A DNA stretch of 64,000 nucleotides, from positions 17,788 to 81,787 of the forward strand of contig CAKTZA010000008.1 of NCBI GenBank assembly GCA_934635045.1. The letters are read 5' to 3'. Origin of the DNA: an uncultured Kiritimatiellota bacterium (lineage in GTDB: Bacteria > Verrucomicrobiota > Kiritimatiellia > RFP12 > UBA1067). Positions 1 through 64,000 of this stretch are shown piece after piece. Positions within the stretch are counted from its first letter, which is position 1. The number at the start of each line of letters is the position of its first letter. The translations under genes and the position numbers were made by a program. Below the pieces are notes generated by a model. The model was not told where the DNA came from. It made no database searches and worked only from the letters and a program-made list of their open reading frames with translations.

Positions 1-131
1 CGGAATACGAATTGCGCCCGACTGTCGACTCTGCCGCGCAGAGAACGGGGCGTGGCGATTGCGGAGGCGGGGCGGACTGTGCTATACTATCCGACATCTG
101 AAAATCATCCAATCACGACAACAAGGAAAAC

Positions 132-1511
132 ATGAAACGACTGATTCTCTCGTTGGCTGCGCTCGTGGCGGCGCAGGTCTTCGCAGGGCCGCTCGACACG
201 GCCTGGATCAAGGGCACGACGGACAAGACGCCGATCGACTACAAGGCCGGCGAGACAATGACGTTTACGCTGACGCCGCAGGACGTCGGGGAACTCGCGG
301 CGGGCGAGTGGTTCCTCGACTGGAAGCGGACGGGCGACGACGGCGTGGTCGACCAGGGCAAGGCACCCTTTGACGGGAAGACGCCGTTCACCTACGCGAC
401 GAAGATCGACAAGCCCGGCTTTGTGCGCCTCTACGCGGCGGTCGTCGACAAGGCCGGCAAGCGCTACCGCAAGCAGTTCACGGGCGACCCCAACACGCCG
501 GAAGGCAAGAAGGCGATGAACGCCTTCGAGCGCGCGAAGAAGGAGGTCTTCTTCGACGGCGGCGCGGGCGCGGACATCGAGACGCTCGCGACGCATCCGG
601 AGCCGACGGACTTCGACGCCTTCTGGGACGGGCAGTACAAGCGCCTCGACCGCGTGCCGCTGAAGGCCGAGCGCATTGAGATTCCCTGCGCGAACAAGCG
701 GGCGAAGATCTACGCGATCGAGATTCGCTGCGCGGGGCTTCGTCCGGTCACGGGCTATCTCTCGGTTCCGACGGCCGTCGCCGAGGGGAAGACGTTCCCG
801 GCGCGGCTGGAGACGCACGGATACAGCGGTGACCGCTGCACGCACGAGGCGCCGGGCTGGGCGCGCGACGACGAGATCGTGCTCAACATCAACGCACACG
901 GGCTGAAGCTCCCCGCGTTCGGCGCGACGAATGCGGACACGAAGGCCCTGCGGTGGGAGATCCGCTCGCATGACCAGGCCTACGCCTTTGACGCGAAGCA
1001 GAACGAGGATCCCGAAGTCGCCTACTTCAACGGCATGGTGCTGCGCGTGAAGCGCGCGCTCCAGTACCTGAAGACGGTCGAGGGCTGGAACGGCCGCGAC
1101 CTCATCGCGTCCGGCGGCAGCCAGGGCGGGCTCCAGACAATCTGGGCGGCCGGGTGCGGCGAGGGCGTGACGCGCGCCGAGAGCGGCATCACCTGGTGCT
1201 GCGACATGTACACGTCGGGCAAGCTCCGCAAGGACAAGTCGCTCAATCTTTCGAGCGATGGCTGGTACATTCCGTGGACGGAGGCGATGGGCTACTACGA
1301 CGCGGCGAACTTCGCGAAGCGGATTCCGGCGACGTGCCTGACGATCATCACGCGCGCGGGCCTCGGCGACTACTGCTGTCCGCCGATGGGGCTCGCGAAG
1401 CTCTGGAACAACATTCCCGGCAACAAGAAGGTCGTCTGGGTGCAGGGCTCGGAGCACGGCTACGTGCCGCCGGCCTACGAGGGGCGCGACATCGTGCGCG
1501 AGGCGAAGTAG
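132..1511 (+). CDS. Secreted acetyl-xylan esterase / cephalosporin-C deacetylase family (CE7-like) serine hydrolase with N-terminal extra domain
   Basis: N-terminal signal peptide (MKRLILSLAALVAAQVFAG). GGSQGG nucleophile-elbow motif typical of the AXE1/CE7 family. C-terminal EHG. Upstream TGCTATACT box at 80-88. Confidence 0.5.
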   Translation: MKRLILSLAALVAAQVFAGPLDTAWIKGTTDKTPIDYKAGETMTFTLTPQDVGELAAGEWFLDWKRTGDDGVVDQGKAPFDGKTPFTYATKIDKPGFVRLYAAVVDKAGKRYRKQFTGDPNTPEGKKAMNAFERAKKEVFFDGGAGADIETLATHPEPTDFDAFWDGQYKRLDRVPLKAERIEIPCANKRAKIYAIEIRCAGLRPVTGYLSVPTAVAEGKTFPARLETHGYSGDRCTHEAPGWARDDEIVLNINAHGLKLPAFGATNADTKALRWEIRSHDQAYAFDAKQNEDPEVAYFNGMVLRVKRALQYLKTVEGWNGRDLIASGGSQGGLQTIWAAGCGEGVTRAESGITWCCDMYTSGKLRKDKSLNLSSDGWYIPWTEAMGYYDAANFAKRIPATCLTIITRAGLGDYCCPPMGLAKLWNNIPGNKKVVWVQGSEHGYVPPAYEGRDIVREAK

Positions 1512-2606
1512 GTGAAGGCGCTCGTCCTCGGCAAGGGCAAGAGCGGCACGGCGGCGGCGGCTGAACTGCGCCGTCGCGGCTATGCCGTCGACTTTGCCGA
1601 GGGCTACGACCTCGTTGTCACAAGTCCGGGCGTGCCCGTCAAGAGCGAACTGCAGCTCGGCTGCGAGGAATTGAAGCGGCGCGGCTGGCAGCTGCTTGCC
1701 GTGACCGGCTCGAAGGGCAAGTCGAGCGTCGTCAAGCTGGTCGCGGACGCGATCAACCTCGCGGGCGGACGCGCCGTCCCCTGCGGCAACTACGGGCGGC
1801 CCGTCTGCGACCTCCTCGGCGAGCCGCCGGGCTGGGCGGTCGTCGAGGTCTCGTCCTTCCAGCTGGAGACGACGACGCTCGCGCCGGACACGTTCGCGGC
1901 GGCGGCCGTCCTCAACCTGCAGGAAGACCACCTCGACCGCCACGGCTCCGTCGCGGTCTATCACGGGCTCAAGCGCAAGCTGCTGGGGTTCGCGTGCCAA
2001 CGTGTGGAGCCGACGTCGGCGGCGTGCGGCTTGCATGCCCGGTGTCGACAGGAACTGCTGGCGGGGTCGTATTTCGACAACGAGATCCTGCGCGCGAACG
2101 GCATCGCGGCGATTGGGCTGATGCGCGCGGCGGGGCTGGATGACGCGCAGATTCGCCGTGCGTTCCAGTCGTTCGAGCCGCTGCCGCATCGCTTCCAGAC
2201 GGTCGCGGAAATGGACGGCGTCACCTACGTCGACGACTCGAAGGCGACGTCCGTCGCCGCGCTTGTCGCGGGCGTGAAAATGTGCGCGGGGCGCGTCCGT
2301 TTGATCGCGGGCGGGCTCCCCAAGGGCGACGATCCGAAAATCGCCCGACCCACCTTGACAGAGCGGGTCAAAAAAGTGTATCTTATCGGCCATTGCGCAG
2401 AAGCCTTTTCGGCGGCCTGGGCGGCGTCTGTGGATTGCGAGATCTGCGGGACGCTGGAACGGGCGGTCGCGCGGGCGATGTGCGAGGCGGAGAAGGGCGA
2501 GACGGTTCTGCTGTCCCCCGGAACCGCGAGTTTTGACCAGTTTAAAAGTTTCGGGGAGCGCGGGGAAGTCTTCGCGCGACTCGTCCAAAAAGGAAAGACA
2601 GAATAA
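1512..2606 (+). CDS. murD: UDP-N-acetylmuramoylalanine--D-glutamate ligase
   Basis: Mur ligase P-loop TGSKGKSS. MurD-like N-terminal domain and C-terminal domain (GHCAEAF..LLSPGTASFDQF). GTG start directly abutting upstream stop. Confidence 0.7.
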   Translation: MKALVLGKGKSGTAAAAELRRRGYAVDFAEGYDLVVTSPGVPVKSELQLGCEELKRRGWQLLAVTGSKGKSSVVKLVADAINLAGGRAVPCGNYGRPVCDLLGEPPGWAVVEVSSFQLETTTLAPDTFAAAAVLNLQEDHLDRHGSVAVYHGLKRKLLGFACQRVEPTSAACGLHARCRQELLAGSYFDNEILRANGIAAIGLMRAAGLDDAQIRRAFQSFEPLPHRFQTVAEMDGVTYVDDSKATSVAALVAGVKMCAGRVRLIAGGLPKGDDPKIARPTLTERVKKVYLIGHCAEAFSAAWAASVDCEICGTLERAVARAMCEAEKGETVLLSPGTASFDQFKSFGERGEVFARLVQKGKTE

Positions 2607-3644
2607 ATGAAGAAGCTCGGAATGGTGCTCGGTGCGGCTGCCGTCGCGGTCGTCGCCGGTTGTAAGGATCCTGATTTCAAGCGTGCGCACACGCCGTCTC
2701 AGAACGAGGTGAAGAACGCCGAACCCGTCGAGACGACGCCCCCGCCGCCTCCGCCGCAGGAGGTTCGGCCCGTCGAGGCGCCGCGTTGCGCGTGCCCGCC
2801 CGGAACGCGGCACACGAGCCCCTGCTCGTGCGGGGCGGCCGACTGCCAGTGCGTCGTGACGCCGAAGCCCGTGCAGGTGAAGCCGGTCGAGCCGGAGTAC
2901 ACGATCTACGTCGTCCAGAACGGCGACTACCTCGCGAAGATCTCGAAGAAGTACAACGTGACGATTCAGTCGATCAAGCAGCTGAACGGCCTCAAGTCCG
3001 ACCTGATTCGCGTCGGCCAGAAGCTGAAGCTGCCCGGCCGCATTGACGTCGGCGAGCAGAAGGCGCCGGTCGTCCGCAAGGCGGCGGCGACGAACGCGAA
3101 GGCCGCGTCGTCGGCTCCCTACGCGGGCGCGACGAAGGAGTACGTCGTCAAGAGCGGTGACACGCTGGGCGCAATCGCCTACGGCAACGGCATCAACATC
3201 CGCCAGCTCAAGGCGATGAACGGACTGACGAGCGACACGCTGAAGGTCGGCCAGAAGCTGAAGATCCCGGCGGAGAAGGCGGTCGCGAAGGCGGCGCCCG
3301 CGAAGCAGTCGGCGACGACGCCCGCGAAGGCGACGAAGACGGCGGAGCCGAAGGCCGTCGCGCAGACGCCTGCGACCGAACTGGCGCAGCCGGCGGTCCC
3401 CGAGGCGGCGACCCCGACGGCCGAGACGACGGCTCCGGCGACGGAGGCCCCGGCGGCTGAAGCGGCGGCGACGGCCGCGCCCGCGACGTTTGCCTACACG
3501 GTTCAGGAGGGCGAGGACATCACGGCGATCGTCGTCAAGTTCGGCGTGAGCGCGTCCGAGATCCGCGAGCTCAACAACCTCGGCGAGAGCGACACGCTCA
3601 AGGCCGGGCAGACGATCAAGCTTCCGGCCGAAGCGCAGCAGTAA
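2607..3644 (+). CDS. LysM-domain peptidoglycan-binding lipoprotein (three LysM repeats, Pro/Ala-rich linkers)
   Basis: Lipobox (VVAGC). Three LysM units (YTIYVVQNGDYLAKISKKYNV.., YVVKSGDTLGAIAYGNGI.., YTVQEGEDITAIVVKFGV..). Confidence 0.7.
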   Translation: MKKLGMVLGAAAVAVVAGCKDPDFKRAHTPSQNEVKNAEPVETTPPPPPPQEVRPVEAPRCACPPGTRHTSPCSCGAADCQCVVTPKPVQVKPVEPEYTIYVVQNGDYLAKISKKYNVTIQSIKQLNGLKSDLIRVGQKLKLPGRIDVGEQKAPVVRKAAATNAKAASSAPYAGATKEYVVKSGDTLGAIAYGNGINIRQLKAMNGLTSDTLKVGQKLKIPAEKAVAKAAPAKQSATTPAKATKTAEPKAVAQTPATELAQPAVPEAATPTAETTAPATEAPAAEAAATAAPATFAYTVQEGEDITAIVVKFGVSASEIRELNNLGESDTLKAGQTIKLPAEAQQ

Positions 3645-3650
3645 CCGTTC

Positions 3651-4814
3651 GTGCGCAAGTCCGCACTTTTCTGGTTGGGCCTGGTTGTCACGTGTCTCGT
3701 GGCGCTGGGCCTCATCGTTTTGTCGAGCGCGAGCGCGGCGAACGCGATGCGTCTCCATCACGGGGACGCCTACTTCTTCATCAAGCGCCAGTTCGCCTAC
3801 CTCGGCGTCGGCATCGTGCTCGCCGTGGGCGTCGCGCTCTTCGACTACCGGCGCTGGCGCGACCACATCTCGCTCGCGTGGCTGTTCTACGTCGCGGTAA
3901 TCGTGCTGCTCGTCGCCGTGTTCGGCTTCAAGGCGATCAACGGCTCGCACCGCTGGATCTCCGTCGGGCCGCTCCGCCTGCAGCCGAGCGAGTTCGCGAA
4001 GCTCTCGGTCGTCATCCTCCTCGCGGCGTGGCTGGACAGGCTCGGCTGGAAGGTCGAGCTCTTCTGGAAGGGGGCGTTCTGGCCGGTCGTCTTCATCGGC
4101 GGACTGGCCGTGCCGATCCTGCTGGAGCCGGACTTCGGCTCGGTCATGGTGGTCGGGTTCGCGGGCCTGCTCATGATGTTCGTCGCCGGGACGCGCCTCC
4201 GCTACCTGTTCCCCATCGGCCTGATGGGCGTGGGCGTCGTCGCCTTCAAGGTCGCGACGAACGCGAACCGCATGGCGCGGCTCGCGGCGTTCTTCGGCGG
4301 CTCGTCCGACGCGGCCGGCGCACCGGTGATGGACGCGGCGGCCAAGCGCGCGGCGTATCAGGCGAACCAGGCGCTCGCGGCGATCGGCAACAGCCAGATC
4401 TGGGGCGCGGGACTCGGCGAGTCAATGCAGAAGTACCTCTACCTGCCGGAGGCGCATACGGACTTCGTCTTCGCCGTCGGCGCGGAGGAGCTCGGCGTCG
4501 TCTTCTCCGTGGCGGTCGTGCTGCTCTTCTGCGCGTTCTTCGCGCTCTCGGTCTACATCGCCCGCAAGGCGTCCGACCGGTTCGGGCGCTTCCTCGTCGT
4601 CGGCATGGCGTTCATCATCTTCTTCCAGGCGATGTTCAACCTCGGCGTCGTCTGCAAGGCGCTGCCGACGAAGGGCATGGCCCTGCCGTTCTTCAGCTAC
4701 GGCGGCACGAACCTCCTGAGCGCGTTCTTCGCGGTCGGGACGATCCTTTCGGTCGGCATCCATTCCTACCGCGACAAGAAGCGCGCGTTTGTCAGCAAGG
4801 TGGTCATGCGATGA
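3651..4814 (+). CDS. ftsW: SEDS-family peptidoglycan glycosyltransferase FtsW/RodA
   Basis: Polytopic. SEFAKLSVVILLAAWL, PEAHTDFVFA and LPFFSYGGTNLL signature motifs of FtsW/RodA. Adjacent to murD. Confidence 0.75.
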   Translation: MRKSALFWLGLVVTCLVALGLIVLSSASAANAMRLHHGDAYFFIKRQFAYLGVGIVLAVGVALFDYRRWRDHISLAWLFYVAVIVLLVAVFGFKAINGSHRWISVGPLRLQPSEFAKLSVVILLAAWLDRLGWKVELFWKGAFWPVVFIGGLAVPILLEPDFGSVMVVGFAGLLMMFVAGTRLRYLFPIGLMGVGVVAFKVATNANRMARLAAFFGGSSDAAGAPVMDAAAKRAAYQANQALAAIGNSQIWGAGLGESMQKYLYLPEAHTDFVFAVGAEELGVVFSVAVVLLFCAFFALSVYIARKASDRFGRFLVVGMAFIIFFQAMFNLGVVCKALPTKGMALPFFSYGGTNLLSAFFAVGTILSVGIHSYRDKKRAFVSKVVMR

Positions 4815-5512
4815 CGGGGACGAGGGGGCATGAACGCGAGGAGCGTCTGCTGGCGGCCTGTCTGCTGAGCGCGGCGGGCGGTTTTACGGACGTCTACTCC
4901 TATCTCTTTCGCGGTGGCGTGTTCGCGAATGCCGTGACGGGGAACCTGGTGATCCTGGGGCTGCGGCTGGCGACGGGCGATGCCGTCGGCGCGGCGCACG
5001 GCGCGTGCGCCGTCCTGGCCTACGGCGCGGGCGTCCTGTCCGCCAATGCGATCCACGCGCGCTACGCCCATGTCCGCCGGCTGGGCTGGCATCAGGTCGT
5101 CCTCTGGATCGAGGCGGCGCTGCTGGCGGCCGTCGTCTGCCTGCCGAGCGGCCCCGGCGACTTTGCCGTCGCGGCCGTGATCTCGTTCGTCTGCGCCCTG
5201 CAGGTGCAGACGTTCCGCCGCGTCCACGGGCTCCCGTTCGCCTCGACCATGTGCACGGGCAACCTGCGGAGCGGGGCGGACGCCGTTTACCTGTGGCTGA
5301 GCCGCGCCGACCCGAAGGGGCTCTCGAAGGCGCGGCACTATGCGCTCGTCATCGTCTGCTTCGTTTCCGGCGTCGTGTGCGGCGCGCTGCTCCTGAAGGG
5401 GCTGGGCGCGCGCGCGTTCGCCCTGGTCCCGGCGACGCTGGTCGCCGTCTCGCTGCTCGTCCACCGCCGTCCGGCGGCGTGGCTGCGGTGGCTGCGCCGC
5501 CGTGCGTGCTGA
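4811..5512 (+). CDS. yoaK: YoaK/DUF1275-family inner-membrane protein
   Basis: ATGA overlap with the ftsW stop. GGFTDVYSYLFRGGVFANAVTGNLV N-terminus typical of the UPF0700/DUF1275 family. Embedded in the longer alternative-frame ORF 3692..5512. Confidence 0.55.
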   Translation: MTGTRGHEREERLLAACLLSAAGGFTDVYSYLFRGGVFANAVTGNLVILGLRLATGDAVGAAHGACAVLAYGAGVLSANAIHARYAHVRRLGWHQVVLWIEAALLAAVVCLPSGPGDFAVAAVISFVCALQVQTFRRVHGLPFASTMCTGNLRSGADAVYLWLSRADPKGLSKARHYALVIVCFVSGVVCGALLLKGLGARAFALVPATLVAVSLLVHRRPAAWLRWLRRRAC

Positions 5513-5608
5513 GGCGGCGGACGTCTGCGGCTTTCGGAGCCTTGGCGCGGCGGGGGAAGGGGGGAAGACGGTTCGCAAAATACCCCCTTGCCAAGGTCGA
5601 ACGAATAA

Positions 5609-5617
5609 TGATATACT
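5609..5617 (+). promoter_or_regulatory. Extended -10 promoter box (TGATATACT) upstream of rpsL
   Basis: TGnTATACT about 37 nt upstream of the rpsL ATG. The same motif class recurs across the window. Confidence 0.4.
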
Positions 5618-5654
5618 ATGCGAACTTGTTTGGAAAAGTAAGGAAAACAACTAA

Positions 5655-6041
<387 letters not shown>

Positions 6042-6044
6042 GCC

Positions 6045-6554
6045 ATGAGCCGCAGAGGTAAAGTCATCGTCAAGCGCGTCGTCCTCGACCCGAAGTACAA
6101 TTCGGATCTCGTCGCGCACATGATCCGCGTCATCATGAAGGACGGCAAGAAGACCGTCGCCGAGAAGATCGTCTACGGCGCGATCAACAAGATCGCCGAA
6201 AAGATGAAGGAAGAGCCGGCCAAGTTCGTGAAGGACGAGAAGCCGGTGGAGTCCCCGCTTGAGGTCGTCCAGATCGCGATCGACAACATGAAGCCGCAGG
6301 TCGAGGTCAAGACCCGCCGCGTCGGCGGCACGACCTACCCGGTGCCGACCCCGATCAAGGAGAACCGCCAGCTCTCGCTCGCCCTGCGCTGGACGACGCA
6401 GTATGCGTCGGCCCGCCACGGCATGGGCATGCCGGCTGCGGTCGCCGCCGAGATTCTCGATGCGTTCGCCGGTCAGGGCAACGTCATCAAGAAGCGCGAC
6501 GACGTTCACAAGATGGCCGCCGCCAACAAGGCGTTCGCGCATTACGCCTGGTAA
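6045..6554 (+). CDS. rpsG: 30S ribosomal protein S7
   Basis: MSRRGKVIVKRVVLDPKYNSDLV... canonical S7. Follows rpsL. Confidence 0.95.
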   Translation: MSRRGKVIVKRVVLDPKYNSDLVAHMIRVIMKDGKKTVAEKIVYGAINKIAEKMKEEPAKFVKDEKPVESPLEVVQIAIDNMKPQVEVKTRRVGGTTYPVPTPIKENRQLSLALRWTTQYASARHGMGMPAAVAAEILDAFAGQGNVIKKRDDVHKMAAANKAFAHYAW

Positions 6555-6583
6555 TCCGAAAGATTCCGCTTTTCCGCAAGCCG

Positions 6584-6628
6584 AAGGCCCTGCCGTCGTG
6601 AGGACGGCGGGGCCTTTCGCCTTTTGGG
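6584..6628 (+). terminator. Rho-independent terminator after rpsG
   Basis: GC-rich hairpin aggccctgccgtc-gtga-ggacggcggggcct followed by ttcgcctttt. Confidence 0.6.
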
Positions 6629-6666
6629 GCGGCACGGCCGGGGGGCGTTTGACCGATATCGGGTGT

Positions 6667-6678
6667 TTTTGGTATACT
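6667..6678 (+). promoter_or_regulatory. Extended -10 promoter TTTTGGTATACT upstream of rplY (about 75-nt leader)
   Basis: Motif shared with other promoters in the window. Confidence 0.45.
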
Positions 6679-6752
6679 ATCTGCCGTTTTGGCCGCAAGA
6701 GTGTAGCGCGGGTGCGCGAGAGTATTGCGGAGAATTACCAGAAAAGGCAAAA

Positions 6753-7436
6753 ATGGATCAGATTCGGATCAAGGCGGAGGCACGTACCGAACAGGGTACG
6801 GCGGCTGTCCGCCGTTTGCGCCGCGCGGGGATGATTCCCGGTTCGGTGATGAAGATGAAGAAGGGCGGCACGGAGCTCGTGAAGCTTCCGGAGCACGACT
6901 TCATGATGGCGATGCGCGGGCGCACGGGCAAGCAGGTGCTCGTCACGCTCGACATGGACGGGCGGGAAGTCCCGGCGCTTCTGCGCGAGATGCAGAACGA
7001 CGTCCTCAAGGGCACGCCCATTCACGTGGACTTCAGCGAGGTGTCGCTGTCCGAGAAGGTGCGCATCACGGTGCCGCTCTACCTCGTCGGCGAGGCGAAG
7101 GGCGTGAAGCTCGGCGGCGGCGTCCTCGAGCAGGTGCTCCGCACGATCGACATCGACGTCCTCCCGACGGACATCCCGGAGAAGTTCGACGTCGACGTGT
7201 CGGCGCTCGACCTCGACCAGACGCTGTTCGTGCGCGACCTCAAGCTCGGCGACAAGTACACGGTCGTGACGCGCGGCGAGCTGGCGCTCGCGGTCGTCAA
7301 GGCCCCGGATGACGTGCCGGCGGCGGGCGGCGCGGCGGCTGCCGCCGCGACGGACGCGGCGAAGGCGCCCGAAGTCATCAAGAAGGGCAAGGAAGAGGAG
7401 GCCGGCGCGGCCGACAAGAAGGAGGAGAAGAAGTAA
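6753..7436 (+). CDS. rplY: 50S ribosomal protein L25 / general stress protein Ctc
   Basis: MDQIRIKAEARTEQGTAAVRRLRRAGMIPGSVM...IHVDF typical of L25/Ctc. Acidic Ala/Lys-rich tail. Confidence 0.8.
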   Translation: MDQIRIKAEARTEQGTAAVRRLRRAGMIPGSVMKMKKGGTELVKLPEHDFMMAMRGRTGKQVLVTLDMDGREVPALLREMQNDVLKGTPIHVDFSEVSLSEKVRITVPLYLVGEAKGVKLGGGVLEQVLRTIDIDVLPTDIPEKFDVDVSALDLDQTLFVRDLKLGDKYTVVTRGELALAVVKAPDDVPAAGGAAAAAATDAAKAPEVIKKGKEEEAGAADKKEEKK

Positions 7437-7825
7437 TGAAGAAGTACGATGCTCTCTACATCTTCGTCGGCGTCGCCAAGGACGACGCGGTCGAAGCCCC
7501 GCTCGAGAAGGCGCTTGCGGAAGTGACGCGCCTCGGCGGCAACGTCCTGGAGAAGGTCGTCCTCGGCGGGCGCACGTTCTCGCGGCCCATGAAGAAGCGC
7601 GACCGCGGCACCTACGTGAAGGTCCGCCTCGAGCTCGACCCGGCCAAGGTCGACGAGCTCGTCAACCGCTATCACCTCGTCGAGGACGTGTTCCGCGTGC
7701 AGATTCTCGCGGTCGACGACCGCCGCGAGGCGAAGATCGCGCAGGAGCGCGCCGAACGCGCCGAGATCCAGGCGAAGAAGGACGCGGCGGCCGCTGCGGC
7801 GCTCGCTGCCAAGATCGAGGCCTGA
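7436..7825 (+). CDS. rpsF: 30S ribosomal protein S6
   Basis: S6-like fold sequence (YDALYIFVG...GGRTFSRPMKKRDRGTYV). Position in the rpsF-ssb-rpsR-rplI arrangement. Confidence 0.7.
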   Translation: MKKYDALYIFVGVAKDDAVEAPLEKALAEVTRLGGNVLEKVVLGGRTFSRPMKKRDRGTYVKVRLELDPAKVDELVNRYHLVEDVFRVQILAVDDRREAKIAQERAERAEIQAKKDAAAAAALAAKIEA

Positions 7826-7845
7826 AGCAGGAAAGGGGTGCCGAG

Positions 7846-8262
7846 ATGGCGTCTTTCAACAAAGTGATCCTGATGGGCAACCTCACGCGCGACCCGGATG
7901 TGCGCGCGACCGGCACGAGCGGCATGAAGGTCGCGCGGCTTGGCGTCGCCATCAACGAGCGGCGGAGGGACCGCAACGGCAATGTGCAGGACTTTCCCGT
8001 CTTCGTCGACGTCGACGCCTGGGACAAGCTCGCCGAACTCTGCGGGCAGTACCTGGCGAAGGGAAGTTCCGTTCTCGTCGAAGGTCGGCTCCAGATGGAC
8101 AGCTGGGAGAAGGACGGCGTCAAGCACCAGAAGCTCAAGGTCCGTGCGAACACGATCAAGTTCCTGCCGAAGGGCGACCGCTTTGCGAACGGTCCGAAAC
8201 CGGTGGCCGAACCTGTCGCGTCCGAAACGTCCGAGGGCGATTCAGCCGACATCCCGTTCTAA
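7846..8262 (+). CDS. ssb: Single-stranded DNA-binding protein
   Basis: MASFNKVILMGNLTRDPDVR...VLVEGRLQMDSWEK OB-fold SSB. C-terminal acidic DIPF tail. RBS gaaagggg. Confidence 0.85.
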   Translation: MASFNKVILMGNLTRDPDVRATGTSGMKVARLGVAINERRRDRNGNVQDFPVFVDVDAWDKLAELCGQYLAKGSSVLVEGRLQMDSWEKDGVKHQKLKVRANTIKFLPKGDRFANGPKPVAEPVASETSEGDSADIPF

Positions 8263-8292
8263 ATAACAAAACTTATCTAACAGGAAAACAAA

Positions 8293-8523
8293 ATGGCTTT
8301 CAAGAAATCCAACAGTTCGGCCGGCGAAGAGTTCGCCGCGCGGAAGCGTCCGCCGCTTCGCAAGAACGACGCGATCGACGTCAACGACATCGAGACGCTG
8401 AAGTACTACATCACCGACTACGGCAAGATCCTGCCGGCGCGCATCACGGGGGTGACCTCGCAGCAGCAGCGCCAGATCCGCCAGGGCGTCAAGCGCGCCC
8501 GCAACATGGGCCTCATGGCCTAA
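8293..8523 (+). CDS. rpsR: 30S ribosomal protein S18
   Basis: 76 aa. ...IDVNDIETLKYYITDYGKILPARITG... canonical S18. Confidence 0.9.
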   Translation: MAFKKSNSSAGEEFAARKRPPLRKNDAIDVNDIETLKYYITDYGKILPARITGVTSQQQRQIRQGVKRARNMGLMA

Positions 8524-8539
8524 GGAAAGGGGCACGACA

Positions 8540-9016
8540 ATGGCACAGCACATCGAAGTCATGCTCATGGACAACGTGAAGAAGCTCGGCAAGGCCGGCG
8601 AGATCGTCAAGGTCGCCCCCGGCTACGCCCGCAACTACCTCTTCACGAAGGGCCTCGCCGCCGTCGCGACGGAAGCCGCGAAGCGCCGCCTGAAGAAACT
8701 CGAGGCCGAGCGCGCCGCGCGCGCCGCCGAGGAGAAGAAGGCCGCGCTCGAGCTCGCCAAGAAGCTCGAGAAGCTGGAGATCACCGTCTCCGCCCACACG
8801 ACGGACGGCAAGAAGCTCTACGGCGCGGTCAGCGTCACGGACATTCTCGCGGCGATCGAGGCGAACCGCGGCGTCAAGATCGAGCGCCATCAGCTCGAGC
8901 TCGACGACGCGCTCCGCGAAGTCGGCGTCTACGAGCCGAAGATCGACCTCGGCCGTGGCGTCACGGTCAAGTTCAAGATCGTCATTCTCGACGAGGAGGC
9001 GCCGCAGGAGACGTGA
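8540..9016 (+). CDS. rplI: 50S ribosomal protein L9
   Basis: MAQHIEVMLMDNVKKLGKAGEIVKVAPGYARNYL... canonical L9. Confidence 0.9.
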   Translation: MAQHIEVMLMDNVKKLGKAGEIVKVAPGYARNYLFTKGLAAVATEAAKRRLKKLEAERAARAAEEKKAALELAKKLEKLEITVSAHTTDGKKLYGAVSVTDILAAIEANRGVKIERHQLELDDALREVGVYEPKIDLGRGVTVKFKIVILDEEAPQET

Positions 9017-10830
9017 CGAAACTCGACGAGAAATGGAAACTCACGCGGGAGACGGTCGGCAACGGCCGTCTCTCCGTAATCATGCCCCTCTACCGGCTCG
9101 CCGACGAGGCCGAGGGGAACCTGCGCGCCGTCGCCGAGCTCTTCGAGCGGCATGGCGTCGAGACGGAGCTTGTGCCCGTCGATGACGGCAGCGACGACGG
9201 CACGGCCGAGATCCTGGCGCGCTTCAGCCTCGCGGGATTTGCGCACGTCACGCTGAAGCCGGTCGTCTGCCGTCGCAACGGCGGCAAGGGCGCCGCGCTC
9301 CGGGCCGGGTTCGAGGCGTCGACCGGGCGGTACGTGATGCTCCTCGACGGCGACCTCGACATCCAGCCGCAGCAGACGCCGCAGTTCTTCGAGCAGCTGG
9401 TCATGAAGGCGGCGGACGTCGTCGTCGGCTCCAAGCGCCATCCGCGCTCCGTCGTGCAGTACCCGTGGCACCGACGCATCCTGAGCGCCTGCTATTTCAT
9501 GTTCGTGCGTTTCGCGTTCGGGCTGAAGATCACCGACACGCAGACGGGCATGAAGCTCTTCCGGCGCGACGTCCTCGGCGCGGCGCTGGAGCGGATGCTC
9601 GTGAAGACGTACGCCTTCGACCTCGAACTGCTCGCCATCGCCGCGCAGCGGGGCGCGAAGATCGTCGAAGCGCCCGTCGTCATCAAGTTCGGCAACAAGT
9701 TCGGCGCGCTTTCGGGTGAGACCGTCTGCCGGATGGCGAAGGACACGCTGGCCGTCTTCTACCGGCTTCGGGTCCTCGACTACTATTCGAAGTGCCTCGT
9801 GCCGAAGAGGCTCGACCGCGATCCGCTCGTCACGGTCGTGATCGCCTGTCCGCAGCCGAGCTGGATGCTCGACGAGTGCCTTGCGGCGATCAGGGGCCAG
9901 AGCTATGCGAACTGGGAGGTCATCGTCCTGCCCGACGAACGGCCCGCTGGCGCGGCGGCGACCGACGACGCACGCATCCGCTACCTCCCGACGGGCAAGG
10001 TGCGCCCGGCCGAGAAGCGCAACCTCGGCATCCGCGCGGCGAGGGGCGAGATCGTCGCGTTCATCGACGACGACGCCTACCCCGACGCCCACTGGATCGA
10101 ATACGCCGTGAAGTACTTCGGCGAATGCGACATCGGCGCGGTGGGCGGCCCCGGCGTGACGCCGCCCGATGACCGATGGCTGGCCGCGCTCGGCGGCCGC
10201 GTCTACGACAGCTTCCTCGTCTCCGGCAACTACAACTACCGCTATCGCGCGGGCGGCGTGCGGAAGGACGTCGAGGACTATCCGAGCTGCAACCTCTTTG
10301 TGCGGAAGGACGTTCTCGACCGGATCGGCGGCTACCGCACGGACTTCTGGCCAGGCGAGGACACGCTGCTTTGCAAGGACATCCTCGACAGCTGGAAGCG
10401 CATCGTCTACGATCCGTGGGTGATCGTCTACCACCATCGGCGGCCGCTCTTCCTGCCGCACCTCCGGCAGCTGGGCCGCTACGGCTTTCACCGGGGCTAC
10501 TTCTGCAAGCGGTTCCCGTCGAACTCGCGGCGGCTCTCCTACTTCATTCCGACGCTCTTCGACGGCTATCTCGTCGGGCTTGCGCTGGTTGCGGGCGGCA
10601 CGGCGGCGGGGGGCCTCCCCGCGTCCGCGCTTGCCGTGTGCGGCGCGCCGCTGGCGCTCTACTTCGCCTTGGTGGCGGTCTCGTCGTTCAGCCTGCGGCC
10701 GGGCGACTGGGCGCTGACGGCGCTCGGCATCGTCGCGAGCCACGTCTGGTACGGCATCCAGTTCCTGCGCGGCCTGTGCGCCGACCATGCGCCGTGCGAA
10801 TACATCGGCAAGGACCATGCCCGCACATGA
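9013..10830 (+). CDS. Membrane-anchored glycosyltransferase with two tandem GT2 domains (dolichyl-phosphate-sugar-transferase-like)
   Basis: Two GT-A/GT2 modules: SVIMPLYR..VPVDDGSDDGT..LDGDLD and VTVVIACPQ..IVLPDE..AFIDDDAYPD. C-terminal hydrophobic helices. GTGA overlap with rplI, so the true start may be the internal Met near 9082. Confidence 0.6.
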   Translation: MTKLDEKWKLTRETVGNGRLSVIMPLYRLADEAEGNLRAVAELFERHGVETELVPVDDGSDDGTAEILARFSLAGFAHVTLKPVVCRRNGGKGAALRAGFEASTGRYVMLLDGDLDIQPQQTPQFFEQLVMKAADVVVGSKRHPRSVVQYPWHRRILSACYFMFVRFAFGLKITDTQTGMKLFRRDVLGAALERMLVKTYAFDLELLAIAAQRGAKIVEAPVVIKFGNKFGALSGETVCRMAKDTLAVFYRLRVLDYYSKCLVPKRLDRDPLVTVVIACPQPSWMLDECLAAIRGQSYANWEVIVLPDERPAGAAATDDARIRYLPTGKVRPAEKRNLGIRAARGEIVAFIDDDAYPDAHWIEYAVKYFGECDIGAVGGPGVTPPDDRWLAALGGRVYDSFLVSGNYNYRYRAGGVRKDVEDYPSCNLFVRKDVLDRIGGYRTDFWPGEDTLLCKDILDSWKRIVYDPWVIVYHHRRPLFLPHLRQLGRYGFHRGYFCKRFPSNSRRLSYFIPTLFDGYLVGLALVAGGTAAGGLPASALAVCGAPLALYFALVAVSSFSLRPGDWALTALGIVASHVWYGIQFLRGLCADHAPCEYIGKDHART

Positions 10831-10898
10831 AAGGACGTCCCTGCCCGAAGCCAGTTGTCCCCTGTCCTCAATCGAATTCAGAAAGGTAATCTGTTGAA

Positions 10899-11507
10899 AT
10901 GCGTGAACTCCTTTGGATTGTTGCGGCCTATCTCGTCGGCGGAATCCCGTTCGGCTACCTGATCGGACGCCTGCGCGGCGTGGACGTGCGGACGGTCGGC
11001 TCGAAGAACATCGGCGCGACGAACGTCTTCCGCACGGTCGGCAAGAAATGGGGGCTTCTCGCGTTCGCGTGCGATGTCCTGAAGGGGCTTCTGCCGACGC
11101 TCGCGGCGAAGGCGTACGGCGGCCCGGCGCTTTGGGTCGGCGTCGCGTGCGTCGTCGGCCACATGCTCACGCCCTACATGAGGTTCAAGGGCGGCAAGGG
11201 CGTGGCGACGGCGTTCGGCATGTTGATCGGCCTCATTCCCGGACTGGTCGGCGCGGCGTTCGCGCTTTTCGCGGTCGTCTTCGCCTGCTCGCACTACATT
11301 TCGCTCGGCAGTTGCTCGGCGGCCGCGTTCCTCGCGGTCGCGATCTGGTTTCCGGTGCTTGGCGCGGAGGGCGCGGCGAACCTGCCGCAGTGCGTACTCG
11401 TCACGCTGATTGCGCTCTTCGTCATCTGGAAGCACCGCGCGAACATTGTCCGCCTCGTGCGGGGCTCCGAGAACAAGATCTTCCTTTTCGGGAAAAGGGA
11501 ACGGTAG
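10899..11507 (+). CDS. plsY: Glycerol-3-phosphate acyltransferase PlsY
   Basis: LLWIVAAYLVGGIPFGYLIGR...GSKNIGATNVFRTVGKKWG..FKGGKGVAT hallmark PlsY motifs. Confidence 0.85.
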   Translation: MRELLWIVAAYLVGGIPFGYLIGRLRGVDVRTVGSKNIGATNVFRTVGKKWGLLAFACDVLKGLLPTLAAKAYGGPALWVGVACVVGHMLTPYMRFKGGKGVATAFGMLIGLIPGLVGAAFALFAVVFACSHYISLGSCSAAAFLAVAIWFPVLGAEGAANLPQCVLVTLIALFVIWKHRANIVRLVRGSENKIFLFGKRER

Positions 11508-11538
11508 GGTCGGCCTTGCTCCCGGCTGGACGCGCGCC

Positions 11539-13044
11539 ATGAATCTGTTCGCAGTCTCGTTCTTCGCCTTGGCGGCGACGTTCACGCGTCCGATGGAGCG
11601 TGTCTCGTCGCTGGATCCCGCCCAGTCGCGTTCGCTCTATGACGCGCATGCCATCGGGCTCCTCTACGAGATGCCGCTCGCGATCGACTACAAGGCGCGG
11701 CCCTATCGCCTGGTGCCCGGCTTCTGCGAATTGCCCGACGTCTCGGCGGACGGCCTTGTCTATACCTTTCGCGTGGCGCATTCGACGGGAGCGTTGACGG
11801 CGTTTGACGTCGTGCGGTCGCTGGAACGGTTGCGCGATCCGAACGCCGTCTCGCCGAACGGCTGGATCCTGAAGGACGTCGCGACGATTGCCGCGCCCGA
11901 TGCGCAGACGGTCGTCATCACGCTGAAGCGGCGCTGCCATTTCTTCCCGTGGCTCCTGTCGGTGCCGGCGACCGCTGTGCGCGGCCCGCAGGGTGAGGGG
12001 ACAGGCCCCTACACGCTCACGCGCTGGCGGAAGAACCACGAGATGGTGTTTGAGAGAAGAGGGAACGGGGAAGAGGGAATGGGGAACGGGGAACAGGGAA
12101 TGGGGTTTGATGTCGTCCGCTATTTGGTGGTTGACGACGTGTCGACGCAGTGGCTCATGTTCCTGAAGGGCGAGATCGATTTTCTCGGCGAGATCTCGCG
12201 CGACAACTGGGATTCGATTGTCGGCGCGGACGGACGGCTGGATCCGGCACTGTCGGCGCAGGGCGTGAAGCTGCATTCGATTGCCGCGCTTGACGTGCTG
12301 TACGTCGGCATCAACATGCGCGATCCTGTGCTGGGGCCGAACCGCAAGCTGCGGCAGGCGCTGAACGCGGCGTTCGATTCCGCCGCTTGGGAGAAGTTCT
12401 ACAACGGACGCATCCAGCGCGGCGACGGACCCGTGCCGCCAGGCGTCGAGGGACGGCTGGAGACGCCGTTTCCCTACGCTTTCGACCTCGGCAAGGCGCG
12501 GCGACTCATGGTCGAGGCGGGCTATCCGGGCGGCATCGACCCGCAGACGGGGCGGCGGCTCGTGCTGACGCTTTCGATTGGACGCGCCTCGCAGGAGAGC
12601 CGCGAGGCGGCCGAGCTGATGGCGGCGTTCTACGAGCGGATTGGCGTGAAGCTCGAATGTGACTTCAAGACGTGGGACGCCTTCCTCAAGGCGACGGGCG
12701 AAGGGCGCGTCCAGATGTTTCGCATGGGCTGGGTCGGCGACTATCCCGACGCGCAGAACTTCCTGCAGCTCTTCTACTCGAAGAACCTCGCGCCGGGGCC
12801 GAACCGCGCGGCCTACGTCAACGCGGCGTTCGACCGCGCCTACGAGGCCGCGCTGGCCGCGCCGACGGCCGCCGAGCGGAACGCGCACTGGGCGAAATGC
12901 CAGGAGATTGTCCGTGAGGACTGCCCGTGGATTTTCACGCACTACAACCGGGCGTATTCGCTGACGCGCCCGAACGTCGGCAACTACGTGCCGACCGATT
13001 TTCCATACGGAGTTGAACAGTACTATGAAAACGTTGTACCTTGA
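11539..13044 (+). CDS. ABC transporter substrate-binding protein, family 5 (peptide/nickel/oligosaccharide type)
   Basis: Signal peptide MNLFAVSFFALAA. SBP_bac_5-like architecture (YRLVPGF...; ...MFRMGWVGDYPDAQNF...). Carries an in-frame purine-rich insert at 12052..12106. Confidence 0.6.
   Translation: MNLFAVSFFALAATFTRPMERVSSLDPAQSRSLYDAHAIGLLYEMPLAIDYKARPYRLVPGFCELPDVSADGLVYTFRVAHSTGALTAFDVVRSLERLRDPNAVSPNGWILKDVATIAAPDAQTVVITLKRRCHFFPWLLSVPATAVRGPQGEGTGPYTLTRWRKNHEMVFERRGNGEEGMGNGEQGMGFDVVRYLVVDDVSTQWLMFLKGEIDFLGEISRDNWDSIVGADGRLDPALSAQGVKLHSIAALDVLYVGINMRDPVLGPNRKLRQALNAAFDSAAWEKFYNGRIQRGDGPVPPGVEGRLETPFPYAFDLGKARRLMVEAGYPGGIDPQTGRRLVLTLSIGRASQESREAAELMAAFYERIGVKLECDFKTWDAFLKATGEGRVQMFRMGWVGDYPDAQNFLQLFYSKNLAPGPNRAAYVNAAFDRAYEAALAAPTAAERNAHWAKCQEIVREDCPWIFTHYNRAYSLTRPNVGNYVPTDFPYGVEQYYENVVP
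12052..12106 (+). repeat. Polypurine GGAA/GGGA-rich tract inserted in frame (encodes ERRGNGEEGMGNGEQGMG)
   Basis: gagagaagagggaacggggaagagggaatggggaacggggaacagggaatgggg inside the SBP gene. Complementary pyrimidine versions occur at 51356..51410 and 59037..59082. Confidence 0.6.
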
Positions 13045-13618
13045 GCGTTCGACCGGATCTGTCCGCGACGGCAATTGGATCGCCTCGCTGGAACTCGACG
13101 GCGTCGAGCGGATTGTCGTGGGGACAGGCCCCGGCTCGTTCGCCGGCATCCGGGCGGCCCTTGCCTTTGCGCAGGGGTTCGCCTTGGGGCGTCCCTGCGA
13201 GGTCTTGGGGCTGCCGTCGCCCTGCGCAATCGCCGCCCAGCTGGGCGGAAAGGGGCCGCTCGCCGTCATTGGCGATGCGCGGCGCGGCAAGCTTTGGATT
13301 TCGCTATTTGACGGTTTTTCGCTTGTTCGCGACATTTTTCAAATCGATTCGGGCGTTTCTGTGGGGCCTGTCCCCACAATTTCGGGGTCTGTCCCCAGGG
13401 ATTTGTCTGAAGTTCTGGTGGGGTCTGTCCCCACGGATTGTCGGGTTGTGACGCCGGACGAGGCGCGCATCGGCGCGATGCTGAAGGCGGCGTTTGGTGC
13501 GCGCTACCTTGGGGGACAGACCCCGACGGCTGAAGGGCTGAGGGCTTTTGCCGAGGCGAATCCGTCGCTCCTGACGCCGGAGCCCCGGCCGATCTACCTG
13601 AATCCGGCTGTCCGCTAA
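13013..13618 (+). CDS. tsaB: tRNA threonylcarbamoyladenosine biosynthesis protein TsaB (YeaZ family)
   Basis: GTGPGSFAGIRAALAFAQGFALGRPCEVLGL typical of TsaB. Start is TTG 13013 or ATG 13025. Contains an in-frame repeat array at 13363..13442. Confidence 0.65.
   Translation: MNSTMKTLYLERSTGSVRDGNWIASLELDGVERIVVGTGPGSFAGIRAALAFAQGFALGRPCEVLGLPSPCAIAAQLGGKGPLAVIGDARRGKLWISLFDGFSLVRDIFQIDSGVSVGPVPTISGSVPRDLSEVLVGSVPTDCRVVTPDEARIGAMLKAAFGARYLGGQTPTAEGLRAFAEANPSLLTPEPRPIYLNPAVR
13363..13442 (+). repeat. Array A: three GGGGYCTGTCCCC 13-mers with 8-33 bp spacers, in frame inside tsaB
   Basis: ggggcctgtcccc at 13363, ggggtctgtcccc at 13384 and 13430. Translated as GPVP/GSVP. A fourth inverted unit ggggacagacccc lies at 13512..13524. 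Confidence 0.85.
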
Positions 13619-13640
13619 TTTGCTATAATACGCACTACCT

Positions 13641-15359
13641 ATGAACGAATCAGACACGTCTCGTCACTTCCTCAGGCAGTGGATCGAAAAGGACGTCGCC
13701 GACGGCAAGACCGGCGGCAAGGTCGTCACGCGCTTCCCGCCTGAGCCCAACGGCTACATCCACATCGGCCACGCGAAGGCCGTGTGCGTCGATTTCGGCA
13801 TGGCGCAGCTCTTCGGCGGCGAGTGCCACCTGCGGCTGGACGACACGAACCCGACGAAGGAGTCCGACGAGTACGCCGAGAACATCAAGCGCGACATCAA
13901 CTGGCTCGGCTTCCAGTGGAGCGGCCCCGGCGACGCGGGCGAGCCCGGCTTCTACAACGCCTCGAACATGTTCGACACGATGTTCGCGATCGCCGAGGAG
14001 CTGATCCGGCGCGGGCAGGCCTACTGCTGCAACCTGACGCAGGAGGAGTGGAAGGCGTATCGCGGCGTCCCGGAACGGCCGGGCACGCCCTCGCCCTCGC
14101 GCGACACCGACCCGGCGCGGAACCTCCGGATCTTCCACGAGATGCGCGACGGCAAGTACGCTGACGGCGAATGGTGCCTGCGCGCGAAGATCGACATGGC
14201 CTCGCCGAACATCCATTTCCGCGACCCGGTCCTCTACCGCATCCGCCACGTCGCGCACTACCACCTCGGCGACAAGTGGTGCGTCTACCCGATGTACGAC
14301 TTTGCGCATCCGATCGAGGACGCGCTGGAGGGCGTCACGCACTCGATGTGCACGCTGGAGTTCGAGGTGCACCGTCCGCTCTACGACTGGGTCGTCGACC
14401 GCATGGACGAGCAGGGGCTTCTGCCGGTGCGCAACGGCGTCAAGATCCGCACGCAGCAGCGCGAGTTCGCGCGTCTCAACCTCACGTACACGGTGATGTC
14501 GAAGCGCCTCCTGCTCCAGATGGTGCAGGACGGGCGCGTCAACGGCTGGGACGACCCCCGCATGCCGACGGTGTGCGGGATGCGCCGGCGCGGCTACACG
14601 CCGGGGGCGATCCGCGAGTTCTGCGACCGCATCGGCGTCTCGAAGGTCGAGAGCGAGTCGGATCCCGCGCTCCTCGAATGGTGCGTGCGCGAGGAGCTGA
14701 ACCGGACGGCGACGCGCCGCATGGCCGTCCTCGATCCCGTGAAGGTCGTGATCGACAACTGGGAGCCGTCGGCGCGCCGCCTGGTCGAGTTGCCGAACAA
14801 TCCGACGGACGAGACGGCCGGGACGCGGCAGGTCGCGTTCGGAAGGGAGATCTGGATCGACCGTGCGGACTTCATGGAGGTGCCGGAGAAGAAGTTCTTC
14901 CGCATGGCGCCGGGGCAGGAGGTGCGTCTCCGGGGTGCCTGCATCTTCAGGTGCACGGACTGCGTCAAGGACGCGGACGGCGCGGTCGTCGAGATCCACG
15001 GCACGTGGGACGAGGCGTCGTGGGGCGGCAACGCGGCGGACGGCCGCAAGGTGAAGGGGACAATCCACTGGGTCGACTGCGCGACGGGCGTCAAGGCCGA
15101 AGTGCGCCTCTACGACCGCCTCTTCACGGAGAAGGATCCGCTGAAGGACGGCAGCGAGAACTTCCTGAAGTATCTCAACCCCGATTCGCTCAAGGTCGTG
15201 ACGGGCTACGTCGAGCCGGCGCTCGGCGCGGCGCAGGCGAACGAACACTTCCAGTTCGAGCGCACGGGCTACTTCATCGCGGATGCGGTGGACTCGAAGC
15301 CGGGCGCGCCCGTCTTCAACCGCACCTGCACGCTCAAGGACTCCTACAAGCCCGCGTAG
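13641..15359 (+). CDS. glnS: Glutamine--tRNA ligase
   Basis: TRFPPEPNGYIHIGHAKA (HIGH) and VMSKR (KMSKS) class-I motifs. GlnRS-specific N-terminal signature. TGCTATAAT box 11 nt upstream of the ATG. Confidence 0.85.
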   Translation: MNESDTSRHFLRQWIEKDVADGKTGGKVVTRFPPEPNGYIHIGHAKAVCVDFGMAQLFGGECHLRLDDTNPTKESDEYAENIKRDINWLGFQWSGPGDAGEPGFYNASNMFDTMFAIAEELIRRGQAYCCNLTQEEWKAYRGVPERPGTPSPSRDTDPARNLRIFHEMRDGKYADGEWCLRAKIDMASPNIHFRDPVLYRIRHVAHYHLGDKWCVYPMYDFAHPIEDALEGVTHSMCTLEFEVHRPLYDWVVDRMDEQGLLPVRNGVKIRTQQREFARLNLTYTVMSKRLLLQMVQDGRVNGWDDPRMPTVCGMRRRGYTPGAIREFCDRIGVSKVESESDPALLEWCVREELNRTATRRMAVLDPVKVVIDNWEPSARRLVELPNNPTDETAGTRQVAFGREIWIDRADFMEVPEKKFFRMAPGQEVRLRGACIFRCTDCVKDADGAVVEIHGTWDEASWGGNAADGRKVKGTIHWVDCATGVKAEVRLYDRLFTEKDPLKDGSENFLKYLNPDSLKVVTGYVEPALGAAQANEHFQFERTGYFIADAVDSKPGAPVFNRTCTLKDSYKPA

Positions 15360-15374
15360 GCGACGGAGGCGGCG

Positions 15375-16754
15375 ATGCGTCAGATGTCGCTGATCGAGGG
15401 GGCGTTGGCGGACGGCGAGAACGCCGCGCCGGAGCCGTTGGCCGCGCGGATGCGTCCGCGCGACCTGTCGGAGTTCGTCGGCCAGGAGCATCTGGTCGGC
15501 GAAGGCAAGCTGCTGCGGCAAATGATCGAGCGCGACCAGATTCCGTCGATGATCCTCTGGGGGCCGCCCGGCGTCGGCAAGACGACGCTCGCGAACGTGA
15601 TCGCGAACCTGACGAAGGCCGAGTTCGTCAACTACTCGGCCGTGACGAGCGGCATCAAGGAGATCAAGGAAATCATGGCGCGCGCCGAGTCTGGCCGCCG
15701 CGTCGGCATTCGCACCGTCCTCTTCGTGGACGAGATTCACCGCTTCAACAAGGCGCAGCAGGACGCCTTTCTGCCGTTCGTCGAGCAGGGCTCGATCATC
15801 CTCATTGGCGCGACGACGGAGAACCCGAGCTTCGAGGTCAACTCCGCGCTCCTTTCGCGGTGCAAGGTGTTCGTCCTGAAGGGGCTGACCGAAGACGACC
15901 TCGTGCGCCTCCTGCGCCGCGCGCTCACGTCTGAGCGCGGCTTCGGCAAGCTGGACGTGCAGGCGAGCGACGAGACGTTGCGCAAGATCGCGGTCTACGC
16001 GAACGGCGACGCGCGTCACGCGCTCGGCACGCTGGAGACGGCGGTCGCGAACGCGGCGTTCGGGGCGGACGGACGGCCCGCGATTACGGAGGACGTCCTC
16101 TCGCAGGTCGTGAGCCGCAAGGCGCTCCTCTACGACAAGAACGGCGAAGAGCACTACAACATCATTTCGGCCCTGCACAAGTCGATGCGCAACTCCGATC
16201 CGGACGCGGCGGTCTACTGGCTCGCGCGCATGCTGGAGGGCGGGGAGGATCCGCTCTACATCGCGCGGCGGTGCGTCCGCTTCGCGAGCGAGGACGTGGG
16301 GCTCGCCGACCCGAACGCGCTTCTGCTCGCGAACGCCGTCTGGGACGCCTGCCACAATCTCGGCGTGCCGGAATGCAGCGTGCACCTGACGCAGATTGTC
16401 GTCTACCTTGCGCTTGCCCCGAAGTCGAACGCGATGGAGGAGGCGTACAACCGGGCGGCGGCGGACGCGCAGAAGATGATGGCCGAGCCGGTGCCGCTGC
16501 AGATCCGCAATGCGCCGACGCGGCTCATGAAGAGCCTTGACTACGGCAAGGGCTACGTCTACGCGCACGACACGGACGAGAAGATCGCGCGGATGTCATG
16601 TCTGCCCGAGTCGCTGGAGGGGCGGCGCTACTACACGCCGACGGGGCTTGGCCGCGAGGCGAACCTGAAGGCGCGGTTGGAGGCCGTCCGCGCCTGGCGC
16701 GAGGGCCGCACGGACACGCCGCCGTTCGCCTCGCCCGCCTACGCGACGCGCTGA
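15375..16754 (+). CDS. rarA: Replication-associated recombination protein A (AAA+ ATPase RarA/MgsA)
   Basis: ILWGPPGVGKTTLA Walker A, LFVDEIHRFNKAQQD, MgsA C-terminal domain. Confidence 0.85.
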   Translation: MRQMSLIEGALADGENAAPEPLAARMRPRDLSEFVGQEHLVGEGKLLRQMIERDQIPSMILWGPPGVGKTTLANVIANLTKAEFVNYSAVTSGIKEIKEIMARAESGRRVGIRTVLFVDEIHRFNKAQQDAFLPFVEQGSIILIGATTENPSFEVNSALLSRCKVFVLKGLTEDDLVRLLRRALTSERGFGKLDVQASDETLRKIAVYANGDARHALGTLETAVANAAFGADGRPAITEDVLSQVVSRKALLYDKNGEEHYNIISALHKSMRNSDPDAAVYWLARMLEGGEDPLYIARRCVRFASEDVGLADPNALLLANAVWDACHNLGVPECSVHLTQIVVYLALAPKSNAMEEAYNRAAADAQKMMAEPVPLQIRNAPTRLMKSLDYGKGYVYAHDTDEKIARMSCLPESLEGRRYYTPTGLGREANLKARLEAVRAWREGRTDTPPFASPAYATR

Positions 16755-16806
16755 CGGCGGCGGTCGCGGCGAAAACCGCATCCGCGTTTTTGCTATAATA
16801 TCCGCC

Positions 16807-17946
16807 ATGAAGATCAGCAAGTATTCGTTCGGCATCGGCGACCGCTTCGCGCACGAGGGCGTCAACCAGCTCAAGGCGCTCATTGCGGCGGAAAAGAAGT
16901 TCGGCGTGCACTTCACGCCCGTCTGGAACAAGTCCAACCGCGAGCACACGATCATCGGCACCGAGCCGATGTCCACGCGCCAGGAGGCGGACGCGGCGGT
17001 GCGGGCGCTCGGCTATGCGGACGCCTACTTCTGCGACGCCGACCACATCAACATCTCGAACGTCGACAGGTTCCTGGACGCCTGCGACTTCTTCACGCTC
17101 GACGTCGCCGACTACATTGGCAAGGAGGGATCGGTCGCGGAACGCTACGACGGCGCGATCCGCAAGGCCGGCGAGCTCTACCGCTACATTGCCGCGAAGA
17201 AGGGCGCGGAGAACTTCGTGACCGAAGTCTCGATGGACGAGGTCGACCGCGCGCAGACGCCGGAGGAGGTGAAGTACATCCTCACGAAGATCGCCGAGGA
17301 GAAGATTCCCGTGCAGACCTTCGCGCCGAAGTTCACGGGCCGCTTCAACAAGGGCGTCGACTACGTCGGCGACCTCGACCGGTTCGCGCAGGAGTTCGAG
17401 GAGGACCTCAAGGTCATCCGGTGGGCGGTGCAGGAGCTCGGCCTGCCCGACAACCTCAAGCTCTCGATCCACTCCGGCTCCGACAAGTTCTCGATCTACC
17501 CGATCATGGGCCGGCTCATCCGCCAGTACGACATGGGCCTCCACATCAAGACGGCGGGCACGACGTGGCTGGAGGAGATCATCGGCCTCGCGCTCGCCGA
17601 CCCGGCGGCGCTGAAGCTCGCGAAGCGGATCTACCGCGAGGCGCGGGCGCGCAAGGACGAGCTGACCGTGCCCTACGCGACCGTCATCGACGTCGACGAG
17701 GCGAAGCTGCCCGACCCGGACGCCGTGGACGGCTGGAACGCGCAGACGTTCGCGAAGACGCTCCGCCATGACGAGGCCGAGCCGCTCTACAACCCGTCGT
17801 TCCGCCAGCTGATCCACGTGTCCTTCAAGGTCGCGGCGGAGCTGAAGGACGAGTACATTCCCGCGCTCGAGCGCAGCGCCGACGTGATCGGCCGCGAGAT
17901 CGAGGCGAATCTCGGCGACCGCCACATCCGGCGGCTCTTCGCGTGA
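16807..17946 (+). CDS. uxaE: Tagaturonate/fructuronate epimerase UxaE-like protein
   Basis: LSIHSGSDKFSIYP and IKTAGTTWLEE segments resemble the UxaE family from memory. TIM-barrel-like. TGCTATAAT 7 nt before the ATG, so leaderless-type start. Confidence 0.45.
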   Translation: MKISKYSFGIGDRFAHEGVNQLKALIAAEKKFGVHFTPVWNKSNREHTIIGTEPMSTRQEADAAVRALGYADAYFCDADHINISNVDRFLDACDFFTLDVADYIGKEGSVAERYDGAIRKAGELYRYIAAKKGAENFVTEVSMDEVDRAQTPEEVKYILTKIAEEKIPVQTFAPKFTGRFNKGVDYVGDLDRFAQEFEEDLKVIRWAVQELGLPDNLKLSIHSGSDKFSIYPIMGRLIRQYDMGLHIKTAGTTWLEEIIGLALADPAALKLAKRIYREARARKDELTVPYATVIDVDEAKLPDPDAVDGWNAQTFAKTLRHDEAEPLYNPSFRQLIHVSFKVAAELKDEYIPALERSADVIGREIEANLGDRHIRRLFA

Positions 17947-18854
17947 AGCGTCCCGACCCCGAGACGATCGGCGCGCGGATGGACGCCCTGGGGCTCTGGG
18001 ACGTCCTCGTGCCCTACAACTTCGCCGTGAAGCCGCGCGGCACGGTCTTCCCGTACTTCTGCACGGTGCTGAAGGGCGACCAGAAGCCCGTGAAGGCGCG
18101 CCTCCTCATGCTGGAGGGCTGGCAGACCCTGCACGACTTCGTGCGTGTGCGGATGGATCGCAATTTCGGGTTCTATTCGCAGCCGATCGAGTTCCCGCAC
18201 TTCGAGCTCGTCGTGCTGACGGACGGCGCCGTCAAGGTCTTCCGCGACGATGCGGGCTACATGCCGCAGGAAGTCGTCTCGGCGTCGGCGCGCGAACTGG
18301 TCGCGAAGATCCTCTGGGAGGCCTACGGCGTCTTCCTGCGCGTCGAGGGCGACCGCGCGCTGCCGCTCAAGTTCGCGGGCGACCGCGCCGTCTTCGCGCG
18401 CGTCGAGGACGCGCAGGGGCAGTGGTCGGACGTGCCGCTGGCGATTCCCGACCCGCCGCCGCACAAGGAGACGGTCACGCTGCCGAAAGAGCTCATCAAG
18501 TCGGCGCAGGACCTGCCGCTCGTCGCGGCGGACGCGCTGGAGCTCGACTTTAGGATGCTGCCGAACGTCATGACGCAGGAGCCGCGTCCGCGCTGCGTCT
18601 ACGAGCTGGCGGCGGCGGACGGCCAGACGGGCGAGAGGGCGTTCGCGAGCCGCGTGTCGCTCCTGCCCGAGGGCGGGCTGCGCGCGCTCTGGGAGTCGAT
18701 GCCCGTGCAGGTTCTGCACGAGATCGTCCGGCGCGGCAAGGTGCCGGGCGAGATCCGCGTCCGCGCCGGTCGCGTCTTCCGCCTGCTGCGTCCGCTCTGC
18801 CTGGAACTGCCGTTCAAGCTTTCGCTGCACGAGCGGCTCGAATTTTTGGTATAA
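17943..18854 (+). CDS. Hypothetical protein (no recognisable domain)
   Basis: GTGA overlap with uxaE. GC3-rich codon usage consistent with the host. No motif recognised. Confidence 0.4.
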   Translation: MKRPDPETIGARMDALGLWDVLVPYNFAVKPRGTVFPYFCTVLKGDQKPVKARLLMLEGWQTLHDFVRVRMDRNFGFYSQPIEFPHFELVVLTDGAVKVFRDDAGYMPQEVVSASARELVAKILWEAYGVFLRVEGDRALPLKFAGDRAVFARVEDAQGQWSDVPLAIPDPPPHKETVTLPKELIKSAQDLPLVAADALELDFRMLPNVMTQEPRPRCVYELAAADGQTGERAFASRVSLLPEGGLRALWESMPVQVLHEIVRRGKVPGEIRVRAGRVFRLLRPLCLELPFKLSLHERLEFLV

Positions 18855-18855
18855 T
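18850..18855 (+). promoter_or_regulatory. -10 box of TTTTTGGTATAAT promoter for metK (about 75-nt leader)
   Basis: Extended -10 consensus. Leader 18856..18930 is structured and GC-rich. Confidence 0.45.
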
Positions 18856-18930
18856 ATCCGTCACTCATTTCAGTCTGTGACGATTCGGCGGGGTGCCGGA
18901 CGTGTGACGGGCGAGAAAAGTCTACAGGGA

Positions 18931-20133
18931 ATGAAAATGACCAGTAATGAACATTGCCACGTGTTTACGTCGGAGTCCGTTTCGGAGGGGCATCCCGACA
19001 AGGTGGCGGACCAGATTTCCGATGCGATCCTCGACGCGTGCCTCAAGGCCGACAGCCATGCGCATGTCGCCTGCGAGACGGTAGTCGGGCCCGACGTCGT
19101 GATCAACATGGGCGAGATCACCTGCAAGGGGTGGTCGAAGTCCGACGCGCGGGCGATTGCCGCGAAGGTCGTGAAGAAGATCGGCTACGACCGCCCGGAG
19201 GAGCGCTTCAGCTGGAAGACGTTCGACTACATCACGTACCTGCACGAGCAGGCGCCCGACATCGCGCAGGGCGTCAACCGCAAGAGCAAGGCGAAGCAGG
19301 GCGCGGGCGACCAGGGCATGATGTTCGGCTACGCGACGAACGAGACGGTGAACTACATGCCGGCGACGATCGTCTATGCGCACGAGCTCCTGAAGATGTA
19401 CGCGCGCCTGCGCAAGCGCGGCGGCAAGTACTCCTGGCTGCGGCCCGACGCGAAGAGCCAGCTGTCGATCGTCTACGAGGACGGCAAGCCCTCGTGGATC
19501 GACACGGTGGTCATCTCGCACCAGACGACGGAGGCGGGCGCGACGCAGCAGAACTACGCCGAGATCGAGCGCCTGGCGAAGGACTACCTCTCCAAGACGG
19601 GGCTGCTGTCGGAGGACACGAAGTTCTTCGTCAACCCGACGGGGCGGTTCGTCATCGGCGGCCCCTGCGGCGATTCGGGGCTCACGGGGCGCAAGGTCAT
19701 CGTCGACACGTACGGCGGCATGGCGGCGCACGGCGGCGGCGCGTTCTCCGGCAAGGATCCCTCGAAGGTCGATCGCTCGGCCTCCTACTACGCGCGCTAT
19801 GCGGCGAAGAACATCGTCGCGGCCGGCCTGGCGGACCGCTGCCAGATCCAGGTCGCCTACGCGATCGGCATCGACAAGCCCGTCTCCTTCTGCGTGAAGA
19901 CGTTCGGCACGGCGAAGGGGGGCGTGACGGACGCGGCGCTGGAGAAGATGCTCGTGTCCGGCAAGGTCTTCGACTTCCGCCCCGCCGCGCTCATCGACGA
20001 CCTGAAGCTGCTGAAGCCGCAGGGCTGGAGCTACGAGGAGACGGCGGCGTACGGCCACTTCGGGCGGGACATCTTCCCGTGGGAGAAGCTGGACCGGGTC
20101 GCGCCGCTGAAGAAGCTCTTCAAGGTCGCCTAA
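18931..20133 (+). CDS. metK: S-adenosylmethionine synthetase
   Basis: FTSESVSEGHPDKVADQISDAILDA... canonical MetK N-terminus. C-terminal GHFGR motif. ORF extends upstream to 18877 but the MetK homology starts at the MKM at 18931. Confidence 0.85.
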   Translation: MKMTSNEHCHVFTSESVSEGHPDKVADQISDAILDACLKADSHAHVACETVVGPDVVINMGEITCKGWSKSDARAIAAKVVKKIGYDRPEERFSWKTFDYITYLHEQAPDIAQGVNRKSKAKQGAGDQGMMFGYATNETVNYMPATIVYAHELLKMYARLRKRGGKYSWLRPDAKSQLSIVYEDGKPSWIDTVVISHQTTEAGATQQNYAEIERLAKDYLSKTGLLSEDTKFFVNPTGRFVIGGPCGDSGLTGRKVIVDTYGGMAAHGGGAFSGKDPSKVDRSASYYARYAAKNIVAAGLADRCQIQVAYAIGIDKPVSFCVKTFGTAKGGVTDAALEKMLVSGKVFDFRPAALIDDLKLLKPQGWSYEETAAYGHFGRDIFPWEKLDRVAPLKKLFKVA

Positions 20134-20149
20134 GCGGCGAAGCGCGCGG

Positions 20150-20647
20150 ATGCTGGCGACGGGAATCATCCATCACGTCAATTTCCTGGAGATCGTCCGG
20201 CATCCGTGGTTCATGTCCGCGTTCCTGGCGGCGGCGTCCGCGCAGGTGCTGAAGTTCGTCTACTTCTGGTGGCGGACGGGCCGGCCGGATGCGCATGCGT
20301 TCCGCACGGCGGGCGGCATGCCGTCCGTCCATTCGGCGCTCGTCTCGGCCCTGGCCTTTGCGGTCGGGCTCACGGAGGGGTTCGACGCGCCGTACGCGAT
20401 GATCGCCGTCGGGCTGGGGCTGATCGTGCTCGTCGACGCGGCGACGCTCCGGCGCGAGGCGGGCGAGCACGCGAAGCTCATCAACCGCATCGTCTCGCAC
20501 CTGAACAGCGCGAGCGAAGAGGAGCGCATCGAGGCGCGGCGGCTGGAGGAACGCCTCGGCCACCGCCGTCGCGAGGTCGTTGCGGGCGTGCTCTGGGGCA
20601 TGCTGGTTGCGTTTGCCGTGTGCGCGGTCTGGGATTTCTGGAAATGA
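20150..20647 (+). CDS. Divergent PAP2-family membrane protein (YuiD/DUF212)
   Basis: GGMPSVHSALVSALAFAVG and RREAGEHA motifs typical of the acid-phosphatase/vanadium-haloperoxidase-related DUF212 family. Confidence 0.6.
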   Translation: MLATGIIHHVNFLEIVRHPWFMSAFLAAASAQVLKFVYFWWRTGRPDAHAFRTAGGMPSVHSALVSALAFAVGLTEGFDAPYAMIAVGLGLIVLVDAATLRREAGEHAKLINRIVSHLNSASEEERIEARRLEERLGHRRREVVAGVLWGMLVAFAVCAVWDFWK

Positions 20648-20648
20648 C

Positions 20649-21788
20649 ATGAAACGCATCGTCCATTACCTTCTGTTGGCGGCGATCCTCGTCGGGCTGC
20701 CGCTGGCCTGTTGCCTCATGGGCGGGTATGACGAGATTCTCGCGGGCGTGAAGAGCTTCCCGCCGCGCACGGAAGACTTCGGCTTGCACCCCGAAAAGCT
20801 TTGGAACTACCGGCGTCCGTTCAACTGGTGCTGGTTCCTCGGCATGGCGGCCTTTACCGCCGGCTGCCTGTTCCCGTTCCTGCGTCGCGGGATTCGCGCG
20901 TGCCGTCGGTCGCCGTCGGCGGACGCCCTGCCGCGCGGACGCTTCCCCTGGTGGGGCTGGGCCGGGCTGGCGCTGATGCTGGCCGCCTGGGTCGTGACAT
21001 GGAGCCGTTTCGCGTGGTTTCGCCCGTATCAGGTTCTGCTTTCCTATTTTCCCGTCTGGACGGGCTACATCCTGACGGTGAACGCGCTCTGCGTGTGGCG
21101 GAAGGGGACGTCGCCGCTCACGGCGCATCCGTTCGTCTATCTGCTGACGTTTCCGGCCTCCTCGCTCTTCTGGTGGTTCTTCGAGTACCTCAACCGCTTC
21201 GTCTGGAACTGGTACTACCTCGGCATCGCCGAGCTTTCGGCGGCGACCTACACGCTCTACGCGACGCTCTGCTTCGCCTCCGTCCTGCCGGCCGTCTACG
21301 CGACGGCGGAGTTCCTCGGCACGTTCCGATTCTTCGACGACCGCGTCTACGACGGCATGGCCTGGCGGCCGGATGTGCGCAGCCCCGTCTCGCGGGCCGT
21401 CCTCGCGGCGCTGTCGCTCGTCGGGCTGACGGGCATCGTCTTCTTCCCCGACTGCGCCTATCCGCTCCTGTGGATCTCGCCGCTGATGGTCTTCGTCCTC
21501 GTTCAGGTGATGCTGGGCGAGCGTTGCCTTCTGGATCGGCTGAAGACGGGCGCCTGGGGGCTCGTCTTCCGCTTTGCGGTGGCCGCGCTCGTCTGCGGGC
21601 TCTGCTGGGAGACGTGGAACTATTATGCGCTGGCGAAATGGGTCTATGCCGTGCCGTGGGTGCACGGCTGGCAGATCTGGGAGATGCCGCTCATCGGCTT
21701 TGCGGGCTACCTGCCGTTCGGCGTCGAGTGCGCGGCGGTGACCTATTGGATTTACGATGCGTTCGCAATCCGAGATGCGGTCGCCTGA
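20649..21788 (+). CDS. Trp-rich polytopic membrane protein, unknown function
   Basis: About 10 predicted TM helices, many W/Y/F. Starts 1 nt after the upstream stop. No family recognised. Confidence 0.45.
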   Translation: MKRIVHYLLLAAILVGLPLACCLMGGYDEILAGVKSFPPRTEDFGLHPEKLWNYRRPFNWCWFLGMAAFTAGCLFPFLRRGIRACRRSPSADALPRGRFPWWGWAGLALMLAAWVVTWSRFAWFRPYQVLLSYFPVWTGYILTVNALCVWRKGTSPLTAHPFVYLLTFPASSLFWWFFEYLNRFVWNWYYLGIAELSAATYTLYATLCFASVLPAVYATAEFLGTFRFFDDRVYDGMAWRPDVRSPVSRAVLAALSLVGLTGIVFFPDCAYPLLWISPLMVFVLVQVMLGERCLLDRLKTGAWGLVFRFAVAALVCGLCWETWNYYALAKWVYAVPWVHGWQIWEMPLIGFAGYLPFGVECAAVTYWIYDAFAIRDAVA

Positions 21789-22956
21789 CGACGGGGCGGC
21801 CAACCTCTACGTCCACTTCCCGTTCTGTCGGCGCAAGTGCCGCTATTGCGCGCTCTACTCGCGCGTCGGCGTGCCGGCGGCTGCGCGTGACGCCTACGTC
21901 AGGCAGCTGGCGCGCGTCATCTCCGCCTGGGGACAGACCCCCGACTTTAGGGGACAGGCCCCGCGTTTTTTGGGGACAGGCCCCGCGCCCTCCGGGGGAC
22001 AGACCCCGGTCTCGCGGCTGAAAACCATCTATTTCGGTGGTGGTTCGCCCGCACTTTGCGACCTGAGGCCGATCCTCGCGGCGCTTGGGCCACGTCTTTC
22101 TGACGAGACGGAGTTCACGGTCGAGCTGCATCCGCAGGATGTCTCGGACGATCTGCTGAAGATGTTGCGCGACGGCGGCGTCAACCGCATCTCGATGGGT
22201 GTGCAGTCGCTCGATGACGCGACACTCGCGGCGATGGGGCGCGGCTACGCGGTTGCCGAAGCCGCGCGGGCGTTTGCGCACGTGAAACGGCTGTTCGACA
22301 ATGCCGGCATTGACCTCATCGTCGGCTATCCGGGTGACCCGTGCGCAGGCTGGGAGGCGTTGCGCGACTGGGGTCTGAGCCACTGCTCCGTCTATTCGCT
22401 CCAGAACGAGCGTGGGCTGGCGGACGTGCCGGATGACGACTGGGTGCTGGATCGCATCCGCGCAGTTTCGGGATACTTGAATGAAATCGGCCTTGAACGC
22501 TACGAGATCTCGAACTATGCCGTGCCGGGCAAGGAATGCCGCCACAACCTTGCCGTCTGGCGAGGCGAGGATTATTTCGGCCTCGGCGCGGGCGCGTACG
22601 GGCGGCTCGGTCTCCGCCGGACGCGCAACTTCGGGGCCTGTCCCCCGGATAGCGCGGGGCCTGTCCCCAAGGAGGGTGCGGGGCCTGTCCCCAAAAAACG
22701 CGGGGTCTGTCCCCAGCGGTCGGGGGCCTGTCCCCAGGCGGCGGAGGAGACGGTTACGCCCGAACAGGACGCGCTGGAGCGGCGGATCTTTCGGCTGCGT
22801 ACGCGCGAAGGGCTGGACGCGACGGGCTATCCGGCGTGGGGACAGGCCCTCGAAAAATTCTGCAAGACGGGGCTGTTGACGAAAGAAGGGGAGATTTACA
22901 GTCTGACGGCGCGCGGCACGGAAGTTTGTGACTCGATTCTCGCTGAACTCGTCTGA
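21757..22956 (+). CDS. hemW: Radical-SAM heme chaperone HemW (oxygen-independent coproporphyrinogen-III oxidase-like)
   Basis: NLYVHFPFCRRKCRYCALYS (CxxxCxxC radical-SAM site), IYFGGGSPA, HemN C-terminal domain. Interrupted in frame by two repeat arrays (21929..22007 and 22633..22735). Confidence 0.7.
   Translation: MRSQSEMRSPDDGAANLYVHFPFCRRKCRYCALYSRVGVPAAARDAYVRQLARVISAWGQTPDFRGQAPRFLGTGPAPSGGQTPVSRLKTIYFGGGSPALCDLRPILAALGPRLSDETEFTVELHPQDVSDDLLKMLRDGGVNRISMGVQSLDDATLAAMGRGYAVAEAARAFAHVKRLFDNAGIDLIVGYPGDPCAGWEALRDWGLSHCSVYSLQNERGLADVPDDDWVLDRIRAVSGYLNEIGLERYEISNYAVPGKECRHNLAVWRGEDYFGLGAGAYGRLGLRRTRNFGACPPDSAGPVPKEGAGPVPKKRGVCPQRSGACPQAAEETVTPEQDALERRIFRLRTREGLDATGYPAWGQALEKFCKTGLLTKEGEIYSLTARGTEVCDSILAELV
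21929..22007 (+). repeat. Array B: four GGGGACAG(R)CCCC units (inverse orientation of the 13-mer) in frame in the hemW 5' region
   Basis: Units at 21929, 21950, 21972, 21995. Translated as GQTP/GQAP/GTGPAP/GGQTP immediately upstream of the IYFGGGSP motif. Confidence 0.85.
22633..22735 (+). repeat. Array C: five GGGGYCTGTCCCC units with 8-11 bp spacers, in frame in the hemW 3' half
   Basis: Units at 22633, 22656, 22680, 22702, 22723. Translated as GACPP/GPVP/GPVP/GVCPQ/GACPQ. Confidence 0.85.
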
Positions 22957-22989
22957 ACGGCGTCGCGTTTGGCTTGCGCACGATGCGCG

Positions 22990-23075
22990 TGGAGCCGAGG
23001 GTCGGATTCGAACCGACGCGTCCTTGCGGATCCTGATTACAAATCAGGCGCAGTCAACCACTGTGCCACCCCGGC
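22990..23075 (-). tRNA. Class-II-shaped tRNA (14-nt variable arm) whose canonical 7-nt anticodon loop UUUGUAA reads anticodon UGU (Thr), although a long variable arm is expected only for Leu/Ser/Tyr; CCA encoded; identity uncertain
   Basis: Hand-folded cloverleaf. Acceptor GCCGGGG/CCUCGGC with one G-U. D-loop AGUGGUUGA with G18G19. Anticodon stem CCUGA/UCAGG. Variable arm AUCCGCAAGGACGC with UCC/GGA stem. T arm GUCGG-UUCGAAU-CCGAC. Discriminator U then CCA. Own TGGTATACT promoter on minus strand (+ coordinates 23087..23096). Confidence 0.6.
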
Positions 23076-23328
23076 GGCAAGTGGCGCGTAGTATACCATA
23101 ATTCGCGGCGTTTTTGTGCGCCGATAAATGCAAAACAATGCCAATCCCCCCCTCAAAGAAAAATTTCATTTTGCCCCTTGCGGCAAGGGGCGGGTTTTGG
23201 TATCCTGTTCACGTTGAGGTTCCACCTCTGCGGCAGGTGTTCGGCGGGTGCGTCAGGCTGTGCGGCCTGGCTCGCGGACGACGCGAAAGAGGGGTTTGCG
23301 ATTACCTCGGCTTATAGGAGTCCTCGCC

Positions 23329-23883
23329 ATGAAGACCTCCATCGCAAATGGCACATTCGCCGCTGATTGCTGGACTGACACAGTTAAGGCCAAGGGCGGC
23401 AATGGCGAAAGTTGTGAATACAATCCGAAACGAACGCTCCTAGTCTGGATTGTCGATTGCGTTTGTGCCATGCTCCTGATCGGATGCACAATCTGGGTGG
23501 CTTGCCGGTACGGCTCGCTCCCTGATCGAATCCCGATCCATTATGGTGCGAACGGAGTTGTCGATGGATATGGCAGCAAGAGCATGATATGGGCAGTGAT
23601 TGCCATTATGTGGGCGGTTGTCGGTATTGTGTCTGCGGTAGAGCAATTCCCGAGACTTTGGAATACCGTGTTTGAACGTACAAAAGAGAACCAGTGCCGC
23701 CTGTTGCCCTTGACCTGGCATTTCATGAGCACCACCAAGCTGGCCATCTCTTCCATGTTCGCATATGTCGTCGTCATGTGTGTCAGAGGCGGGGATCTTT
23801 CGCCGCTATTCCTTCCTCTCGTGCTGACGGCAGTGTGTGCCAATTCCTTGTATTGGATAATCAAGCTAGCCATCAACCGATAA
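23329..23883 (+). CDS. DUF1648-like membrane protein (SdpI/YhfL-type N-terminal domain)
   Basis: PIHYGANGVVDGYGSK motif after the first TM helix, four TM segments. GC content visibly lower than flanking DNA. Lies between two tRNA genes. Confidence 0.45.
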   Translation: MKTSIANGTFAADCWTDTVKAKGGNGESCEYNPKRTLLVWIVDCVCAMLLIGCTIWVACRYGSLPDRIPIHYGANGVVDGYGSKSMIWAVIAIMWAVVGIVSAVEQFPRLWNTVFERTKENQCRLLPLTWHFMSTTKLAISSMFAYVVVMCVRGGDLSPLFLPLVLTAVCANSLYWIIKLAINR

Positions 23884-23902
23884 ATCACCCCTTCGGATGC
23901 CA

Positions 23903-24073
23903 TCACCTGGCGAGGCGGTTGCAGTTCTCGACGGCGCCTTTCTCGTAGGAGGCGCAGGCCCGCGTGCAGCAGGGCTCGGCCTTGAACGCGCGGGCGAGCA
24001 GCTTCTGGTCGAGGAACTCGCAGCCGTTGCCGTCGTCACGCTCCTGCTGAGGGGATCGACTCGCGGATTTCAT
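23903..24073 (-). CDS. Possible small Cys-containing protein (56 aa)
   Basis: Minus-strand ATG at 24073 preceded by GAGG. Peptide MKSASRSPQQERDDGNGCEFLDQKLLARAFKAEPCCTRACASYEKGAVENCNRLAR with 5 Cys. Convergent with the DUF1648 gene. Weak evidence. Confidence 0.2.
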   Translation of the reverse strand: MKSASRSPQQERDDGNGCEFLDQKLLARAFKAEPCCTRACASYEKGAVENCNRLAR

Positions 24074-24090
24074 CCTCGGTTTAGGCCCAT

Positions 24091-24120
24091 TTGACTTCGC
24101 GGTTAGCAACATGATATAAT
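24091..24120 (+). promoter_or_regulatory. Canonical sigma-70 promoter TTGACT-N18-TATAAT for tRNA-Arg(CCU)
   Basis: ttgacttcgcggttagcaacatgatataat. Near-identical copy at 63271..63300 in front of the second tRNA-Arg. Confidence 0.6.
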
Positions 24121-24206
24121 TTCCGCCGTGTGAGTTTAGATTCCGAGGAAAATGCCGCGGATTCCACAACAAACGCACAAGACATTGAGAAAGTGAAGAA
24201 ATACGT

Positions 24207-24283
24207 GGGATCGTAGCTCAACTGGACAGAGCGACGGTTTCCTAAACCGTAGGTTCCGGGTTCGATTCCCGGCGGTCCCACCA
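24207..24283 (+). tRNA. tRNA-Arg (anticodon CCU)
   Basis: Cloverleaf: acceptor GGGAUCG/CGGUCCC, anticodon stem ACGGU/ACCGU with loop UUCCUAA, T-loop UUCGAUU, discriminator A plus CCA encoded. Confidence 0.85.
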
Positions 24284-24295
24284 TTCGTCCTACCT

Positions 24296-26239
24296 ATGAA
24301 AAAGCCGCAGACTGTCGTTGAGAAGATCCTTTCCGCCCATCTCGTCGAGGGCAACCCCGCGACGGACGCCGAAATCGGCATCCGCATCGACCAGACCCTG
24401 ACGCAGGACGCGACGGGCACGATGGCGTACCTCCAGTTCGAGTCGATGGGCGTGCCGCGCGTGAAGACCGACCTCTCGGTCTCCTACGTGGACCACAACA
24501 CGGTTCAGATCGGCTACGAGAACGCCGACGACCACGACTTCCTGCAGTCCATCGCGAAGAAGTACGGCGTCGTCTTCTCGAAGTGCGGCAACGGCATCTG
24601 CCACCAGCTCCACCTCGAGCGCTTCGGCAAGCCGGGGACGACGCTCCTCGGCTCCGACTCGCACACGCCGACGGGCGGCGGCATCGGCCAGGTCGCGATC
24701 GGCGCGGGCGGCATCGACATCGCCGTCGCGATGGCAGGCGGCGCGTTCCACATCCCGACGCCGAAGGTGCGCGCGATCTTCCTCAAGAACCGCCTGCGCA
24801 AGGGCGTGAGCGCGAAGGACGTAATCCTGACGGTGCTGAAGAAGTTCGGCACGAAGGGCAATGTCGGCTGGATCTTCGAGTACTGCGGGCCGGGCGTCGC
24901 GACGCTCGACGTGCCGAGCCGCGCGACGATCGCGAACATGGGCGCGGAGCTGGGGGTGACGACGTCGGTCTTCCCGTCCGACGCCGTGACGAAGCAGTTC
25001 CTCGTCGCGCAGGGGCGCGGCGGGGACTACGTGAAGCTCGTCGCCGATCCGGGCAGCGAATATGACGATTCCTTCGAGATCGATCTCGCGAAGGTCGAGC
25101 CGCTCGCGGCCGCGCCGCACTCGCCGGGGAACGTCGTGACCGTCAAGTCGATGAAGGGCAAGAAGGTCAACCAGATCCTGATCGGCAGCTGCACGAACAG
25201 CTCCTACCGCGACATCCGCACGGTCGCGCTCTACCTGAAGGGCAAGCACGTCGCGGACGACGTCGAGGTCGGCATCGCCTGCGGGTCGCGCCAGGTCGTC
25301 AACATGCTCGCGAAGGACGGGTCGCTCGCGATCCTCCACGCGGCGGGCTGCCGGATGCTGGAGAACGCCTGCGGCTTCTGCATCGGCGCGCACATGTCGC
25401 CGCGCACGGGGGCCGTCTCGCTGCGGACGAACAACCGCAACTTCGAGGGCCGGAGCGGCACGAAGTCCGCGCAGGTCTACCTCGTCTCGCCCGAGACGGC
25501 GGCGGCCTCGGCGCTGACGGGCAAGGTCGAGCTGCCGACGAAGAAGCCGGTCGCGGCGGTGCCCGCGCCGAAGAAGTTCCCGGTCGACGACGCGATGTTC
25601 CTCTACCGCGCGACGGCCGGGAAGGGCGTGAAGGGCACGGAGATCGTGCGCGGCCCGAACATCGCGACCGTGCCGAAGGGCGTGCCGCTCGCGAAGGATC
25701 TCGTCGGCGTCGCGGCGATCAAGGTTGGCGACAAGATCACGACGGATCACATCATGCCGGCGGGCGCGCGGCTGAAGTTCCGCTCGAACATCCCGCAGTA
25801 CGCGAAGTTCGTCTTTGAGCCGTGCGACCCGCAGTTCCACGACAACTGCCTCGCGAACAAGGAGAAGGGGCTTGCGAACGTCATCGTCGCGGGCGAGAGC
25901 TACGGGCAGGGGTCGAGCCGCGAGCACGCGGCGCTCTGCCCGATGTACCTTGGCGTGAAGGCCGTGATCGCGAAGTCGATCGAGCGCATCCACCGCGCGA
26001 ACCTCATCAACTTCGGCATCGTGCCGTTCACGTTCGCCGATCCGAAGGATTACGACAAGATCGCGGCGGGCGACAGGCTGGAGCTGAAGGGCATCCGCGC
26101 GGCGGTCGAAGGCGACGGCGTCCTGACGGTCAAGGGGCCGAAGGGGGCGTTTCAGGTGAAGACGGCGCTCTCGGATCGCGAGAAGCACCTGATTCTCTGC
26201 GGCGGCCTCCTCGCCTCGATTGCGGCCCGGCGCGGTTGA
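24296..26239 (+). CDS. Aconitate hydratase (aconitase-family hydratase with fused swivel domain, 647 aa)
   Basis: All three Fe-S cysteines present (IGSCTNSS; ENACGFCIG). C-terminal SR motif (GQGSSREHAA). Large- plus small-subunit-like architecture. Confidence 0.7.
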   Translation: MKKPQTVVEKILSAHLVEGNPATDAEIGIRIDQTLTQDATGTMAYLQFESMGVPRVKTDLSVSYVDHNTVQIGYENADDHDFLQSIAKKYGVVFSKCGNGICHQLHLERFGKPGTTLLGSDSHTPTGGGIGQVAIGAGGIDIAVAMAGGAFHIPTPKVRAIFLKNRLRKGVSAKDVILTVLKKFGTKGNVGWIFEYCGPGVATLDVPSRATIANMGAELGVTTSVFPSDAVTKQFLVAQGRGGDYVKLVADPGSEYDDSFEIDLAKVEPLAAAPHSPGNVVTVKSMKGKKVNQILIGSCTNSSYRDIRTVALYLKGKHVADDVEVGIACGSRQVVNMLAKDGSLAILHAAGCRMLENACGFCIGAHMSPRTGAVSLRTNNRNFEGRSGTKSAQVYLVSPETAAASALTGKVELPTKKPVAAVPAPKKFPVDDAMFLYRATAGKGVKGTEIVRGPNIATVPKGVPLAKDLVGVAAIKVGDKITTDHIMPAGARLKFRSNIPQYAKFVFEPCDPQFHDNCLANKEKGLANVIVAGESYGQGSSREHAALCPMYLGVKAVIAKSIERIHRANLINFGIVPFTFADPKDYDKIAAGDRLELKGIRAAVEGDGVLTVKGPKGAFQVKTALSDREKHLILCGGLLASIAARRG

Positions 26240-26265
26240 TTTCAACAGGGCCGCTATGGTATAAT
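26236..26265 (+). promoter_or_regulatory. Sigma-70 promoter TTGATT-N18-TATAAT (with TGGTATAAT extended -10) for pckG
   Basis: ttgatttcaacagggccgctatggtataat. The 5' UTR contains hairpin gcccctcttcggggc (26296..26310). Confidence 0.55.
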
Positions 26266-26324
26266 ACGCGCAATTTTTCACAGGAAAGCCCCTCTTCGGG
26301 GCCAATTCAAGGAGAAAACAAGAC

Positions 26325-28280
26325 ATGGCCAAGACGCCGAAATTCGCGAACGCCAAGGTGTTCGAATGGGTTGACAAGTGGAACAAGGTCTGCACGCCCG
26401 ACAAGATCGTGGTCGTGACGGGCTCGAAGAAGGAGCACCTCGCGATCTGCGAGATGATGGTCAAGAAGGGCCAGTTCGTCAAGCTGAACTCGAAGAAGCG
26501 CCCCGAGTGCTACCTCGCCCGCTCGCACGAGAGCGACGTCGCGCGCGTCGAGGGCCGCACGTTCATCTGCTCGAAGAAGGAGATCGACGCGGGCCCGACG
26601 AACCACTGGATGGAGCCCGAGGCGATGAAGAAGCTCATGCTCAAGAGCTACCGGGGCTGCATGGCGGGCCGCACGATGTACGTGATCCCGTTCGCGATGG
26701 GCCCGATCGGCAACCCGATCACCCAGTACGGCATCGAGGTCACCGACTCGCCGTACGTCGTCGTGAACATGAACATCATGACGCGCACGGGCGACGCGGT
26801 GCTGAAGCACCTCGGCACGAACGGCGACTTCATCCCCTGCATCCACTCCGTCGGCGCGCCGCTCAAGAAGGGCCAGAAGGACGCCGCGTGGCCCTGCGCG
26901 AAGAAGATCGAGGACAAGTTCATCACCCAGTTCCCCGAAGAGCGCCAGATCTGGTCGTTCGGCTCGGGCTACGGCGGGAACGCGCTCCTCGGCAAGAAGT
27001 GCTTTGCGCTCCGCATCGCGTCGAAGCTCGCGAAGGACGAGGGCTGGATGGCCGAGCACATGCTCATCCTCACGCTCACCTCGCCGGAGAAGAAGCAGTA
27101 CCACGTCACGGCGGCGTTCCCGTCCGCCTGCGGCAAGACGAACCTCGCCATGATGCTCCCGAAGCTTCCGGGCTGGAAGCTCCAGACGATCGGCGACGAC
27201 ATCGCGTGGCTCAAGCCGGGCGAAGACGGCCGCCTCTACGCGATCAACCCGGAGAACGGCTTCTTCGGCGTCGCGCCGGGCACGTCGAACGACTCGAACC
27301 CGAACGCGCTGAAGTCCTGCAAGAAGGGCACGATCTTCACGAACGTCGTCCTGACGCCCGACGGTGACATCTGGTGGGAGGACATGGGCATCGATGCGCC
27401 GGCCGAGGGCGTCGACTGGAAGGGCAACCCCTGCTACCGCTGCATCGACGACAAGCGCCGCATGGGCCCGAAGCCGGGCATGACCAAGGCCGAGGTGAAG
27501 GCGATGGGCTACGTCGCCGCCCACAAGAACTCGCGCTTCACGGCGCCGGCGGTCAACTGCCCGGTGCTCGACAAGGAAGGCTTCAACGGCAAGTTCAACA
27601 AGAAGCCGACCGGCGTGCCGATCGACGCGATCCTCTTCGGCGGGCGCCGTCCGTCGACGATTCCGCTGGTGAACGAGGCGAAGGACTGGACGCACGGCGT
27701 GTTCATGGGCTCCGCTGCGGGCTCCGAGGTCACGGCCGCCGTCATCTCCGACCAGATCGGCCAGGTCCGTCGCGACCCGATGGCGATGCTGCCGTTCTTC
27801 GGCTACAACGTCGCGGACTACTTCCAGCACTGGCTGGAGATGGAGCGCACCTCCGCCGACGCGACGAAGCTGCCGAAGATCTACTTCGTCAACTGGTTCC
27901 GCAAGACGGACAAGGGCGAGTTCATGTGGCCGGGCTTCGGCGACAACAGCCGCGTCCTGAAGTGGATCTGCCAGCGCATCGACGGCACCGTCAAGGCGAA
28001 CGAGACCGCGATTGGCAACCTGCCGTTCGAGAAGGACATCGACGTCTCGAACAACGACGACCCGAACCCCAACTTCCGCGTCAACAAGGCGTTCCTGAAG
28101 GATCTGCTGACGGTCGACGTCGAGGGCTGGAAGAAGGAGATCGCGACGATCGGCGCGTCCTACGACCAGTATGACGCCCTCCCGTCGAAGGACTCGAAGG
28201 TCGCCTCGAAGACGGCGAAGCGCGTCCCGAAGGCTCTGCGTCAGGTTCTCGCCGACGTGACGGCGGCGCTCGCGAAGTAA
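26325..28280 (+). CDS. pckG: Phosphoenolpyruvate carboxykinase (GTP)
   Basis: GTP-PEPCK family: ...YLARSHESDVARVEGRTFICS..., kinase-1a FPSACGKTNLAMM, WMAEHMLIL. Confidence 0.85.
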   Translation: MAKTPKFANAKVFEWVDKWNKVCTPDKIVVVTGSKKEHLAICEMMVKKGQFVKLNSKKRPECYLARSHESDVARVEGRTFICSKKEIDAGPTNHWMEPEAMKKLMLKSYRGCMAGRTMYVIPFAMGPIGNPITQYGIEVTDSPYVVVNMNIMTRTGDAVLKHLGTNGDFIPCIHSVGAPLKKGQKDAAWPCAKKIEDKFITQFPEERQIWSFGSGYGGNALLGKKCFALRIASKLAKDEGWMAEHMLILTLTSPEKKQYHVTAAFPSACGKTNLAMMLPKLPGWKLQTIGDDIAWLKPGEDGRLYAINPENGFFGVAPGTSNDSNPNALKSCKKGTIFTNVVLTPDGDIWWEDMGIDAPAEGVDWKGNPCYRCIDDKRRMGPKPGMTKAEVKAMGYVAAHKNSRFTAPAVNCPVLDKEGFNGKFNKKPTGVPIDAILFGGRRPSTIPLVNEAKDWTHGVFMGSAAGSEVTAAVISDQIGQVRRDPMAMLPFFGYNVADYFQHWLEMERTSADATKLPKIYFVNWFRKTDKGEFMWPGFGDNSRVLKWICQRIDGTVKANETAIGNLPFEKDIDVSNNDDPNPNFRVNKAFLKDLLTVDVEGWKKEIATIGASYDQYDALPSKDSKVASKTAKRVPKALRQVLADVTAALAK

Positions 28281-28302
28281 GGTTCGCGTCCAGACGGACA
28301 GG

Positions 28303-28337
28303 AAAGGGGCCGTGGCCGAGAGGCTGCGGCCCCTTTT
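28303..28337 (+). terminator. Rho-independent terminator after pckG
   Basis: aaaggggccg...cggcccc stem followed by tttt. Confidence 0.65.
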
Positions 28338-28356
28338 GCGTCTGCTGACCTCCCCA

Positions 28357-28385
28357 TTGATTCCACGGCGCAAAAAGAGTATAAT
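28357..28385 (+). promoter_or_regulatory. Sigma-70 promoter TTGATT-N17-TATAAT for guaB
   Basis: ttgattccacggcgcaaaaagagtataat, about 40 nt upstream of the ATG. Confidence 0.5.
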
Positions 28386-28426
28386 TCCCTGCTAAAAAGG
28401 GCGCGTAGCGTCCGAAGGGGAATGAC

Positions 28427-29923
28427 ATGAACAAGTACCTTGACTCTTTTATGAAGGCCTTTCCGTACGAGGGCCTGACCTACGATGACGTCACGCTGGT
28501 GACGCAGTATGCCGACTTCCTGCCCGACGACACGTCGCTTGAGACGAAGCTCACCTCGCGCACGTCGATGAAGATCCCGTTCATGTCGGCGGCGATGGAC
28601 ACCGTGACCGAGGCGCCGATGGCGATTGCGATGGCCCTCGCGGGCGGCATCGGCTGCATCCACAAGAATCTGGAGGAAGACGACCAGGCCGCGCAGGTCG
28701 CGCGCGTCAAGAACCACCTGAACGGCCTCATCGCGAACCCCGTCTGCTTCCACGCGAACGACGACATCAGCTTCCTGCGCAGCGAGAAGAAGCGCATGGG
28801 CCTCAAGTTCAACGGCTTCCCGGTGCTGGATGCGAGCGACAAGCTCGTCGGCATGATCACGTCGTCCGACATGCGCTTCGCGCCGATGAACGCGATGAAG
28901 CTGAAGGACGTCATGCAGCCCTGCCCGATCACGGGCGACGCGAAGACCTCGCTCAAGAAGGCCTACGACCTCATGCGCAAGGCGAAGATCGGCAAGCTGC
29001 CGCTCGTGGACCGCGACGGCAAGGTCATCGGCCTCTACTCCTTCACGGACGTCGCGCGCATCATCGAGAACTCGAACGCGGGCTACAACTGCGACAGCCA
29101 GTTCCGCCTGCGCGTGTCGGCCTCCGTCTCGGGCGGCAAGGGCGACCTCACGCGCATGGAGAAGCTGGCGGCGGCGGGCGTCGACTGCGTTGTCGTCGAC
29201 TCCGCGCACGGCCACACGAAGGGCATCATGGACATGACGAAGTACATCGTCAAGAACTTTCCGAAGGTGGACGTGATCGCCGGCAACATCGCGACGGGCG
29301 AGGCGGCGAAGGCGCTCGCGAAGGCGGGCGCGCACGCCGTCAAGGTCGGCATCGGCCCCGGCTCGATCTGCACGACGCGCGTCGTCTGCGGCGTCGGCAT
29401 TCCGCAGCTGACGGCCGTCTACAACGCGGCGAAGGCCCTGCGCGGCAGCGGCGTCGCCGTCATCGCCGACGGCGGCATCAAGCTGTCGGGCGACGTGCCG
29501 AAGGCGCTCGCGGCCGGCGCCGACTCGGTGATGCTCGGCTCGGTGCTCGCGGGCACGGAGGAGTCGCCGGGCGAGAAGATCTACGCGAACGGGCGCAAGT
29601 ACGTCGTCTACCGCGGCATGGGGTCGATGGCGGCCCTCAAGAACGGCAAGGGCTCGCGCGCGCGCTACTTCCAGGACAACGAGGACGAGGACAGCCTCGT
29701 GCCGCAGGGCATCGAGGGCATGGTGCCGTACGCGGGCCACGTGAAGTCCATCATGACGCAGTTCTGCGGCGGGCTTCGCGCCTCGCTCGGCTACTGCGGC
29801 GCGCGGACGGTCGCGGAGCTTCAGGAGAAGGGCAAGTTCTACCGCGTCACGGCGGCGGGCCAGCGCGAGGCGCGTCCGCACGACATCACGATCACGAAGG
29901 AAGCCCCGAACTACCGGGCGTAA
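28427..29923 (+). CDS. guaB: Inosine-5'-monophosphate dehydrogenase
   Basis: IMPDH catalytic loop [13 protein letters not shown]. Tandem CBS domains. ...GGIGCIHKN... N-terminus. Confidence 0.9.
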
Positions 29924-29938
29924 GGAAGGGCGTTCGCC

Positions 29939-31108
29939 ATGATGAAGCATCTGTCAGTTGTCCTGTGCGCGGGCGCCCTCGGCCTCGCGGCCGTCGCCGC
30001 GCCGGATCCGGTCGCCGAGGGGTTCGTGGACTGGACGGGGATCACCCAGAAGAGCTACCTCTTCGGGCGGGCGCTCACGCCGAGCGACCTCCGTCAGCGC
30101 ACCGTCGTCTACGTCGTCGTGGACGCCGAGTCGTTCGCCGGGGGAAAGGTCAAGGAGCTCGCGCCGCTCGCGAGCCTGATGCCGCTGCCGCCGTCCCATG
30201 CGACGCAGTGGGAGACCCAGGAGCTGCCGCATGACGGCATCGTCGTCTTCTCGGTGCGCAACGCGGACAGGGGGACGGACGCCAAGACGTTCGCCGAGCG
30301 CTTCCGTCCGCCGAAGGACGCCGAGCAGTCGGAGGCTCAGGTCTATTCGTCCTACGGCCTGCAGATGGTTCCGTTCTACCGGGACGTTGCGCCCGCCGGC
30401 GAGGCGGACCTTGCGGCGGACAAGCTGCCGTTCGTCGCCGTCTACGCGGCGGAGGGGACAGACCCCGTCTACGCGAAGGAGAGGTTTGCGGCGGCCGACC
30501 TGAAGGGCGTGCGCGAGGCGGTCAGGAAGGCGCGCGAGAAGCTGCCGACGGACTGGACGCCGCCGCTGGGCATCCGCGAGCCGCAGTTCTTCAAGCAGGT
30601 CCCGGCGCTGCTCGCGAAGGGCAAGCCGGCGTCGGCGGCCCTGAAGGTCCTCGCGGCGGGCATCAAGTCGAAGAACCCCGACCAGGCGAAGGAGGCGCAG
30701 GTCATGTACGACGCGCTGAACCAGCACTGCAGCGACCTGAAGCTCCGCATCAGCCTCGAATACAGCAGCGCGCCCGCGCGGGCCTACTACGACTTCCAGA
30801 CGCTGATCCGCCTCTACCCGTCCGAGAAGAAGAAGATGCAGGCGATCGACCAGAAGCTCAAGCAGAACAAGGAGCTCGGCTCGCTCGGCAAGATCTTCGA
30901 GAAGCTGATGCTCTGGGGCCGCGACGACTTCGTCTGCAAGAACGCGGGCGAGGCGAAGAAGATCGTGCAGGAGCTGCAGAAGTACAAGAAGACGCTGGAG
31001 GCGCTGGCCAACAGCCAAAACGCCCAGATCCAGGGCGAGGCGATGCTCTTCGCCTCGCAGCTGGATATGCTGATCGAGACCATCCCGATGAAGGTGCCCC
31101 AGAAGTGA
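29939..31108 (+). CDS. Secreted hypothetical protein
   Basis: Signal peptide MMKHLSVVLCAGALGLAAVAA. No recognisable domain. ATGA/GTGA-type overlap with downstream lepB suggests co-transcription. Confidence 0.4.
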   Translation: MMKHLSVVLCAGALGLAAVAAPDPVAEGFVDWTGITQKSYLFGRALTPSDLRQRTVVYVVVDAESFAGGKVKELAPLASLMPLPPSHATQWETQELPHDGIVVFSVRNADRGTDAKTFAERFRPPKDAEQSEAQVYSSYGLQMVPFYRDVAPAGEADLAADKLPFVAVYAAEGTDPVYAKERFAAADLKGVREAVRKAREKLPTDWTPPLGIREPQFFKQVPALLAKGKPASAALKVLAAGIKSKNPDQAKEAQVMYDALNQHCSDLKLRISLEYSSAPARAYYDFQTLIRLYPSEKKKMQAIDQKLKQNKELGSLGKIFEKLMLWGRDDFVCKNAGEAKKIVQELQKYKKTLEALANSQNAQIQGEAMLFASQLDMLIETIPMKVPQK

Positions 31109-31860
31109 CGGCGCAGAAGAAGACCTGGCAGGACTACGGCCGGGAGTGGCTGGACACGTTGGTCGTCGCGATTTCGGTCGCGATGGCCTTTCGCGCCTAT
31201 TTCTACACGCCGTTCAAGATCCCGACCGGCTCGATGCAGGAGACGCTCTGGGGCTACCACACCGACGTCACGGCCGAACGCGGCGCGTGGGACGTCTTTC
31301 CGCTCTCCGTCCTCAAGTGGGCCGTCACAGGCTCGCGCACGGTCGCGTGGGAGGCGCCCGTGTCGGGGCAGGTGCGGTGCATCCCGCGCGCGGACGGCTT
31401 CGCGACCGTGAAGGTCGGCACGTCCGCCGAGGAGTGGTCGTTGCCGACGGACGCCTGCCGCGCGCTGCACGGCAAGCACGTGCGCGCGGGCGAGACGTTC
31501 TGGAAGGGCGCGATCACGACGGGCGACTTCATCTTCGTCAACCGCTGGAAGTGGAACTTCGTCCAGCCGAAGGACGACGAGGTCATGATCTTCTCGACGA
31601 CGGGCATCCGCGACCTGCCGCAGGGAACGCACTACATCAAGCGGATGAAGGCCCGGCCCGGCGAGACGTACGCGCTGGAACACCCCGTGCAGGGGCGCCC
31701 GACGGTCGTCACGATGGGGGCGGACGAGTACTTCGCCTGCGGCGACAACTTCAACAACTCCTTTGACAGCCGCTACTGGGGAACGGTGCCCCGCGGCAAC
31801 CTGCGCGGATGCGCGTCATTCGTCTTTTGGCCACTCACCGGATGGAGAATCATCAAATGA
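31105..31860 (+). CDS. lepB: Signal peptidase I
   Basis: S26 motifs: GSMQETL (Ser nucleophile box), GDFIFVNR, YIKRMKARPGET, GDNFNNSFDSRYWG. Confidence 0.8.
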   Translation: MTAQKKTWQDYGREWLDTLVVAISVAMAFRAYFYTPFKIPTGSMQETLWGYHTDVTAERGAWDVFPLSVLKWAVTGSRTVAWEAPVSGQVRCIPRADGFATVKVGTSAEEWSLPTDACRALHGKHVRAGETFWKGAITTGDFIFVNRWKWNFVQPKDDEVMIFSTTGIRDLPQGTHYIKRMKARPGETYALEHPVQGRPTVVTMGADEYFACGDNFNNSFDSRYWGTVPRGNLRGCASFVFWPLTGWRIIK

Positions 31861-34469
31861 GCGAACAGCTGATCCAGACGCCGTGCACCTTCGGCGAAAA
31901 CGGGAACTTCCTGCTTGAGCGCGAGCTCGGCACGGGCGGCATGGGCGGCGTCTACATGGGGCGCGACAAGATGCTCGACCGCCCCGTCGCCGTCAAGGTC
32001 ATGCTGAAGGAATACGGCAGCGACGCCGAGTTCGTCGAGAAGTTCAAGAAGGAGGCGCAGTCCGTCGCGCGCCTCATCCACCCGAACATCGCGCAGGTCT
32101 ACTCCTACGGCATCTGCGACGGCATGCCCTACATCGCGATGGAGCTTGCCACGGGCGGGTCGCTCTACTCGATCATGCAGGCGAACCCCGGCAAGGCGGA
32201 CGTCACGCGCGTCATCAAGATCTGCCAGCAGGTCGCCCAGGCGCTCCAGTGCGCGACCGACCAGGGCTGCGTGCACGGCGACGTCAAGCCGGAAAACATT
32301 CTCCTCGACGCGAACGGCAACGCGAAGCTCGTCGACTTCGGCCTCGCGGCGATGCAGAAGGACACGGACGAGATCTGGGGCACGCCCTACTACATCTCGC
32401 CGGAGAAGGTGAAGAAGGAGCCGATCGACTTCCGTGCCGACATGTATTCCCTCGGCGGCACGCTCTACCACGCGCTCACCGGCGTCGCGCCGTTCGAGGG
32501 CGAGGACTCCATCGCCGTCGTCAAGAAGCGCTTTCTCGGCCCGCCGAAGAAGCCGAGCGAGATCCGTCCCGACCTGACGCCCGCGATCGACGACCTCGTG
32601 ATGCGCATGCTCGCGCTCAACAAAGAAGACCGCTATCCGAGCTTCGAGGCGCTGCTGGAGGCGTTCAAGGCCGTCCTGACGACGGGCCTCACGAAGGGCG
32701 CGACGAGCACGACGACGTCCGGCACGCCCGTGAAGCGTCCAACGACCGTGGCGGGGCGGCGGACGGTGATGATGCGCGGCCGCCGCACGACGATGATGAA
32801 GCGTCCGGGCACGGTCAAGCGGAACCTCGAAAGCGGCGAGGAAGGGAACGAGGGCGCGCTCGACGAGACGGAGACGCCCGCGAAGACGGACGAAGACGAC
32901 GAGGACGAGAAGGGCGGCAACCTGCTCGTCAAGGTGATCCTGTTCGTCGTCCTCGGCATCCTGCTCATCGCCGGCATCGGCGGCGGTCTCTGGTGGTTCG
33001 TCGTCTCCGACAAGAAGGCGAAGGCCGCCGAGGAGCAGCGGCAGATCGTGCAGGGCTACACGAAGGCCCGCGCCGCCGTGACGGACACCGTCGCCCACGC
33101 CGTCAAGTTCGCGGACGAGTTCGACGATTTCGCGCAGAAGGCGGTCGAGGCGTGCGAGAAGCCGACGAAGGAACTCGCGAAGCTGCTCGGCCCCGAACAC
33201 GCGAAGCTGCTGAAGCCCGAACCGACGAAGGAGCTTCTGGACGCGATTGCCGCGACGAACGACACGCCGAAGGCCGAAGCCCCGGCGACGCCGGCTCCGG
33301 CGGCGACCAACGCCGCGCCCGCCGCTGCCGCGCCGGCCGCGACGAATGCGGCCCCGGCGAAGGCCGAGGCGAAGCCGGCGGCGGACAAGAAGGATGCAAA
33401 GGGCGCGAAAGGAAAGACCGCTGCGAAAGGTAAGGACGCCCCCGCCGCGAAACCGGCCGAGGCGAAGCCCGCCGAACCGCCGCCGCCCGCCGTCGTTTCG
33501 ATGCGCGAACTCTGGGAGCGCGCCTACGGCTGCCAGGCGAGCGCCGTGCGCATCCGCCACGCCGTGCGCCAGCTCGTGAAGAAGGGCGCGGAGGGCGATG
33601 CGCTCGTCGAGCAGACGGAGGAGAACGCCCGCGCGCTCGGCAGGCTCTCCGTTGTCCTCGCCGAGATGCTGGACCAGATCAAGACGTCGAAGGACGTCGA
33701 GAACGTCCGCAAGGGCATCACCTACATCAAGTCGCGCGGCGACAAGCTCGTTGAGCAGACCGCGAAGCGCCTGCGCCTCGAGAAAATTCAGAAAGAACGC
33801 GACCTTAAGAACGCAGAAGCCGCCGCCGCCGAGAAGGCGCGGCAGGAGAAGCTCGCCGCCGAACGCCAGGCGAAGATTGACGCGGAGACCCAGGCGGCGG
33901 CGGAGAAGTTCGAGACGATCGCCGCGCAGGGCTCCCTGCGCCAGCTCGACTGGAAGAACGCGCTGCGCCAGCTGGAGACCCTCAAGGCCGACCTGAAGAC
34001 GCCGGAGGGCCAGCACGCGGCGGACATCCAGATCCGCAAGGTCAACGACATGAAGAAGATGCAGGAGGTCTTCGTCAAGAGCATGGGCGGCTACGTCTTT
34101 CGCGGCAAGCTCAAGGGCGCGAAGGTCGTCTCCGTCAACGAGCGTGAGATGAACCTCGACCGTGGCAAGGCGAAGGCGCGCATACCGTGGCACAAGTTCT
34201 ACAAGGACTACCCCGGCAACCTGAACGAGCTCATCAACCACTTCGTCATTCGCGGACGCGACAACGCCAAGCCGAGGCTCAACCTGAAGGACTGGGCGGA
34301 CGCGATGACGGGCGCGGCGCTCACGATGCAGATCGTCTGCTCGGAGGTGAACGGCGCGGTCGAGAAGGGCGAGCAGCTCGCGAAGAAGGCCGTGGAGGAG
34401 TTCCCGGAATACGCAAAGACCGCGAAGGAGATCTTCCCGGAGATCGAGTTCGGCGAGTCGGCGGAGTAA
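31857..34469 (+). CDS. Hanks-type serine/threonine protein kinase with TM segment and long Ala/Pro-rich coiled-coil extracytoplasmic region
   Basis: Kinase subdomains: GTGGMGGVYMG, VAVKVM, HGDVKPENILL, DFGLA, GTPYYISPE. Single TM (LLVKVILFVVLGILLIAGIGGGLWWFVV). ATGA overlap with lepB. Confidence 0.8.
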   Translation: MSEQLIQTPCTFGENGNFLLERELGTGGMGGVYMGRDKMLDRPVAVKVMLKEYGSDAEFVEKFKKEAQSVARLIHPNIAQVYSYGICDGMPYIAMELATGGSLYSIMQANPGKADVTRVIKICQQVAQALQCATDQGCVHGDVKPENILLDANGNAKLVDFGLAAMQKDTDEIWGTPYYISPEKVKKEPIDFRADMYSLGGTLYHALTGVAPFEGEDSIAVVKKRFLGPPKKPSEIRPDLTPAIDDLVMRMLALNKEDRYPSFEALLEAFKAVLTTGLTKGATSTTTSGTPVKRPTTVAGRRTVMMRGRRTTMMKRPGTVKRNLESGEEGNEGALDETETPAKTDEDDEDEKGGNLLVKVILFVVLGILLIAGIGGGLWWFVVSDKKAKAAEEQRQIVQGYTKARAAVTDTVAHAVKFADEFDDFAQKAVEACEKPTKELAKLLGPEHAKLLKPEPTKELLDAIAATNDTPKAEAPATPAPAATNAAPAAAAPAATNAAPAKAEAKPAADKKDAKGAKGKTAAKGKDAPAAKPAEAKPAEPPPPAVVSMRELWERAYGCQASAVRIRHAVRQLVKKGAEGDALVEQTEENARALGRLSVVLAEMLDQIKTSKDVENVRKGITYIKSRGDKLVEQTAKRLRLEKIQKERDLKNAEAAAAEKARQEKLAAERQAKIDAETQAAAEKFETIAAQGSLRQLDWKNALRQLETLKADLKTPEGQHAADIQIRKVNDMKKMQEVFVKSMGGYVFRGKLKGAKVVSVNEREMNLDRGKAKARIPWHKFYKDYPGNLNELINHFVIRGRDNAKPRLNLKDWADAMTGAALTMQIVCSEVNGAVEKGEQLAKKAVEEFPEYAKTAKEIFPEIEFGESAE

Positions 34470-34477
34470 GACGCAGG

Positions 34478-34580
34478 GTTGCTTTCGCTGAACACGGAGG
34501 GCTCGAAGGAACGGGGGCACGGAGAACCTTTGATAAAACATCTCCGTGTCTCTCCCTCTCCGTCACCTCCGCGTTAAGCG
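34478..34580 (+). repeat. CACGGAG/CTCCGTG long imperfect hairpin element (copy a) downstream of the kinase gene
   Basis: ggttgctttcgctgaacacggagg...cacggag...ctccgtgtctc...cctccgcgttaagcg. Head sequence recurs inverted at 54063..54090. Confidence 0.7.
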
Positions 34581-34609
34581 CCGCAGGCTTTACAAAACAA
34601 AAGGCAGAT

Positions 34610-35824
34610 ATGCAAACAGTCACCAATGAAATCGCCCGCGCGATGGCGGGTTCCAGCTTCATCCGCAAGATGTTCGAGAAGGGCCTCGAGCTGAAGCGCC
34701 AGTTCGGCGCGGACGCCGTGTGCGACTTCTCGCTCGGCAACCCCGACGTGCCGCCGCCGCCCCGGACGCGCGACGAGCTGATCCGCCTTGCGGACGCCGC
34801 CGTGCAGCCGCTCGGCCTCGGCTACTGTCCGAACGCCGGCATCCCGTCCGTCCGCGAGACGATGGCCGGCTTCCTCTCGCGCCAGCAGGAGACGCCCGTC
34901 GCGGCGAAGGACGTCGTCATGACCGTCGGCGCGGCCGGCGCGATGGTGAGCTTCTTCCGTGCGGTCGTCGAGCCGGGCGACGAGATCATCACGCCCGCGC
35001 CCTACTTCGTCGAGTACGGCTCCTACAGCGGACACTTCGGCGGCGTTCTCAAGACCGTGCCGTCCCTCCCGCCGGACTTCATGCCCGACGTGAAGGGACT
35101 CGCGGCGGCGATCACGCCAAAGACGCGCGCGATTATCGTCAACTCGCCCAACAACCCGACGGGCTGCATCTATCCGCGCGAAGTCCTGATGGAGATTGCG
35201 GCGCTCGTCGACGCGGAGAACGCGCGGCGCGACGCGCAGCCGGAGGCGCGTCCGCTCTTTCTCCTCTCGGACGAGCCGTATCGCGCGTTCGCTTTCGACG
35301 GCGCGACGGTGCCGGCGATCCTTCCGCTCACGAAATGGGCGTGCGTGCTCGGCTCGTTCTCGAAGACGCTCTCGCTCGCGGGCGAGCGCATCGGCTATTT
35401 TGTCGCGAACCCCGCGATGCCCGGACAGGCCGCGCTCATGCAGGCCGTCACGCTCACGAACCGGACGCTCGGCTACGTGAACGCGCCGGTGATCGGCCAG
35501 CGGCTCGCCGCCGCGCTCGTGAACGAGACGGTCGACCTCGCGGTCTACGACCGCCGGCGCAAGCTGATGGCGAAGGTGCTGACGGAGGCCGGGGTGGAGT
35601 TCGCGCTGCCGAAGGGGGCGTTCTACTTCTTCGCGAAGAGCCCGGTCGCGGACGACGTCGCGTTCGTCGACGCGCTCGTGAAGGAGCGCATCCTCGTCGT
35701 GCCGGGCAGCGGCTTCGGCTTTGCGGGCTACGTGCGCATCTGCTGCAGCGTCGACGAGGCGATCATCGCCCGCAGCGCCGAGGGCTTCAGGCGCGCTGTG
35801 CAGTCGTTCCGCGTTCTGGGGTGA
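34610..35824 (+). CDS. Class I/II pyridoxal-phosphate aminotransferase (AspC/AlaA-like)
   Basis: Fold-type I aminotransferase features: LGNPD, PNNPTG, SFSKTLSLAGERIGY (Lys-bearing motif), C-terminal small domain. Confidence 0.65.
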   Translation: MQTVTNEIARAMAGSSFIRKMFEKGLELKRQFGADAVCDFSLGNPDVPPPPRTRDELIRLADAAVQPLGLGYCPNAGIPSVRETMAGFLSRQQETPVAAKDVVMTVGAAGAMVSFFRAVVEPGDEIITPAPYFVEYGSYSGHFGGVLKTVPSLPPDFMPDVKGLAAAITPKTRAIIVNSPNNPTGCIYPREVLMEIAALVDAENARRDAQPEARPLFLLSDEPYRAFAFDGATVPAILPLTKWACVLGSFSKTLSLAGERIGYFVANPAMPGQAALMQAVTLTNRTLGYVNAPVIGQRLAAALVNETVDLAVYDRRRKLMAKVLTEAGVEFALPKGAFYFFAKSPVADDVAFVDALVKERILVVPGSGFGFAGYVRICCSVDEAIIARSAEGFRRAVQSFRVLG

Positions 35825-36486
35825 GACGGGCTGCCTCGTCTCCGTCGGCCTTGCCGTACATTCTCTGGGACTGGAACGGGACGCTCCTGGACGACACCGA
35901 TGCGGCCATCGGCGCGTTAAATGCCGTGCTGCGGCGGCGGGGGCTGCCCGCCATCGGTCGCGTGTGGTATCGAGAGCACTTCGCCTTTCCCGTCAAGCCC
36001 GTCTATGCGGCGTGTGGCGTCGACCTTGCGCAGGAGGACTGGGCGGCGCTTGCGCAGGAGTACCATGACGCCTACGCGGCGTTGCCGAAACGGCTGAACG
36101 CCGAGACGCGGACGGCCCTGCTGCGCGTCAAGGCCAGTGGCGGCGGACAGTCCATCATCTCGGCCCTGCGGCAGGATCTCCTCGACGCGGCGGTGGACGG
36201 CGAAGGCCTGCGCGGCTTCTTCGATTTCGTCTATGGCGTTGACAATCTCGACGGCGCGTCGAAGCTCGTCCGCGCACGCGCGCTGCTGGCACGGCTGCCG
36301 GCACACGCAACGGCGCGGGGCGTCACGCTGATCGGCGACGCGCTCCATGACAAGGAGGTCGCCGCAGCGCTGGGCATCGGCTGCGTCCTGTGCGCGCAGG
36401 GCGGCCATTCCGCCGCGCGTCTCCGCGCCGTCGCCCCGACGGGCGAGACGCTGCTGGCGGCCCTGGCCCTTGCCGGCGGACGCTAA
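35820..36486 (+). CDS. HAD-superfamily hydrolase (phosphoglycolate-phosphatase-like)
   Basis: Motif I region ILWDWNGTLLDD (DxN variant), motif III/IV ...LIGDALHDKE. GTGA overlap with upstream stop. Embedded in a long alternative-frame ORF. Confidence 0.5.
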
Positions 36487-36520
36487 CCAAATGGCATGAC
36501 GGCGCATCAAACTCCATATA

Positions 36521-37111
36521 ATGGATATCTGGACAGAGATCGCCCGAGACCGCGAGCGCGGCGCCCGTCGGCTGGTGGCCGAGTATGGCGACCGCCTGCT
36601 GACGGCGGCGTTCCAGATGACGCAGAACCGGGCGGACGCCGAAGACCTCGTCTTCCGCACGTTTGCCCAGGTCGTCTCGAAGATCGACACCTATGCCGGG
36701 CGCAGTCCGTTCTTCACGTGGGTCTACCGCATTCTCCTCAACTTCCGCCGGATGGACTTGCGGAAGAAAGGCGCGAACGCGCTGGTCTTGACGGACGAGC
36801 TGCCGGAGGACGCGGATCCGACGCCCGATCCGGCGGAAGCCCTGGCGATCCGGGCCTCCGCCGCCGAGGTGCGCGCCGCCGTGGCGGAACTGCCGGAGAC
36901 GTTGCGCACGGCGGTCGTCCTGCGCTATTTCGAGGAGATGGACGTCGCGCAGGTGGCGGACGTCCTGGAGATTTCCGTGAGCGCGGCGAAGGTGCGGCTC
37001 TTTGCCGCGCGTCGGCGGCTGGCGAAACGGCTGGTGCTAACCGACTTCAGGAAATGTGCATCTAACGCAGATGGTGAAGGAAACAGACAGATTGGGCGAA
37101 CGCATCCGTGA
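36521..37111 (+). CDS. ECF (sigma-70 family group 4) RNA polymerase sigma factor
   Basis: Region 2 (DAEDLVFRTFAQVV..FTWVYRILLN) and region 4 HTH (AVVLRYFEEMDVAQVADVLEISVSAAKVRLFAARRRL). Confidence 0.75.
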   Translation: MDIWTEIARDRERGARRLVAEYGDRLLTAAFQMTQNRADAEDLVFRTFAQVVSKIDTYAGRSPFFTWVYRILLNFRRMDLRKKGANALVLTDELPEDADPTPDPAEALAIRASAAEVRAAVAELPETLRTAVVLRYFEEMDVAQVADVLEISVSAAKVRLFAARRRLAKRLVLTDFRKCASNADGEGNRQIGRTHP

Positions 37112-38027
37112 CGCGCTGCGAGATCCGGCGGCGGCGTTGCACGTGTCCGACGACTTCACACGGCGGCTTGACGCGGCGGTGCGTCCGGCGACGGGCGTGA
37201 TGCGGCTTCGCCTGTCGCGTGGGGCGAAGGTCGCGGCGGCGGTCGCGCTCATGGCGAGTTTCGCCGGCCTTGCCGCGTGGGTCGGCGTGGCGGTCCTCGG
37301 GCCCGCGCCCGGAGGCGACGCGGCGGCCGTGCCCGCCGACCGGGAGACGGAGGCGATTTCACGACAAGGAGAGAACACGATGATCGCGAGGAAGATGGCC
37401 ACCCTCGTCGGGGCGGCGATGGTCTCGGTCGCGGTGCCGGCGGAGGAACTGACGAGCGAGCCGACGTTCGTCTTCCTGCGCCCGGAGACGAGTTCCTTCT
37501 GGAACACGGCGACCAACAGCACGATGACGGTGCCGATCGACTACCCGCGCGGCGCCCGGGCGGCGACGCTGTCCGTGCGCGGGCTTGGCTACGAGCAGAC
37601 GTACGCGGGCATCACGGAGGCAACCTTCACGTTCGAGCTGCCGGCGCCGACCTCGCCCGAGACGGAGAACGTCTACGACCTGACGCTCGCGTTCGACGAC
37701 GCGGCGGCGACGGTGCGCACGGCGAAGCTCGGCCTCGTTCAGGGGCTCTCCCCGGACGCGGAGGGGACGACGCGCTGCCTCGCGCCCGCGACGGCGAAGG
37801 TCTGGCGGCGGGCGAAGGGGCGCGCGGTGCTGCCGATCCCCTACGGCACGACCTCGTTCACGGTGAACGGCGTCGAGACGGACACGGGGCTTGACGGCGC
37901 GCAAGGCTGGTTCGCGATCGGCGGAATCGGCCCGGAAGAGAACGTCTCGCTCTCCCTCATGGCCGGCGGCGTGGAATATGCGGCGTCGCTCCTGGGCGGC
38001 GGCGGGCTGATGATGATCTTCAGGTAA
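37071..38027 (+). CDS. Putative membrane-anchored anti-sigma factor
   Basis: Overlaps the sigma gene 3' end. N-terminal cytoplasmic segment, one TM (AAAVALMASFAGLAAWVGVAVLG), extracytoplasmic C-terminal domain. Assignment is by position. Confidence 0.45.
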   Translation: MVKETDRLGERIRDALRDPAAALHVSDDFTRRLDAAVRPATGVMRLRLSRGAKVAAAVALMASFAGLAAWVGVAVLGPAPGGDAAAVPADRETEAISRQGENTMIARKMATLVGAAMVSVAVPAEELTSEPTFVFLRPETSSFWNTATNSTMTVPIDYPRGARAATLSVRGLGYEQTYAGITEATFTFELPAPTSPETENVYDLTLAFDDAAATVRTAKLGLVQGLSPDAEGTTRCLAPATAKVWRRAKGRAVLPIPYGTTSFTVNGVETDTGLDGAQGWFAIGGIGPEENVSLSLMAGGVEYAASLLGGGGLMMIFR

Positions 38028-38040
38028 CTCCAGAAAGGAC

Positions 38041-39447
38041 ATGCAAATGAAGGGAAGACGCAACATGTTGACGCTCCTGGCCGCCGTCGCGCTGACGGCC
38101 CAGGGCGCGAAGATCGAGCAGGTCATCGTCCGCCAGCAGTGGCCGTGGTCGACGGACGTCAAGGTCGAGTACCGGCTCACGGGGGTGACGGCGCCGGTGG
38201 ACATCGCCGTCACGACGTACAACGGCGACGCGGAGCTGCCGCTGCCCGCCTCGGCCGTCGTCGGCGACCTCTACGGCATCGACGCGGACGGCGTCGGGCA
38301 GTTCGTGATCGACCCGGTTGCCGCGTTCGGCACGGCGAAGGTCGCGCTCGCGAACTTCAAGGTGAAACTCTCGGTCTCCGCCTCGGCGGCGAACGTCGGC
38401 GAGGTCCTCTACAAGATCTTCGACCTGACGGACGGCTCCTGCCGGGACGTGACGCGCGCCGATTTCCTGAACGGCAAGATGGGCACCTACGAGACGAGCT
38501 ATTCCGCCTTTGGCGAAGGCTTTACAACGCCGCTGAGCGATGTTCTCGTCTGGACGGGCGTGACGAACAACCCCGCCTACAAGACGACGCATCTCGTCAT
38601 GCGCAAGATTCCCGCCGGCGACGTGGTTTGGGTGTGCGGTGACGCGGAAGGGACAAAGAGCAATCGCGGCCATCTGCGCGACCGCCAGTACGTCAAGCTC
38701 ACGCAGGACTACTATGTCGGCGTCTTTGAGATGACGGCCTGCCAGTACGGCACGATTTTTGACGGGAGCTTCACCGGCGATGGTGACGGCACGGATCCGA
38801 AGACCGATGTTCAGCGGTTTGTCATCCATGGCAATCCCATCGGCCCCGGACGCGGCGTCGTGACGGGCGAATTCATCGCGTGGCCGACGAACTCCTATCT
38901 CCGAGACGTCATGGCCGACTCGTTTCTGGACAAGCTCCGCAAGAAGACGTCTGTCGAGTTCGACCTTCCGACGGCGGCGGAATGGCAGTTCGCCTGCCGT
39001 GCGGGTTCCGACACGCCGCTCTATAGCGGAAAGGATCAGGGCGAGCGCAACGTGAGCGAGATCGCCTGGTACAACTCGAACGCCGGAGACGCTTCGCACG
39101 TGGTGGGCTGCAAGCCGCCGAACGCCTACGGCCTCTATGACATGCTGGGCAACGTCGCCGAATACGTTCACAACGCCGACACAATTCACGGCAGTCCGAC
39201 GGGCAGCGGAACGGCGGACGATCCCTTTGTCGATCCGGTCGGCTCGAGCGATGCGGAAGCCATTTACAATTCGGGCACGCACAACCAATGGTACATGGGC
39301 GGATCGTGGAAAGAGGATTCGGGAACGTGGCAGGATGTCCGTCAGGCCGGTGCCGTAGGCTGGTACAAGTGGAATCAGGCGGCCAAGCCGTTCATCGGCT
39401 TCCGCGTGGTCTGCCCGGCGGCTTCTGCGCAGTGGGCGCAACACTGA
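38041..39447 (+). CDS. Secreted protein with C-terminal formylglycine-generating-enzyme (FGE/SUMF1)-sulfatase domain
   Basis: Signal peptide. C-terminal FGE hallmarks AWYNSNAG, YGLYDMLGNVAEYV, GGSW, GFRVVC. Confidence 0.6.
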   Translation: MQMKGRRNMLTLLAAVALTAQGAKIEQVIVRQQWPWSTDVKVEYRLTGVTAPVDIAVTTYNGDAELPLPASAVVGDLYGIDADGVGQFVIDPVAAFGTAKVALANFKVKLSVSASAANVGEVLYKIFDLTDGSCRDVTRADFLNGKMGTYETSYSAFGEGFTTPLSDVLVWTGVTNNPAYKTTHLVMRKIPAGDVVWVCGDAEGTKSNRGHLRDRQYVKLTQDYYVGVFEMTACQYGTIFDGSFTGDGDGTDPKTDVQRFVIHGNPIGPGRGVVTGEFIAWPTNSYLRDVMADSFLDKLRKKTSVEFDLPTAAEWQFACRAGSDTPLYSGKDQGERNVSEIAWYNSNAGDASHVVGCKPPNAYGLYDMLGNVAEYVHNADTIHGSPTGSGTADDPFVDPVGSSDAEAIYNSGTHNQWYMGGSWKEDSGTWQDVRQAGAVGWYKWNQAAKPFIGFRVVCPAASAQWAQH

Positions 39448-39469
39448 TCGCGATTCGTGGATTCGTTAA

Positions 39470-41947
39470 ATGGAAAGACATCTGATTCTTGCCGCAGCGG
39501 TTGTTGCTGCGGCATTCTCGTCCTTGGCGGAAAGGCCGTCCGTCGACAAGACGGGACTTGAAAAGACGGCATGGGTGCAGCTCAATCCGTGGTTTCCGAT
39601 TGACATGGCGCCCAAATACGACCTTGGCGGACCTAACACGCCGTACCGTCCGTATCGGGGCACGAACAGCTGGCAGGAGGTCTTGCAGACGGTCGCCGCT
39701 TACGGCATCGACGGCGTCTTGCCTGAAGTGAACATTCCTGGCGGACACCCCGTGGTCTACCGCACGCTGCTCGATCAGGCGGCATCCGTTGCGCGGCCGA
39801 TGCGCGTCGGGCTGTTTTGCGGATTCTACGGCAAGACGCCGGACGAGTCGGCGGCCGGTGCCGTGCGCGTGTTCCGTCCGTTTCGGGAAGATTTCAAAGC
39901 GAATCCGCACGTCGCACGTGCAGGGACGCGGCCGATTGTCCTCATCTACAATCCGCTTCAGTACGGGCCGGACGACTGGTCGCGCATATTCGCGGCGATG
40001 GAACGCGAATTGGGCCCGATGTGCTTTCTGATGAGCTATTCGCAGCTGACCGCTTACGTGGGGCCGGAGAAGCTGGAGGCGAAGCTGCGCGAATATCTGC
40101 CGTCCTTTGACGGCGTCAGTGCCTACAACTTCAGCATGGACGGCATTCAGGTTCAGCGCAAGGAGGTCGAGATCGTCACGCGCGTCATGCGCGACTTCCC
40201 ACACAAGCTCTTCGAGGGCGGCATCTTCTCGACCCATACGCAGCATTTCAACATGGCGGGGCTTGAGGTCCACCTTTCGCGCGACTGGCGCGAAAGCGTA
40301 AGGCTGTGGCTGGCGGCGAACCCGGATGCGGTCGAGATCACCAACCTTTTCGACCACTACGAGAACTCGCTCGTCTATCCGTGCTACGAACGGGAAGACC
40401 TGCTGCTGCGCTATCTCCAGTACGAGCTGTGCCGCTGGCGCGGCGAGACGTTCGCGGCGTATGCGACGCCTGAACTGGTCCTGTGCAACCAGACGTCCGC
40501 GCTGATCGGCTGGACGCGGCTTGACTACGAGGTTCTCGGCTTTCCGCTCGCCGCGCCGGAGAAAGAGGTGCGCGTCTCGGTGGAACTGTGCACGACAGGC
40601 GGCGACGTCCTGAAGACGCTCGGCCCCGAGAAGATGACGTTGGACGCCTTTCGCGAGGTGCAGTTTTCCGTGCCGTCCACCGAACTGAAAGACGAGCGAG
40701 GCGTGGTGCCGCGCCTAGTGTACGAATGGAAGGACGAGACGCATCGGCTGGCGCACAGCCCGATGACGCTGCTGTCGCCTTCCCTGCGTCCGAACCGTAT
40801 GTACTGGGCGCGTTCGACGCGCAACGCGGCGCGTGTCGAGGGAAGCGGCAAGTGGGCGATCGACGGCATTCGCGCCGGCGGGACGCGGCAGCCGCGTCGC
40901 GGCGGGCAGGGCGTCGTGACGGCGGCTTTCAGGACGCGCGGCGACTATCTGCGGCACGGCATCCGGCGAGACGGCAGCGAGGAGCTGTTCCTGTCCAACG
41001 CCAACTGCCAGTGGCAGTCCCAGTTCGCGCTGCCGTTCATGCCGCCTGGCGAGGCACTGCACTGGTACAACCTGGAGATCCAGGATCAGGACGGACGCAC
41101 GTTCACGACCTTGCCGATCTGGGAGGCGGACGGCAACCGCGCCGCCAAGGTTCCCATGCCGATTTTGTGGGAGGACGGCGCGGTCGTCCCCTGCGACATC
41201 GAGGGCGCGCGCGTGCCGTTCTTCTACTGGCCCTGCGACCGGGACGATGGACAGGTCGTGGTCGACGTCTCCGGCTACGCGCACAATGCGCGGCTTGACG
41301 GAAGCGGCTATGGCGGCGGCCATCTGGGCTGGACGGGGTACAACCACGCGCACAACGGCCCCGTCGGAATCGTCAAGGGGTGGCGCAGTCCGTTCCGCAC
41401 GGATGCGGACGGGCGCGGCTATCTGCAGCTGAAGGGCGAGCATTACATTGTCGCGATGGGCGGCACGGCGATGCCGGGCGCGAGCACCTACGAGCTGTCC
41501 GTGCGGCCGCAGAGCCGGGGACGGCGCATGGGGCTCCTGTGCGGCACCTGGGGGAGCGTCGTGCTGACGCTGGCGCCGGACGGCCGACTCTGCGTGGCGC
41601 GGCGCAGCGACCAGCGGCTGTTCAAGACTGATACGGAGATCTGGTCGCAGCAGGCGATTCCGACGAATGTCTGGACGCATGTCGGCGTGACGTATGACCT
41701 TGAGAACATGCGCCTCTTTGTCGACGGCGCGCTTCAGGGCGTGGCGCGCGTCTCGCCGAACCGCTTCGACAAGTCGTGGGGCAGCGAGGACATGAACTAC
41801 TGCTCGCATGAGTTCAACAACGAGCTGTTCATTGGCGCGGAGGACGACCGCCTGAAGCCAGTCAATCTCTTTGATGGCGATGTCCGCGAAATCCGGGTCT
41901 ACGGCCGGAACCTGTCGCCGACAGAGTTCCTGCTTCATGATTCGTGA
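39470..41947 (+). CDS. Secreted 825-aa protein with C-terminal LamG/concanavalin-like lectin domain
   Basis: Signal peptide. C-terminal ...WTHVGVTYDLENMRLFVDGA...LFDGDVREIRVYGRNLSPTEF typical of the LamG_3 family. N-terminal region possibly a glycoside-hydrolase-like TIM barrel (uncertain). Confidence 0.5.
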   Translation: MERHLILAAAVVAAAFSSLAERPSVDKTGLEKTAWVQLNPWFPIDMAPKYDLGGPNTPYRPYRGTNSWQEVLQTVAAYGIDGVLPEVNIPGGHPVVYRTLLDQAASVARPMRVGLFCGFYGKTPDESAAGAVRVFRPFREDFKANPHVARAGTRPIVLIYNPLQYGPDDWSRIFAAMERELGPMCFLMSYSQLTAYVGPEKLEAKLREYLPSFDGVSAYNFSMDGIQVQRKEVEIVTRVMRDFPHKLFEGGIFSTHTQHFNMAGLEVHLSRDWRESVRLWLAANPDAVEITNLFDHYENSLVYPCYEREDLLLRYLQYELCRWRGETFAAYATPELVLCNQTSALIGWTRLDYEVLGFPLAAPEKEVRVSVELCTTGGDVLKTLGPEKMTLDAFREVQFSVPSTELKDERGVVPRLVYEWKDETHRLAHSPMTLLSPSLRPNRMYWARSTRNAARVEGSGKWAIDGIRAGGTRQPRRGGQGVVTAAFRTRGDYLRHGIRRDGSEELFLSNANCQWQSQFALPFMPPGEALHWYNLEIQDQDGRTFTTLPIWEADGNRAAKVPMPILWEDGAVVPCDIEGARVPFFYWPCDRDDGQVVVDVSGYAHNARLDGSGYGGGHLGWTGYNHAHNGPVGIVKGWRSPFRTDADGRGYLQLKGEHYIVAMGGTAMPGASTYELSVRPQSRGRRMGLLCGTWGSVVLTLAPDGRLCVARRSDQRLFKTDTEIWSQQAIPTNVWTHVGVTYDLENMRLFVDGALQGVARVSPNRFDKSWGSEDMNYCSHEFNNELFIGAEDDRLKPVNLFDGDVREIRVYGRNLSPTEFLLHDS

Positions 41948-42012
41948 CGCAAAGAACGCGAAGGTCTTAGCGGACTTTGCATGAAAAGCCTTCGCGACCA
42001 ACGAGTGAATGG

Positions 42013-42112
42013 CTCACACGGAGTGACGGAGCCACGGAGTTCCTGTACGATATCGCGATAGGTGACGCCGACTTTGTTCGCTTTCCCTCCGTGCCTCCGA
42101 CTCTCCGTGTGA
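42013..42112 (+). repeat. CACGGAG/CTCCGTG long hairpin element (copy b) downstream of the LamG gene
   Basis: ctcacacggagtgacggagccacggag ... ctccgtgcctccgactctccgtgtgag. Arms nearly identical to copy c at 49001..49079. Confidence 0.7.
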
Positions 42113-42185
42113 GACCCTGCCTCACGCAGAGACGCAGAGGCCGCAGAGGCGTCTGGCGAATCTCTGCGCCCCCTTTGGGGTTGCG

Positions 42186-42266
42186 GGGGCCTGTCCCCAG
42201 GGGTTGCGGGGGCCTGTCCCTAGGGGTTGCGGGGCCTGTCCCCAGGGGTTGCGGGGGCCTGTCCCC
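42186..42266 (+). repeat. Array D: four GGGGCCTGTCCC(C/T) units with constant 10-bp spacer AGGGGTTGCG, intergenic
   Basis: Units at 42186, 42209 (CCCT variant), 42231, 42254. 23-bp periodicity. Confidence 0.85.
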
Positions 42267-42379
42267 ATGTTGGCGGGGCAAAAACGCACGGAAACAGTCT
42301 GTTTTGCCAAGCTATTTTGAGATGAGAACACGCTGCGGAAAATTCTCGGCTGTCGCGAACCGGCGAAAGCGTCCACGGA

Positions 42380-42540
42380 TTTGCACGGATTGGGGTGAGG
42401 GCGTCCACGAATCTGCACGAATCTTCACCAATCTCAATTCGTGAAAATTCGCGTCAATTCGTGGACAAGACCAGCGACAAGATTGTTATGCGCCAAGCCA
42501 CCCAGATCCTGTGAATCCTGTAAATCCTGTCAGAAAGACT
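42380..42540 (+). repeat. Iteron-like cluster: 22-bp direct repeat gcgtccacgRatYtgcacgRat x2, 10-bp inverted repeat gtccacgaat/attcgtggac, tcaattcgtg x2, triple atcctgtNa
   Basis: Read directly in the low-GC segment. Multiple short direct and inverted repeats packed into about 160 bp. Confidence 0.55.
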
Positions 42541-42940
42541 CCGTGCCACCCATTTGAGGTGAAGGTTCCCGTCTGCAGGCTTGAAAATGCCGCGAAGATG
42601 ACGGCTGCAGAATACGACGCCAAGCTTGAACCGGGATATTGTTCGGCTATCGCCGGGCGCGTCCGTCCGCTTGCGTCCGCACATGGCGACTTTCGTCGGA
42701 GGAAGGTCGTCACCGTGTTCGCCGTGATGTACAGTCGCGCGGATTCGTAGAGCAGGGCATCTCTTGGTCTCCTCTCTTGGCCTCTGGCCGTTTGCCAAAG
42801 TAAACGAAACTTAGAAATGGTAAACGAAAGTTTAGCCGGTCGCTGGTTGCAGGTGCAGCGTTGAGTTTGGCAATCCGGCGTGGTCGGCTTCGTCCGGGCG
42901 GCTCTCCCTGCCGAACGCGCGAACGCATGGGTTCTTCGCG

Positions 42941-43638
42941 CTCGGGATTCGCGACACTGCCCGGAGCGCGTCGTGGTGCGGGCCGCGCTTAGGTCGCTCA
43001 TCACGTCGGCAGTGCGACCGCCCGGCCTTAAGCCTCTCTCCGACGCGCACGGCCGCGCCGGAATTTGGCAGAATCTGCGTCAGCGCGTCGAAGGACGCGC
43101 CCTTGACGAGGGCCCTCCTGGTTTCCTCGCGGTTGCGCTCGACGTGCGGCGTCTGCCGCGAGTTGCACGGGTCGCGGAAGAATCGCATATCTCGAAGCAC
43201 CTCCTCCGGTGCTTGAACGGCGTCTTCCTCCCGTCGGCGTTCCGGCAGGCCCTCGAGCACGTGTCGAAGTGCTCGCAGACCGCGTTCGTGCGCCCGTAGC
43301 CCCTGCTGCTCCAGAGCGTGCGGTTCCTCACCTCGTTCGCGACGGAGGAGACCGCGCGTCCGAACGTTTTCGCCATCTGGGCGAAGGTCAGTCGGCACTC
43401 GAGCCTGTGGGCTATGCCTTTCCTCGTGTCTATGGTCATGTGCTTTGCCATGACTTCGTTCCTTTCCCTTCTTGACTGGCCGCGCACGGACGGGACACCC
43501 GTCCCGGCGCATGGCCCTGGCGCGCATTGTCTCATGAGGCGGCGCGGCGGAGGGCGGGAGGCCGGCCCGGCGACGTGATGAGCGACCTAAGCGCGGTCGG
43601 CACGGCGGCGCGTCCCGGTCAGTGTCGCGAATCCCGAG
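42941..43638 (-). mobile_element. About 700-bp element bounded by about 68-bp imperfect terminal inverted repeats, encoding a 151-aa HTH protein resembling the N-terminus of IS30-family transposases (no DDE domain); nonautonomous IS remnant
   Basis: Left TIR 42941..43008 (ctcgggattcgcgacactg...cgcttaggtcgctcatcacgtcg) is the reverse complement of right TIR 43571..43638. Minus-strand ORF 43080..43535 has ...AVSSVANEVRNR...Y.RTNAV... reminiscent of the IS30 HTH region. Confidence 0.55.
43080..43535 (-). pseudogene. IS30-like transposase N-terminal (HTH) fragment, catalytic domain absent
   Basis: See mobile element. 151 aa intact ORF, but no DDE region follows in any frame. Confidence 0.45.
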
Positions 43639-43930
43639 CGGCGAGAGCGCGCACGCGCGGAGTCGACGCGTTCGACGAGGCGGACTCCCGCCCGAAGACG
43701 CTTTGACAAAGTAAACGCAAGTCCCTCCCCGGGGAGGGTAGGAGAGGTGGAGAATCCCTGCCTCCGTCAATTTCCTGTCCAACCTCTACATTTATTTGAC
43801 CAACCAAACAAAATCTAAAATTGCTTTTACTCTGGCAAAGCACCCTCTCTTGGCCTCTTGGTCTCCCGTTGCCAGCGGCGCGGACTTTTTGGTAAAATAC
43901 GCGGCATTTCACGGAGGAATGCCCCCTAAC

Positions 43931-46900
43931 ATGAGGAGCCGGATCATGCAGGCAGATCGTGCCTTCTTTCATTCGCTGGCCGCAGTCGCGGCGGCGGCTT
44001 TCGCCTTTTCCCTCCATGCCGCGCCGTCGGGGAAGACGTTCACGACGGTGGATCATCCCGGTGCGTATCCGACGCCGCAGAACGTGGCGGCCGCGCTGTC
44101 GGACGACGGAAGGCGCATCGTGCTCCAGTGGGACGGCGTGCGCTGGCCCGTCGACGGCTACCCCGGGGTGATCGACGGGCGGGACGTGCCGACCAACTTC
44201 TACTATGCCGTCGACTGTCGCACCCGCGCGAGCGGCGCGGACGAATGGGACTCGTGGTGGAACTGCAGCAGCCTGAGCCGGTTTGCCTCGAACTACGGCG
44301 TCCCGGGCCCGTTCCTTGACCGCGTGACGTTGACGCGCAACGCCGGCCCCGGAACGAACTACCAGTTCCGCGTGAGGTGCCAGTGCAATGCCGTCTGGCG
44401 CGGAGAGGGCCAGTATCCCACGCCGAATGAAGACCCCGACCCGACGCAGGACGCCTATTTCAGCGACTGGTCCGAGACCGTGCAGGCCTACCGCACGCTC
44501 GACGCGCTCGCTCTTTCGCTGGTCGAGGACGCCGCCCCCACGCCGCAGGGCGGCAAGGCGACGGTCGAGGTCGCCTACACCTACACCTCGTCGCGCGCGG
44601 ACGATGGCGAGGAGCCGCTGTTCTTCACCTTCGAGGCCATCGAAATCCCGGACGACGGCTGGCATCCCGAAGCCCCGGCGGAAGGGCAGAAGCCCTATGT
44701 GCGGCGGGACGGCACGCCGCTTGCGGTGAAGACGCTGCACGTGCGGCCGCCGGACGCTGCGCAGGCCGTCGACCCGACGAACTTCACCCTCACGGCCTCC
44801 AGCGCGGCGGGAGAGACGAGAAGGATCAGCTGGAGCGCCTGGCGCGACCTCGAAAACTACTACCACACGAACGTGACGATCCGGGTGCAGGGTTGGGCGA
44901 AGCCCGAGGCGGCGGGCGCCGCGCCGCGCCGCGTCCTGGACGAGGCGATCGGGAATGTCGGCCTCGACACGCGGCTGCCGCCGCAGAACGTGGTCGCCTC
45001 GACGAACGACACGAACGCCGTCACGGTCGTGTGGGACGCGGTGCCGGATGCGACGGGCTACGAGGTGACGGTGGAGAGCTGGGGCGTTGCGGCCAGCCAC
45101 GCGGAGCGGACGGTGACAACGAACGAGGCGTGCCTTGTGGACAGGGAACTGCCGCTGCCCGGCCTCGGACGCTACACGGTGCGGGCGGTCTATCCGAACG
45201 GCTTGAAGGGCGCGGCGTCCGCAGCGGCCGTCGGCTGGCGGGCGCTGGACAAGGCGGAGGTGACGGGCCTGGCGACGCGCCGGCCGTGGGACGGCACGGT
45301 GGACATCGACCTGGCCTTCCGGACGGTGCGCGGCAAGTATGCGCAGGCGGTGGACGGTGCGTCCGCCTTGCCGGAGAAGACCGTGACGGTCGCGGTGACG
45401 ACGGCGGACGGGGCGGCGTTTGCCGTCCAGTCGCTCGTCCGCGAGAGGCTTGACGCTTCCGCCGGGATCATCCGTCGCGAGCCGGTCACGAACGGTTCGT
45501 TCACGCTCGGCGCGAACGACCGCATCGTGTGGGACGCGAGGAGTGATGCGCCGCGCATGCGCGAGCCGGGCGCCGTCCTGAAGGTCACGCTCGCGGGCGA
45601 CGCATACGGCGGGCCGATTGTGATCGAGCGGACCTTCGATCTCGACACGCGCACGGGGCTCATCGACCTGCCGTTCGGCGCGGAGAACATCCGGATCCCG
45701 TGGTCCACGCGCTGGGCGAAGCCGGAGGTGAAAGAGGGTGGCCTTGGCTTTGGCGAGAACGACGCCTGGTGGAAGCAGACGGCGGTGCTGACGGACGTCA
45801 CGGACAGCGCGAACCACGTGGAAATCCTGAGAACCGAGGCGAAGCTCGGCGAGGGCACGGTTTGCACGTGGACGCCGAAGAACTGGGGCGTGAACACGCT
45901 GACGCTGACGCTCTCGCCGGTCTCCGGCAGCAACGAGAGGACGGAGTACGCGGCCGTCTTCAGGATGCCCGACTTCGCGTTCAAGGTGAGGGCGGCGAAT
46001 GAAGACGGCGTGACGCTCTGGTGGAGAGCGGTCGATGGCGCGGCGACCTACGAGATCCGCCGCCGCTTGGCCGGGGCGTCCGGCGATTTCGAGACGGTCA
46101 CGAACGTGACGAACGCGACGACGTGGACGGACAGCTCCGTCGACACGATCGTCGGCTCCTTCGAGTACGTGGTCGTGCCGAAGACGGCGAGCGGCGGCGG
46201 GTCGCTGCCCGTCCTCTCGCCTGTGACCGGCACGCGCGGCGCGGCGCAGACGCCGCAGAACGTCGTCGCCTCGACGAACGACACGAACGCCGTCACGGTC
46301 GTGTGGGACGCGGTGCCGAAGGCGTCGGGCTACGAGGTGAAGGTCGAGAGCTGGGACGTCGCGATCAACCGGACGGAACAGACGGTGACCGTGGACGAGG
46401 CGTGCTTCGTCGATACGGAGCTGCCGCAGCCCGGCCTCGGCCGCTACACGGTGACGGCGGTCTATCCGAACGGCGTGAAGGGCGAGCCGTCCGCGCCGGC
46501 CGTCGGCCATGCGGCGCTCGACACGATGAAGATCCTCGGCGCGTCGACGCGCTGGCCGTGGAACGGCACGGTCGATCTCGACGTCGAGTACAAGACGGTG
46601 CGGCCGCGCTTCCGCGAACTCTTCGGTCTGGACAACCTGCCGTACCCGACCAACGTCACCCTCGCCGCGACGACGGCGGACGGGGCGTCCATCGCCGTGC
46701 GGACGCTCGTGAAGGAGTCCCCGCTCGACACGGGCACCTACACGGTCAACCGCGCGGAGGTGCCGAACGGCGCGCAGGACCCGGGCGGCACGATGATCTT
46801 CCGCGGCTCGGGCAGGACGCGGCTCGTGTGGGACGCCGAAGCGGATGCGCCCGACAGGGCGGCGCCGGGCGCGACGCTGACGCTCACGGTCTCGGACGAC

Positions 46901-48985
46901 CGCTGCCGGACGACGGACAGCTGCCGCATCGACCTCGACACGACGAAGCCGAGGGCGATCCCGCTCGCGGAGGAGGTCGCGGAGATCTCGCTCCCGTGGG
47001 CCGCGCGCTGGGCGGACGAGACCTCGGCGTCCCTCAACATGCAGGACGGTTCGGACGTGAAGGTCGTCGCGATCACGCGGTACAACGCGGTGACGAACGT
47101 GGTCAACACGTTGACGATGCTGGCCGACGAGGGCGGCATGCTCACCAATCGGATCGACGATGGCGTCACCGTCCTGGAATGCACGATCTCGAACCGGGCG
47201 ACGGGGGCGCAGACGACCTACACGCGCCAGTTCATCCGCGCGCCGGTGATTCCCGCCACGGCGGTGCGCAGGCCGGGGGAGAACGCGATCGACGTCATGT
47301 GGACGGTGGTGGACGGCTGCACCTACTACCAGGTCGTCCGCCGCACGGTGGACCGCGACGGGACGCGCGGCGCATGGGGGAACCGGATGGGGGTCTCGCC
47401 CTCAGGCACCGAAGGCAGCTACCCCGACATCGGCGTCGACGCCCTGACGCTCTACGAGTTCGCCGTGTGCCCGAAGTATGCCGACCCGTCCGACTACGGC
47501 TACGTCACGGCCGAGCCGGTCGTGCCGTCCGCGCCCGTCTCGGTGCTGGGCGCGCGCCTCGACCTTTATAACCTCTCGGTGGGCGATCCGTGGGACTGCA
47601 CGGTCGGCGTCGACTTCGCATACGCCTCGTGCCGCCTCCTTAGCGACCCGACGGATCTCGCGCACGTCAGCCTGAAGGACCTGACGGGCGGCACGAACGT
47701 CTCTGCGCGGACGCTCGCCCTCGACGGCGCGTCCGTCTCGAACGGCGCGTTCACGCTCGACCTCGACCCGGCGCAGGGCGCGGTCTCGACGGGGCGGCTC
47801 GCCTGGCATGCGACGGCGGACCTGCCGAACGCCTACCTCACGAACGTCGTCCTCGAAATCAAGATGCAGCCGTCGGGGACGACGGCGGTGACGGCGCCGT
47901 TCACGCTGGACACGCGGGGGACGCGTGCGACGTTCGACGCGCTGGGGCCGTGGCTCGACGGCGGCGCGACCGCCGTCACGGAGACCGTCGCCGCGGCCTA
48001 CGGCGCGCTCCCGGCGGCGACGCGCGCGGGCTACAGGCTTGCCGGCTGGACGCTCGGCGTGACGAACGGCGCGCCGCAGGCGCGCGAAGGCGAGGCGCCC
48101 CTCCGCCTCGGGCCGCACACGCTCTACGCGCGGTGGGAGACGGACTGGGGCGGCGAGACCGCGTTCGCCTACGAGGCGATCGACGCGACGACGGCGCGGA
48201 TCACGAGCCTGAAGGGGGCGGCGCCGGCGAACGGACGCTTCGGCCTGCCCGACCGGGTGGACGGCTACCTCGTCACGGAGATCGGCGCGCGGGCGTTCGC
48301 CTATTCGCCGGCTGCGTTCGGCGCGGTCTCGTTCCCGGTCTTCTGCACGAATGTCGCGGATTATGCGTTCGGGAGCGCAAGGGGCGTGATGGCGCTGACG
48401 TTTGTGACGCCGCGCCGCGCGGATCGTCCGTCCGAGACGGCGACGCTGTCGCTTGGCGAGGGCGCGTTCACGGGCACGGGCGTGACGGCGGTGACGATTC
48501 CGGCGTTCGTCGATTTCATCGGCGCGGGCGCGTTCGGCAACTGCCAGTCGCTTGCCGAGGTGACGGTGCTGGGGACGCCGACGACGGGCGGCAGCGATGT
48601 CTTCCGCCGGGCGGCCCTCGCGACGGCTGACAAGAAGCTGACGCTGCGGGCCGATACGGCGTGGATCGCGGCGAACGGCTTTGACGCGAAGGGCAACATC
48701 ACGCCGACGGAGCTTGCGCCGACCGTCCAGTCCGTGCGCGTGACGGGGCTTTCGGGCGCGGCGAAGGCGTGGACGCTGAAGCTTGAAGTGAAGCTGGCGG
48801 ACGGCGACTGGCGCGCGTTCGACGCGACGGCGGTGCGCGTCGATTTCGCCGAAACGCTGGACGGCACGCCGACGCGGCTCGTGCCGACGGCGGCGGACAA
48901 GTCGGACGAGGGCGTCGTGACGGTCACGGTCGAGCTGCCGTCCGACAGCCCGTCCGGCTTCTTCCGTGTGATCGTTGGCGAGTGA
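43931..48985 (+). CDS. Giant secreted surface protein (about 1685 aa) with Fn3-like repeats, Listeria-Bacteroides repeat (InlB B-repeat-like) and BspA-type leucine-rich repeats
   Basis: Signal peptide (MQADRAFFHSLAAVAAAAFAFSLHA). Two near-identical Fn3-like modules (TGYEVTVESW..). GYRLAGWTLG...TLYARWET List_Bact_rpt-like segment. BspA-LRR-like ...CTNVADYAFGS...AFTGTGVTAVTIPAFVDFIGAGAFGNC. TTTTTGGTAAAAT promoter and GGAGG RBS upstream. Confidence 0.6.
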   Translation: MRSRIMQADRAFFHSLAAVAAAAFAFSLHAAPSGKTFTTVDHPGAYPTPQNVAAALSDDGRRIVLQWDGVRWPVDGYPGVIDGRDVPTNFYYAVDCRTRASGADEWDSWWNCSSLSRFASNYGVPGPFLDRVTLTRNAGPGTNYQFRVRCQCNAVWRGEGQYPTPNEDPDPTQDAYFSDWSETVQAYRTLDALALSLVEDAAPTPQGGKATVEVAYTYTSSRADDGEEPLFFTFEAIEIPDDGWHPEAPAEGQKPYVRRDGTPLAVKTLHVRPPDAAQAVDPTNFTLTASSAAGETRRISWSAWRDLENYYHTNVTIRVQGWAKPEAAGAAPRRVLDEAIGNVGLDTRLPPQNVVASTNDTNAVTVVWDAVPDATGYEVTVESWGVAASHAERTVTTNEACLVDRELPLPGLGRYTVRAVYPNGLKGAASAAAVGWRALDKAEVTGLATRRPWDGTVDIDLAFRTVRGKYAQAVDGASALPEKTVTVAVTTADGAAFAVQSLVRERLDASAGIIRREPVTNGSFTLGANDRIVWDARSDAPRMREPGAVLKVTLAGDAYGGPIVIERTFDLDTRTGLIDLPFGAENIRIPWSTRWAKPEVKEGGLGFGENDAWWKQTAVLTDVTDSANHVEILRTEAKLGEGTVCTWTPKNWGVNTLTLTLSPVSGSNERTEYAAVFRMPDFAFKVRAANEDGVTLWWRAVDGAATYEIRRRLAGASGDFETVTNVTNATTWTDSSVDTIVGSFEYVVVPKTASGGGSLPVLSPVTGTRGAAQTPQNVVASTNDTNAVTVVWDAVPKASGYEVKVESWDVAINRTEQTVTVDEACFVDTELPQPGLGRYTVTAVYPNGVKGEPSAPAVGHAALDTMKILGASTRWPWNGTVDLDVEYKTVRPRFRELFGLDNLPYPTNVTLAATTADGASIAVRTLVKESPLDTGTYTVNRAEVPNGAQDPGGTMIFRGSGRTRLVWDAEADAPDRAAPGATLTLTVSDDRCRTTDSCRIDLDTTKPRAIPLAEEVAEISLPWAARWADETSASLNMQDGSDVKVVAITRYNAVTNVVNTLTMLADEGGMLTNRIDDGVTVLECTISNRATGAQTTYTRQFIRAPVIPATAVRRPGENAIDVMWTVVDGCTYYQVVRRTVDRDGTRGAWGNRMGVSPSGTEGSYPDIGVDALTLYEFAVCPKYADPSDYGYVTAEPVVPSAPVSVLGARLDLYNLSVGDPWDCTVGVDFAYASCRLLSDPTDLAHVSLKDLTGGTNVSARTLALDGASVSNGAFTLDLDPAQGAVSTGRLAWHATADLPNAYLTNVVLEIKMQPSGTTAVTAPFTLDTRGTRATFDALGPWLDGGATAVTETVAAAYGALPAATRAGYRLAGWTLGVTNGAPQAREGEAPLRLGPHTLYARWETDWGGETAFAYEAIDATTARITSLKGAAPANGRFGLPDRVDGYLVTEIGARAFAYSPAAFGAVSFPVFCTNVADYAFGSARGVMALTFVTPRRADRPSETATLSLGEGAFTGTGVTAVTIPAFVDFIGAGAFGNCQSLAEVTVLGTPTTGGSDVFRRAALATADKKLTLRADTAWIAANGFDAKGNITPTELAPTVQSVRVTGLSGAAKAWTLKLEVKLADGDWRAFDATAVRVDFAETLDGTPTRLVPTAADKSDEGVVTVTVELPSDSPSGFFRVIVGE
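44981..45236 (+). repeat. Intragenic direct repeat copy 1 (about 256 bp, about 85% identical to 46253..46508)
   Basis: ccgcagaacgtggtcgcctcgacgaacgacacgaacgccgtcacggtcgtgtgggacgcggtgccgg... read in both places. Confidence 0.8.
46253..46508 (+). repeat. Intragenic direct repeat copy 2
   Basis: See copy 1. Confidence 0.8.
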
Positions 48986-49000
48986 AGAGGATGTGCGCAT

Positions 49001-49079
49001 CTCTCACACGGAGCCACGGAGGCACGGAGTCTGACCTGTTGGATCAGCTCGCTCCGTGTCTCCGTGCCTCCGTGTGAGA
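49001..49079 (+). repeat. CACGGAG/CTCCGTG long hairpin element (copy c) downstream of the giant gene
   Basis: tctcacacggagccacggaggcacggag-loop-ctccgtgtctccgtgcctccgtgtgaga. Near-perfect 28-bp arms. Likely terminator. Confidence 0.75.
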
Positions 49080-49102
49080 ACAGACACTGACAGTAAGGAG
49101 AA

Positions 49103-50065
49103 TTGGAAATGAAGACGAAGACGTTTGGTTGGGTGATGGGGCTCGCGGCCGCCGTGGCGGCGACGGCGGCGCAGGCGGAAGGGTGGCGGTTCTCGGCGGG
49201 GCCGGCCTGGCGCTCTCGCGTGGAGGTCAAGACGTCCGGGTCGGCGTCCGCGCCCTTGGCCACGCTCGGCGCGAATTCGGTCAACTATCACTATGACACG
49301 GACAACGCGCAGGTCGTGCCCGACCCGACCGACCCCACGGAATCGCTGTGGAAGATTCCCGTGAAGCGCACGGAGGTCATCCAGTCGACGGGCGACGGCG
49401 TGGCGAGCCTGTCGGACTCGGACAATCCGTCTGCGTTGGGCCTCAATCTCTCGGCGAGATATGACGTCTATTCCGGCGATTGGTTTTCGGTCGGCCTTGG
49501 CCTGCGGTTCGCCGCGTTCTTCGACATGAAGTCCTCGTCGTCCGCGTTCCTGAATACGGGCTCGACGCGGACGCGCGTTTCAAAGGGCTGGTTTCTGCAT
49601 GAGGATATGCCGTGGCCGCCGACTGCGCTGCCCGCGCCCTGGGACGCGCCGACCTGTCCCGACTTCCGTGATGAGGTCGTCACCGATCCCGGCACGCCCG
49701 ACTTCGGCACGGGGTCGCGCCTCGTCACGTCGCGCTACCGGGCCGACCTCTGGCAGCTCGGCGTCGGGCCGAACGTGACGTGGCACGCCCTCTCCTGGCT
49801 CGACGCCTACGCGGGCGTGGAGGCGATCCTCAACCTCGCGACGGTCGACTTCGACGCGAACGGCTCTTCGACCTCCCGGACGGACTGCCTCCTCGGCTTC
49901 GGCGGCCACGTCGGGCTGGAGGCGAAGCTCACGGACAATCTCGGCCTCTACGGCCAGGTCGGCTACGAGTGGGTGGACGCGAGCGACGTCTCGGCCGGCG
50001 GCCTGCGGGCGGAGGCCGACTTCTCGTCCCTCGTCGTCTCGGCCGGCGTCTGCTTCCGGTTTTGA
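49103..50065 (+). CDS. Outer-membrane beta-barrel protein (porin/OmpA-like family, putative)
   Basis: Signal peptide ...AATAAQA. Alternating amphipathic beta-strand pattern. C-terminal ...SAGVCFRF ending in Phe. Confidence 0.5.
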   Translation: MEMKTKTFGWVMGLAAAVAATAAQAEGWRFSAGPAWRSRVEVKTSGSASAPLATLGANSVNYHYDTDNAQVVPDPTDPTESLWKIPVKRTEVIQSTGDGVASLSDSDNPSALGLNLSARYDVYSGDWFSVGLGLRFAAFFDMKSSSSAFLNTGSTRTRVSKGWFLHEDMPWPPTALPAPWDAPTCPDFRDEVVTDPGTPDFGTGSRLVTSRYRADLWQLGVGPNVTWHALSWLDAYAGVEAILNLATVDFDANGSSTSRTDCLLGFGGHVGLEAKLTDNLGLYGQVGYEWVDASDVSAGGLRAEADFSSLVVSAGVCFRF

Positions 50066-50136
50066 GGCTGTTGGCCGTTCGTGCGCCGACGCCTTCACGT
50101 GAAGAGCCGTGACGGGTTTGGCTCTTCTCGTTTTGG

Positions 50137-50142
50137 TATAAT
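50137..50142 (+). promoter_or_regulatory. -10 box of TTTTGGTATAAT promoter placed 7 nt before the ATG (leaderless-type)
   Basis: ttttggtataatacggcccATG. Confidence 0.5.
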
Positions 50143-50149
50143 ACGGCCC

Positions 50150-53100
50150 ATGTCTACGAAACAGAAGATCGAACGTCTTGGATTTCTCCTCTTCGCGGCC
50201 GTCTCCGTCGGCGCGGCGGACGACATCACCTGCGAGAGGTATCCCGACGCCGACGCGGTGCTGGTGGACGACGTCTCGCGCATCGCGTACAATCCCGACG
50301 GCACCTACGTCGAGTCGAGCGAGAGCTGGACGAAGATACTGACCGAGAAGGGGCGGCGCGAGGAGAGCACGGTTGCGCTCCACTACTCGAAGCGCTACGG
50401 CACGGCGTCCGTCGACTTCGTCGGCATCGTCGGCACGAACGGCGTCGAACGCACGGTCGACGTGTCGGCGACGACGCGCGAATCGACGGACAACGGCTCG
50501 ATGGCGGCGAACATCTACGATCCGCTTGACCGCCGCATCGTCTGCACGATCCCCGGCCTGGCCGTCGGCGAGACGCTGCACGTGAAGACGACGCGCCGCT
50601 CCCTGAAGCCGCGCTGCGTGGGCCAGTGGTCCGACCTCGCGGTCTTCGCGTGGTCGAACCCGATCCTCCGCTCGCGCGTCGAGATTCGCGCGCCGAAGGA
50701 ACGTCCGCTCAAGCGCATTGCGATCCGCCATCCGCGCGGCAACATCGCGACGTCCGAGACGCCGCTCGCGGACGGCGGCACGCTGCACGTCTTCACGGCG
50801 ACGAATTCGGCGCAGGTCTTCCCAGAGCCGGACATGCCGCCGCTCTACACGCAGGTCCAGCATCTGCGCGTCTCGACGGCGGCGGACTGGCCGGAGATCT
50901 CGCGGTGGTACTGGGGTCTCTGCGCGCCGCATCTTGCGAAGACGAACGCGGCAATGATCGCAAAAATCGAAGATCTCAAATCTCAGATTTCAAAATCCAA
51001 TGTTCAAATTTCAGAGTCCCAGATTTTAGATCTTAAATCTGAAATTGTAAATTTCAACGCGCAACTCCTCCGCGCGATCTTCAAGTTCGTCTCGCAGGAG
51101 GTGCGCTACATGGGCCTCACGATGGAGGACACGTCGCCCGGCTACGCGCCGCACGACGTGGACGTCACGTTCGACAACCGTTACGGCGTCTGCCGCGACA
51201 AGGCGGGGCTCCTGGTGGCGATGCTGCGTCTCGCGGGCTTCAAGGCGTTCCCCGTCCTCATCAACGTCGGCGCGAAGCTCGACCCCGACGTGCCCCAGCC
51301 GTTCTTCAACCACGCCATTGTCGCCGTCGAACTTCCGAAGGACGTGAACAGCCGCACCTCTTCCTTCTTCCCTCTTCCTTCTTCCTTTCCTTACCTCCTC
51401 ATGGATCCGACGAACGAGAACGCGAAGGACCTCTTCCCGGCCTACGAAAGCGACAAGAGCTACCTCGTCTGCCGTCCGGAGGGGGACGTGCTGCGCCTCT
51501 CGCCGACGCCGACGCCCGACCACAACGCGCTTCGGGTCGTGTCGAAGGGCGTCCTCGCGAAGGACGGCTCGCTCGTCGTGGAGAGCGACGTCTCCTTTGG
51601 CGGCGTGAACGACACCGTCTACCGTCCGGCGCTTGTGAAGATGACGGGCGAGGATCGCGTCAAGTTCTTCGAGCGCGCCGTGAAGCGGCTTGCGGCGGGC
51701 GCGGAGCTCATCCGCTGCGAGATCGAGCCGGCGGACATGCGCGACACCGAGGTGCCCATCCGCGTGAAGCTCGCCGCCCGCCTGCCGGAGATGCTGCTCC
51801 GGGGCGAAACGTGCGACCGCCTCGACGTGCCGTTCGTCACGAAGACGCTCGGCCTCGCGAACTTCCTCCTGTCCGGCAACACGTCGCTCGAACGGCGCAC
51901 GTTCCCGCTCGTCCTCGACTCGACAGCCTGCGTCGACGAGCGGCTGGAGATCGACCTCGCCGGCGTCGTGGGCGCGGCGCGCGACCTGCCGCCGGACGTG
52001 CAGATCGACGGCGGCTACGCCTATCGCCGCGCGTTTTCCGTCTCGAACGGCGTCCTGCGGGCGCAGCGGCGGCTCGCGGTCGCGCAGGTCGAGTTCTCGG
52101 CGGACGCCTACGCGAACCTGCGCGAGGACGTGAAGCGCGTCGAGGCGGCGGAGCGCCGCCAGCCCGTCTTCGCCGTCGATCCGCTTGCCGAGGCGGACGT
52201 GCGGTGGATTGACGAGGCGACGGAAGTCGACATCGCCTCCGACCGGGCGTGGACGGTCACGAACCGCGTCGTGAAGGAGATCTTGACCTACAAGGGCAAG
52301 AAGGGCTCGGCGGAGCTCGAATTCAGCTTCAACCCCTGCGTCGAGACGTTCGATCTCGTGTCCGCGACGGTCAGCAACCGGGATGGCCGCGTCTATTCCG
52401 TCTCGCCGCGCGAGAAGAACGTGATGGACTGCGGCTGGGCGGCGTCCGCGCCGCGCTACCCGGCGTCGAAGATCCTCGTCGTCAACCTGCCGTCCGTCGA
52501 GATCGGCAGCACGATCTCCTACACGACCGTGCGCGCCGTCACGAACGCGTCGGCGGCGTACTACGGCGTCTTCGGCTTCGATTCGCACGAGCCGCTCGGA
52601 CGCCGCTTCGTGCGCGTGAACGGCTGGACGCGCGAGGTGCGCAATCCGCGCCGCATTCCGAACGAGCCGAGTCAGCCGGTGGCGTCGCTCTGGCGCGACC
52701 AGGTGATCGTCTCCTCGAACCGCTTCGCCCGGATGGATCTGGCGGTGGCGCCACTGCGGTCGGACGTCCTGCCGGACGGCGCGACGGTGCGCGAAATCCG
52801 CGACTGGATGGCCCGCCACGTGAAGATTGCGGGGCCGGGGCTGTACGAACTGCCGCTGGGCCGCCAGCTGACGGATCCGGCGGTCGTGCTGAAGGAACGT
52901 TACGCGACGCGGCTCGACTACGTGCGCACGCTCTGCGCGCTCCTGAAGGGCGCGGGCTACGCGGCGAACGTCGTGCTGGCGGCCGACAATGCGAACGACC
53001 CTGCGCCGATTCGCAACCGCATCAAGTTCGAGAAGCCGAACGTGCGCGCCTTTTCCGCCGCGCTCTGCCGCGTGCGCGTCCGGGAGGGCGGCTTCCTCGG

Positions 53101-53899
53101 CTTCGGCGGCGAGATGAAGACATTCTTCCTCGGCACGGAGAACGAGTATGCGCCGCTCGGCCCGACGGCCTATGCGGGCAGCGACGTCTTCGACCCGGCG
53201 ACGGGCTCGTTCGCGGTCGTCACGGTGCCGGAGGCGGACTTCCGCGACCGCACGGGCGAGACGAGCGAGTTTTTCGTGCGCGAGGACGGCGCGGTCGACC
53301 TGACCGTCGTCTCGTCGATTTGGGGCAGTGGCGTCGGCGGCTTCCGCAAGCGCTATGCGGAGATTCTGCCGGAAGACCGCAGCCGCCTCTACCAGTCGAT
53401 TCTCGGCAGCGTCGCGCAGGCGGCGAGCGCGACGCGCGAGCTGGAGGCGGACATCGAGGGCTATCCGGCGACGCGGCGGTTTTCCTGCTACGTCCCCGAC
53501 TTTGCGACCGTCGCCGGCGACACGATCACCGTGCAGCTGCCGGCGCTCGTCTCGTCCATCCCCACGTTTACGGGCCGCGCGCGGCAGACGCCGTTCGCCG
53601 TTGGCGCGGCGGACGCCGAATTTGAGGAGGTCACGGTGCGGTTCCCGGAAGGCTATACGCAGGTCGAGCACCTGCCGGAGCCCTTTGCGTTCGCCGCGCC
53701 GGACGATCCGGCGCGTCCGTGGCTCGTCTGCACGGTCACGTCGCAGGTCGAGGACGGCGCGCGGGTCGTGAAGATCCGCCGCGAGGTGTCGCCGCGCGTG
53801 TCGTCGTGGTACGCGCCGGACATGATTGAGCTCGTCCGCGACCGCAGCCGCCGCGCCGCGTCCCGCGCAAACCGCACGCTCGTCGTCCGCCGTCCCTGA
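50150..53899 (+). CDS. Large secreted transglutaminase-like cysteine-protease-fold protein (about 1249 aa, DUF3857-type architecture)
   Basis: Signal peptide. TGase-like catalytic core YGVCRDKAGLLVAMLRLAGFKAFPV. Contains two in-frame foreign-looking blocks: AT-rich 50953..51058 and pyrimidine tract 51356..51410. Confidence 0.55.
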   Translation: MSTKQKIERLGFLLFAAVSVGAADDITCERYPDADAVLVDDVSRIAYNPDGTYVESSESWTKILTEKGRREESTVALHYSKRYGTASVDFVGIVGTNGVERTVDVSATTRESTDNGSMAANIYDPLDRRIVCTIPGLAVGETLHVKTTRRSLKPRCVGQWSDLAVFAWSNPILRSRVEIRAPKERPLKRIAIRHPRGNIATSETPLADGGTLHVFTATNSAQVFPEPDMPPLYTQVQHLRVSTAADWPEISRWYWGLCAPHLAKTNAAMIAKIEDLKSQISKSNVQISESQILDLKSEIVNFNAQLLRAIFKFVSQEVRYMGLTMEDTSPGYAPHDVDVTFDNRYGVCRDKAGLLVAMLRLAGFKAFPVLINVGAKLDPDVPQPFFNHAIVAVELPKDVNSRTSSFFPLPSSFPYLLMDPTNENAKDLFPAYESDKSYLVCRPEGDVLRLSPTPTPDHNALRVVSKGVLAKDGSLVVESDVSFGGVNDTVYRPALVKMTGEDRVKFFERAVKRLAAGAELIRCEIEPADMRDTEVPIRVKLAARLPEMLLRGETCDRLDVPFVTKTLGLANFLLSGNTSLERRTFPLVLDSTACVDERLEIDLAGVVGAARDLPPDVQIDGGYAYRRAFSVSNGVLRAQRRLAVAQVEFSADAYANLREDVKRVEAAERRQPVFAVDPLAEADVRWIDEATEVDIASDRAWTVTNRVVKEILTYKGKKGSAELEFSFNPCVETFDLVSATVSNRDGRVYSVSPREKNVMDCGWAASAPRYPASKILVVNLPSVEIGSTISYTTVRAVTNASAAYYGVFGFDSHEPLGRRFVRVNGWTREVRNPRRIPNEPSQPVASLWRDQVIVSSNRFARMDLAVAPLRSDVLPDGATVREIRDWMARHVKIAGPGLYELPLGRQLTDPAVVLKERYATRLDYVRTLCALLKGAGYAANVVLAADNANDPAPIRNRIKFEKPNVRAFSAALCRVRVREGGFLGFGGEMKTFFLGTENEYAPLGPTAYAGSDVFDPATGSFAVVTVPEADFRDRTGETSEFFVREDGAVDLTVVSSIWGSGVGGFRKRYAEILPEDRSRLYQSILGSVAQAASATRELEADIEGYPATRRFSCYVPDFATVAGDTITVQLPALVSSIPTFTGRARQTPFAVGAADAEFEEVTVRFPEGYTQVEHLPEPFAFAAPDDPARPWLVCTVTSQVEDGARVVKIRREVSPRVSSWYAPDMIELVRDRSRRAASRANRTLVVRRP
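50953..51058 (+). repeat. AT-rich (about 35% GC) about 105-bp in-frame block with internal imperfect palindromes around two AGATCT sites
   Basis: atcgcaaaaatcgaagatctcaaatctcagatttcaaaatccaatgttcaaatttcagagtcccagattttagatcttaaatctgaaattgtaaatttcaa. Encodes IAKIEDLKSQISKSNVQISESQILDLKSEIVNFN. Confidence 0.7.
51356..51410 (+). repeat. Polypyrimidine (TTCC-rich) tract in frame (encodes TSSFFPLPSSFPYLL); complement of the GGAA-rich family
   Basis: cacctcttccttcttccctcttccttcttcctttccttacctcctc. Confidence 0.6.
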
Positions 53900-53934
53900 C
53901 GCGAGGCCCTCGTCCTGCACGGGAAGGTCTGCGA

Positions 53935-54090
53935 CGCTGAACGCGGAGGCAGCGGAGATGGGGAGACGCGGAGGTGCGAGCCGCAGACAGTCAGGACGGC
54001 ATCGATCCGACTTCAGATTTCGTGAATTCCCTCAAGGCCTCCGTGTCTCCGCTTCTCCGTCCCCTCCGTGTTCAGCGAAAGCAACCGTTG
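53935..54090 (+). repeat. CACGGAG/CTCCGTG long hairpin element (copy d) downstream of the TGase-like gene
   Basis: gctgaacgcggaggcagcggagatggggagacgcggagg ... cctccgtgtctccgcttctccgtcccctccgtgttcagcgaaagcaacc. Confidence 0.7.
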
Positions 54091-54133
54091 ATGCCACACC
54101 GGAGGCGGTTTTTTGGTATAATTCAACGCTCAT

Positions 54134-57100
54134 ATGAAGGACAAGTTCTTTACGAAGCTCGACTGGGCGGCGTTCGGCGCCGCCACGCTCATCACGTTCG
54201 TCGTCTACTTCTTCACGCTCGGCCCCTCCGTCGGCCTGGAGGACTCGGGCGAGCTCGCGACGGCCGCCGCGAACCTCGGCGTGCCGCATCCGCCGGGCTA
54301 TCCGTTCTGGACGTTCTGCTCGTGGCTGTTCTGCAAGGCGTTCTCCTGGGTGACGTACATGGGCCACTCGACGCCGGCGTGGGCCGTCTCGCTCTGCTCG
54401 GCGACGTTCGGCGCGCTGGCGGCCGGCTGCACGGCGATGCTCATCTGCCGCTCGTCGTGCGACTTCATCGGGCAGGACGACGAGAACCCCGACTTCCACG
54501 CGATCCGCCCGTCGAGCCTCCTCGCCTTCGGCGGCGCGGTCGGCGGCGCGCTCACGTTCTCGCTCTCGCCCGTCGAATGGTCGCAGTCGACGATCGTCGA
54601 GATCTACTCGCTGAACGCGCTCTTCCTGATGTGGGTCTTTTTGCTCTCCTACCGCTGGATGCGCCGCCCGTCGGACAAGGTGCTCTGGATGACGGCGTTC
54701 GTCTTCGGCCTCGGCCTCACGAACTACCAGGTCCTCCTCTTCGCGATCGTGCCGCTCGCGCTCGTCATCGCGATGCGAAACATCGGGCTCTTCCGCGACG
54801 TCTTCATCTACCTCGTGCCCGTCGGGATGACGTGGCAGCTCCTGCAGATCGGCCAGCTCGCGCGCGCCGACCGCTACATGCAGGCGAACGTCATCAGCAA
54901 GCACGCGCCGCTCGTGAACGAGGCCGTCTCGGCGCCGTCCTCGACGGTGCTCGCGCTCGCGCTCGTCGCGCTCGTGGGCGCGCTTGTCGCGGCGGCCGTC
55001 CTGAAGCGGCGCGGACAGGCCGAGCGGGCGGCGAAGGCCGTCCTCATCGTCGGCGGCGGCGCGGCCGCGCTCGTCTTCCTGACGTCTTTCGTCTTCGTCT
55101 CGAAGAACACGTGGACGGGCGTGACGGCCGAGGTCGCGCCGCTGATTGCGCCGACGCGCTACGCCTTCATTGCCGCGCTCTGCGCCGGGTCGGTCGTCGC
55201 GGCCGTCCTCGCCTCCCTGAAGGGCGCGGACGACGACGTGGAGGGGCTCTTTCCGCGCCTCGCGGCGCAGTTCAACCGCGAGCTGCTCGTCTCCGCCGCG
55301 CTCGCGCTCGCGGCCGTCGTCGCGGCGCTCACGGTGCCGGCGGCGGACGCGGCGGGCTACACGGGGCCCGCGTTCCCGTGGGGCAAGTCGACGGGGATGT
55401 TCGCGCTCCTCGTCGCGCTCCTCTTCGTGCTGACGTCGTTCACGCGCAAGGGGCTCTCGTTCGCGATTCCCGTCGCGGGGCTTCACGTCGCGGCGTTCGT
55501 CCTCCTCTCGCATGGCGCGCTGAACGGCCTCACGCACCCGGCGAGCTGGTGGTTCGCCTGGCCGATCGCGTGGAACTTCGTCCTCCTCGCGCTCGCGTGG
55601 CTCACGCTGCCGAACGGGCGCTCCGTCGCAGGCGCGGCGTTCTTCGCGCAGCTCGGCGTCTCGTTCTACGCCTACATGCCGATCGTCTCCGACCTCCGCA
55701 ACCCGCCGATGAACTGGGGCTATCCGCGCACGTGGGAGGGCTTCAAGCACGCGATCATGCGCGGCCAGTACGAGGCGATCGGCGTGCCGAGCTTCCCGTC
55801 CGTCGGCGCGTTCCTCGCGTTCTTCCTCCGGCAGATGGGCCACTACTTCGGCGACGTGATGGTGCAGTTCACCGACCTGCTCGTGCCGTTCGCGCTCGTG
55901 CCGTTCGCGGCGGGCCACTGGATCGTCGAGAAGGCGCACCGCAAGACGTTCTGGCAGTGGATGGTCGCGGCGGCGGCGTGCTTCCTCATGATGTCGGGCC
56001 TCCTCATCCTGCTCGCGAACGTGAAGGGCGACGTGCAGGACGGCTTCATCCAGAAGGTGAAGTTCATCTCCTCGCACGCGATGATCGCGCTCTGGATCGG
56101 CTACGGCCTCGTCTTCGCGGCGGCGGCCGCGCTGCGGCTCTTCCAGCGCAAGGCGGCGAACGTCCTGCCGGCGGACGGCGTGGAGCAGCGCCTGACGAGC
56201 CGGCGCATCCGCCGCAGCGGCGGCATCGCGGTCGCCGCGTGCGTCGCGGGCCTCACGATCCTCGTCTGCGCCGTCTACCCGATCGTCCAGAACTACACCG
56301 ACGAGCGGATGGTCTTCGAGCTCGGCGGCAACGAGCAGAACGGCCACACCTTCGGCTGGCAGTTCGGCGCCTACCAGCTGGAGGGCGCGAAGGCGATCAG
56401 CGAGCAGGTCGTGGCGGACGAGGAGCCGCTCCCGGACCCGGCGTATCCGCCGCCGATGGAGAAGTTCGCGATCTTCTTCGGCGGGACCGACCCGGGGCGG
56501 TTCGTGCCGACCTACATGATCTACTCGGCGAAGTTCCGTCCCGACGTCTACCTCATCACGCAGAACGCCCTCGCCGACGACACGTACATGTCCGTCCAGC
56601 GCGACCTCTACGGCGACGAGATCTGGATTCCCTCGAAGGAGGACTCGGCCGAGGCGTTCAACGTCTACGTGGACGAGGTCCAGCGCGGCGTGCGCCCGGC
56701 GAACGGCGACCTGCAGATCCAGAACGGGCGCGTGCAGGTGACGGGGGCGCTCGGCGTCATGGAGATCAACGGCATCCTCACGAAGATGATGCACGACCAC
56801 GACCGCCTGCGGCATGCGTTCTACGTTGAGGAGTCGTACGTCATCCCGTGGATGTACCCGTACCTCTCGCCGCACGGGCTCATCATGAAGATCAACGCCG
56901 ACCCGACGCCGTACGACGCGAAGCGCGCCGCGCAGGATCGTGACTTCTGGGACTGGTACACGCGGCGGCTCCTCGACGACCCGATGTACCGGCGCGACTT
57001 CGCGGGGCAGAAGAGCTTCTCGAAGCTGCGCGCGGCGATCGCCGGCCTCTACCAGAAGCAGGGGCGTCCGCGCGAGGGCGCGCAGGCGTTCCGCGAGGCG

Positions 57101-57706
57101 GTGCTCCTCTACCCGGCCTCGCCGGAGGCGACCTTCCGCTATGCGCAGGAGTGCCTGCTGCCGTTCCGCAGGTGGGACATCGTGCTGGAGCTGATGGACT
57201 ACACGGACGTGATCGACCCGAACAACAAGCGCACGGCGAGCCTCCGGGGCTACGTCATGCGCGTCCGCGCCCTGACGGCGGAGGTCCAGCGGCTGGAGGC
57301 GAAGCGGCGCGCGAAGACGTTCGCCGATGCGGACGCCTTTGCGCTTGCGCGCGCCTACTACGAGCTGGGCCGCGTCGCGGAGGCCGCGTCGCTCGTGCGC
57401 GGGTTTGCGGACAAGACCTCGGATCCGCAGACGCTGCAGGTGCTCGTGCGCATCTTCCTCGACGCGCAGCAGGACGCGGACGCCGAGAAGGCACTGAACC
57501 GCTACCTGAAGGCGAATCCGCAGGGCGACGCGAACGCCTGGGCCGACCTCGCGAAGCTCCAGTACCGGTCGGGCCGCAAGCAGGCCGCGCAGCAGAGCTT
57601 CATTCAGGGCTACCGCATCGACGCGCAGGCGCTCTTCCAGCGGCTGCAGCGGGACCATGAGCTCTACGAACTCGCCGCGCCGCTCTTCCAGCAGCGGCGT
57701 CCCTGA
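54134..57706 (+). CDS. DUF2723/TMEM260-like polytopic membrane protein (putative glycosyltransferase) with C-terminal TPR repeats, 1190 aa
   Basis: N-terminal GLEDSGELATAAANLGVPHPPGYPFW signature of the DUF2723 family. More than 15 TM helices. C-terminal TPR-like helical repeats. TTTTGGTATAAT 11 nt before the ATG. Confidence 0.55.
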   Translation: MKDKFFTKLDWAAFGAATLITFVVYFFTLGPSVGLEDSGELATAAANLGVPHPPGYPFWTFCSWLFCKAFSWVTYMGHSTPAWAVSLCSATFGALAAGCTAMLICRSSCDFIGQDDENPDFHAIRPSSLLAFGGAVGGALTFSLSPVEWSQSTIVEIYSLNALFLMWVFLLSYRWMRRPSDKVLWMTAFVFGLGLTNYQVLLFAIVPLALVIAMRNIGLFRDVFIYLVPVGMTWQLLQIGQLARADRYMQANVISKHAPLVNEAVSAPSSTVLALALVALVGALVAAAVLKRRGQAERAAKAVLIVGGGAAALVFLTSFVFVSKNTWTGVTAEVAPLIAPTRYAFIAALCAGSVVAAVLASLKGADDDVEGLFPRLAAQFNRELLVSAALALAAVVAALTVPAADAAGYTGPAFPWGKSTGMFALLVALLFVLTSFTRKGLSFAIPVAGLHVAAFVLLSHGALNGLTHPASWWFAWPIAWNFVLLALAWLTLPNGRSVAGAAFFAQLGVSFYAYMPIVSDLRNPPMNWGYPRTWEGFKHAIMRGQYEAIGVPSFPSVGAFLAFFLRQMGHYFGDVMVQFTDLLVPFALVPFAAGHWIVEKAHRKTFWQWMVAAAACFLMMSGLLILLANVKGDVQDGFIQKVKFISSHAMIALWIGYGLVFAAAAALRLFQRKAANVLPADGVEQRLTSRRIRRSGGIAVAACVAGLTILVCAVYPIVQNYTDERMVFELGGNEQNGHTFGWQFGAYQLEGAKAISEQVVADEEPLPDPAYPPPMEKFAIFFGGTDPGRFVPTYMIYSAKFRPDVYLITQNALADDTYMSVQRDLYGDEIWIPSKEDSAEAFNVYVDEVQRGVRPANGDLQIQNGRVQVTGALGVMEINGILTKMMHDHDRLRHAFYVEESYVIPWMYPYLSPHGLIMKINADPTPYDAKRAAQDRDFWDWYTRRLLDDPMYRRDFAGQKSFSKLRAAIAGLYQKQGRPREGAQAFREAVLLYPASPEATFRYAQECLLPFRRWDIVLELMDYTDVIDPNNKRTASLRGYVMRVRALTAEVQRLEAKRRAKTFADADAFALARAYYELGRVAEAASLVRGFADKTSDPQTLQVLVRIFLDAQQDADAEKALNRYLKANPQGDANAWADLAKLQYRSGRKQAAQQSFIQGYRIDAQALFQRLQRDHELYELAAPLFQQRRP

Positions 57707-57739
57707 CGGCTCAAGGAAATCAAGAAAGGAAACGAAGAC

Positions 57740-58819
57740 ATGCTGATCCAGACACTCTTGGCCGCGACGGCGCTCGGCACGGGCGACTGCCGGATGCCCG
57801 CCAACGCCTACGTCGTGCAGAACGTGCCCGGCTACAACTCGTGGCCGATGATCCAGGCGATGGGCCCGACGCTCGTCTGCACGTACAGCCGCGACAACGC
57901 CCGGCCGGCAGACGGGCACACGATCCATCCGGGCAGCCGCGATTCCTACGCGAAGGTCTCGACGGACGGCGGGCGGACGTGGTCGCGGGAGGTGACGATC
58001 GCGTCCGACCCGAAGATCGGCGAGGTCAACGAGGGCATCGGGCTGGACTCGACGGGCGCGGTGCTCGCGTGGGTGCGCTGCTGGGGGGCGCCGGAACACC
58101 GCCGCCATGAGCTCTACCGCTCGACGGACGGCTTCGCGTTCGAGAAGATCGCCTCGCTGCGGCTCGACCCGTTCCCCATGCAGGTGCTGGACCCGGTTCT
58201 CGTGCCGGAGCTCGGCCTCGTCTCGCCGTGGTTCGCCGGCAGCTACCGCAAGGACGGCGGCAACGCCTGGGGCCTGCTCGTGAGCGCGGACGACGGCCGC
58301 ACGTGGGAGCAGCGGACGATCGAGTCGAACCTGTCGGTCAAGGAATGGGTGACGGAATCGTCGCTCGTGCCGCTCGGAAACGGGCGCATCCTCCTGATCG
58401 GCCGCTGCGAGCAGGGGCGCGGCACGCAGTTCCAGGTCACGAGCGTCGACGGCGGGAAGACCTGGAAGAAGGCGCGGACGAACATCGGCGACGTGCTGGA
58501 ATCGACGCCGAGCCTCGTCTACGATGCGCGGACGGGACTCGTCGCGAACTACTACTACCATCGCGGGGCGCGCCGGCTCAAGCGCCGCGTCGCGAACGCC
58601 GACTTCATCTTCACCCACCCGGAGGCCTGGCCTGAGCCGGAGATCCTTGACGAGGGCTACGAGCCGCGCGCCTACGACGCCGGCAACGTCAAGGCGACCC
58701 GCCTGCTCGGCAAGACCGACTGCTGCGCGTGGTACACGGGCACGCAGTCGAACGCAACGGTCGTCGTGACGGTCGTCCCGGCGCCGACAGCCGTTTCGGG
58801 GGCTCGGGCGGCGAAATGA
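57740..58819 (+). CDS. BNR/Asp-box repeat beta-propeller protein (exo-alpha-sialidase-like, GH33-type)
   Basis: Three Asp-boxes [25 protein letters not shown]-terminal signal-like segment. Confidence 0.6.
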
Positions 58820-59850
58820 AGACAGCGCTCGTCACAGGTGGCGCGGGGTTTCTCGGCAGCAATCTCTGCGCGCGGCTTCTGAAGGACGGCTACAAGGTCG
58901 TCGCGCTCGACAACCTCTACACGGGTTCGCGCGACAACCTCGCGGCGTTTGCCTCGAATCCGAACTTCGCGTTCGTCGAGGCCGACGTCACCGACCTCAC
59001 GCGCGACGCCTTTCGGAAAAAGCTCGACGACCTCTGCACTTCTTCCCTTTTCCCTTTTCCTTTTTCCTTCTCCGAAATCTACAACCTCGCCTGTCCGGCG
59101 AGTCCGCCGCACTACCAGGCGCGCCCGATCTTCACGACGCTGACGTCGGTGAAGGGCGTTCTCTTCTGCCTCGACCTCGCGCGGCGGGACGGCGCGAAGC
59201 TCCTGCACACCTCGACGAGCGAGGTCTACGGCGACGCGCAGGTGCATCCGCAGCCGGAGGGCTACTGGGGCAACGTCAACACGATCGGCATCCGCAGCTG
59301 CTACGACGAGGGCAAGCGCGTCGCCGAGACGCTGGTCGCCGACCATGTGCGCGCCTATGACGTCGACGCGCGGATGGTGCGCATCTTCAACACGTACGGG
59401 CCGATGATGAATCCGGCGGACGGCCGCGTCGTCTCGAACTTCATCTGCCAGGCGCTGCGCGGCGAGGACTTGACGGTCTACGGCACGGGGCGGCAGACGC
59501 GCTCGTTCCAGTACTGCGACGACCTGATCGACGCCTTCCGCCGCTACATGGAGCTGCCGAAGGAGACGCTGCGCGCGTTCTTCCGTCCGCCGCGTCCGCC
59601 GGTGCCCGTCCTCAACACGGGCAACCCCGGCGAGTTCACGATGCTGGAGCTGGCGGAGGAGGTTCTGCGGCAGATTCCGGGCACGGGCTCGAAGCTCGTG
59701 TTCCGTCCGCTCCCCGGCGACGACCCGAAGCAGCGCAAGCCCGACATCGCGCTCGCACAGGAGCTGCTGGGCTGGTCGCCGCGTGTGCCGCTCGCCGAAG
59801 GGCTGGCGAAGACGATTGCCTATTTTCGAGAAAAGACAGGAAGGAAATGA
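58816..59850 (+). CDS. UDP-glucuronate decarboxylase-like NAD-dependent epimerase/dehydratase
   Basis: [11 protein letters not shown] Rossmann motif, YxxxK region (YDEGKR), ...[18 protein letters not shown] overlap with upstream gene. Carries an in-frame pyrimidine tract at 59037..59082. Confidence 0.7.
59037..59082 (+). repeat. Polypyrimidine (TTCCC/TTTCC) tract in frame (encodes [13 protein letters not shown]) immediately before the [11 protein letters not shown] motif
   Basis: cacttcttcccttttcccttttcctttttccttctcc. Confidence 0.6.
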
Positions 59851-61226
59851 AAGAGATGAGTTCAATTCTTGACAAGATCGTGTCCGACCGCGAGAAGTAC
59901 TCGTGCTCGGTGAAGACGCTCGGCCCCTGCACGATACCCTCGCCCGTCAAGCTGGGGCAGTTCGTACAGGACGGCGAGCGCATCTTCGCGACGGAGAACG
60001 AGGCCTACGCGAAGTTCGCCGAGACGAAGCTCGGCCACCAGCCGACGTTCGAGCGGGCGGGCCCGCGCGAGAAGATCTTCCATGACCCAAGCTGGACGCG
60101 CGTCGCGATCGTGACGGCGGGCGGGCTCTGCCCCGGCCTGAACACGGTCATCAAGGGCCTCGTCGAGATCCTGGAGTTCGACTACGGCGTGAAGAACATC
60201 TACGGCATCCGCTACGGCTACGCGGGGCTGAACCCGAAGTACGGCTACGAGCCGCTGATGCTCAACCCGGACAATGTCGACACAATCCACGAGCAGGGCG
60301 GGACGATCCTCGGGTCGAGCCGGGGCGTGCAGCCGACGGACATCATGGTCGACACGCTCGTGCGGATGAACATCAACGTCCTCTTCTGCATCGGCGGCGA
60401 CGGCTCGCTCCGGTGCGCGAGCGACATCGCGACGGAAATCGCGCAGCGGGGGCTGAAGATCTCCGTCGTCGGCATCCCGAAGACGATCGACAACGACCTC
60501 GTCTTCATCGGCCGCAGCTTCGGCTTCGAGACGGCGGTCGCCGAGGCGGCCGAGGTCACGCGCAACGCGCACGTCGAGGCGAAGGGCACGCCGCACGGCA
60601 TCGGCCTCGTGAAGCTGATGGGGCGCGACTCCGGCTTCATCGCCGCCGCCGCGTCGATCGCGAACCCGAACGTCAACTTCTGCCTCGTGCCGGAGGTGAA
60701 GTTCGAGATGGAGGGGCCGCGCGGCCTGCTGACGGCGCTGGAGCGCCGCTTCGCCGCCGGGAAGTCGCACGCCGTCATCGTCGTCGCGGAGGGCGCGGGG
60801 CAGGAGCTCCTCGCCGGCAGCGAGGAGCGCGACGCGAGCGGCAACGTCCTGAAGAAGGACATCGGCGTCTACCTGAAGAAGCGCATTTCGGAGCACTTCA
60901 AGAGCCGGGGCTTCGACACGAGCGTGAAGTACATCGACCCCAGCTACATCATTCGCAGCTGCCCGGCGCGCGGCACGGACGCGATCCGCTGCTACAGCCT
61001 CGCGCGCGCGGCGGCGCACGCGGCGATGGCGGGGCGCACCGACTGCGTCGTCGGCAATCTCGGCGAGAGCTACGCGCTCGTGCCGATCGCGCTCGCGACG
61101 ATCGAGCGCCAGAAGCTCGACATCGAAGGCCAGCTCTGGCGGAGCGTGCTCGACGCGACGGGGCAGAACTTCTACTTCGACGGCACGCCGCGCGCAAAGG
61201 GCGCGGGCGACGCCTTCGCGCCGTGA
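59847..61226 (+). CDS. 6-phosphofructokinase (long PFK; GGDGS motif suggests ATP-dependent)
   Basis: PFK motifs [30 protein letters not shown]. Confidence 0.7.
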
Positions 61227-61268
61227 GGCGCGCGAAACTTTCCATTCACCGCACAACCACCTAACGCC

Positions 61269-62567
61269 ATGAAAGACCTGAAAGCCGCTTACAAGACCAT
61301 CGAGACCGACCATTTCGCGCCGACGCTGGAGATTTCGTTCATCGACGGCCCGAACCGCCAGACCCTGCGCTACGAGAAGGTGACGTGGGACATCGGCGGC
61401 GAGAAGAAGGGCCTGCGCTACGGCGAGAACCCCGGCCAGGAGGCCGCGCTCTACAAGCTCGTCAACGGCAACCTCGCGCTCGGCGACGTCGCGCTCGTCC
61501 AGCCGGGGCAGTACCTCGCCTCGGTGCCGGAACTGCTGCAGTCGGGCAAGCACCCCGGCAAGACGAACGTGACGGACGCCGACAACGCGCTCAACATCCT
61601 GCGCTACCTGATGGACAAGCCGTGCGCCGTCATCGTCAAGCACAACAACCCGTGCGGCGTCGCGACGGGCTCGACGCTCGCCGAGGCCTACTTCCGCGCG
61701 AACCGGGCCGACCGCCTCGCCGCGTTCGGCGGCGCGATCGCGCTCAACCGCGACTGCGACCTGGAGACGGCGAAGCTGATCGTCGAGAACTACGCCGAGG
61801 TCGTTGTCGCGCCGGACTTCGCGCCGGGCGTCATGGACGTCTTCGCGGCGAAGAAGAACCTGCGCGTCTTCCGCATCCGCAACATGGCCCGCCTCGCCGA
61901 CTTCGTCGCGAAGCGCGTCATCGACTTCAAGTCGCTCGTCGACGGCGGCCTCGTCGCGCAGGCCTCGTTCTGCGCGAACGCGCGCACGCCCGCCGACTTC
62001 CTGCCCGCGTACTGCAACCGCAAGATCACGGACAAGGCGACGGGCACCATCACCTACGAGGAGCACAAGATCAGGCGGCTCCCGACGGCGACGGAATACG
62101 AAGACCTCGTCTTCGGGTGGCTTGTCGAGGCGGGCGTGACGTCGAACTCCGTCCTCTACGTGAAGGACGGCGCGACCGTCGGCATCGGCACGGGCGAGCA
62201 GGACCGCGTCGGCGTCGCGGAGATTGCGCGCGACAAGGCCTACACGAAGCGCGCGGACTGGATCGCCTGGGAGAAGTACGGCAAGCCGTTCAACGACCTG
62301 CGGCTCGTCTTCGGCGAGGCGGACGGCGCGAAGAAGCAGACCGAGATCCTTGAGCAGACGAAGGCCGAGAAGGGCGGCTTGCCCGGCTGCGCGATGGTGT
62401 CCGACGCCTTCTTCCCGTTCCGCGACGGGCTGGAGGTCGGCTTGCGCGAGGGCATCACGTCGGTCGTGCAGCCCGGCGGCGCGATCCGCGACTGGGACGT
62501 CATCGACTGCGCGAACGAGGCGGGTGTCGCGATGGTCTTCACGGGCCAGCGCAGCTTCCGCCACTGA
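61269..62567 (+). CDS. AICAR transformylase-domain protein (PurH-like) lacking the N-terminal MGS/IMP-cyclohydrolase domain
   Basis: YGENPGQEAALY, AVIVKHNNPCGVA, AAFGGAIALNR, EVVVAPDF match the PurH C-terminal AICARFT domain. Only 42 nt separate it from the upstream gene, so no room for an MGS domain. Confidence 0.6.
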   Translation: MKDLKAAYKTIETDHFAPTLEISFIDGPNRQTLRYEKVTWDIGGEKKGLRYGENPGQEAALYKLVNGNLALGDVALVQPGQYLASVPELLQSGKHPGKTNVTDADNALNILRYLMDKPCAVIVKHNNPCGVATGSTLAEAYFRANRADRLAAFGGAIALNRDCDLETAKLIVENYAEVVVAPDFAPGVMDVFAAKKNLRVFRIRNMARLADFVAKRVIDFKSLVDGGLVAQASFCANARTPADFLPAYCNRKITDKATGTITYEEHKIRRLPTATEYEDLVFGWLVEAGVTSNSVLYVKDGATVGIGTGEQDRVGVAEIARDKAYTKRADWIAWEKYGKPFNDLRLVFGEADGAKKQTEILEQTKAEKGGLPGCAMVSDAFFPFRDGLEVGLREGITSVVQPGGAIRDWDVIDCANEAGVAMVFTGQRSFRH

Positions 62568-62574
62568 GGGGCCG

Positions 62575-63294
62575 ATGGAGATCTTCGGCTACACGTTCAG
62601 GAACGACGCGCTCCTGAAGGAGGCGCTGACGACGCCGGCGTACCGCATGGTACATCCGCACGCGACGGACAACCAGCGGCTGGAGTTCCTCGGCGACGCG
62701 GTCTTGGGGCTGCTTGCGGCCGAGCGGCTCTACGCGGCGTTCCCGCACGCGGCGGAGGGCGCGCTCACGGTGCGGCGCACGCATATGGTGTCGTCGTCGG
62801 CGCTCTGCGCGGCGGCGAACCGCTTCGACCTGGTTTCGCGCCTGAAGCGCAATCGCGGCGCGTCGGAGCTTTCGCGCCATGCGAAGACGCTTGCGGACGC
62901 CGTCGAGGCGATTCTCGGCGCGGCGTATCTGGACGGCGGCTTCGCGGCGGCGCGGACGATTTTCGAGACGCTGGAACTGGCGACGGAGGAGCCTTCGGCG
63001 GATGTCTGGGCGGACAATCCGAAGGGCGCATTGCAGGAGCGCGTGCAGGCGTTGAAGCCGCCGCGCCATCCCGTCTACGAGCTGCTGAAGGCGGAGGGTG
63101 CGGCGCATGCGCCCGTCTTCACCGTGCGCGTCACGGTCGAGGGCGTCGGCTGCGCCGAGGCATCCGCCGGCAGCCACAAGGAGGCCGAGGCCGCCGCCGC
63201 CGCAAAACTGCTGCGGATGGCCTTTGGAACGGACGCGGCGGTTGCGGAGAACGTGCCGTCGGCGCGCGGATTGACTTCTCGTTTGTCAACATGA
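62575..63294 (+). CDS. rnc: Ribonuclease III
   Basis: RNase III signature ERLEFLGDAVLGL. Catalytic acidic residues. C-terminal dsRBD (..SHKEAEAAAAAKLL). Confidence 0.85.
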   Translation: MEIFGYTFRNDALLKEALTTPAYRMVHPHATDNQRLEFLGDAVLGLLAAERLYAAFPHAAEGALTVRRTHMVSSSALCAAANRFDLVSRLKRNRGASELSRHAKTLADAVEAILGAAYLDGGFAAARTIFETLELATEEPSADVWADNPKGALQERVQALKPPRHPVYELLKAEGAAHAPVFTVRVTVEGVGCAEASAGSHKEAEAAAAAKLLRMAFGTDAAVAENVPSARGLTSRLST

Positions 63295-63300
63295 TATAAT
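63271..63300 (+). promoter_or_regulatory. Canonical TTGACT-N18-TATAAT promoter for tRNA-Arg(UCU); paralog of the 24091..24120 promoter
   Basis: ttgacttctcgtttgtcaacatgatataat. Overlaps the rnc 3' end. Confidence 0.6.
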
Positions 63301-63394
63301 TCTCGCCCGTGTGATAAAGCCGGGATTTCGGGTGAAACCGCGAATTCCACGGCATTTGCGCACGAATCGATCTCGCATGGCGAGAAAAGCACAA

Positions 63395-63468
63395 GGTCCT
63401 GTAGCTCATCTGGACAGAGCAGCTGCCTTCTAAGCAGCGGGTAGTGGGTTCGAGTCCCGCCAGGACCG
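63395..63468 (+). tRNA. tRNA-Arg (anticodon UCU)
   Basis: Acceptor GGUCCUG/CAGGACC. Anticodon stem GCUGC/GCAGC with loop CUUCUAA. T-loop UUCGAGU. Discriminator G followed by CC (CCA not fully encoded). Confidence 0.85.
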
Positions 63469-63524
63469 CCCGTCGCGCGGGGCGTTGCGTAGGGGCCGTC
63501 TGATTTTTGGTATAATTCGCGCCC

Positions 63525-64000
63525 ATGAAAACGGGTGGATGCTTGTTGGCGATACTTTCAATCTCTGTCGCCGGGGCCGAGACGAACGACGTCGCGGCGC
63601 TGGCGCCGGTCGTCGTCTGGGGCGAACGCGAACGCGCGGCGGCCGTGCAGGACGCGCCGTGGCGCACGGCGTCGTCCGCGCTCGCCGTGCGCGGGCAGGG
63701 CGAGGCCGGGACGCTCACGGACCTGAGCGTCAACGGCTCCGCGTTCTCCGAGGCGGGGCTTGTCTTCAACGGCGCGACGGTGCGCAACGCGCAGACGGAA
63801 CACTTCAACGCCGACCTGCCGGCGCCGGGCGACTGGCTGGGGCGTCCGCAGGTGCTGACGGGGCTCGGCCTCTTCCGCACGGGCGCGGGGCATCCGGCGG
63901 GCTCGCTCGCCGTCGCGCTCGACGCGTCGGCCGAACGCGGCGGGCGGGCGACGCTCGGCGTCGGGCTGGACGGCCTCGTCTTCGGCCGCATCAATGACAT
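63525..64000 (+). CDS. TonB-dependent outer-membrane receptor (N-terminal signal peptide and plug domain; partial, continues beyond window)
   Basis: Own translation of the frame (not in the provided track because no stop occurs before the window end): MKTGGCLLAILSISVAGAETNDV...APVVVWGERE...LAVRGQGEAGTLTDLSVNGSAFSEAGLVFNGATVRNAQTEHFNADLP is plug-domain-like. TTTTGGTATAAT 8 nt before the ATG. Confidence 0.55.
   Translation, partial: MKTGGCLLAILSISVAGAETNDVAALAPVVVWGERERAAAVQDAPWRTASSALAVRGQGEAGTLTDLSVNGSAFSEAGLVFNGATVRNAQTEHFNADLPAPGDWLGRPQVLTGLGLFRTGAGHPAGSLAVALDASAERGGRATLGVGLDGLVFGRIND

Follow-up and report, generated by a model that had tools for sequence, protein, structure and literature searches.

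How a near-palindrome of only 13 bp comes to stand in short arrays inside essential genes, with the reading frame kept, is the question raised by this locus of an uncultured Kiritimatiellota bacterium. The window, that is, the whole stretch of DNA analysed, comprised 64,000 nt (64 kb) of one contig. The sequence-only reading had described a dispersed 13-bp near-palindrome forming arrays in tsaB, twice in hemW and once between genes, and this was borne out: GGGGYCTGTCCCC or its complement was found in 19 exact copies, far above the mean of 0.01 obtained in dinucleotide-preserving shuffles, and was the commonest 13-mer of the window. Two more copies, at 22838 and 42209, carried one mismatch. No orientation bias was observed, GGGG-N5-CCCC with other loops was essentially absent from the window, and 16 of the 19 exact units were coding, the copies being spread over about 8 separate loci (Table 1). 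All sites previously listed were found, but an exact copy in tsaB (13120) and the 12/13 copy in hemW (22838) had been missed; spacers, given before as 8-33 bp, did not exceed 23 bp, and the intergenic array, said to have constant 10-bp spacers, contained an imperfect unit and a spacer of 9 bp.

Table 1. Host genes, arrays and single units of the 13-mer in the window
Feature	Position (nt)	Strand	Remarks
tsaB host gene	13025..13618	+	YeaZ-like, PF00814
tsaB array, 3 units	13363..13432	+	units 13363, 13384, 13420; spacers 8, 23 bp; translated VGPVPTISGSVPRDLSEVLVGSVP
tsaB single exact unit	13120..13132	-	GGGGACAGGCCCC; encodes TsaB-universal V-G-T-G-P-G-S-F
tsaB single exact unit	13512..13524	-	encodes conserved G-G-Q-T-P of TsaB
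hemW-like radical SAM host gene	21757..22956	+	PF04055 and weak HemN_C match
hemW site 1, 4 units	21929..22007	-	units 21929, 21950, 21972, 21995; spacers 8, 9, 10 bp; translated WGQTPDFRGQAPRFLGTGPAPSGGQTP
hemW site 2, 5 units	22633..22735	+	units 22633, 22656, 22680, 22702, 22723; spacers 10, 11, 9, 8 bp; translated GACPPDSAGPVPKEGAGPVPKKRGVCPQRSGACPQ
hemW 12/13 copy	22838..22850	-	GGGGACAGGCCCT; encodes W-G-Q-A-L, conserved in hemW clade
SBP-gene single exact unit	11997..12009	-	encodes conserved E-G-T-G-P-Y, family-5 solute-binding protein
Secreted-protein single exact unit	30454..30466	-	encodes E-G-T-D-P-V-Y
Intergenic array, 4 units	42177..42267	+	23-bp period; GGGGTTGCG(G)GGGGCCTGTCCCCA
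Intergenic units	42186, 42209, 42231, 42254	+	spacers 10, 9, 10 bp; 42209 is GGGGCCTGTCCCT, one mismatch

The unit is a minimal hairpin with a G/C stem of 4-5 bp and a fixed YCTGT loop, and its extended form is Y-GGGGYCTGTCCCC-R, in which the flanking bases lengthen the stem. The predicted fold was -3.5 kcal/mol for the unit and -7.2 kcal/mol with AAAT/ATTT flanks. The only bias in the flank frequencies was Y at -1 and R at +13; no GTAG or CGTC tag stood beside the unit, flanks were unrelated from locus to locus, no longer conserved element surrounded the 13-mer, and there was no Rfam match. Within the arrays, the 13-mer remains perfect even where spacers have diverged. None of its six reading frames contains a stop and each encodes G-x-x-P; in agreement with the earlier translations, the units of the window gave GPVP, GSVP, GQTP, GQAP, GTGP, GACP and GVCP with the frames of the host genes kept.

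Distant orthologues of TsaB and HemW were without the arrays. Among the orthologues, 0-5 units were found in the same loops, in differing frames and orientations, and TsaB varied from 197 to 204 aa among those at least 92% identical. Array copy number also differed between strains, one strain with 98.9% overall identity (L119) possessing one 21-bp tsaB unit more than the window. In hemW, the periods of site 1 (21+22+23 = 66 bp) restore the frame, and site 2 is an inverted copy of site 1, the two forming an 87-bp inverted repeat with 88% identity, spacers included, about 620 bp apart. Both sites fall in parts of the predicted HemW model with pLDDT below 50 (residues 61-84 for site 1, without secondary structure, and residues 293-327 for site 2). 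At the same places, the HemW loops of orthologues carried GQTP, GTDP, GTGP, GACP/GVCP, GSVP/GPVP and GLSP, which correspond to one 13-mer read in several frames and in either orientation and thus, like the existence of an intergenic array, indicate a DNA-level element; the use of different frames and both orientations, and a repeat of DNA rather than of protein, had been proposed before and were seen here in the orthologue loops as well as in the window. These alignments support the view that the tsaB and hemW arrays are additions particular to certain lineages and placed where the loops vary.

Arrays of the same 13-mer were detected in at least 63 genomes from many phyla, including isolates of Stieleria, Rhodopirellula and Pseudoduganella as well as Treponema contigs of 33-42% GC, and many genomes possessed multiple arrays. 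Independent assemblies and isolates argue against an assembly artefact. These arrays contained 4-20 units in tandem, and inverted unit pairs were present in Pseudoduganella and upstream of the Rhodopirellula gene described below. About 91 of 100 arrays of other genomes appeared extragenic when judged by GC3, a crude test. No array of the 13-mer was found in 2.9 million viral contigs.

Only two Y1/HUH genes were found in the array-bearing loci, one in Kaiserbacteria (L003) and one in Rhodopirellula (L036), and both abut the exact motif. The L003 gene matched PF01797 (E = 1.7e-17), with REP_Tyr_transpos as its best NCBIfam match; two exact units lie 30 bp past its stop and a GGGGTCTG half-site 50 bp before its start. 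The L036 gene matched a RAYT alignment with an hhalign probability of 96.7%, and four exact units were located 170 bp upstream and five copies of GGGGACAGACCCT 330 bp downstream; its product has an insertion of about 50 aa and is closer to subclass 2.3. Among 62 metagenomic relatives of the L003 gene, 51 carried the core GKGWCWG inverted on both flanks, versus none of 45 shifted control positions, and the flanks of these relatives often had short tandem arrays. Homologues about 30% identical on plasmids of Iodobacter, P. aeruginosa and Skermanella had the same core inverted on both flanks. GGGGACAG, which makes up the left half of the motif when its complement strand is read, fits the published TIRYT inverted-repeat consensus GGGGWSAS, i.e. 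GGGG[AT][CG]A[CG] (PMC3733652). Some observations run against a RAYT assignment: variants of the 13-mer, and in no case the exact 13-mer, were present near the 80 genes most closely related to the L003 gene, and no Y1/RAYT gene was found in the window, nor in some 130 kb of DNA from close relatives, so that the link to a transposase rests on other phyla.

At a probability of roughly 0.58, we consider the 13-mer a REP-like element of a RAYT family whose units multiply locally through slippage, selection retaining those that lie in frame within loops. The RAYT branch concerned would, in our reading, be that of the 'TIRYT' / TnpA_REP subclass 2.1-like / Bertels group 1 proteins. A RAYT-like protein, whose gene would be present once at another place in the genome of this organism, would recognise the folded hairpin on single-stranded DNA (YGGGGYCTGTCCCCR) and cut and rejoin beside or within it, and copies would thereby be seeded at new sites or at ones close to the cognate sequence. 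As soon as two or more units were adjacent, the perfect 13-bp direct repeats would allow replication slippage or unequal exchange, by which complete units, each made up of the 13-mer and a spacer (about 21-23 bp), would be gained and lost. Selection would then leave intragenic arrays in surface loops with the frame kept, such arrays being tolerated because the motif reads as G-x-x-P without a stop in each of its six frames. The first suggestion, a mobile or recombinogenic miniature element, is accordingly still the best reading, now placed with the hairpin repeats of REP/RAYT type. A mobile element and the protein-binding site offered earlier as its alternative do not exclude each other, and the binder of the hairpin is likely the transposase itself.

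Four single exact units behave differently from the arrays. Those at 11997, 13120, 13512 and 30454 lie on conserved peptides (GTGPY, GTGPGSF, GGQTP and GT[ED]P, respectively) without an indel relative to orthologues; judged from the alignments, they are not insertions, and the insertion reading thus holds for the arrays but not for these singles. The four sites use rare codons (chance 3.7e-4 for the codon choice at 13120), and 16 of 17 motif-compatible peptide sites in the genes of the window are exact motifs, versus 0.024 expected from codon usage. At 30454, where most orthologues read G-T-E-P in that position, the E to D change completes the motif, and relatives with few copies possess 12/13 matches at these same conserved sites. 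Copy-and-paste gives no account of exact copies on conserved codons, and any origin assigned to them is one that we infer. Together with the lack of orientation bias, they would speak for a functional signal spread through the genome and maintained by selection or by a biased uptake/repair drive, i.e. the binding site of a conserved protein (for example uptake-sequence-like, Chi-like or nucleoid-organising) that would arise mainly by point mutation where the peptide allows, with arrays as slippage by-products. Such a signal is nevertheless unlikely, since this 13-mer is the same in different phyla whereas uptake and Chi signals are each confined to a lineage and are not known in tandem arrays of 4-20 units, RAYT-like genes are flanked by the motif on both sides, and density differs greatly in close relatives, from no copies in 35 kb (UBA1629) to about 0.3 per kb in the window.

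Ordinary slippage without a dedicated enzyme, expanding coding sequence that happens to resemble the motif (GSVP, GQTP, GTGP), was also considered. The last unit of the tsaB array overlies an ancestral G-S-V-P, whose codon run in the array-less relative L121 is a 12/13 match to the motif, and beside the 13-mer unit near-identical strains also differ by tandem duplications of 8 bp and 21 bp. This seems improbable, however, as the sole process: distant orthologues show no ancestral seed at either hemW site, the 13-mer stays perfect next to diverging spacers and recurs at about 8 separate loci in 64 kb, and its identity in unrelated phyla, AT-rich genomes among them, largely refutes slippage alone. 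Selection at the protein level for flexible Gly/Pro-rich linkers, as ancestral low-complexity loops, would suit a motif that reads G-x-x-P in all frames and arrays in unstructured loops, but has very little to recommend it, being refuted by peptides that vary with frame over constant DNA and opposed by the intergenic array, the mostly extragenic arrays elsewhere and distant orthologues without the segments. A CRISPR-like or iteron-like array for defence or replication/partition, suggested by constant repeats that are separated by short spacers and recur roughly every 21-23 bp, close to two turns of the helix, is hardly conceivable given a 13-bp repeat, the lack of an Rfam match, spacers of 8-11 bp often identical within an array, a location inside essential genes, and no cas, rep or par genes nearby.

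Among known systems, STAR-type and similar repeats are also short GC-rich direct repeats with short spacers, but are species-specific and intergenic, and we know of no established hairpin or transposase link for them. CRISPR, already set aside by the sequence-only reading, is characterised by repeats of 24-48 bp, spacers that are unique and about as long, and cas genes, as opposed to recurring spacers and no cas-like neighbour families here. MITEs are elements of 70-300 bp with 15-30 bp TIRs and target-site duplications, for which neither the bare 13-mer nor its unrelated flanks qualify. HIP1 of cyanobacteria and DUS/USS resemble the 13-mer as exact short motifs far above expectation, in genes at codon-compatible places; they are lineage-specific, lack tandem arrays and are not known to flank a transposase gene.

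REP/REPIN sequences with their RAYTs (PMC3733652, PMC6006769, PMC5581495) share with the 13-mer a short G/C-stem hairpin in high copy and exact motifs flanking RAYT-like genes (L003 and L036), in whose relatives the core is found in inverted orientation to either side of the gene and in small clusters. REPs that lie within genes and keep the frame are on record, also from the verrucomicrobium Opitutus terrae (PMC3733652), and the earlier statement that GC-rich genomes of this type are not known to behave in this way therefore went too far. Several traits are at odds with this family. The conserved unit is only 13 bp and lacks the GTAG/CGTC tag; classical REPINs are inverted doublets and REPs predominantly extragenic, whereas the window has direct tandem arrays with mostly coding units, the two hemW arrays being inverted copies of each other; exact copies stand on conserved codons; and to find one identical 13-mer in many phyla is surprising should RAYT and repeat diverge together. 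The inverted GGGG[AT][CG]A[CG]-type core on both gene sides is as in TIRYT / subclass 2.1, which is defined by a C-terminal HTH (DnaA_C-like) domain, NH[VYF]H and YIELNP/Y[IV]HLNP, compared with NHWH/YIERNP in L003 and NHFH/YVDLNL in L036. For TnpA_REP subclass 2.1, unlike the branch as read here, the entry is 'no REP' (PMC6006769), and no RAYT group is more widely distributed than group 1 (PMC5581495). Rickettsia palindromic elements, to which the arrays were likened at the outset, are roughly 100-150 bp long, single and confined to Rickettsia, in contrast to a 13-bp unit in arrays of 70-103 bp across many phyla; the arrays are thus not RPEs. As a functional analogy the comparison is fair, both being palindromic in-frame insertions in functional genes that are tolerated as extra peptides in surface loops, and a hairpin repeat of RAYT type would in this way add short in-frame Gly/Pro loops, varying between strains, to essential proteins.

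The 13-bp GGGG-N5-CCCC hairpin unit, written YGGGGYCTGTCCCCR / GGGGYCTGTCCCC, was the commonest 13-mer of the window. With its complement, GGGGYCTGTCCCC had 19 exact matches in the 64 kb against a mean of 0.01 in dinucleotide-preserving shuffles of the window; the dispersed repeat described in the sequence-only reading was thus confirmed, and its frequency in the window was not that given by base composition. Two more copies carried one mismatch. GGGG-N5-CCCC with any loop other than that of the unit was essentially absent, indicating that the loop is specific and that base composition is not the cause, and half-sites occurred almost nowhere in the window except within full units; GGGGACAGAGCCC is an example of a near-cognate. 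The arrays previously placed in tsaB, at two sites of hemW, and in the 42.2-kb intergenic junction were all recovered, with spacers of 8-11 bp and a single exception of 23 bp, although one tsaB copy had been overlooked. Scans with Rfam and for tRNAs detected three tRNAs only in the window and nothing at the arrays. Third-position GC of three genes with units is listed in the table, the window norm being about 0.9 or more.

Positions of the 13-bp units and of other features in the window
Feature	Position	Observation
tsaB array	13363, 13384, 13420	Units in gene for YeaZ/TsaB-like protein
tsaB, further copy	13120	Overlooked in the sequence-only reading; this is the V-G-T-G-P-G-S-F singleton below
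hemW arrays, sites 1 and 2	21929-22007 and 22633-22735	In gene for HemW-like radical SAM protein
Intergenic array	42186-42266	
One-mismatch copies	22838, 42209	
SBP singleton		Family-5 solute-binding protein (SBP); peptide E-G-T-G-P-Y, conserved, no indel
TsaB singleton		Peptide V-G-T-G-P-G-S-F, conserved, no indel
TsaB singleton		Peptide G-G-Q-T-P, conserved, no indel
Secreted-protein singleton		Peptide G-T-D-P (most orthologues G-T-E-P), no indel
Gene with units	13025-13618	Third-position GC 0.73
Gene with units	21757-22956	Third-position GC 0.78
Gene with units	11539-13044	Third-position GC 0.82
Stretch syntenic with locus L119	2996-23618	98.9% identity, five indels
Duplication in SBP gene	12061-12102	In-frame 21-bp tandem duplication (GNGEEGM x2), unrelated to the 13-mer
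Short duplication	5552-5567	8-bp tandem duplication (GGGGGAAG x2)
Membrane-protein gene	20649-21788	Between DUF212 gene and hemW
Second repeat family	34493-34548, 42010-42112, 49003-49080, 54039-54070	Intergenic only
Repeat-rich region	41950-43790	About 1.8 kb, mostly non-coding; contains 13-mer array; tandem repeats CACGAATCTG x3, AATTCGTGAA x3, ATCCTGTAA x3

The second repeat family consisted of long imperfect hairpins made from octamer arrays (TCACACGGAG-N-CACGGAG-N-CACGGAG ... CTCCGTG-N-CTCCGTG-N-CTCCGTGTGAG), each copy lying directly downstream of a large gene, and looks REPIN- or terminator-like. ORFs of the repeat-rich region had no Pfam matches.

When one genome per species was scanned for two units 7-12 bp apart, at least 111 array loci were found in at least 63 genomes. 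The matches listed, a sample and not a census, included Kiritimatiellia, Lentisphaerae, and Verrucomicrobia; the planctomycete isolates Stieleria magnilauensis, S. sedimenti, and Rhodopirellula sp. SM50; Phycisphaera; a Pseudoduganella isolate, Thauera, Methylobacter, and Myxococcales; and Acidobacteriota, Coriobacteriales, Acidimicrobiales, Treponema, and one Kaiserbacteria genome. Some array-bearing bins may be contaminated; the spread across phyla is real, because arrays are carried by isolates and by AT-rich contigs, some of only 33-42% GC. Spacers were often identical inside one array and different between arrays, the 13-mer was perfect throughout, and the flanks lengthened the stem (Y at -1, R at +13); the unit of Pseudoduganella was AAATGGGGTCTGTCCCCATTT. 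A phage origin was rejected, since none of 2.9 million viral contigs contained an array. In the papers searched the 13-mer was not found, the only hits being 11-mers in unrelated primers. By a crude, conservative GC3-based test, about 9 of 100 arrays of other genomes lay inside supported reading frames, and the element is therefore mostly extragenic in those genomes; heavy colonisation of genes is a trait of the lineage of the window.

The unit contained no stop codon in any of the six frames, and every frame encoded G-x-x-P (GACP/GVCP, GPVP/GSVP, GLS(P), GDRP, GTGP/GTDP, and GQA/T(P)). In an alignment of HemW orthologues sharing 60-97% identity, 0 to 5 units occupied the same two loops and were read, depending on lineage, as GQTP, GTDP, GACPQ, GSVP, or GLSP, that is, in differing frames and orientations; a third loop was filled by units in two aligned sequences, and more distant HemW orthologues had none. 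In the AlphaFold model, the residues encoded by the arrays (61-84 and 293-327) lacked secondary structure, scored below 50 in pLDDT, and were flanked by well-predicted elements. TsaB proteins 92-100% identical to that of the window had 197, 201, or 204 residues, and orthologues without the array had 174-186. The unit is thus a DNA element and not a protein repeat. Folding of the hemW and intergenic arrays did not surpass that of shuffled sequences (z = -0.14 and +1.43); individual units and the tsaB array alone did so.

Array copy number, raised earlier as a point to compare among strains, proved variable. One of the five indels separating the window from L119 was a whole 21-bp unit, GGGGTCTGTCCCCACGGATGA, present in L119 and missing from the window, with identical 13-mers on either side, and two others were plain tandem duplications, one of 8 bp and one of 21 bp. 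In locus L117 (99.2% identity) the middle section of the tsaB array differed from that of the window. Each hemW array was an inverted copy of the other, with 88% identity across 87 bp and spacers in common, e.g. AAAAAACGC. Relatives differed greatly in unit density: about 0.3 per kb in the window, and no unit at all over 35 kb of the assembly of UBA1629, a genome with arrays elsewhere. The arrays are practical strain markers and also make metagenomic proteins differ in length when orthologues are aligned. Among differences apart from the 13-mer, the SBP duplication was shared with L117 and missing from L119, the 8-bp duplication was polymorphic against both loci, and the membrane-protein gene was present in L119 and missing from L112 and L114, in which hemW lay right beside the DUF212 gene. 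A Hadza gut Kiritimatiellota contig, L118, which shared about 85% identity with the window over SBP-tsaB, carried Microviridae-type genes at 16866-20502 (Phage_F capsid and REP_ORF2-G2P replication initiator), possibly an integrated microvirus.

All four singletons in genes fell on conserved peptides without an indel against orthologues. The earlier proposal of a mobile miniature element behaving like Rickettsia palindromic elements stood in part and failed for the singletons. The codons used there were rare (ACA, 3% of Thr codons; GGG, 18% of Gly codons), and 16 of the 17 motif-compatible peptide sites in window genes were the exact motif, versus 0.024 expected. One end of the tsaB array coincided with an ancestral G-S-V-P, a site matching 12/13 in L121, which has no array; copy-poor relatives likewise matched 12/13 at the singleton sites. 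Such exact copies on conserved codons are not explained by copy-and-paste. The DNA motif itself may be under selection, or near-cognate sequences may attract the process and get converted, for which a unit could be added beside a look-alike and the old copy then lost by slippage. These copies make it testable whether the element spreads by insertion only or also by conversion of look-alikes.

All-against-all clustering of ORFs around the 111 array loci revealed no common neighbour gene, the clusters being only ABC ATPases, histidine kinases, and the translated arrays themselves. When array-bearing loci were searched for Y1/HUH genes, with E. coli RayT as query and then with a profile, only two were found among the matches listed, and both abutted the motif. 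The gene of L003 (Kaiserbacteria) matched PF01797 (E = 1.7e-17), its best NCBIfam match being 'REP-associated tyrosine transposase' (RAYT); two exact units lay 30 bp beyond its stop codon and a GGGGTCTG half-site 50 bp ahead of its start. That of L036 (Rhodopirellula sp. SM50), at 4293-5393, encoded a protein of 366 residues with the HUH motif NHFH and the tyrosine motif YVDLNL, and its alignment to the RAYT profile had a probability of 96.7%; four exact units, one inverted, were located 170 bp upstream, and at 330 bp downstream there were five GGGGACAGACCCT units. The exact 13-mer was not found near any of the 80 closest metagenomic relatives of the L003 RAYT; these carried motif variants, and thus the link holds at the level of the motif family. 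A G-K-G-W-C-W-G core was inverted on both flanks in 51 of the 62 relatives with both flanks available, versus 0/45 at shifted control positions. It took the forms GTGTCAG, GGGACAG, or GGGTCAG, frequently in short tandem arrays of half-sites and often inside hairpins such as AAATGGTGTCAGGTACCATTT, which plainly resembles the Pseudoduganella unit, and plasmid homologues of about 30% identity (Iodobacter, Pseudomonas aeruginosa, Skermanella) were flanked by the inverted core likewise. At other RAYT flanks, including those of L127, L130, L150, and L206, tandem half-sites often stopped exactly at GGGGWCAG, e.g. (ataattGGGGTCAG)x3, which hints that the enzyme may cut within the loop after CAG.

The explanation with the best support makes the unit a REP-like hairpin that belongs to a RAYT family. 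Units would be seeded by the transposase, arrays would grow and be trimmed by slippage between the perfect 13-bp repeats, and intragenic units would persist only where the in-frame G-x-x-P loop does no harm. For this organism we infer the transposase step, because no RAYT/Y1 gene was found in the 64-kb window or in about 130 kb of close relatives. A more specific and tentative form, to which we assign a probability of about 0.3, is that group-1/TIRYT RAYTs are paired with a 13-bp hairpin kept identical across phyla, and that this system inserts units and also homes in on near-cognates and overwrites them, so that conserved codons for GTGP, GQTP, and GT[ED]P became the exact motif, with E changed to D in one case, and arrays grew from such seeds. 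If true, a sequence-specific drive would be reshaping coding sequence and giving essential proteins in-frame G-x-x-P loops; the RAYT branch that is largest and has spread most widely would gain its cognate repeat; and a gut Kiritimatiellota lineage would carry a mainly intragenic REP-type element that makes loops of essential enzymes vary between strains. Tn3- or IS6-type terminal repeats, transposon excision footprints, CsrA-type RNA sponges, G-quadruplexes, and centromere-like iterons were dropped, as few bases were shared or the intragenic, two-orientation, and cross-phylum facts contradicted them.

The behaviour had been regarded as new to this kind of GC-rich genome, which was incorrect: intragenic REPs were described by Di Nocera et al., with the highest numbers in Opitutus terrae, a verrucomicrobium (PMC3733652). 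What deserves note is that the 13-mer is identical across phyla, that tandem arrays lie within genes, and that conserved codons carry exact copies. TIRYT corresponds to TnpA_REP subclass 2.1 of Quentin et al., whose entry reads 'no REP' (PMC6006769), and Bertels et al. found group 1 RAYTs, the most widely distributed, to be only weakly associated with frequent 16-mers (PMC5581495). A conserved unit of 13 bp with variable spacers would evade a 16-mer test, and the putative cognate repeat of group-1 RAYTs was probably missed because what is conserved in it falls short of the 16-mers by which REPINs are detected. The TIRYT genes of Di Nocera et al. lie between inverted repeats, sometimes clustered, with a common GGGGWSAS (PMC3733652), and these published repeats match the core flanking the relatives of the L003 gene.

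Follow-up and report, generated by a model that had tools for sequence, protein, structure and literature searches.

Reviews describe the long variable arm as specific to the tRNAs of Ser and Leu and to bacterial tRNA-Tyr (PMC4033280; PMC7609411). Among the described systems that come closest to the gene reported here, the nematode nev-tRNAs carry such an arm (V-arm) together with Gly or Ile anticodons and are charged with Leu (PMC3333845), and phage T5 escapes PARIS with tRNAs that are mutated in the stem (PMC12409363). The window, that is, the whole 64 kb stretch of DNA that was analysed, holds a gene of class II shape with the anticodon of Thr. As judged from sequence, we consider it, with a probability of roughly 0.8, a true acceptor of Thr that reads ACA and is built on a class II body like that of tRNA-Tyr. 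It would act as a functional elongator tRNA, presumably charged with threonine by ThrRS, and would read ACA and probably also ACG through U34 wobble. The limitation of this shape to tRNA-Leu, -Ser and -Tyr in bacteria, on which the preliminary description of the locus had relied, is a textbook statement (PMC4033280) to which the class II tRNA-Thr family is an exception. The genes are already in the databases as tRNA-Thr (phage copies) and their architecture appears not to have been discussed so far; in a search of full-text literature, from which subscription journals were mostly absent, neither a class II tRNA-Thr nor V-arm phage tRNAs were found described.

The features of the gene are collected in Table 1. 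By direct reading, the 5' part of the window tRNA is GCCGGGG-UG-GCA[CAGUGGUUGAC]UGC-G-CCUGA-UUUGUAA-UCAGG and the 3' part, after UCAGG, is A-UCC[GCAA]GGA-CGC-GUCGG-UUCGAAU-CCGAC-CCUCGGC-U-CCA. The acceptor pairs, also read directly, are G1-C72, C2-G71, C3-G70, G4-C69, G5-U68, G6-C67, and G7-C66, and the acceptor/T branch is of the 7/5 type (7-bp acceptor, 5-bp T stem). U8, G9, A14, G18G19, G26, U33, A37, the T loop, U73, and the encoded CCA are all present. The last unpaired nucleotide of the variable arm is C48. The fourth D-stem pair, 13-22, is a C-C mismatch, so that the D stem has only 3 bp. The traits of class II are found together: a variable region of more than 10 nt that forms a stem-loop, an unpaired 13-22, and an enlarged D loop. 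ARAGORN, applied to 22990-23075 of the minus strand, returned a tRNA-Thr(tgt) of 86 nt. The Rfam model RF00005 matched 22993-23075 (-) with 58.1 bits against a gathering score of 29, the homologues reaching 55-63 bits, and its alignment counted 11 nt of the variable region as inserted and had UGU in the columns of the anticodon, within the 7-nt loop UUUGUAA. The anatomy first proposed for this gene (cloverleaf, 14-nt variable arm, 3-bp D stem, U73, G18G19, T loop, and CCA) was correct in all its parts, and the location of UGU at 34-36 in a 7-nt loop was confirmed by both ARAGORN and the RF00005 covariance model. The minimum free energy fold of the single sequence paired the D region otherwise and gave a z of only -2.0; for the class II tRNA-Thr, the covariance model and covariation are more informative than such a fold.

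Table 1. Features of the class II tRNA-Thr(UGU) gene and of its upstream element, in positions of the window.
Feature	Position	Strand	Details
tRNA-Thr(UGU) gene, class-II-shaped	22990-23075	(-)	86 nt including encoded CCA; ARAGORN and Rfam RF00005
Encoded CCA and discriminator U73	22990-22992 (CCA); 22993 (U73)	(-)	within the tRNA-Thr(UGU) gene
Acceptor stem, 3' strand CCUCGGC	22994-23000	(-)	pairs with 23069-23075 (GCCGGGG)
T arm GUCGG-UUCGAAU-CCGAC	23001-23017	(-)	
Variable arm, 14 nt	23018-23031	(-)	A44, UCC/GGA 3-bp stem, GNRA tetraloop GCAA, CGC unpaired
Anticodon arm CCUGA/UCAGG	23032-23048	(-)	
Anticodon UGU (34-36)	23039-23041	(-)	in 7-nt loop UUUGUAA; ARAGORN, Rfam
D arm	23050-23066	(-)	3-bp stem GCA/UGC, 11-nt loop with A14, G15, G18G19
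Extended -10 element TGGTATACT	23090-23098	(-)	ends 14 nt 5' of tRNA position 1

Covariation was evaluated in 35 homologues of equal length over the 23 pairs of the cloverleaf, the variable-arm stem included. The paired cells amounted to 99.8%, and changes on both sides were seen in 14 of the 23 pairs, among them the three pairs of the variable stem, which were paired in 100% of the homologues with UA, AU, CG, GC and other combinations. The D-stem pairs 11-24 and 12-23 covaried in the same set. In the controls, none of 500 shuffles matched the observed values and slid partners were paired in 28-50%. The anticodon stem is invariant in this alignment because the search pattern fixed the anticodon arm. 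The noncanonical structure put forward earlier, a class II shape with a Thr anticodon, is therefore real according to the fold and to the covariation in the 35 homologues.

A wider family set comprised 92 distinct sequences (38 cellular and 54 viral) among the matches listed. The variable arm measured 13-16 nt across the family, and its commonest layout in the 92 sequences was 1 nt, a stem of 3 bp (57 sequences) or 4 bp (17), a tetraloop, and 3 nt (56), the tetraloop being of the GNRA type in 58 of 91 members. G15 and the final C48 were near-constant in the 92 sequences, the D arm had 17 nt in 77 of them, and in all 92 UGU occupied 34-36 of a standard 7-nt loop, flanked by U33 and A37. The tRNA-Tyr of Eremiobacterota has the variable arm C-GCGC-GAAG-GCGC-UAC, with the same layout as the class II Thr gene next door. 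The body follows the plan of bacterial class II tRNAs and comes closest to tRNA-Tyr, with G15-C48, a 3-bp D stem next to an 11-nt D loop, and an arm composed of 1 nt, 3 bp, GNRA, and 3 nt.

The amino-acid identity of the window tRNA was considered by comparison with the known bacterial determinants. Those of Thr are G1-C72, C2-G71, G4-C69, G5-C68, G35, and U36, position 73 being unimportant (PMC9976931, Table 1); G1-C72, C2-G71, G4-C69, G35, and U36 are present in the window tRNA, and 5-68 is G-U in the window, G-C in the sister Kiritimatiellia copies, and variable across the family. Those of Ser are G73, G2-C71, C11-G24, a large variable region, and G30-C40 (PMC9976931); here G73 and G2-C71 are missing and only the variable arm, C11-G24, and G30-C40 coincide. 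Moreover, C2-G71 is an antideterminant against SerRS (PMC9976931, Table 3). The Tyr set of A73, G34, and U35 (PMC9976931) is replaced by U73, U34, and G35, and the A73 that is crucial for Leu identity (PMC9976931) is likewise U73 when the E. coli type of Leu set is taken. Across the family, G1-C72 was found in 91 of 92 sequences, C2-G71 in all 92, and U73 in 81. The parts that ThrRS would read are those of an ordinary tRNA-Thr(UGU), namely G1-C72, C2-G71, and the CUGA-UUUGUAA-UCAG arm with G35 and U36. As for the discriminator, U73 accompanies hosts whose class I tRNA-Thr has U73 (Thr-GGU in Eremiobacterota, Thr-UGU in Cytophagales), and the coliphage members have A73, as does the class I tRNA-Thr of phage T5; by this comparison, the discriminator of the class II tRNA-Thr tracks that of the host's ordinary tRNA-Thr. 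The coliphage members would have to work with the well-studied ThrRS of E. coli, and if they do so, no special synthetase is needed.

The distribution of the family was obtained from a scan in which each GTDB species was represented by one genome and the pattern was the anticodon arm with a T loop behind it at class II spacing. At least 119 loci matched the class II tRNA(UGU) pattern, and in nearly all matches listed ARAGORN called a tRNA(UGU) of 82-91 nt. Among these matches there were about 50 gut or rumen Kiritimatiellia MAGs; other cellular carriers were Spirosoma, Fibrella, Hymenobacter and other Cytophagales, and Eremiobacterota, with single cases inside tRNA arrays in one Bacteriovoracaceae MAG and one Chryseobacterium MAG. 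A sequence identical to the window tRNA was present at no fewer than 14 Kiritimatiellia loci, which assigns the window to that class, and a second version was identical across at least 24 Spirosoma/Cytophagales loci. Two contigs from gut metagenomes, with a HemW 97% identical to that of the window, have the same tRNA with one substitution, and they also keep the 60 nt 5' of it. On the viral side, 85 IMG/VR contigs matched the pattern, mostly inside phage tRNA arrays, and BLAST against GenBank phages recovered a family member of 87 nt from no fewer than 100 cultured T5-like phages of E. coli and Salmonella; the T5-like copies, including those of Tequintavirus, are annotated as tRNA-Thr(tgt). 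The window tRNA is 88% identical to a viral member, compared with 75-78% to the other cellular clades. Viral loci that had been chosen for the Thr gene alone also carried long-armed Asn(GUU), Lys(UUU), Ile, Met, Cys, His, Gly, and other tRNAs. The class II tRNA-Thr(UGU) recurs in three bacterial phyla and in many tRNA-rich phages.

Two groups, Cytophagales and Eremiobacterota, supply the evidence for positional replacement. The class II gene follows a DUF349 gene on the same strand, at a distance of 56-234 nt, in Spirosoma, Fibrella, Hymenobacter, and a Spirosomataceae MAG; at the same slot, Flectobacillus major, Pseudarcicella hirudinis, Siphonobacter, and Larkinella arboricola have a class I tRNA-Thr(UGU) of 74 nt. 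The class II gene thus occupies the slot of the canonical tRNA-Thr(UGU) in Cytophagales. The genes of both classes at this slot share only G1C2C3, U73, and the anticodon arm and differ throughout otherwise, which indicates gene replacement and not insertion; on this ground we rejected the idea that the local class I gene had merely received an insertion. An origin from tRNA-Tyr through a one-base loop shift (CUGUAAA to YUUGUAA) is possible in principle and was judged less parsimonious because the standard Thr(UGU) anticodon arm is identical and could be inherited. The second case concerns the widespread cluster Thr(UGU)-Tyr-Gly-Thr(GGU), which is intact in Marinifilum (L037) and Anaerolineae (L069). 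In Eremiobacterota the cluster is Tyr-Gly-Thr(GGU), without its first member Thr(UGU), and at 10 of 15 loci the class II Thr(UGU) is located 0.1-5 kb away on the opposite strand.

In Kiritimatiellia the neighbours of the class II gene vary, being mostly a divergent ileS with purL downstream, and in the window HemW and a DUF1648 gene. No tRNA was found beside HemW in homologues of 70-76% identity (L001, L004, L005, and L007), and UBA1629, one of these, has its class II tRNA on another contig (L094), so the location of the gene is not fixed in this group. The search for IleRS homologues retrieved gut Kiritimatiellia only, at 82% identity or more, with no outgroup among them. The window itself is ordinary housekeeping chromosome, with genes for a Mur ligase, FtsW, ribosomal protein L25, a class I aminoacyl-tRNA synthetase of Glu/Gln type, MgsA, MetK, HemW, aconitase, PEPCK, and IMPDH, and no phage genes were found near the tRNA gene in the surrounding 64 kb. 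We infer that the class II tRNA is the main or only decoder of ACA in this organism.

The promoters were also compared. The region of TGGTATACT is 100% conserved with L009 and L010, and the sequence farther upstream diverges. The motif TGnTAWAHT, ending 10-20 nt before +1, recurs in Kiritimatiellia, where 46 of 47 distinct upstream regions have it although they diverge elsewhere, and this recurrence upholds the promoter that had been assigned to the gene at TGGTATACT; on the other side, a simple two-hexamer sigma-70 scan upstream of the tRNA detected no -35/-10 pair. In Cytophagales, 35 of 36 upstream regions have instead TAnnTTTG, which we take to be the -7 promoter motif of Bacteroidetes. 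By their motifs, the promoters of the class II tRNA genes seem to fit each host lineage.

For the meaning of the codon, we aligned the orthologous ORFs among the carrier loci and recorded, at positions of conserved context, the residue facing each codon. In Kiritimatiellia, with counts that are not independent, ACA faced Thr at a frequency of 0.84 (n=401), against 0.84 for ACC and 0.89 for ACG, and Ser was outside the top four residues facing ACA. In Cytophagales, where the counts are equally non-independent, the values were 0.76 for ACA (n=3313), 0.75 for ACC, and 0.79 for ACG, and Ser stood opposite ACA at 0.06 and opposite ACC at 0.07. Since ACA matches Thr as ACC and ACG do, it is an ordinary Thr codon in both groups, a result that bears on the evolutionary meaning of ACA and not directly on the cargo of the class II tRNA.

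Among the alternatives to a Thr-specific tRNA, the one that survives best is a dual identity, in which the molecule is mainly threonylated and in part serylated by SerRS, so that Ser would replace Thr at ACA codons at a low level or under certain conditions. SerRS recognizes the long variable arm and takes no account of the anticodon (PMC9976931), and in allo-tRNAs the combination of U73 with a long variable arm was judged compatible with serylation (PMC5389517); for these two reasons partial serylation is the most credible of the mistranslation readings. The window tRNA also has two minor Ser elements, C11-G24 and G30-C40. Even so we find it improbable, considering the antideterminant C2-G71, the missing G73, the substitution of this gene for the canonical one, the frequency of Ser opposite ACA, which is no higher than opposite ACC, and the Ser-tRNA-Thr editing activity of ThrRS (general knowledge; PMC11415595). 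In addition, the variable stem has just 3 bp followed by 3 unpaired 3' nucleotides, which is the tRNA-Tyr layout of the Eremiobacterota neighbours. SerRS rejects the short variable-arm layout of the Tyr type.

It is less probable still that the gene encodes a nuclease decoy, or a tRNA of some other pathway, and that a separate class I tRNA-Thr(UGU) does the decoding. The abundance of the family in phage tRNA arrays agrees with this, as do four viral loci in which class I and class II Thr(UGU) occur together, but the elements of translation are kept (7/5 branch, T loop, U33, A37, and the ThrRS determinants) and the canonical gene is gone from its Cytophagales slot. The related suggestion of a decayed or regulatory RNA is contradicted by the identity of the gene in many species, by its covariation, and by the conservation of its promoter.

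We give very little weight to a dedicated mistranslator, a tRNA of Ser, Leu, or Tyr identity that reads Thr codons and would be comparable to the nematode nev-tRNAs. The class II shape with the anticodon of a class I amino acid is indeed that of nev-tRNAs (PMC3333845; PMC4033280), but position 73 is U and neither A nor G, G34 and U35 are absent, the acceptor stem is of Thr type, ACA behaves as Thr, the same sequence is maintained in dozens of species, and in Cytophagales the class II gene has taken over the very locus of the canonical tRNA-Thr(UGU); with the Thr determinants present and those of Ser, Leu, and Tyr absent, this part of the preliminary description could not be sustained. A tRNA-Tyr in shifted register, also proposed there since GUA is present one position 3' of the anticodon register and the body resembles tRNA-Tyr, is practically discarded by the covariance model and the 92 homologues, which place UGU at 34-36 with U33 and A37 around it in a standard 7-nt loop, by the absence of A73, G34, and U35, and by the normal tRNA-Tyr(GUA) that adjoins the class II Thr gene in Eremiobacterota.

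For the Thr-accepting tRNA, a role of the long variable arm can be proposed very tentatively, and we regard it as rather unlikely: the arm could be an adaptive shield against anticodon-arm nucleases, evolved in phages and later moved into cells. It would emerge beside the 3' strand of the anticodon stem (positions 40-43), at which Toprim tRNases such as PARIS AriB cut tRNA-Thr(UGU), tRNA-Lys(UUU), and tRNA-Asn(GUU). Phages may have given a V-arm to tRNAs that are normally of class I and so evaded the nucleases in a second way, in addition to point mutations of the stem, and tRNA-Thr(UGU) may later have passed into cells and taken the place of the canonical gene in Kiritimatiellia, some Cytophagales, and Eremiobacterota. 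The stem escape of T5, the different alleles of T5 and slur09 at one slot, the viral kinship of the window tRNA, and the long-armed tRNAs of other isotypes in the viral loci together make a phage-spread steric shield a testable hypothesis and not a finding.

If, as it appears, a conserved tRNA-Thr of class II has taken the place of the canonical gene, the division into classes I and II is not tied to amino-acid identity, and the extra arm is tolerated by ThrRS, EF-Tu, the ribosome, and the processing enzymes. Because either allele is found in the same slot of cultured T5-like coliphages, and because Spirosoma can be cultured, E. coli allows direct tests of charging, decoding, and sensitivity to nucleases. 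When genomes are annotated, these genes will come out of tRNA finders as Thr and isotype-specific models may flag a conflict, and such flags are not evidence of mistranslation.

Regarding the known systems, the canonical class I tRNA-Thr(UGU) of thrU type has in common with the class II gene G1-C72, C2-G71, usually C3-G70, the same arm CUGA-YUUGUAA-UCAG (in Flectobacillus, Larkinella, Marinifilum, and Anaerolineae), and a discriminator equal to that of the host's other tRNA-Thr, and it differs in having a 5-nt variable loop and a 4-bp D stem where the class II gene has a 13-16 nt arm and 3 bp with an 11-nt loop. [quoted passage not shown] However, tRNA-Tyr has A73, GUA, and an acceptor of GGG/GGU type, in contrast to U73, UGU, and the Thr-type GCC of the class II Thr gene. 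The nev-tRNAs share the class II shape and the anticodon of a class I amino acid, but they keep Leu identity, are weakly expressed, and mistranslate, whereas in the class II Thr family the determinants match the anticodon and the canonical gene is replaced. The allo-tRNAs and selC*-type tRNAs (PMC5389517) are similar in their bacterial or phage origin, long variable arm, unexpected anticodons, and recovery from metagenomes; they have 8/4 or 9/3 branches, a Sec-like D arm, and Ser or Ala identity, unlike the 7/5 branch and Thr determinants of the window tRNA. Finally, the PARIS-escape variant of tRNA-Thr(UGU) in phage T5 (PMC12409363) is, like the class II allele, a phage-borne replacement of the host tRNA-Thr(UGU), and in the T5-like tRNA region, His-Gln-Gln-...-Thr-Ile-Met, it has the same place as the class II allele of slur09, a relative of T5. 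The T5 gene is class I, of 75 nt, and its anticodon stem is changed to GUUGC/GCAUC (UAAGC instead of UAAUC), while the slur09 allele, of 87 nt, keeps UAAUCAG with the stem unchanged and has the variable arm added.

Near-identical genomes differ in how the DUF1648 gene and tRNA-Arg(CCU) are ordered beside the class II tRNA-Thr(UGU). In the window, tRNA-Thr (-) is followed by DUF1648 (+) and then tRNA-Arg (+), whereas in L009 and L010, the two gut-metagenome contigs whose HemW is 97% identical, tRNA-Arg (+) comes at 117 nt distance and a DUF1648-like ORF stands after it. The tRNA and HemW are convergent, and in the gap that separates them, directly past the CCA, it was also possible to see a small hairpin, GCGCA-UCG-UGCGC, which in both L009 and L010 retained its stem and had a different loop. 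Considering that there is no U run downstream, a classic intrinsic terminator was ruled out.

Coordinates of the features described, by locus
Feature	Locus	Position	Strand
Hairpin past the CCA	window	22976-22988	-
DUF1648 and tRNA-Arg(CCU)	window	23248-24283	+
tRNA-Arg(CCU) and DUF1648-like ORF	L009	6409-7299	
Dense array of divergent tRNAs	L050	5100-7108	
Dense array of divergent tRNAs	L071	1281-6847	
ARAGORN tRNA-Gly(acc), almost certainly spurious	L061	3643-3735	
Marinifilum repeat	L033	77-186	
Marinifilum repeat	L036	73-182	
Marinifilum repeat	L037		-
Marinifilum repeat, three copies	L108		
Marinifilum repeat	L110		
T5 tRNA-Thr(UGU)	L217, NC_005859	28667-28741	
slur09 tRNA-Thr(UGU)	L216, NC_028840	104885-104971	

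At many Kiritimatiellia loci (e.g., L016, L020, L038, L057, and L084) the promoter-like motif had a second, inverted copy, TATTATACCA, the reverse complement of TGGTATAATA, located about 25-35 nt farther upstream of the tRNA. Where the neighbour is known (L020 and L057), this copy faces a divergent ileS gene, which suggests from the motifs that the tRNA and ileS may be served by back-to-back promoters.

The Kiritimatiellia-type tRNA was also found on contigs labelled Muribaculaceae, Alistipes onderdonkii, Lentisphaerae, or Verrucomicrobia (L059, L064, L089, L093, L097, L107, L114, and L115). Taking into account the type of the tRNA, the GC content of 64-68% in L089 and L093, and the Kiritimatiellia IleRS neighbour present in L093, L107, and L114, these discordant labels suggest that the public records contain contaminated bins or outdated names. 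The dense arrays of divergent tRNAs on L050, binned as Chryseobacterium, and L071, binned as Bacteriovoracaceae, each include a class II Thr(UGU), and some of the array calls have anticodons of 2 or 4 nt; both look like phage or mobile tRNA arrays. The 93-nt tRNA-Gly(acc) called by ARAGORN in L061 lies within a GC-rich GGTTC/GGGCTC repeat and is almost certainly a false positive.

Marinifilum genomes carry a repeat, about 100 nt long, that resembles the 3' two-thirds of tRNA-Thr(UGU), with the anticodon arm, a hairpin CCCGAGGCUUCGGG at the variable position, the T arm, and the 3' strand of the acceptor. An unrelated hairpin, GAAUCG...CGAUU, stands in the place of the acceptor 5' strand and the D arm. 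ARAGORN made no call on this repeat. Copies in L037, L108, and L110 are flanked or adjoined by tRNA-Thr genes.

Viral loci L131-L215 were chosen solely by the presence of a class II Thr gene and their arrays were then read with ARAGORN. Many tRNAs that are normally class I appeared there with a long variable arm and a length of 81-94 nt (e.g., in L135, L136, L137, and L142). The calls, inspected by eye for the L137 tRNA-Lys alone, comprised Asn(GUU) (9), Ile(UAU), Met, and Cys (5 each), and Lys(UUU), His, and Pro (4 each), together with Gly(UCC), Val, Glu, Gln, and Trp. The UCC-GCAA-GGA arm of the window tRNA is also that of the L137 tRNA-Lys, and the D arm of the L142 tRNA-Gly(UCC) is identical to that of the class II Thr tRNAs.

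Both forms of tRNA-Thr(UGU) occur among T5-like phages, where they share one slot of the tRNA region, His-Gln-Gln-...-Thr-Ile-Met. The T5 allele is class I, 75 nt long, with an altered anticodon stem; the slur09 allele, like that of about 100 other T5-like phages, is class II, 87 nt long, with the standard stem.
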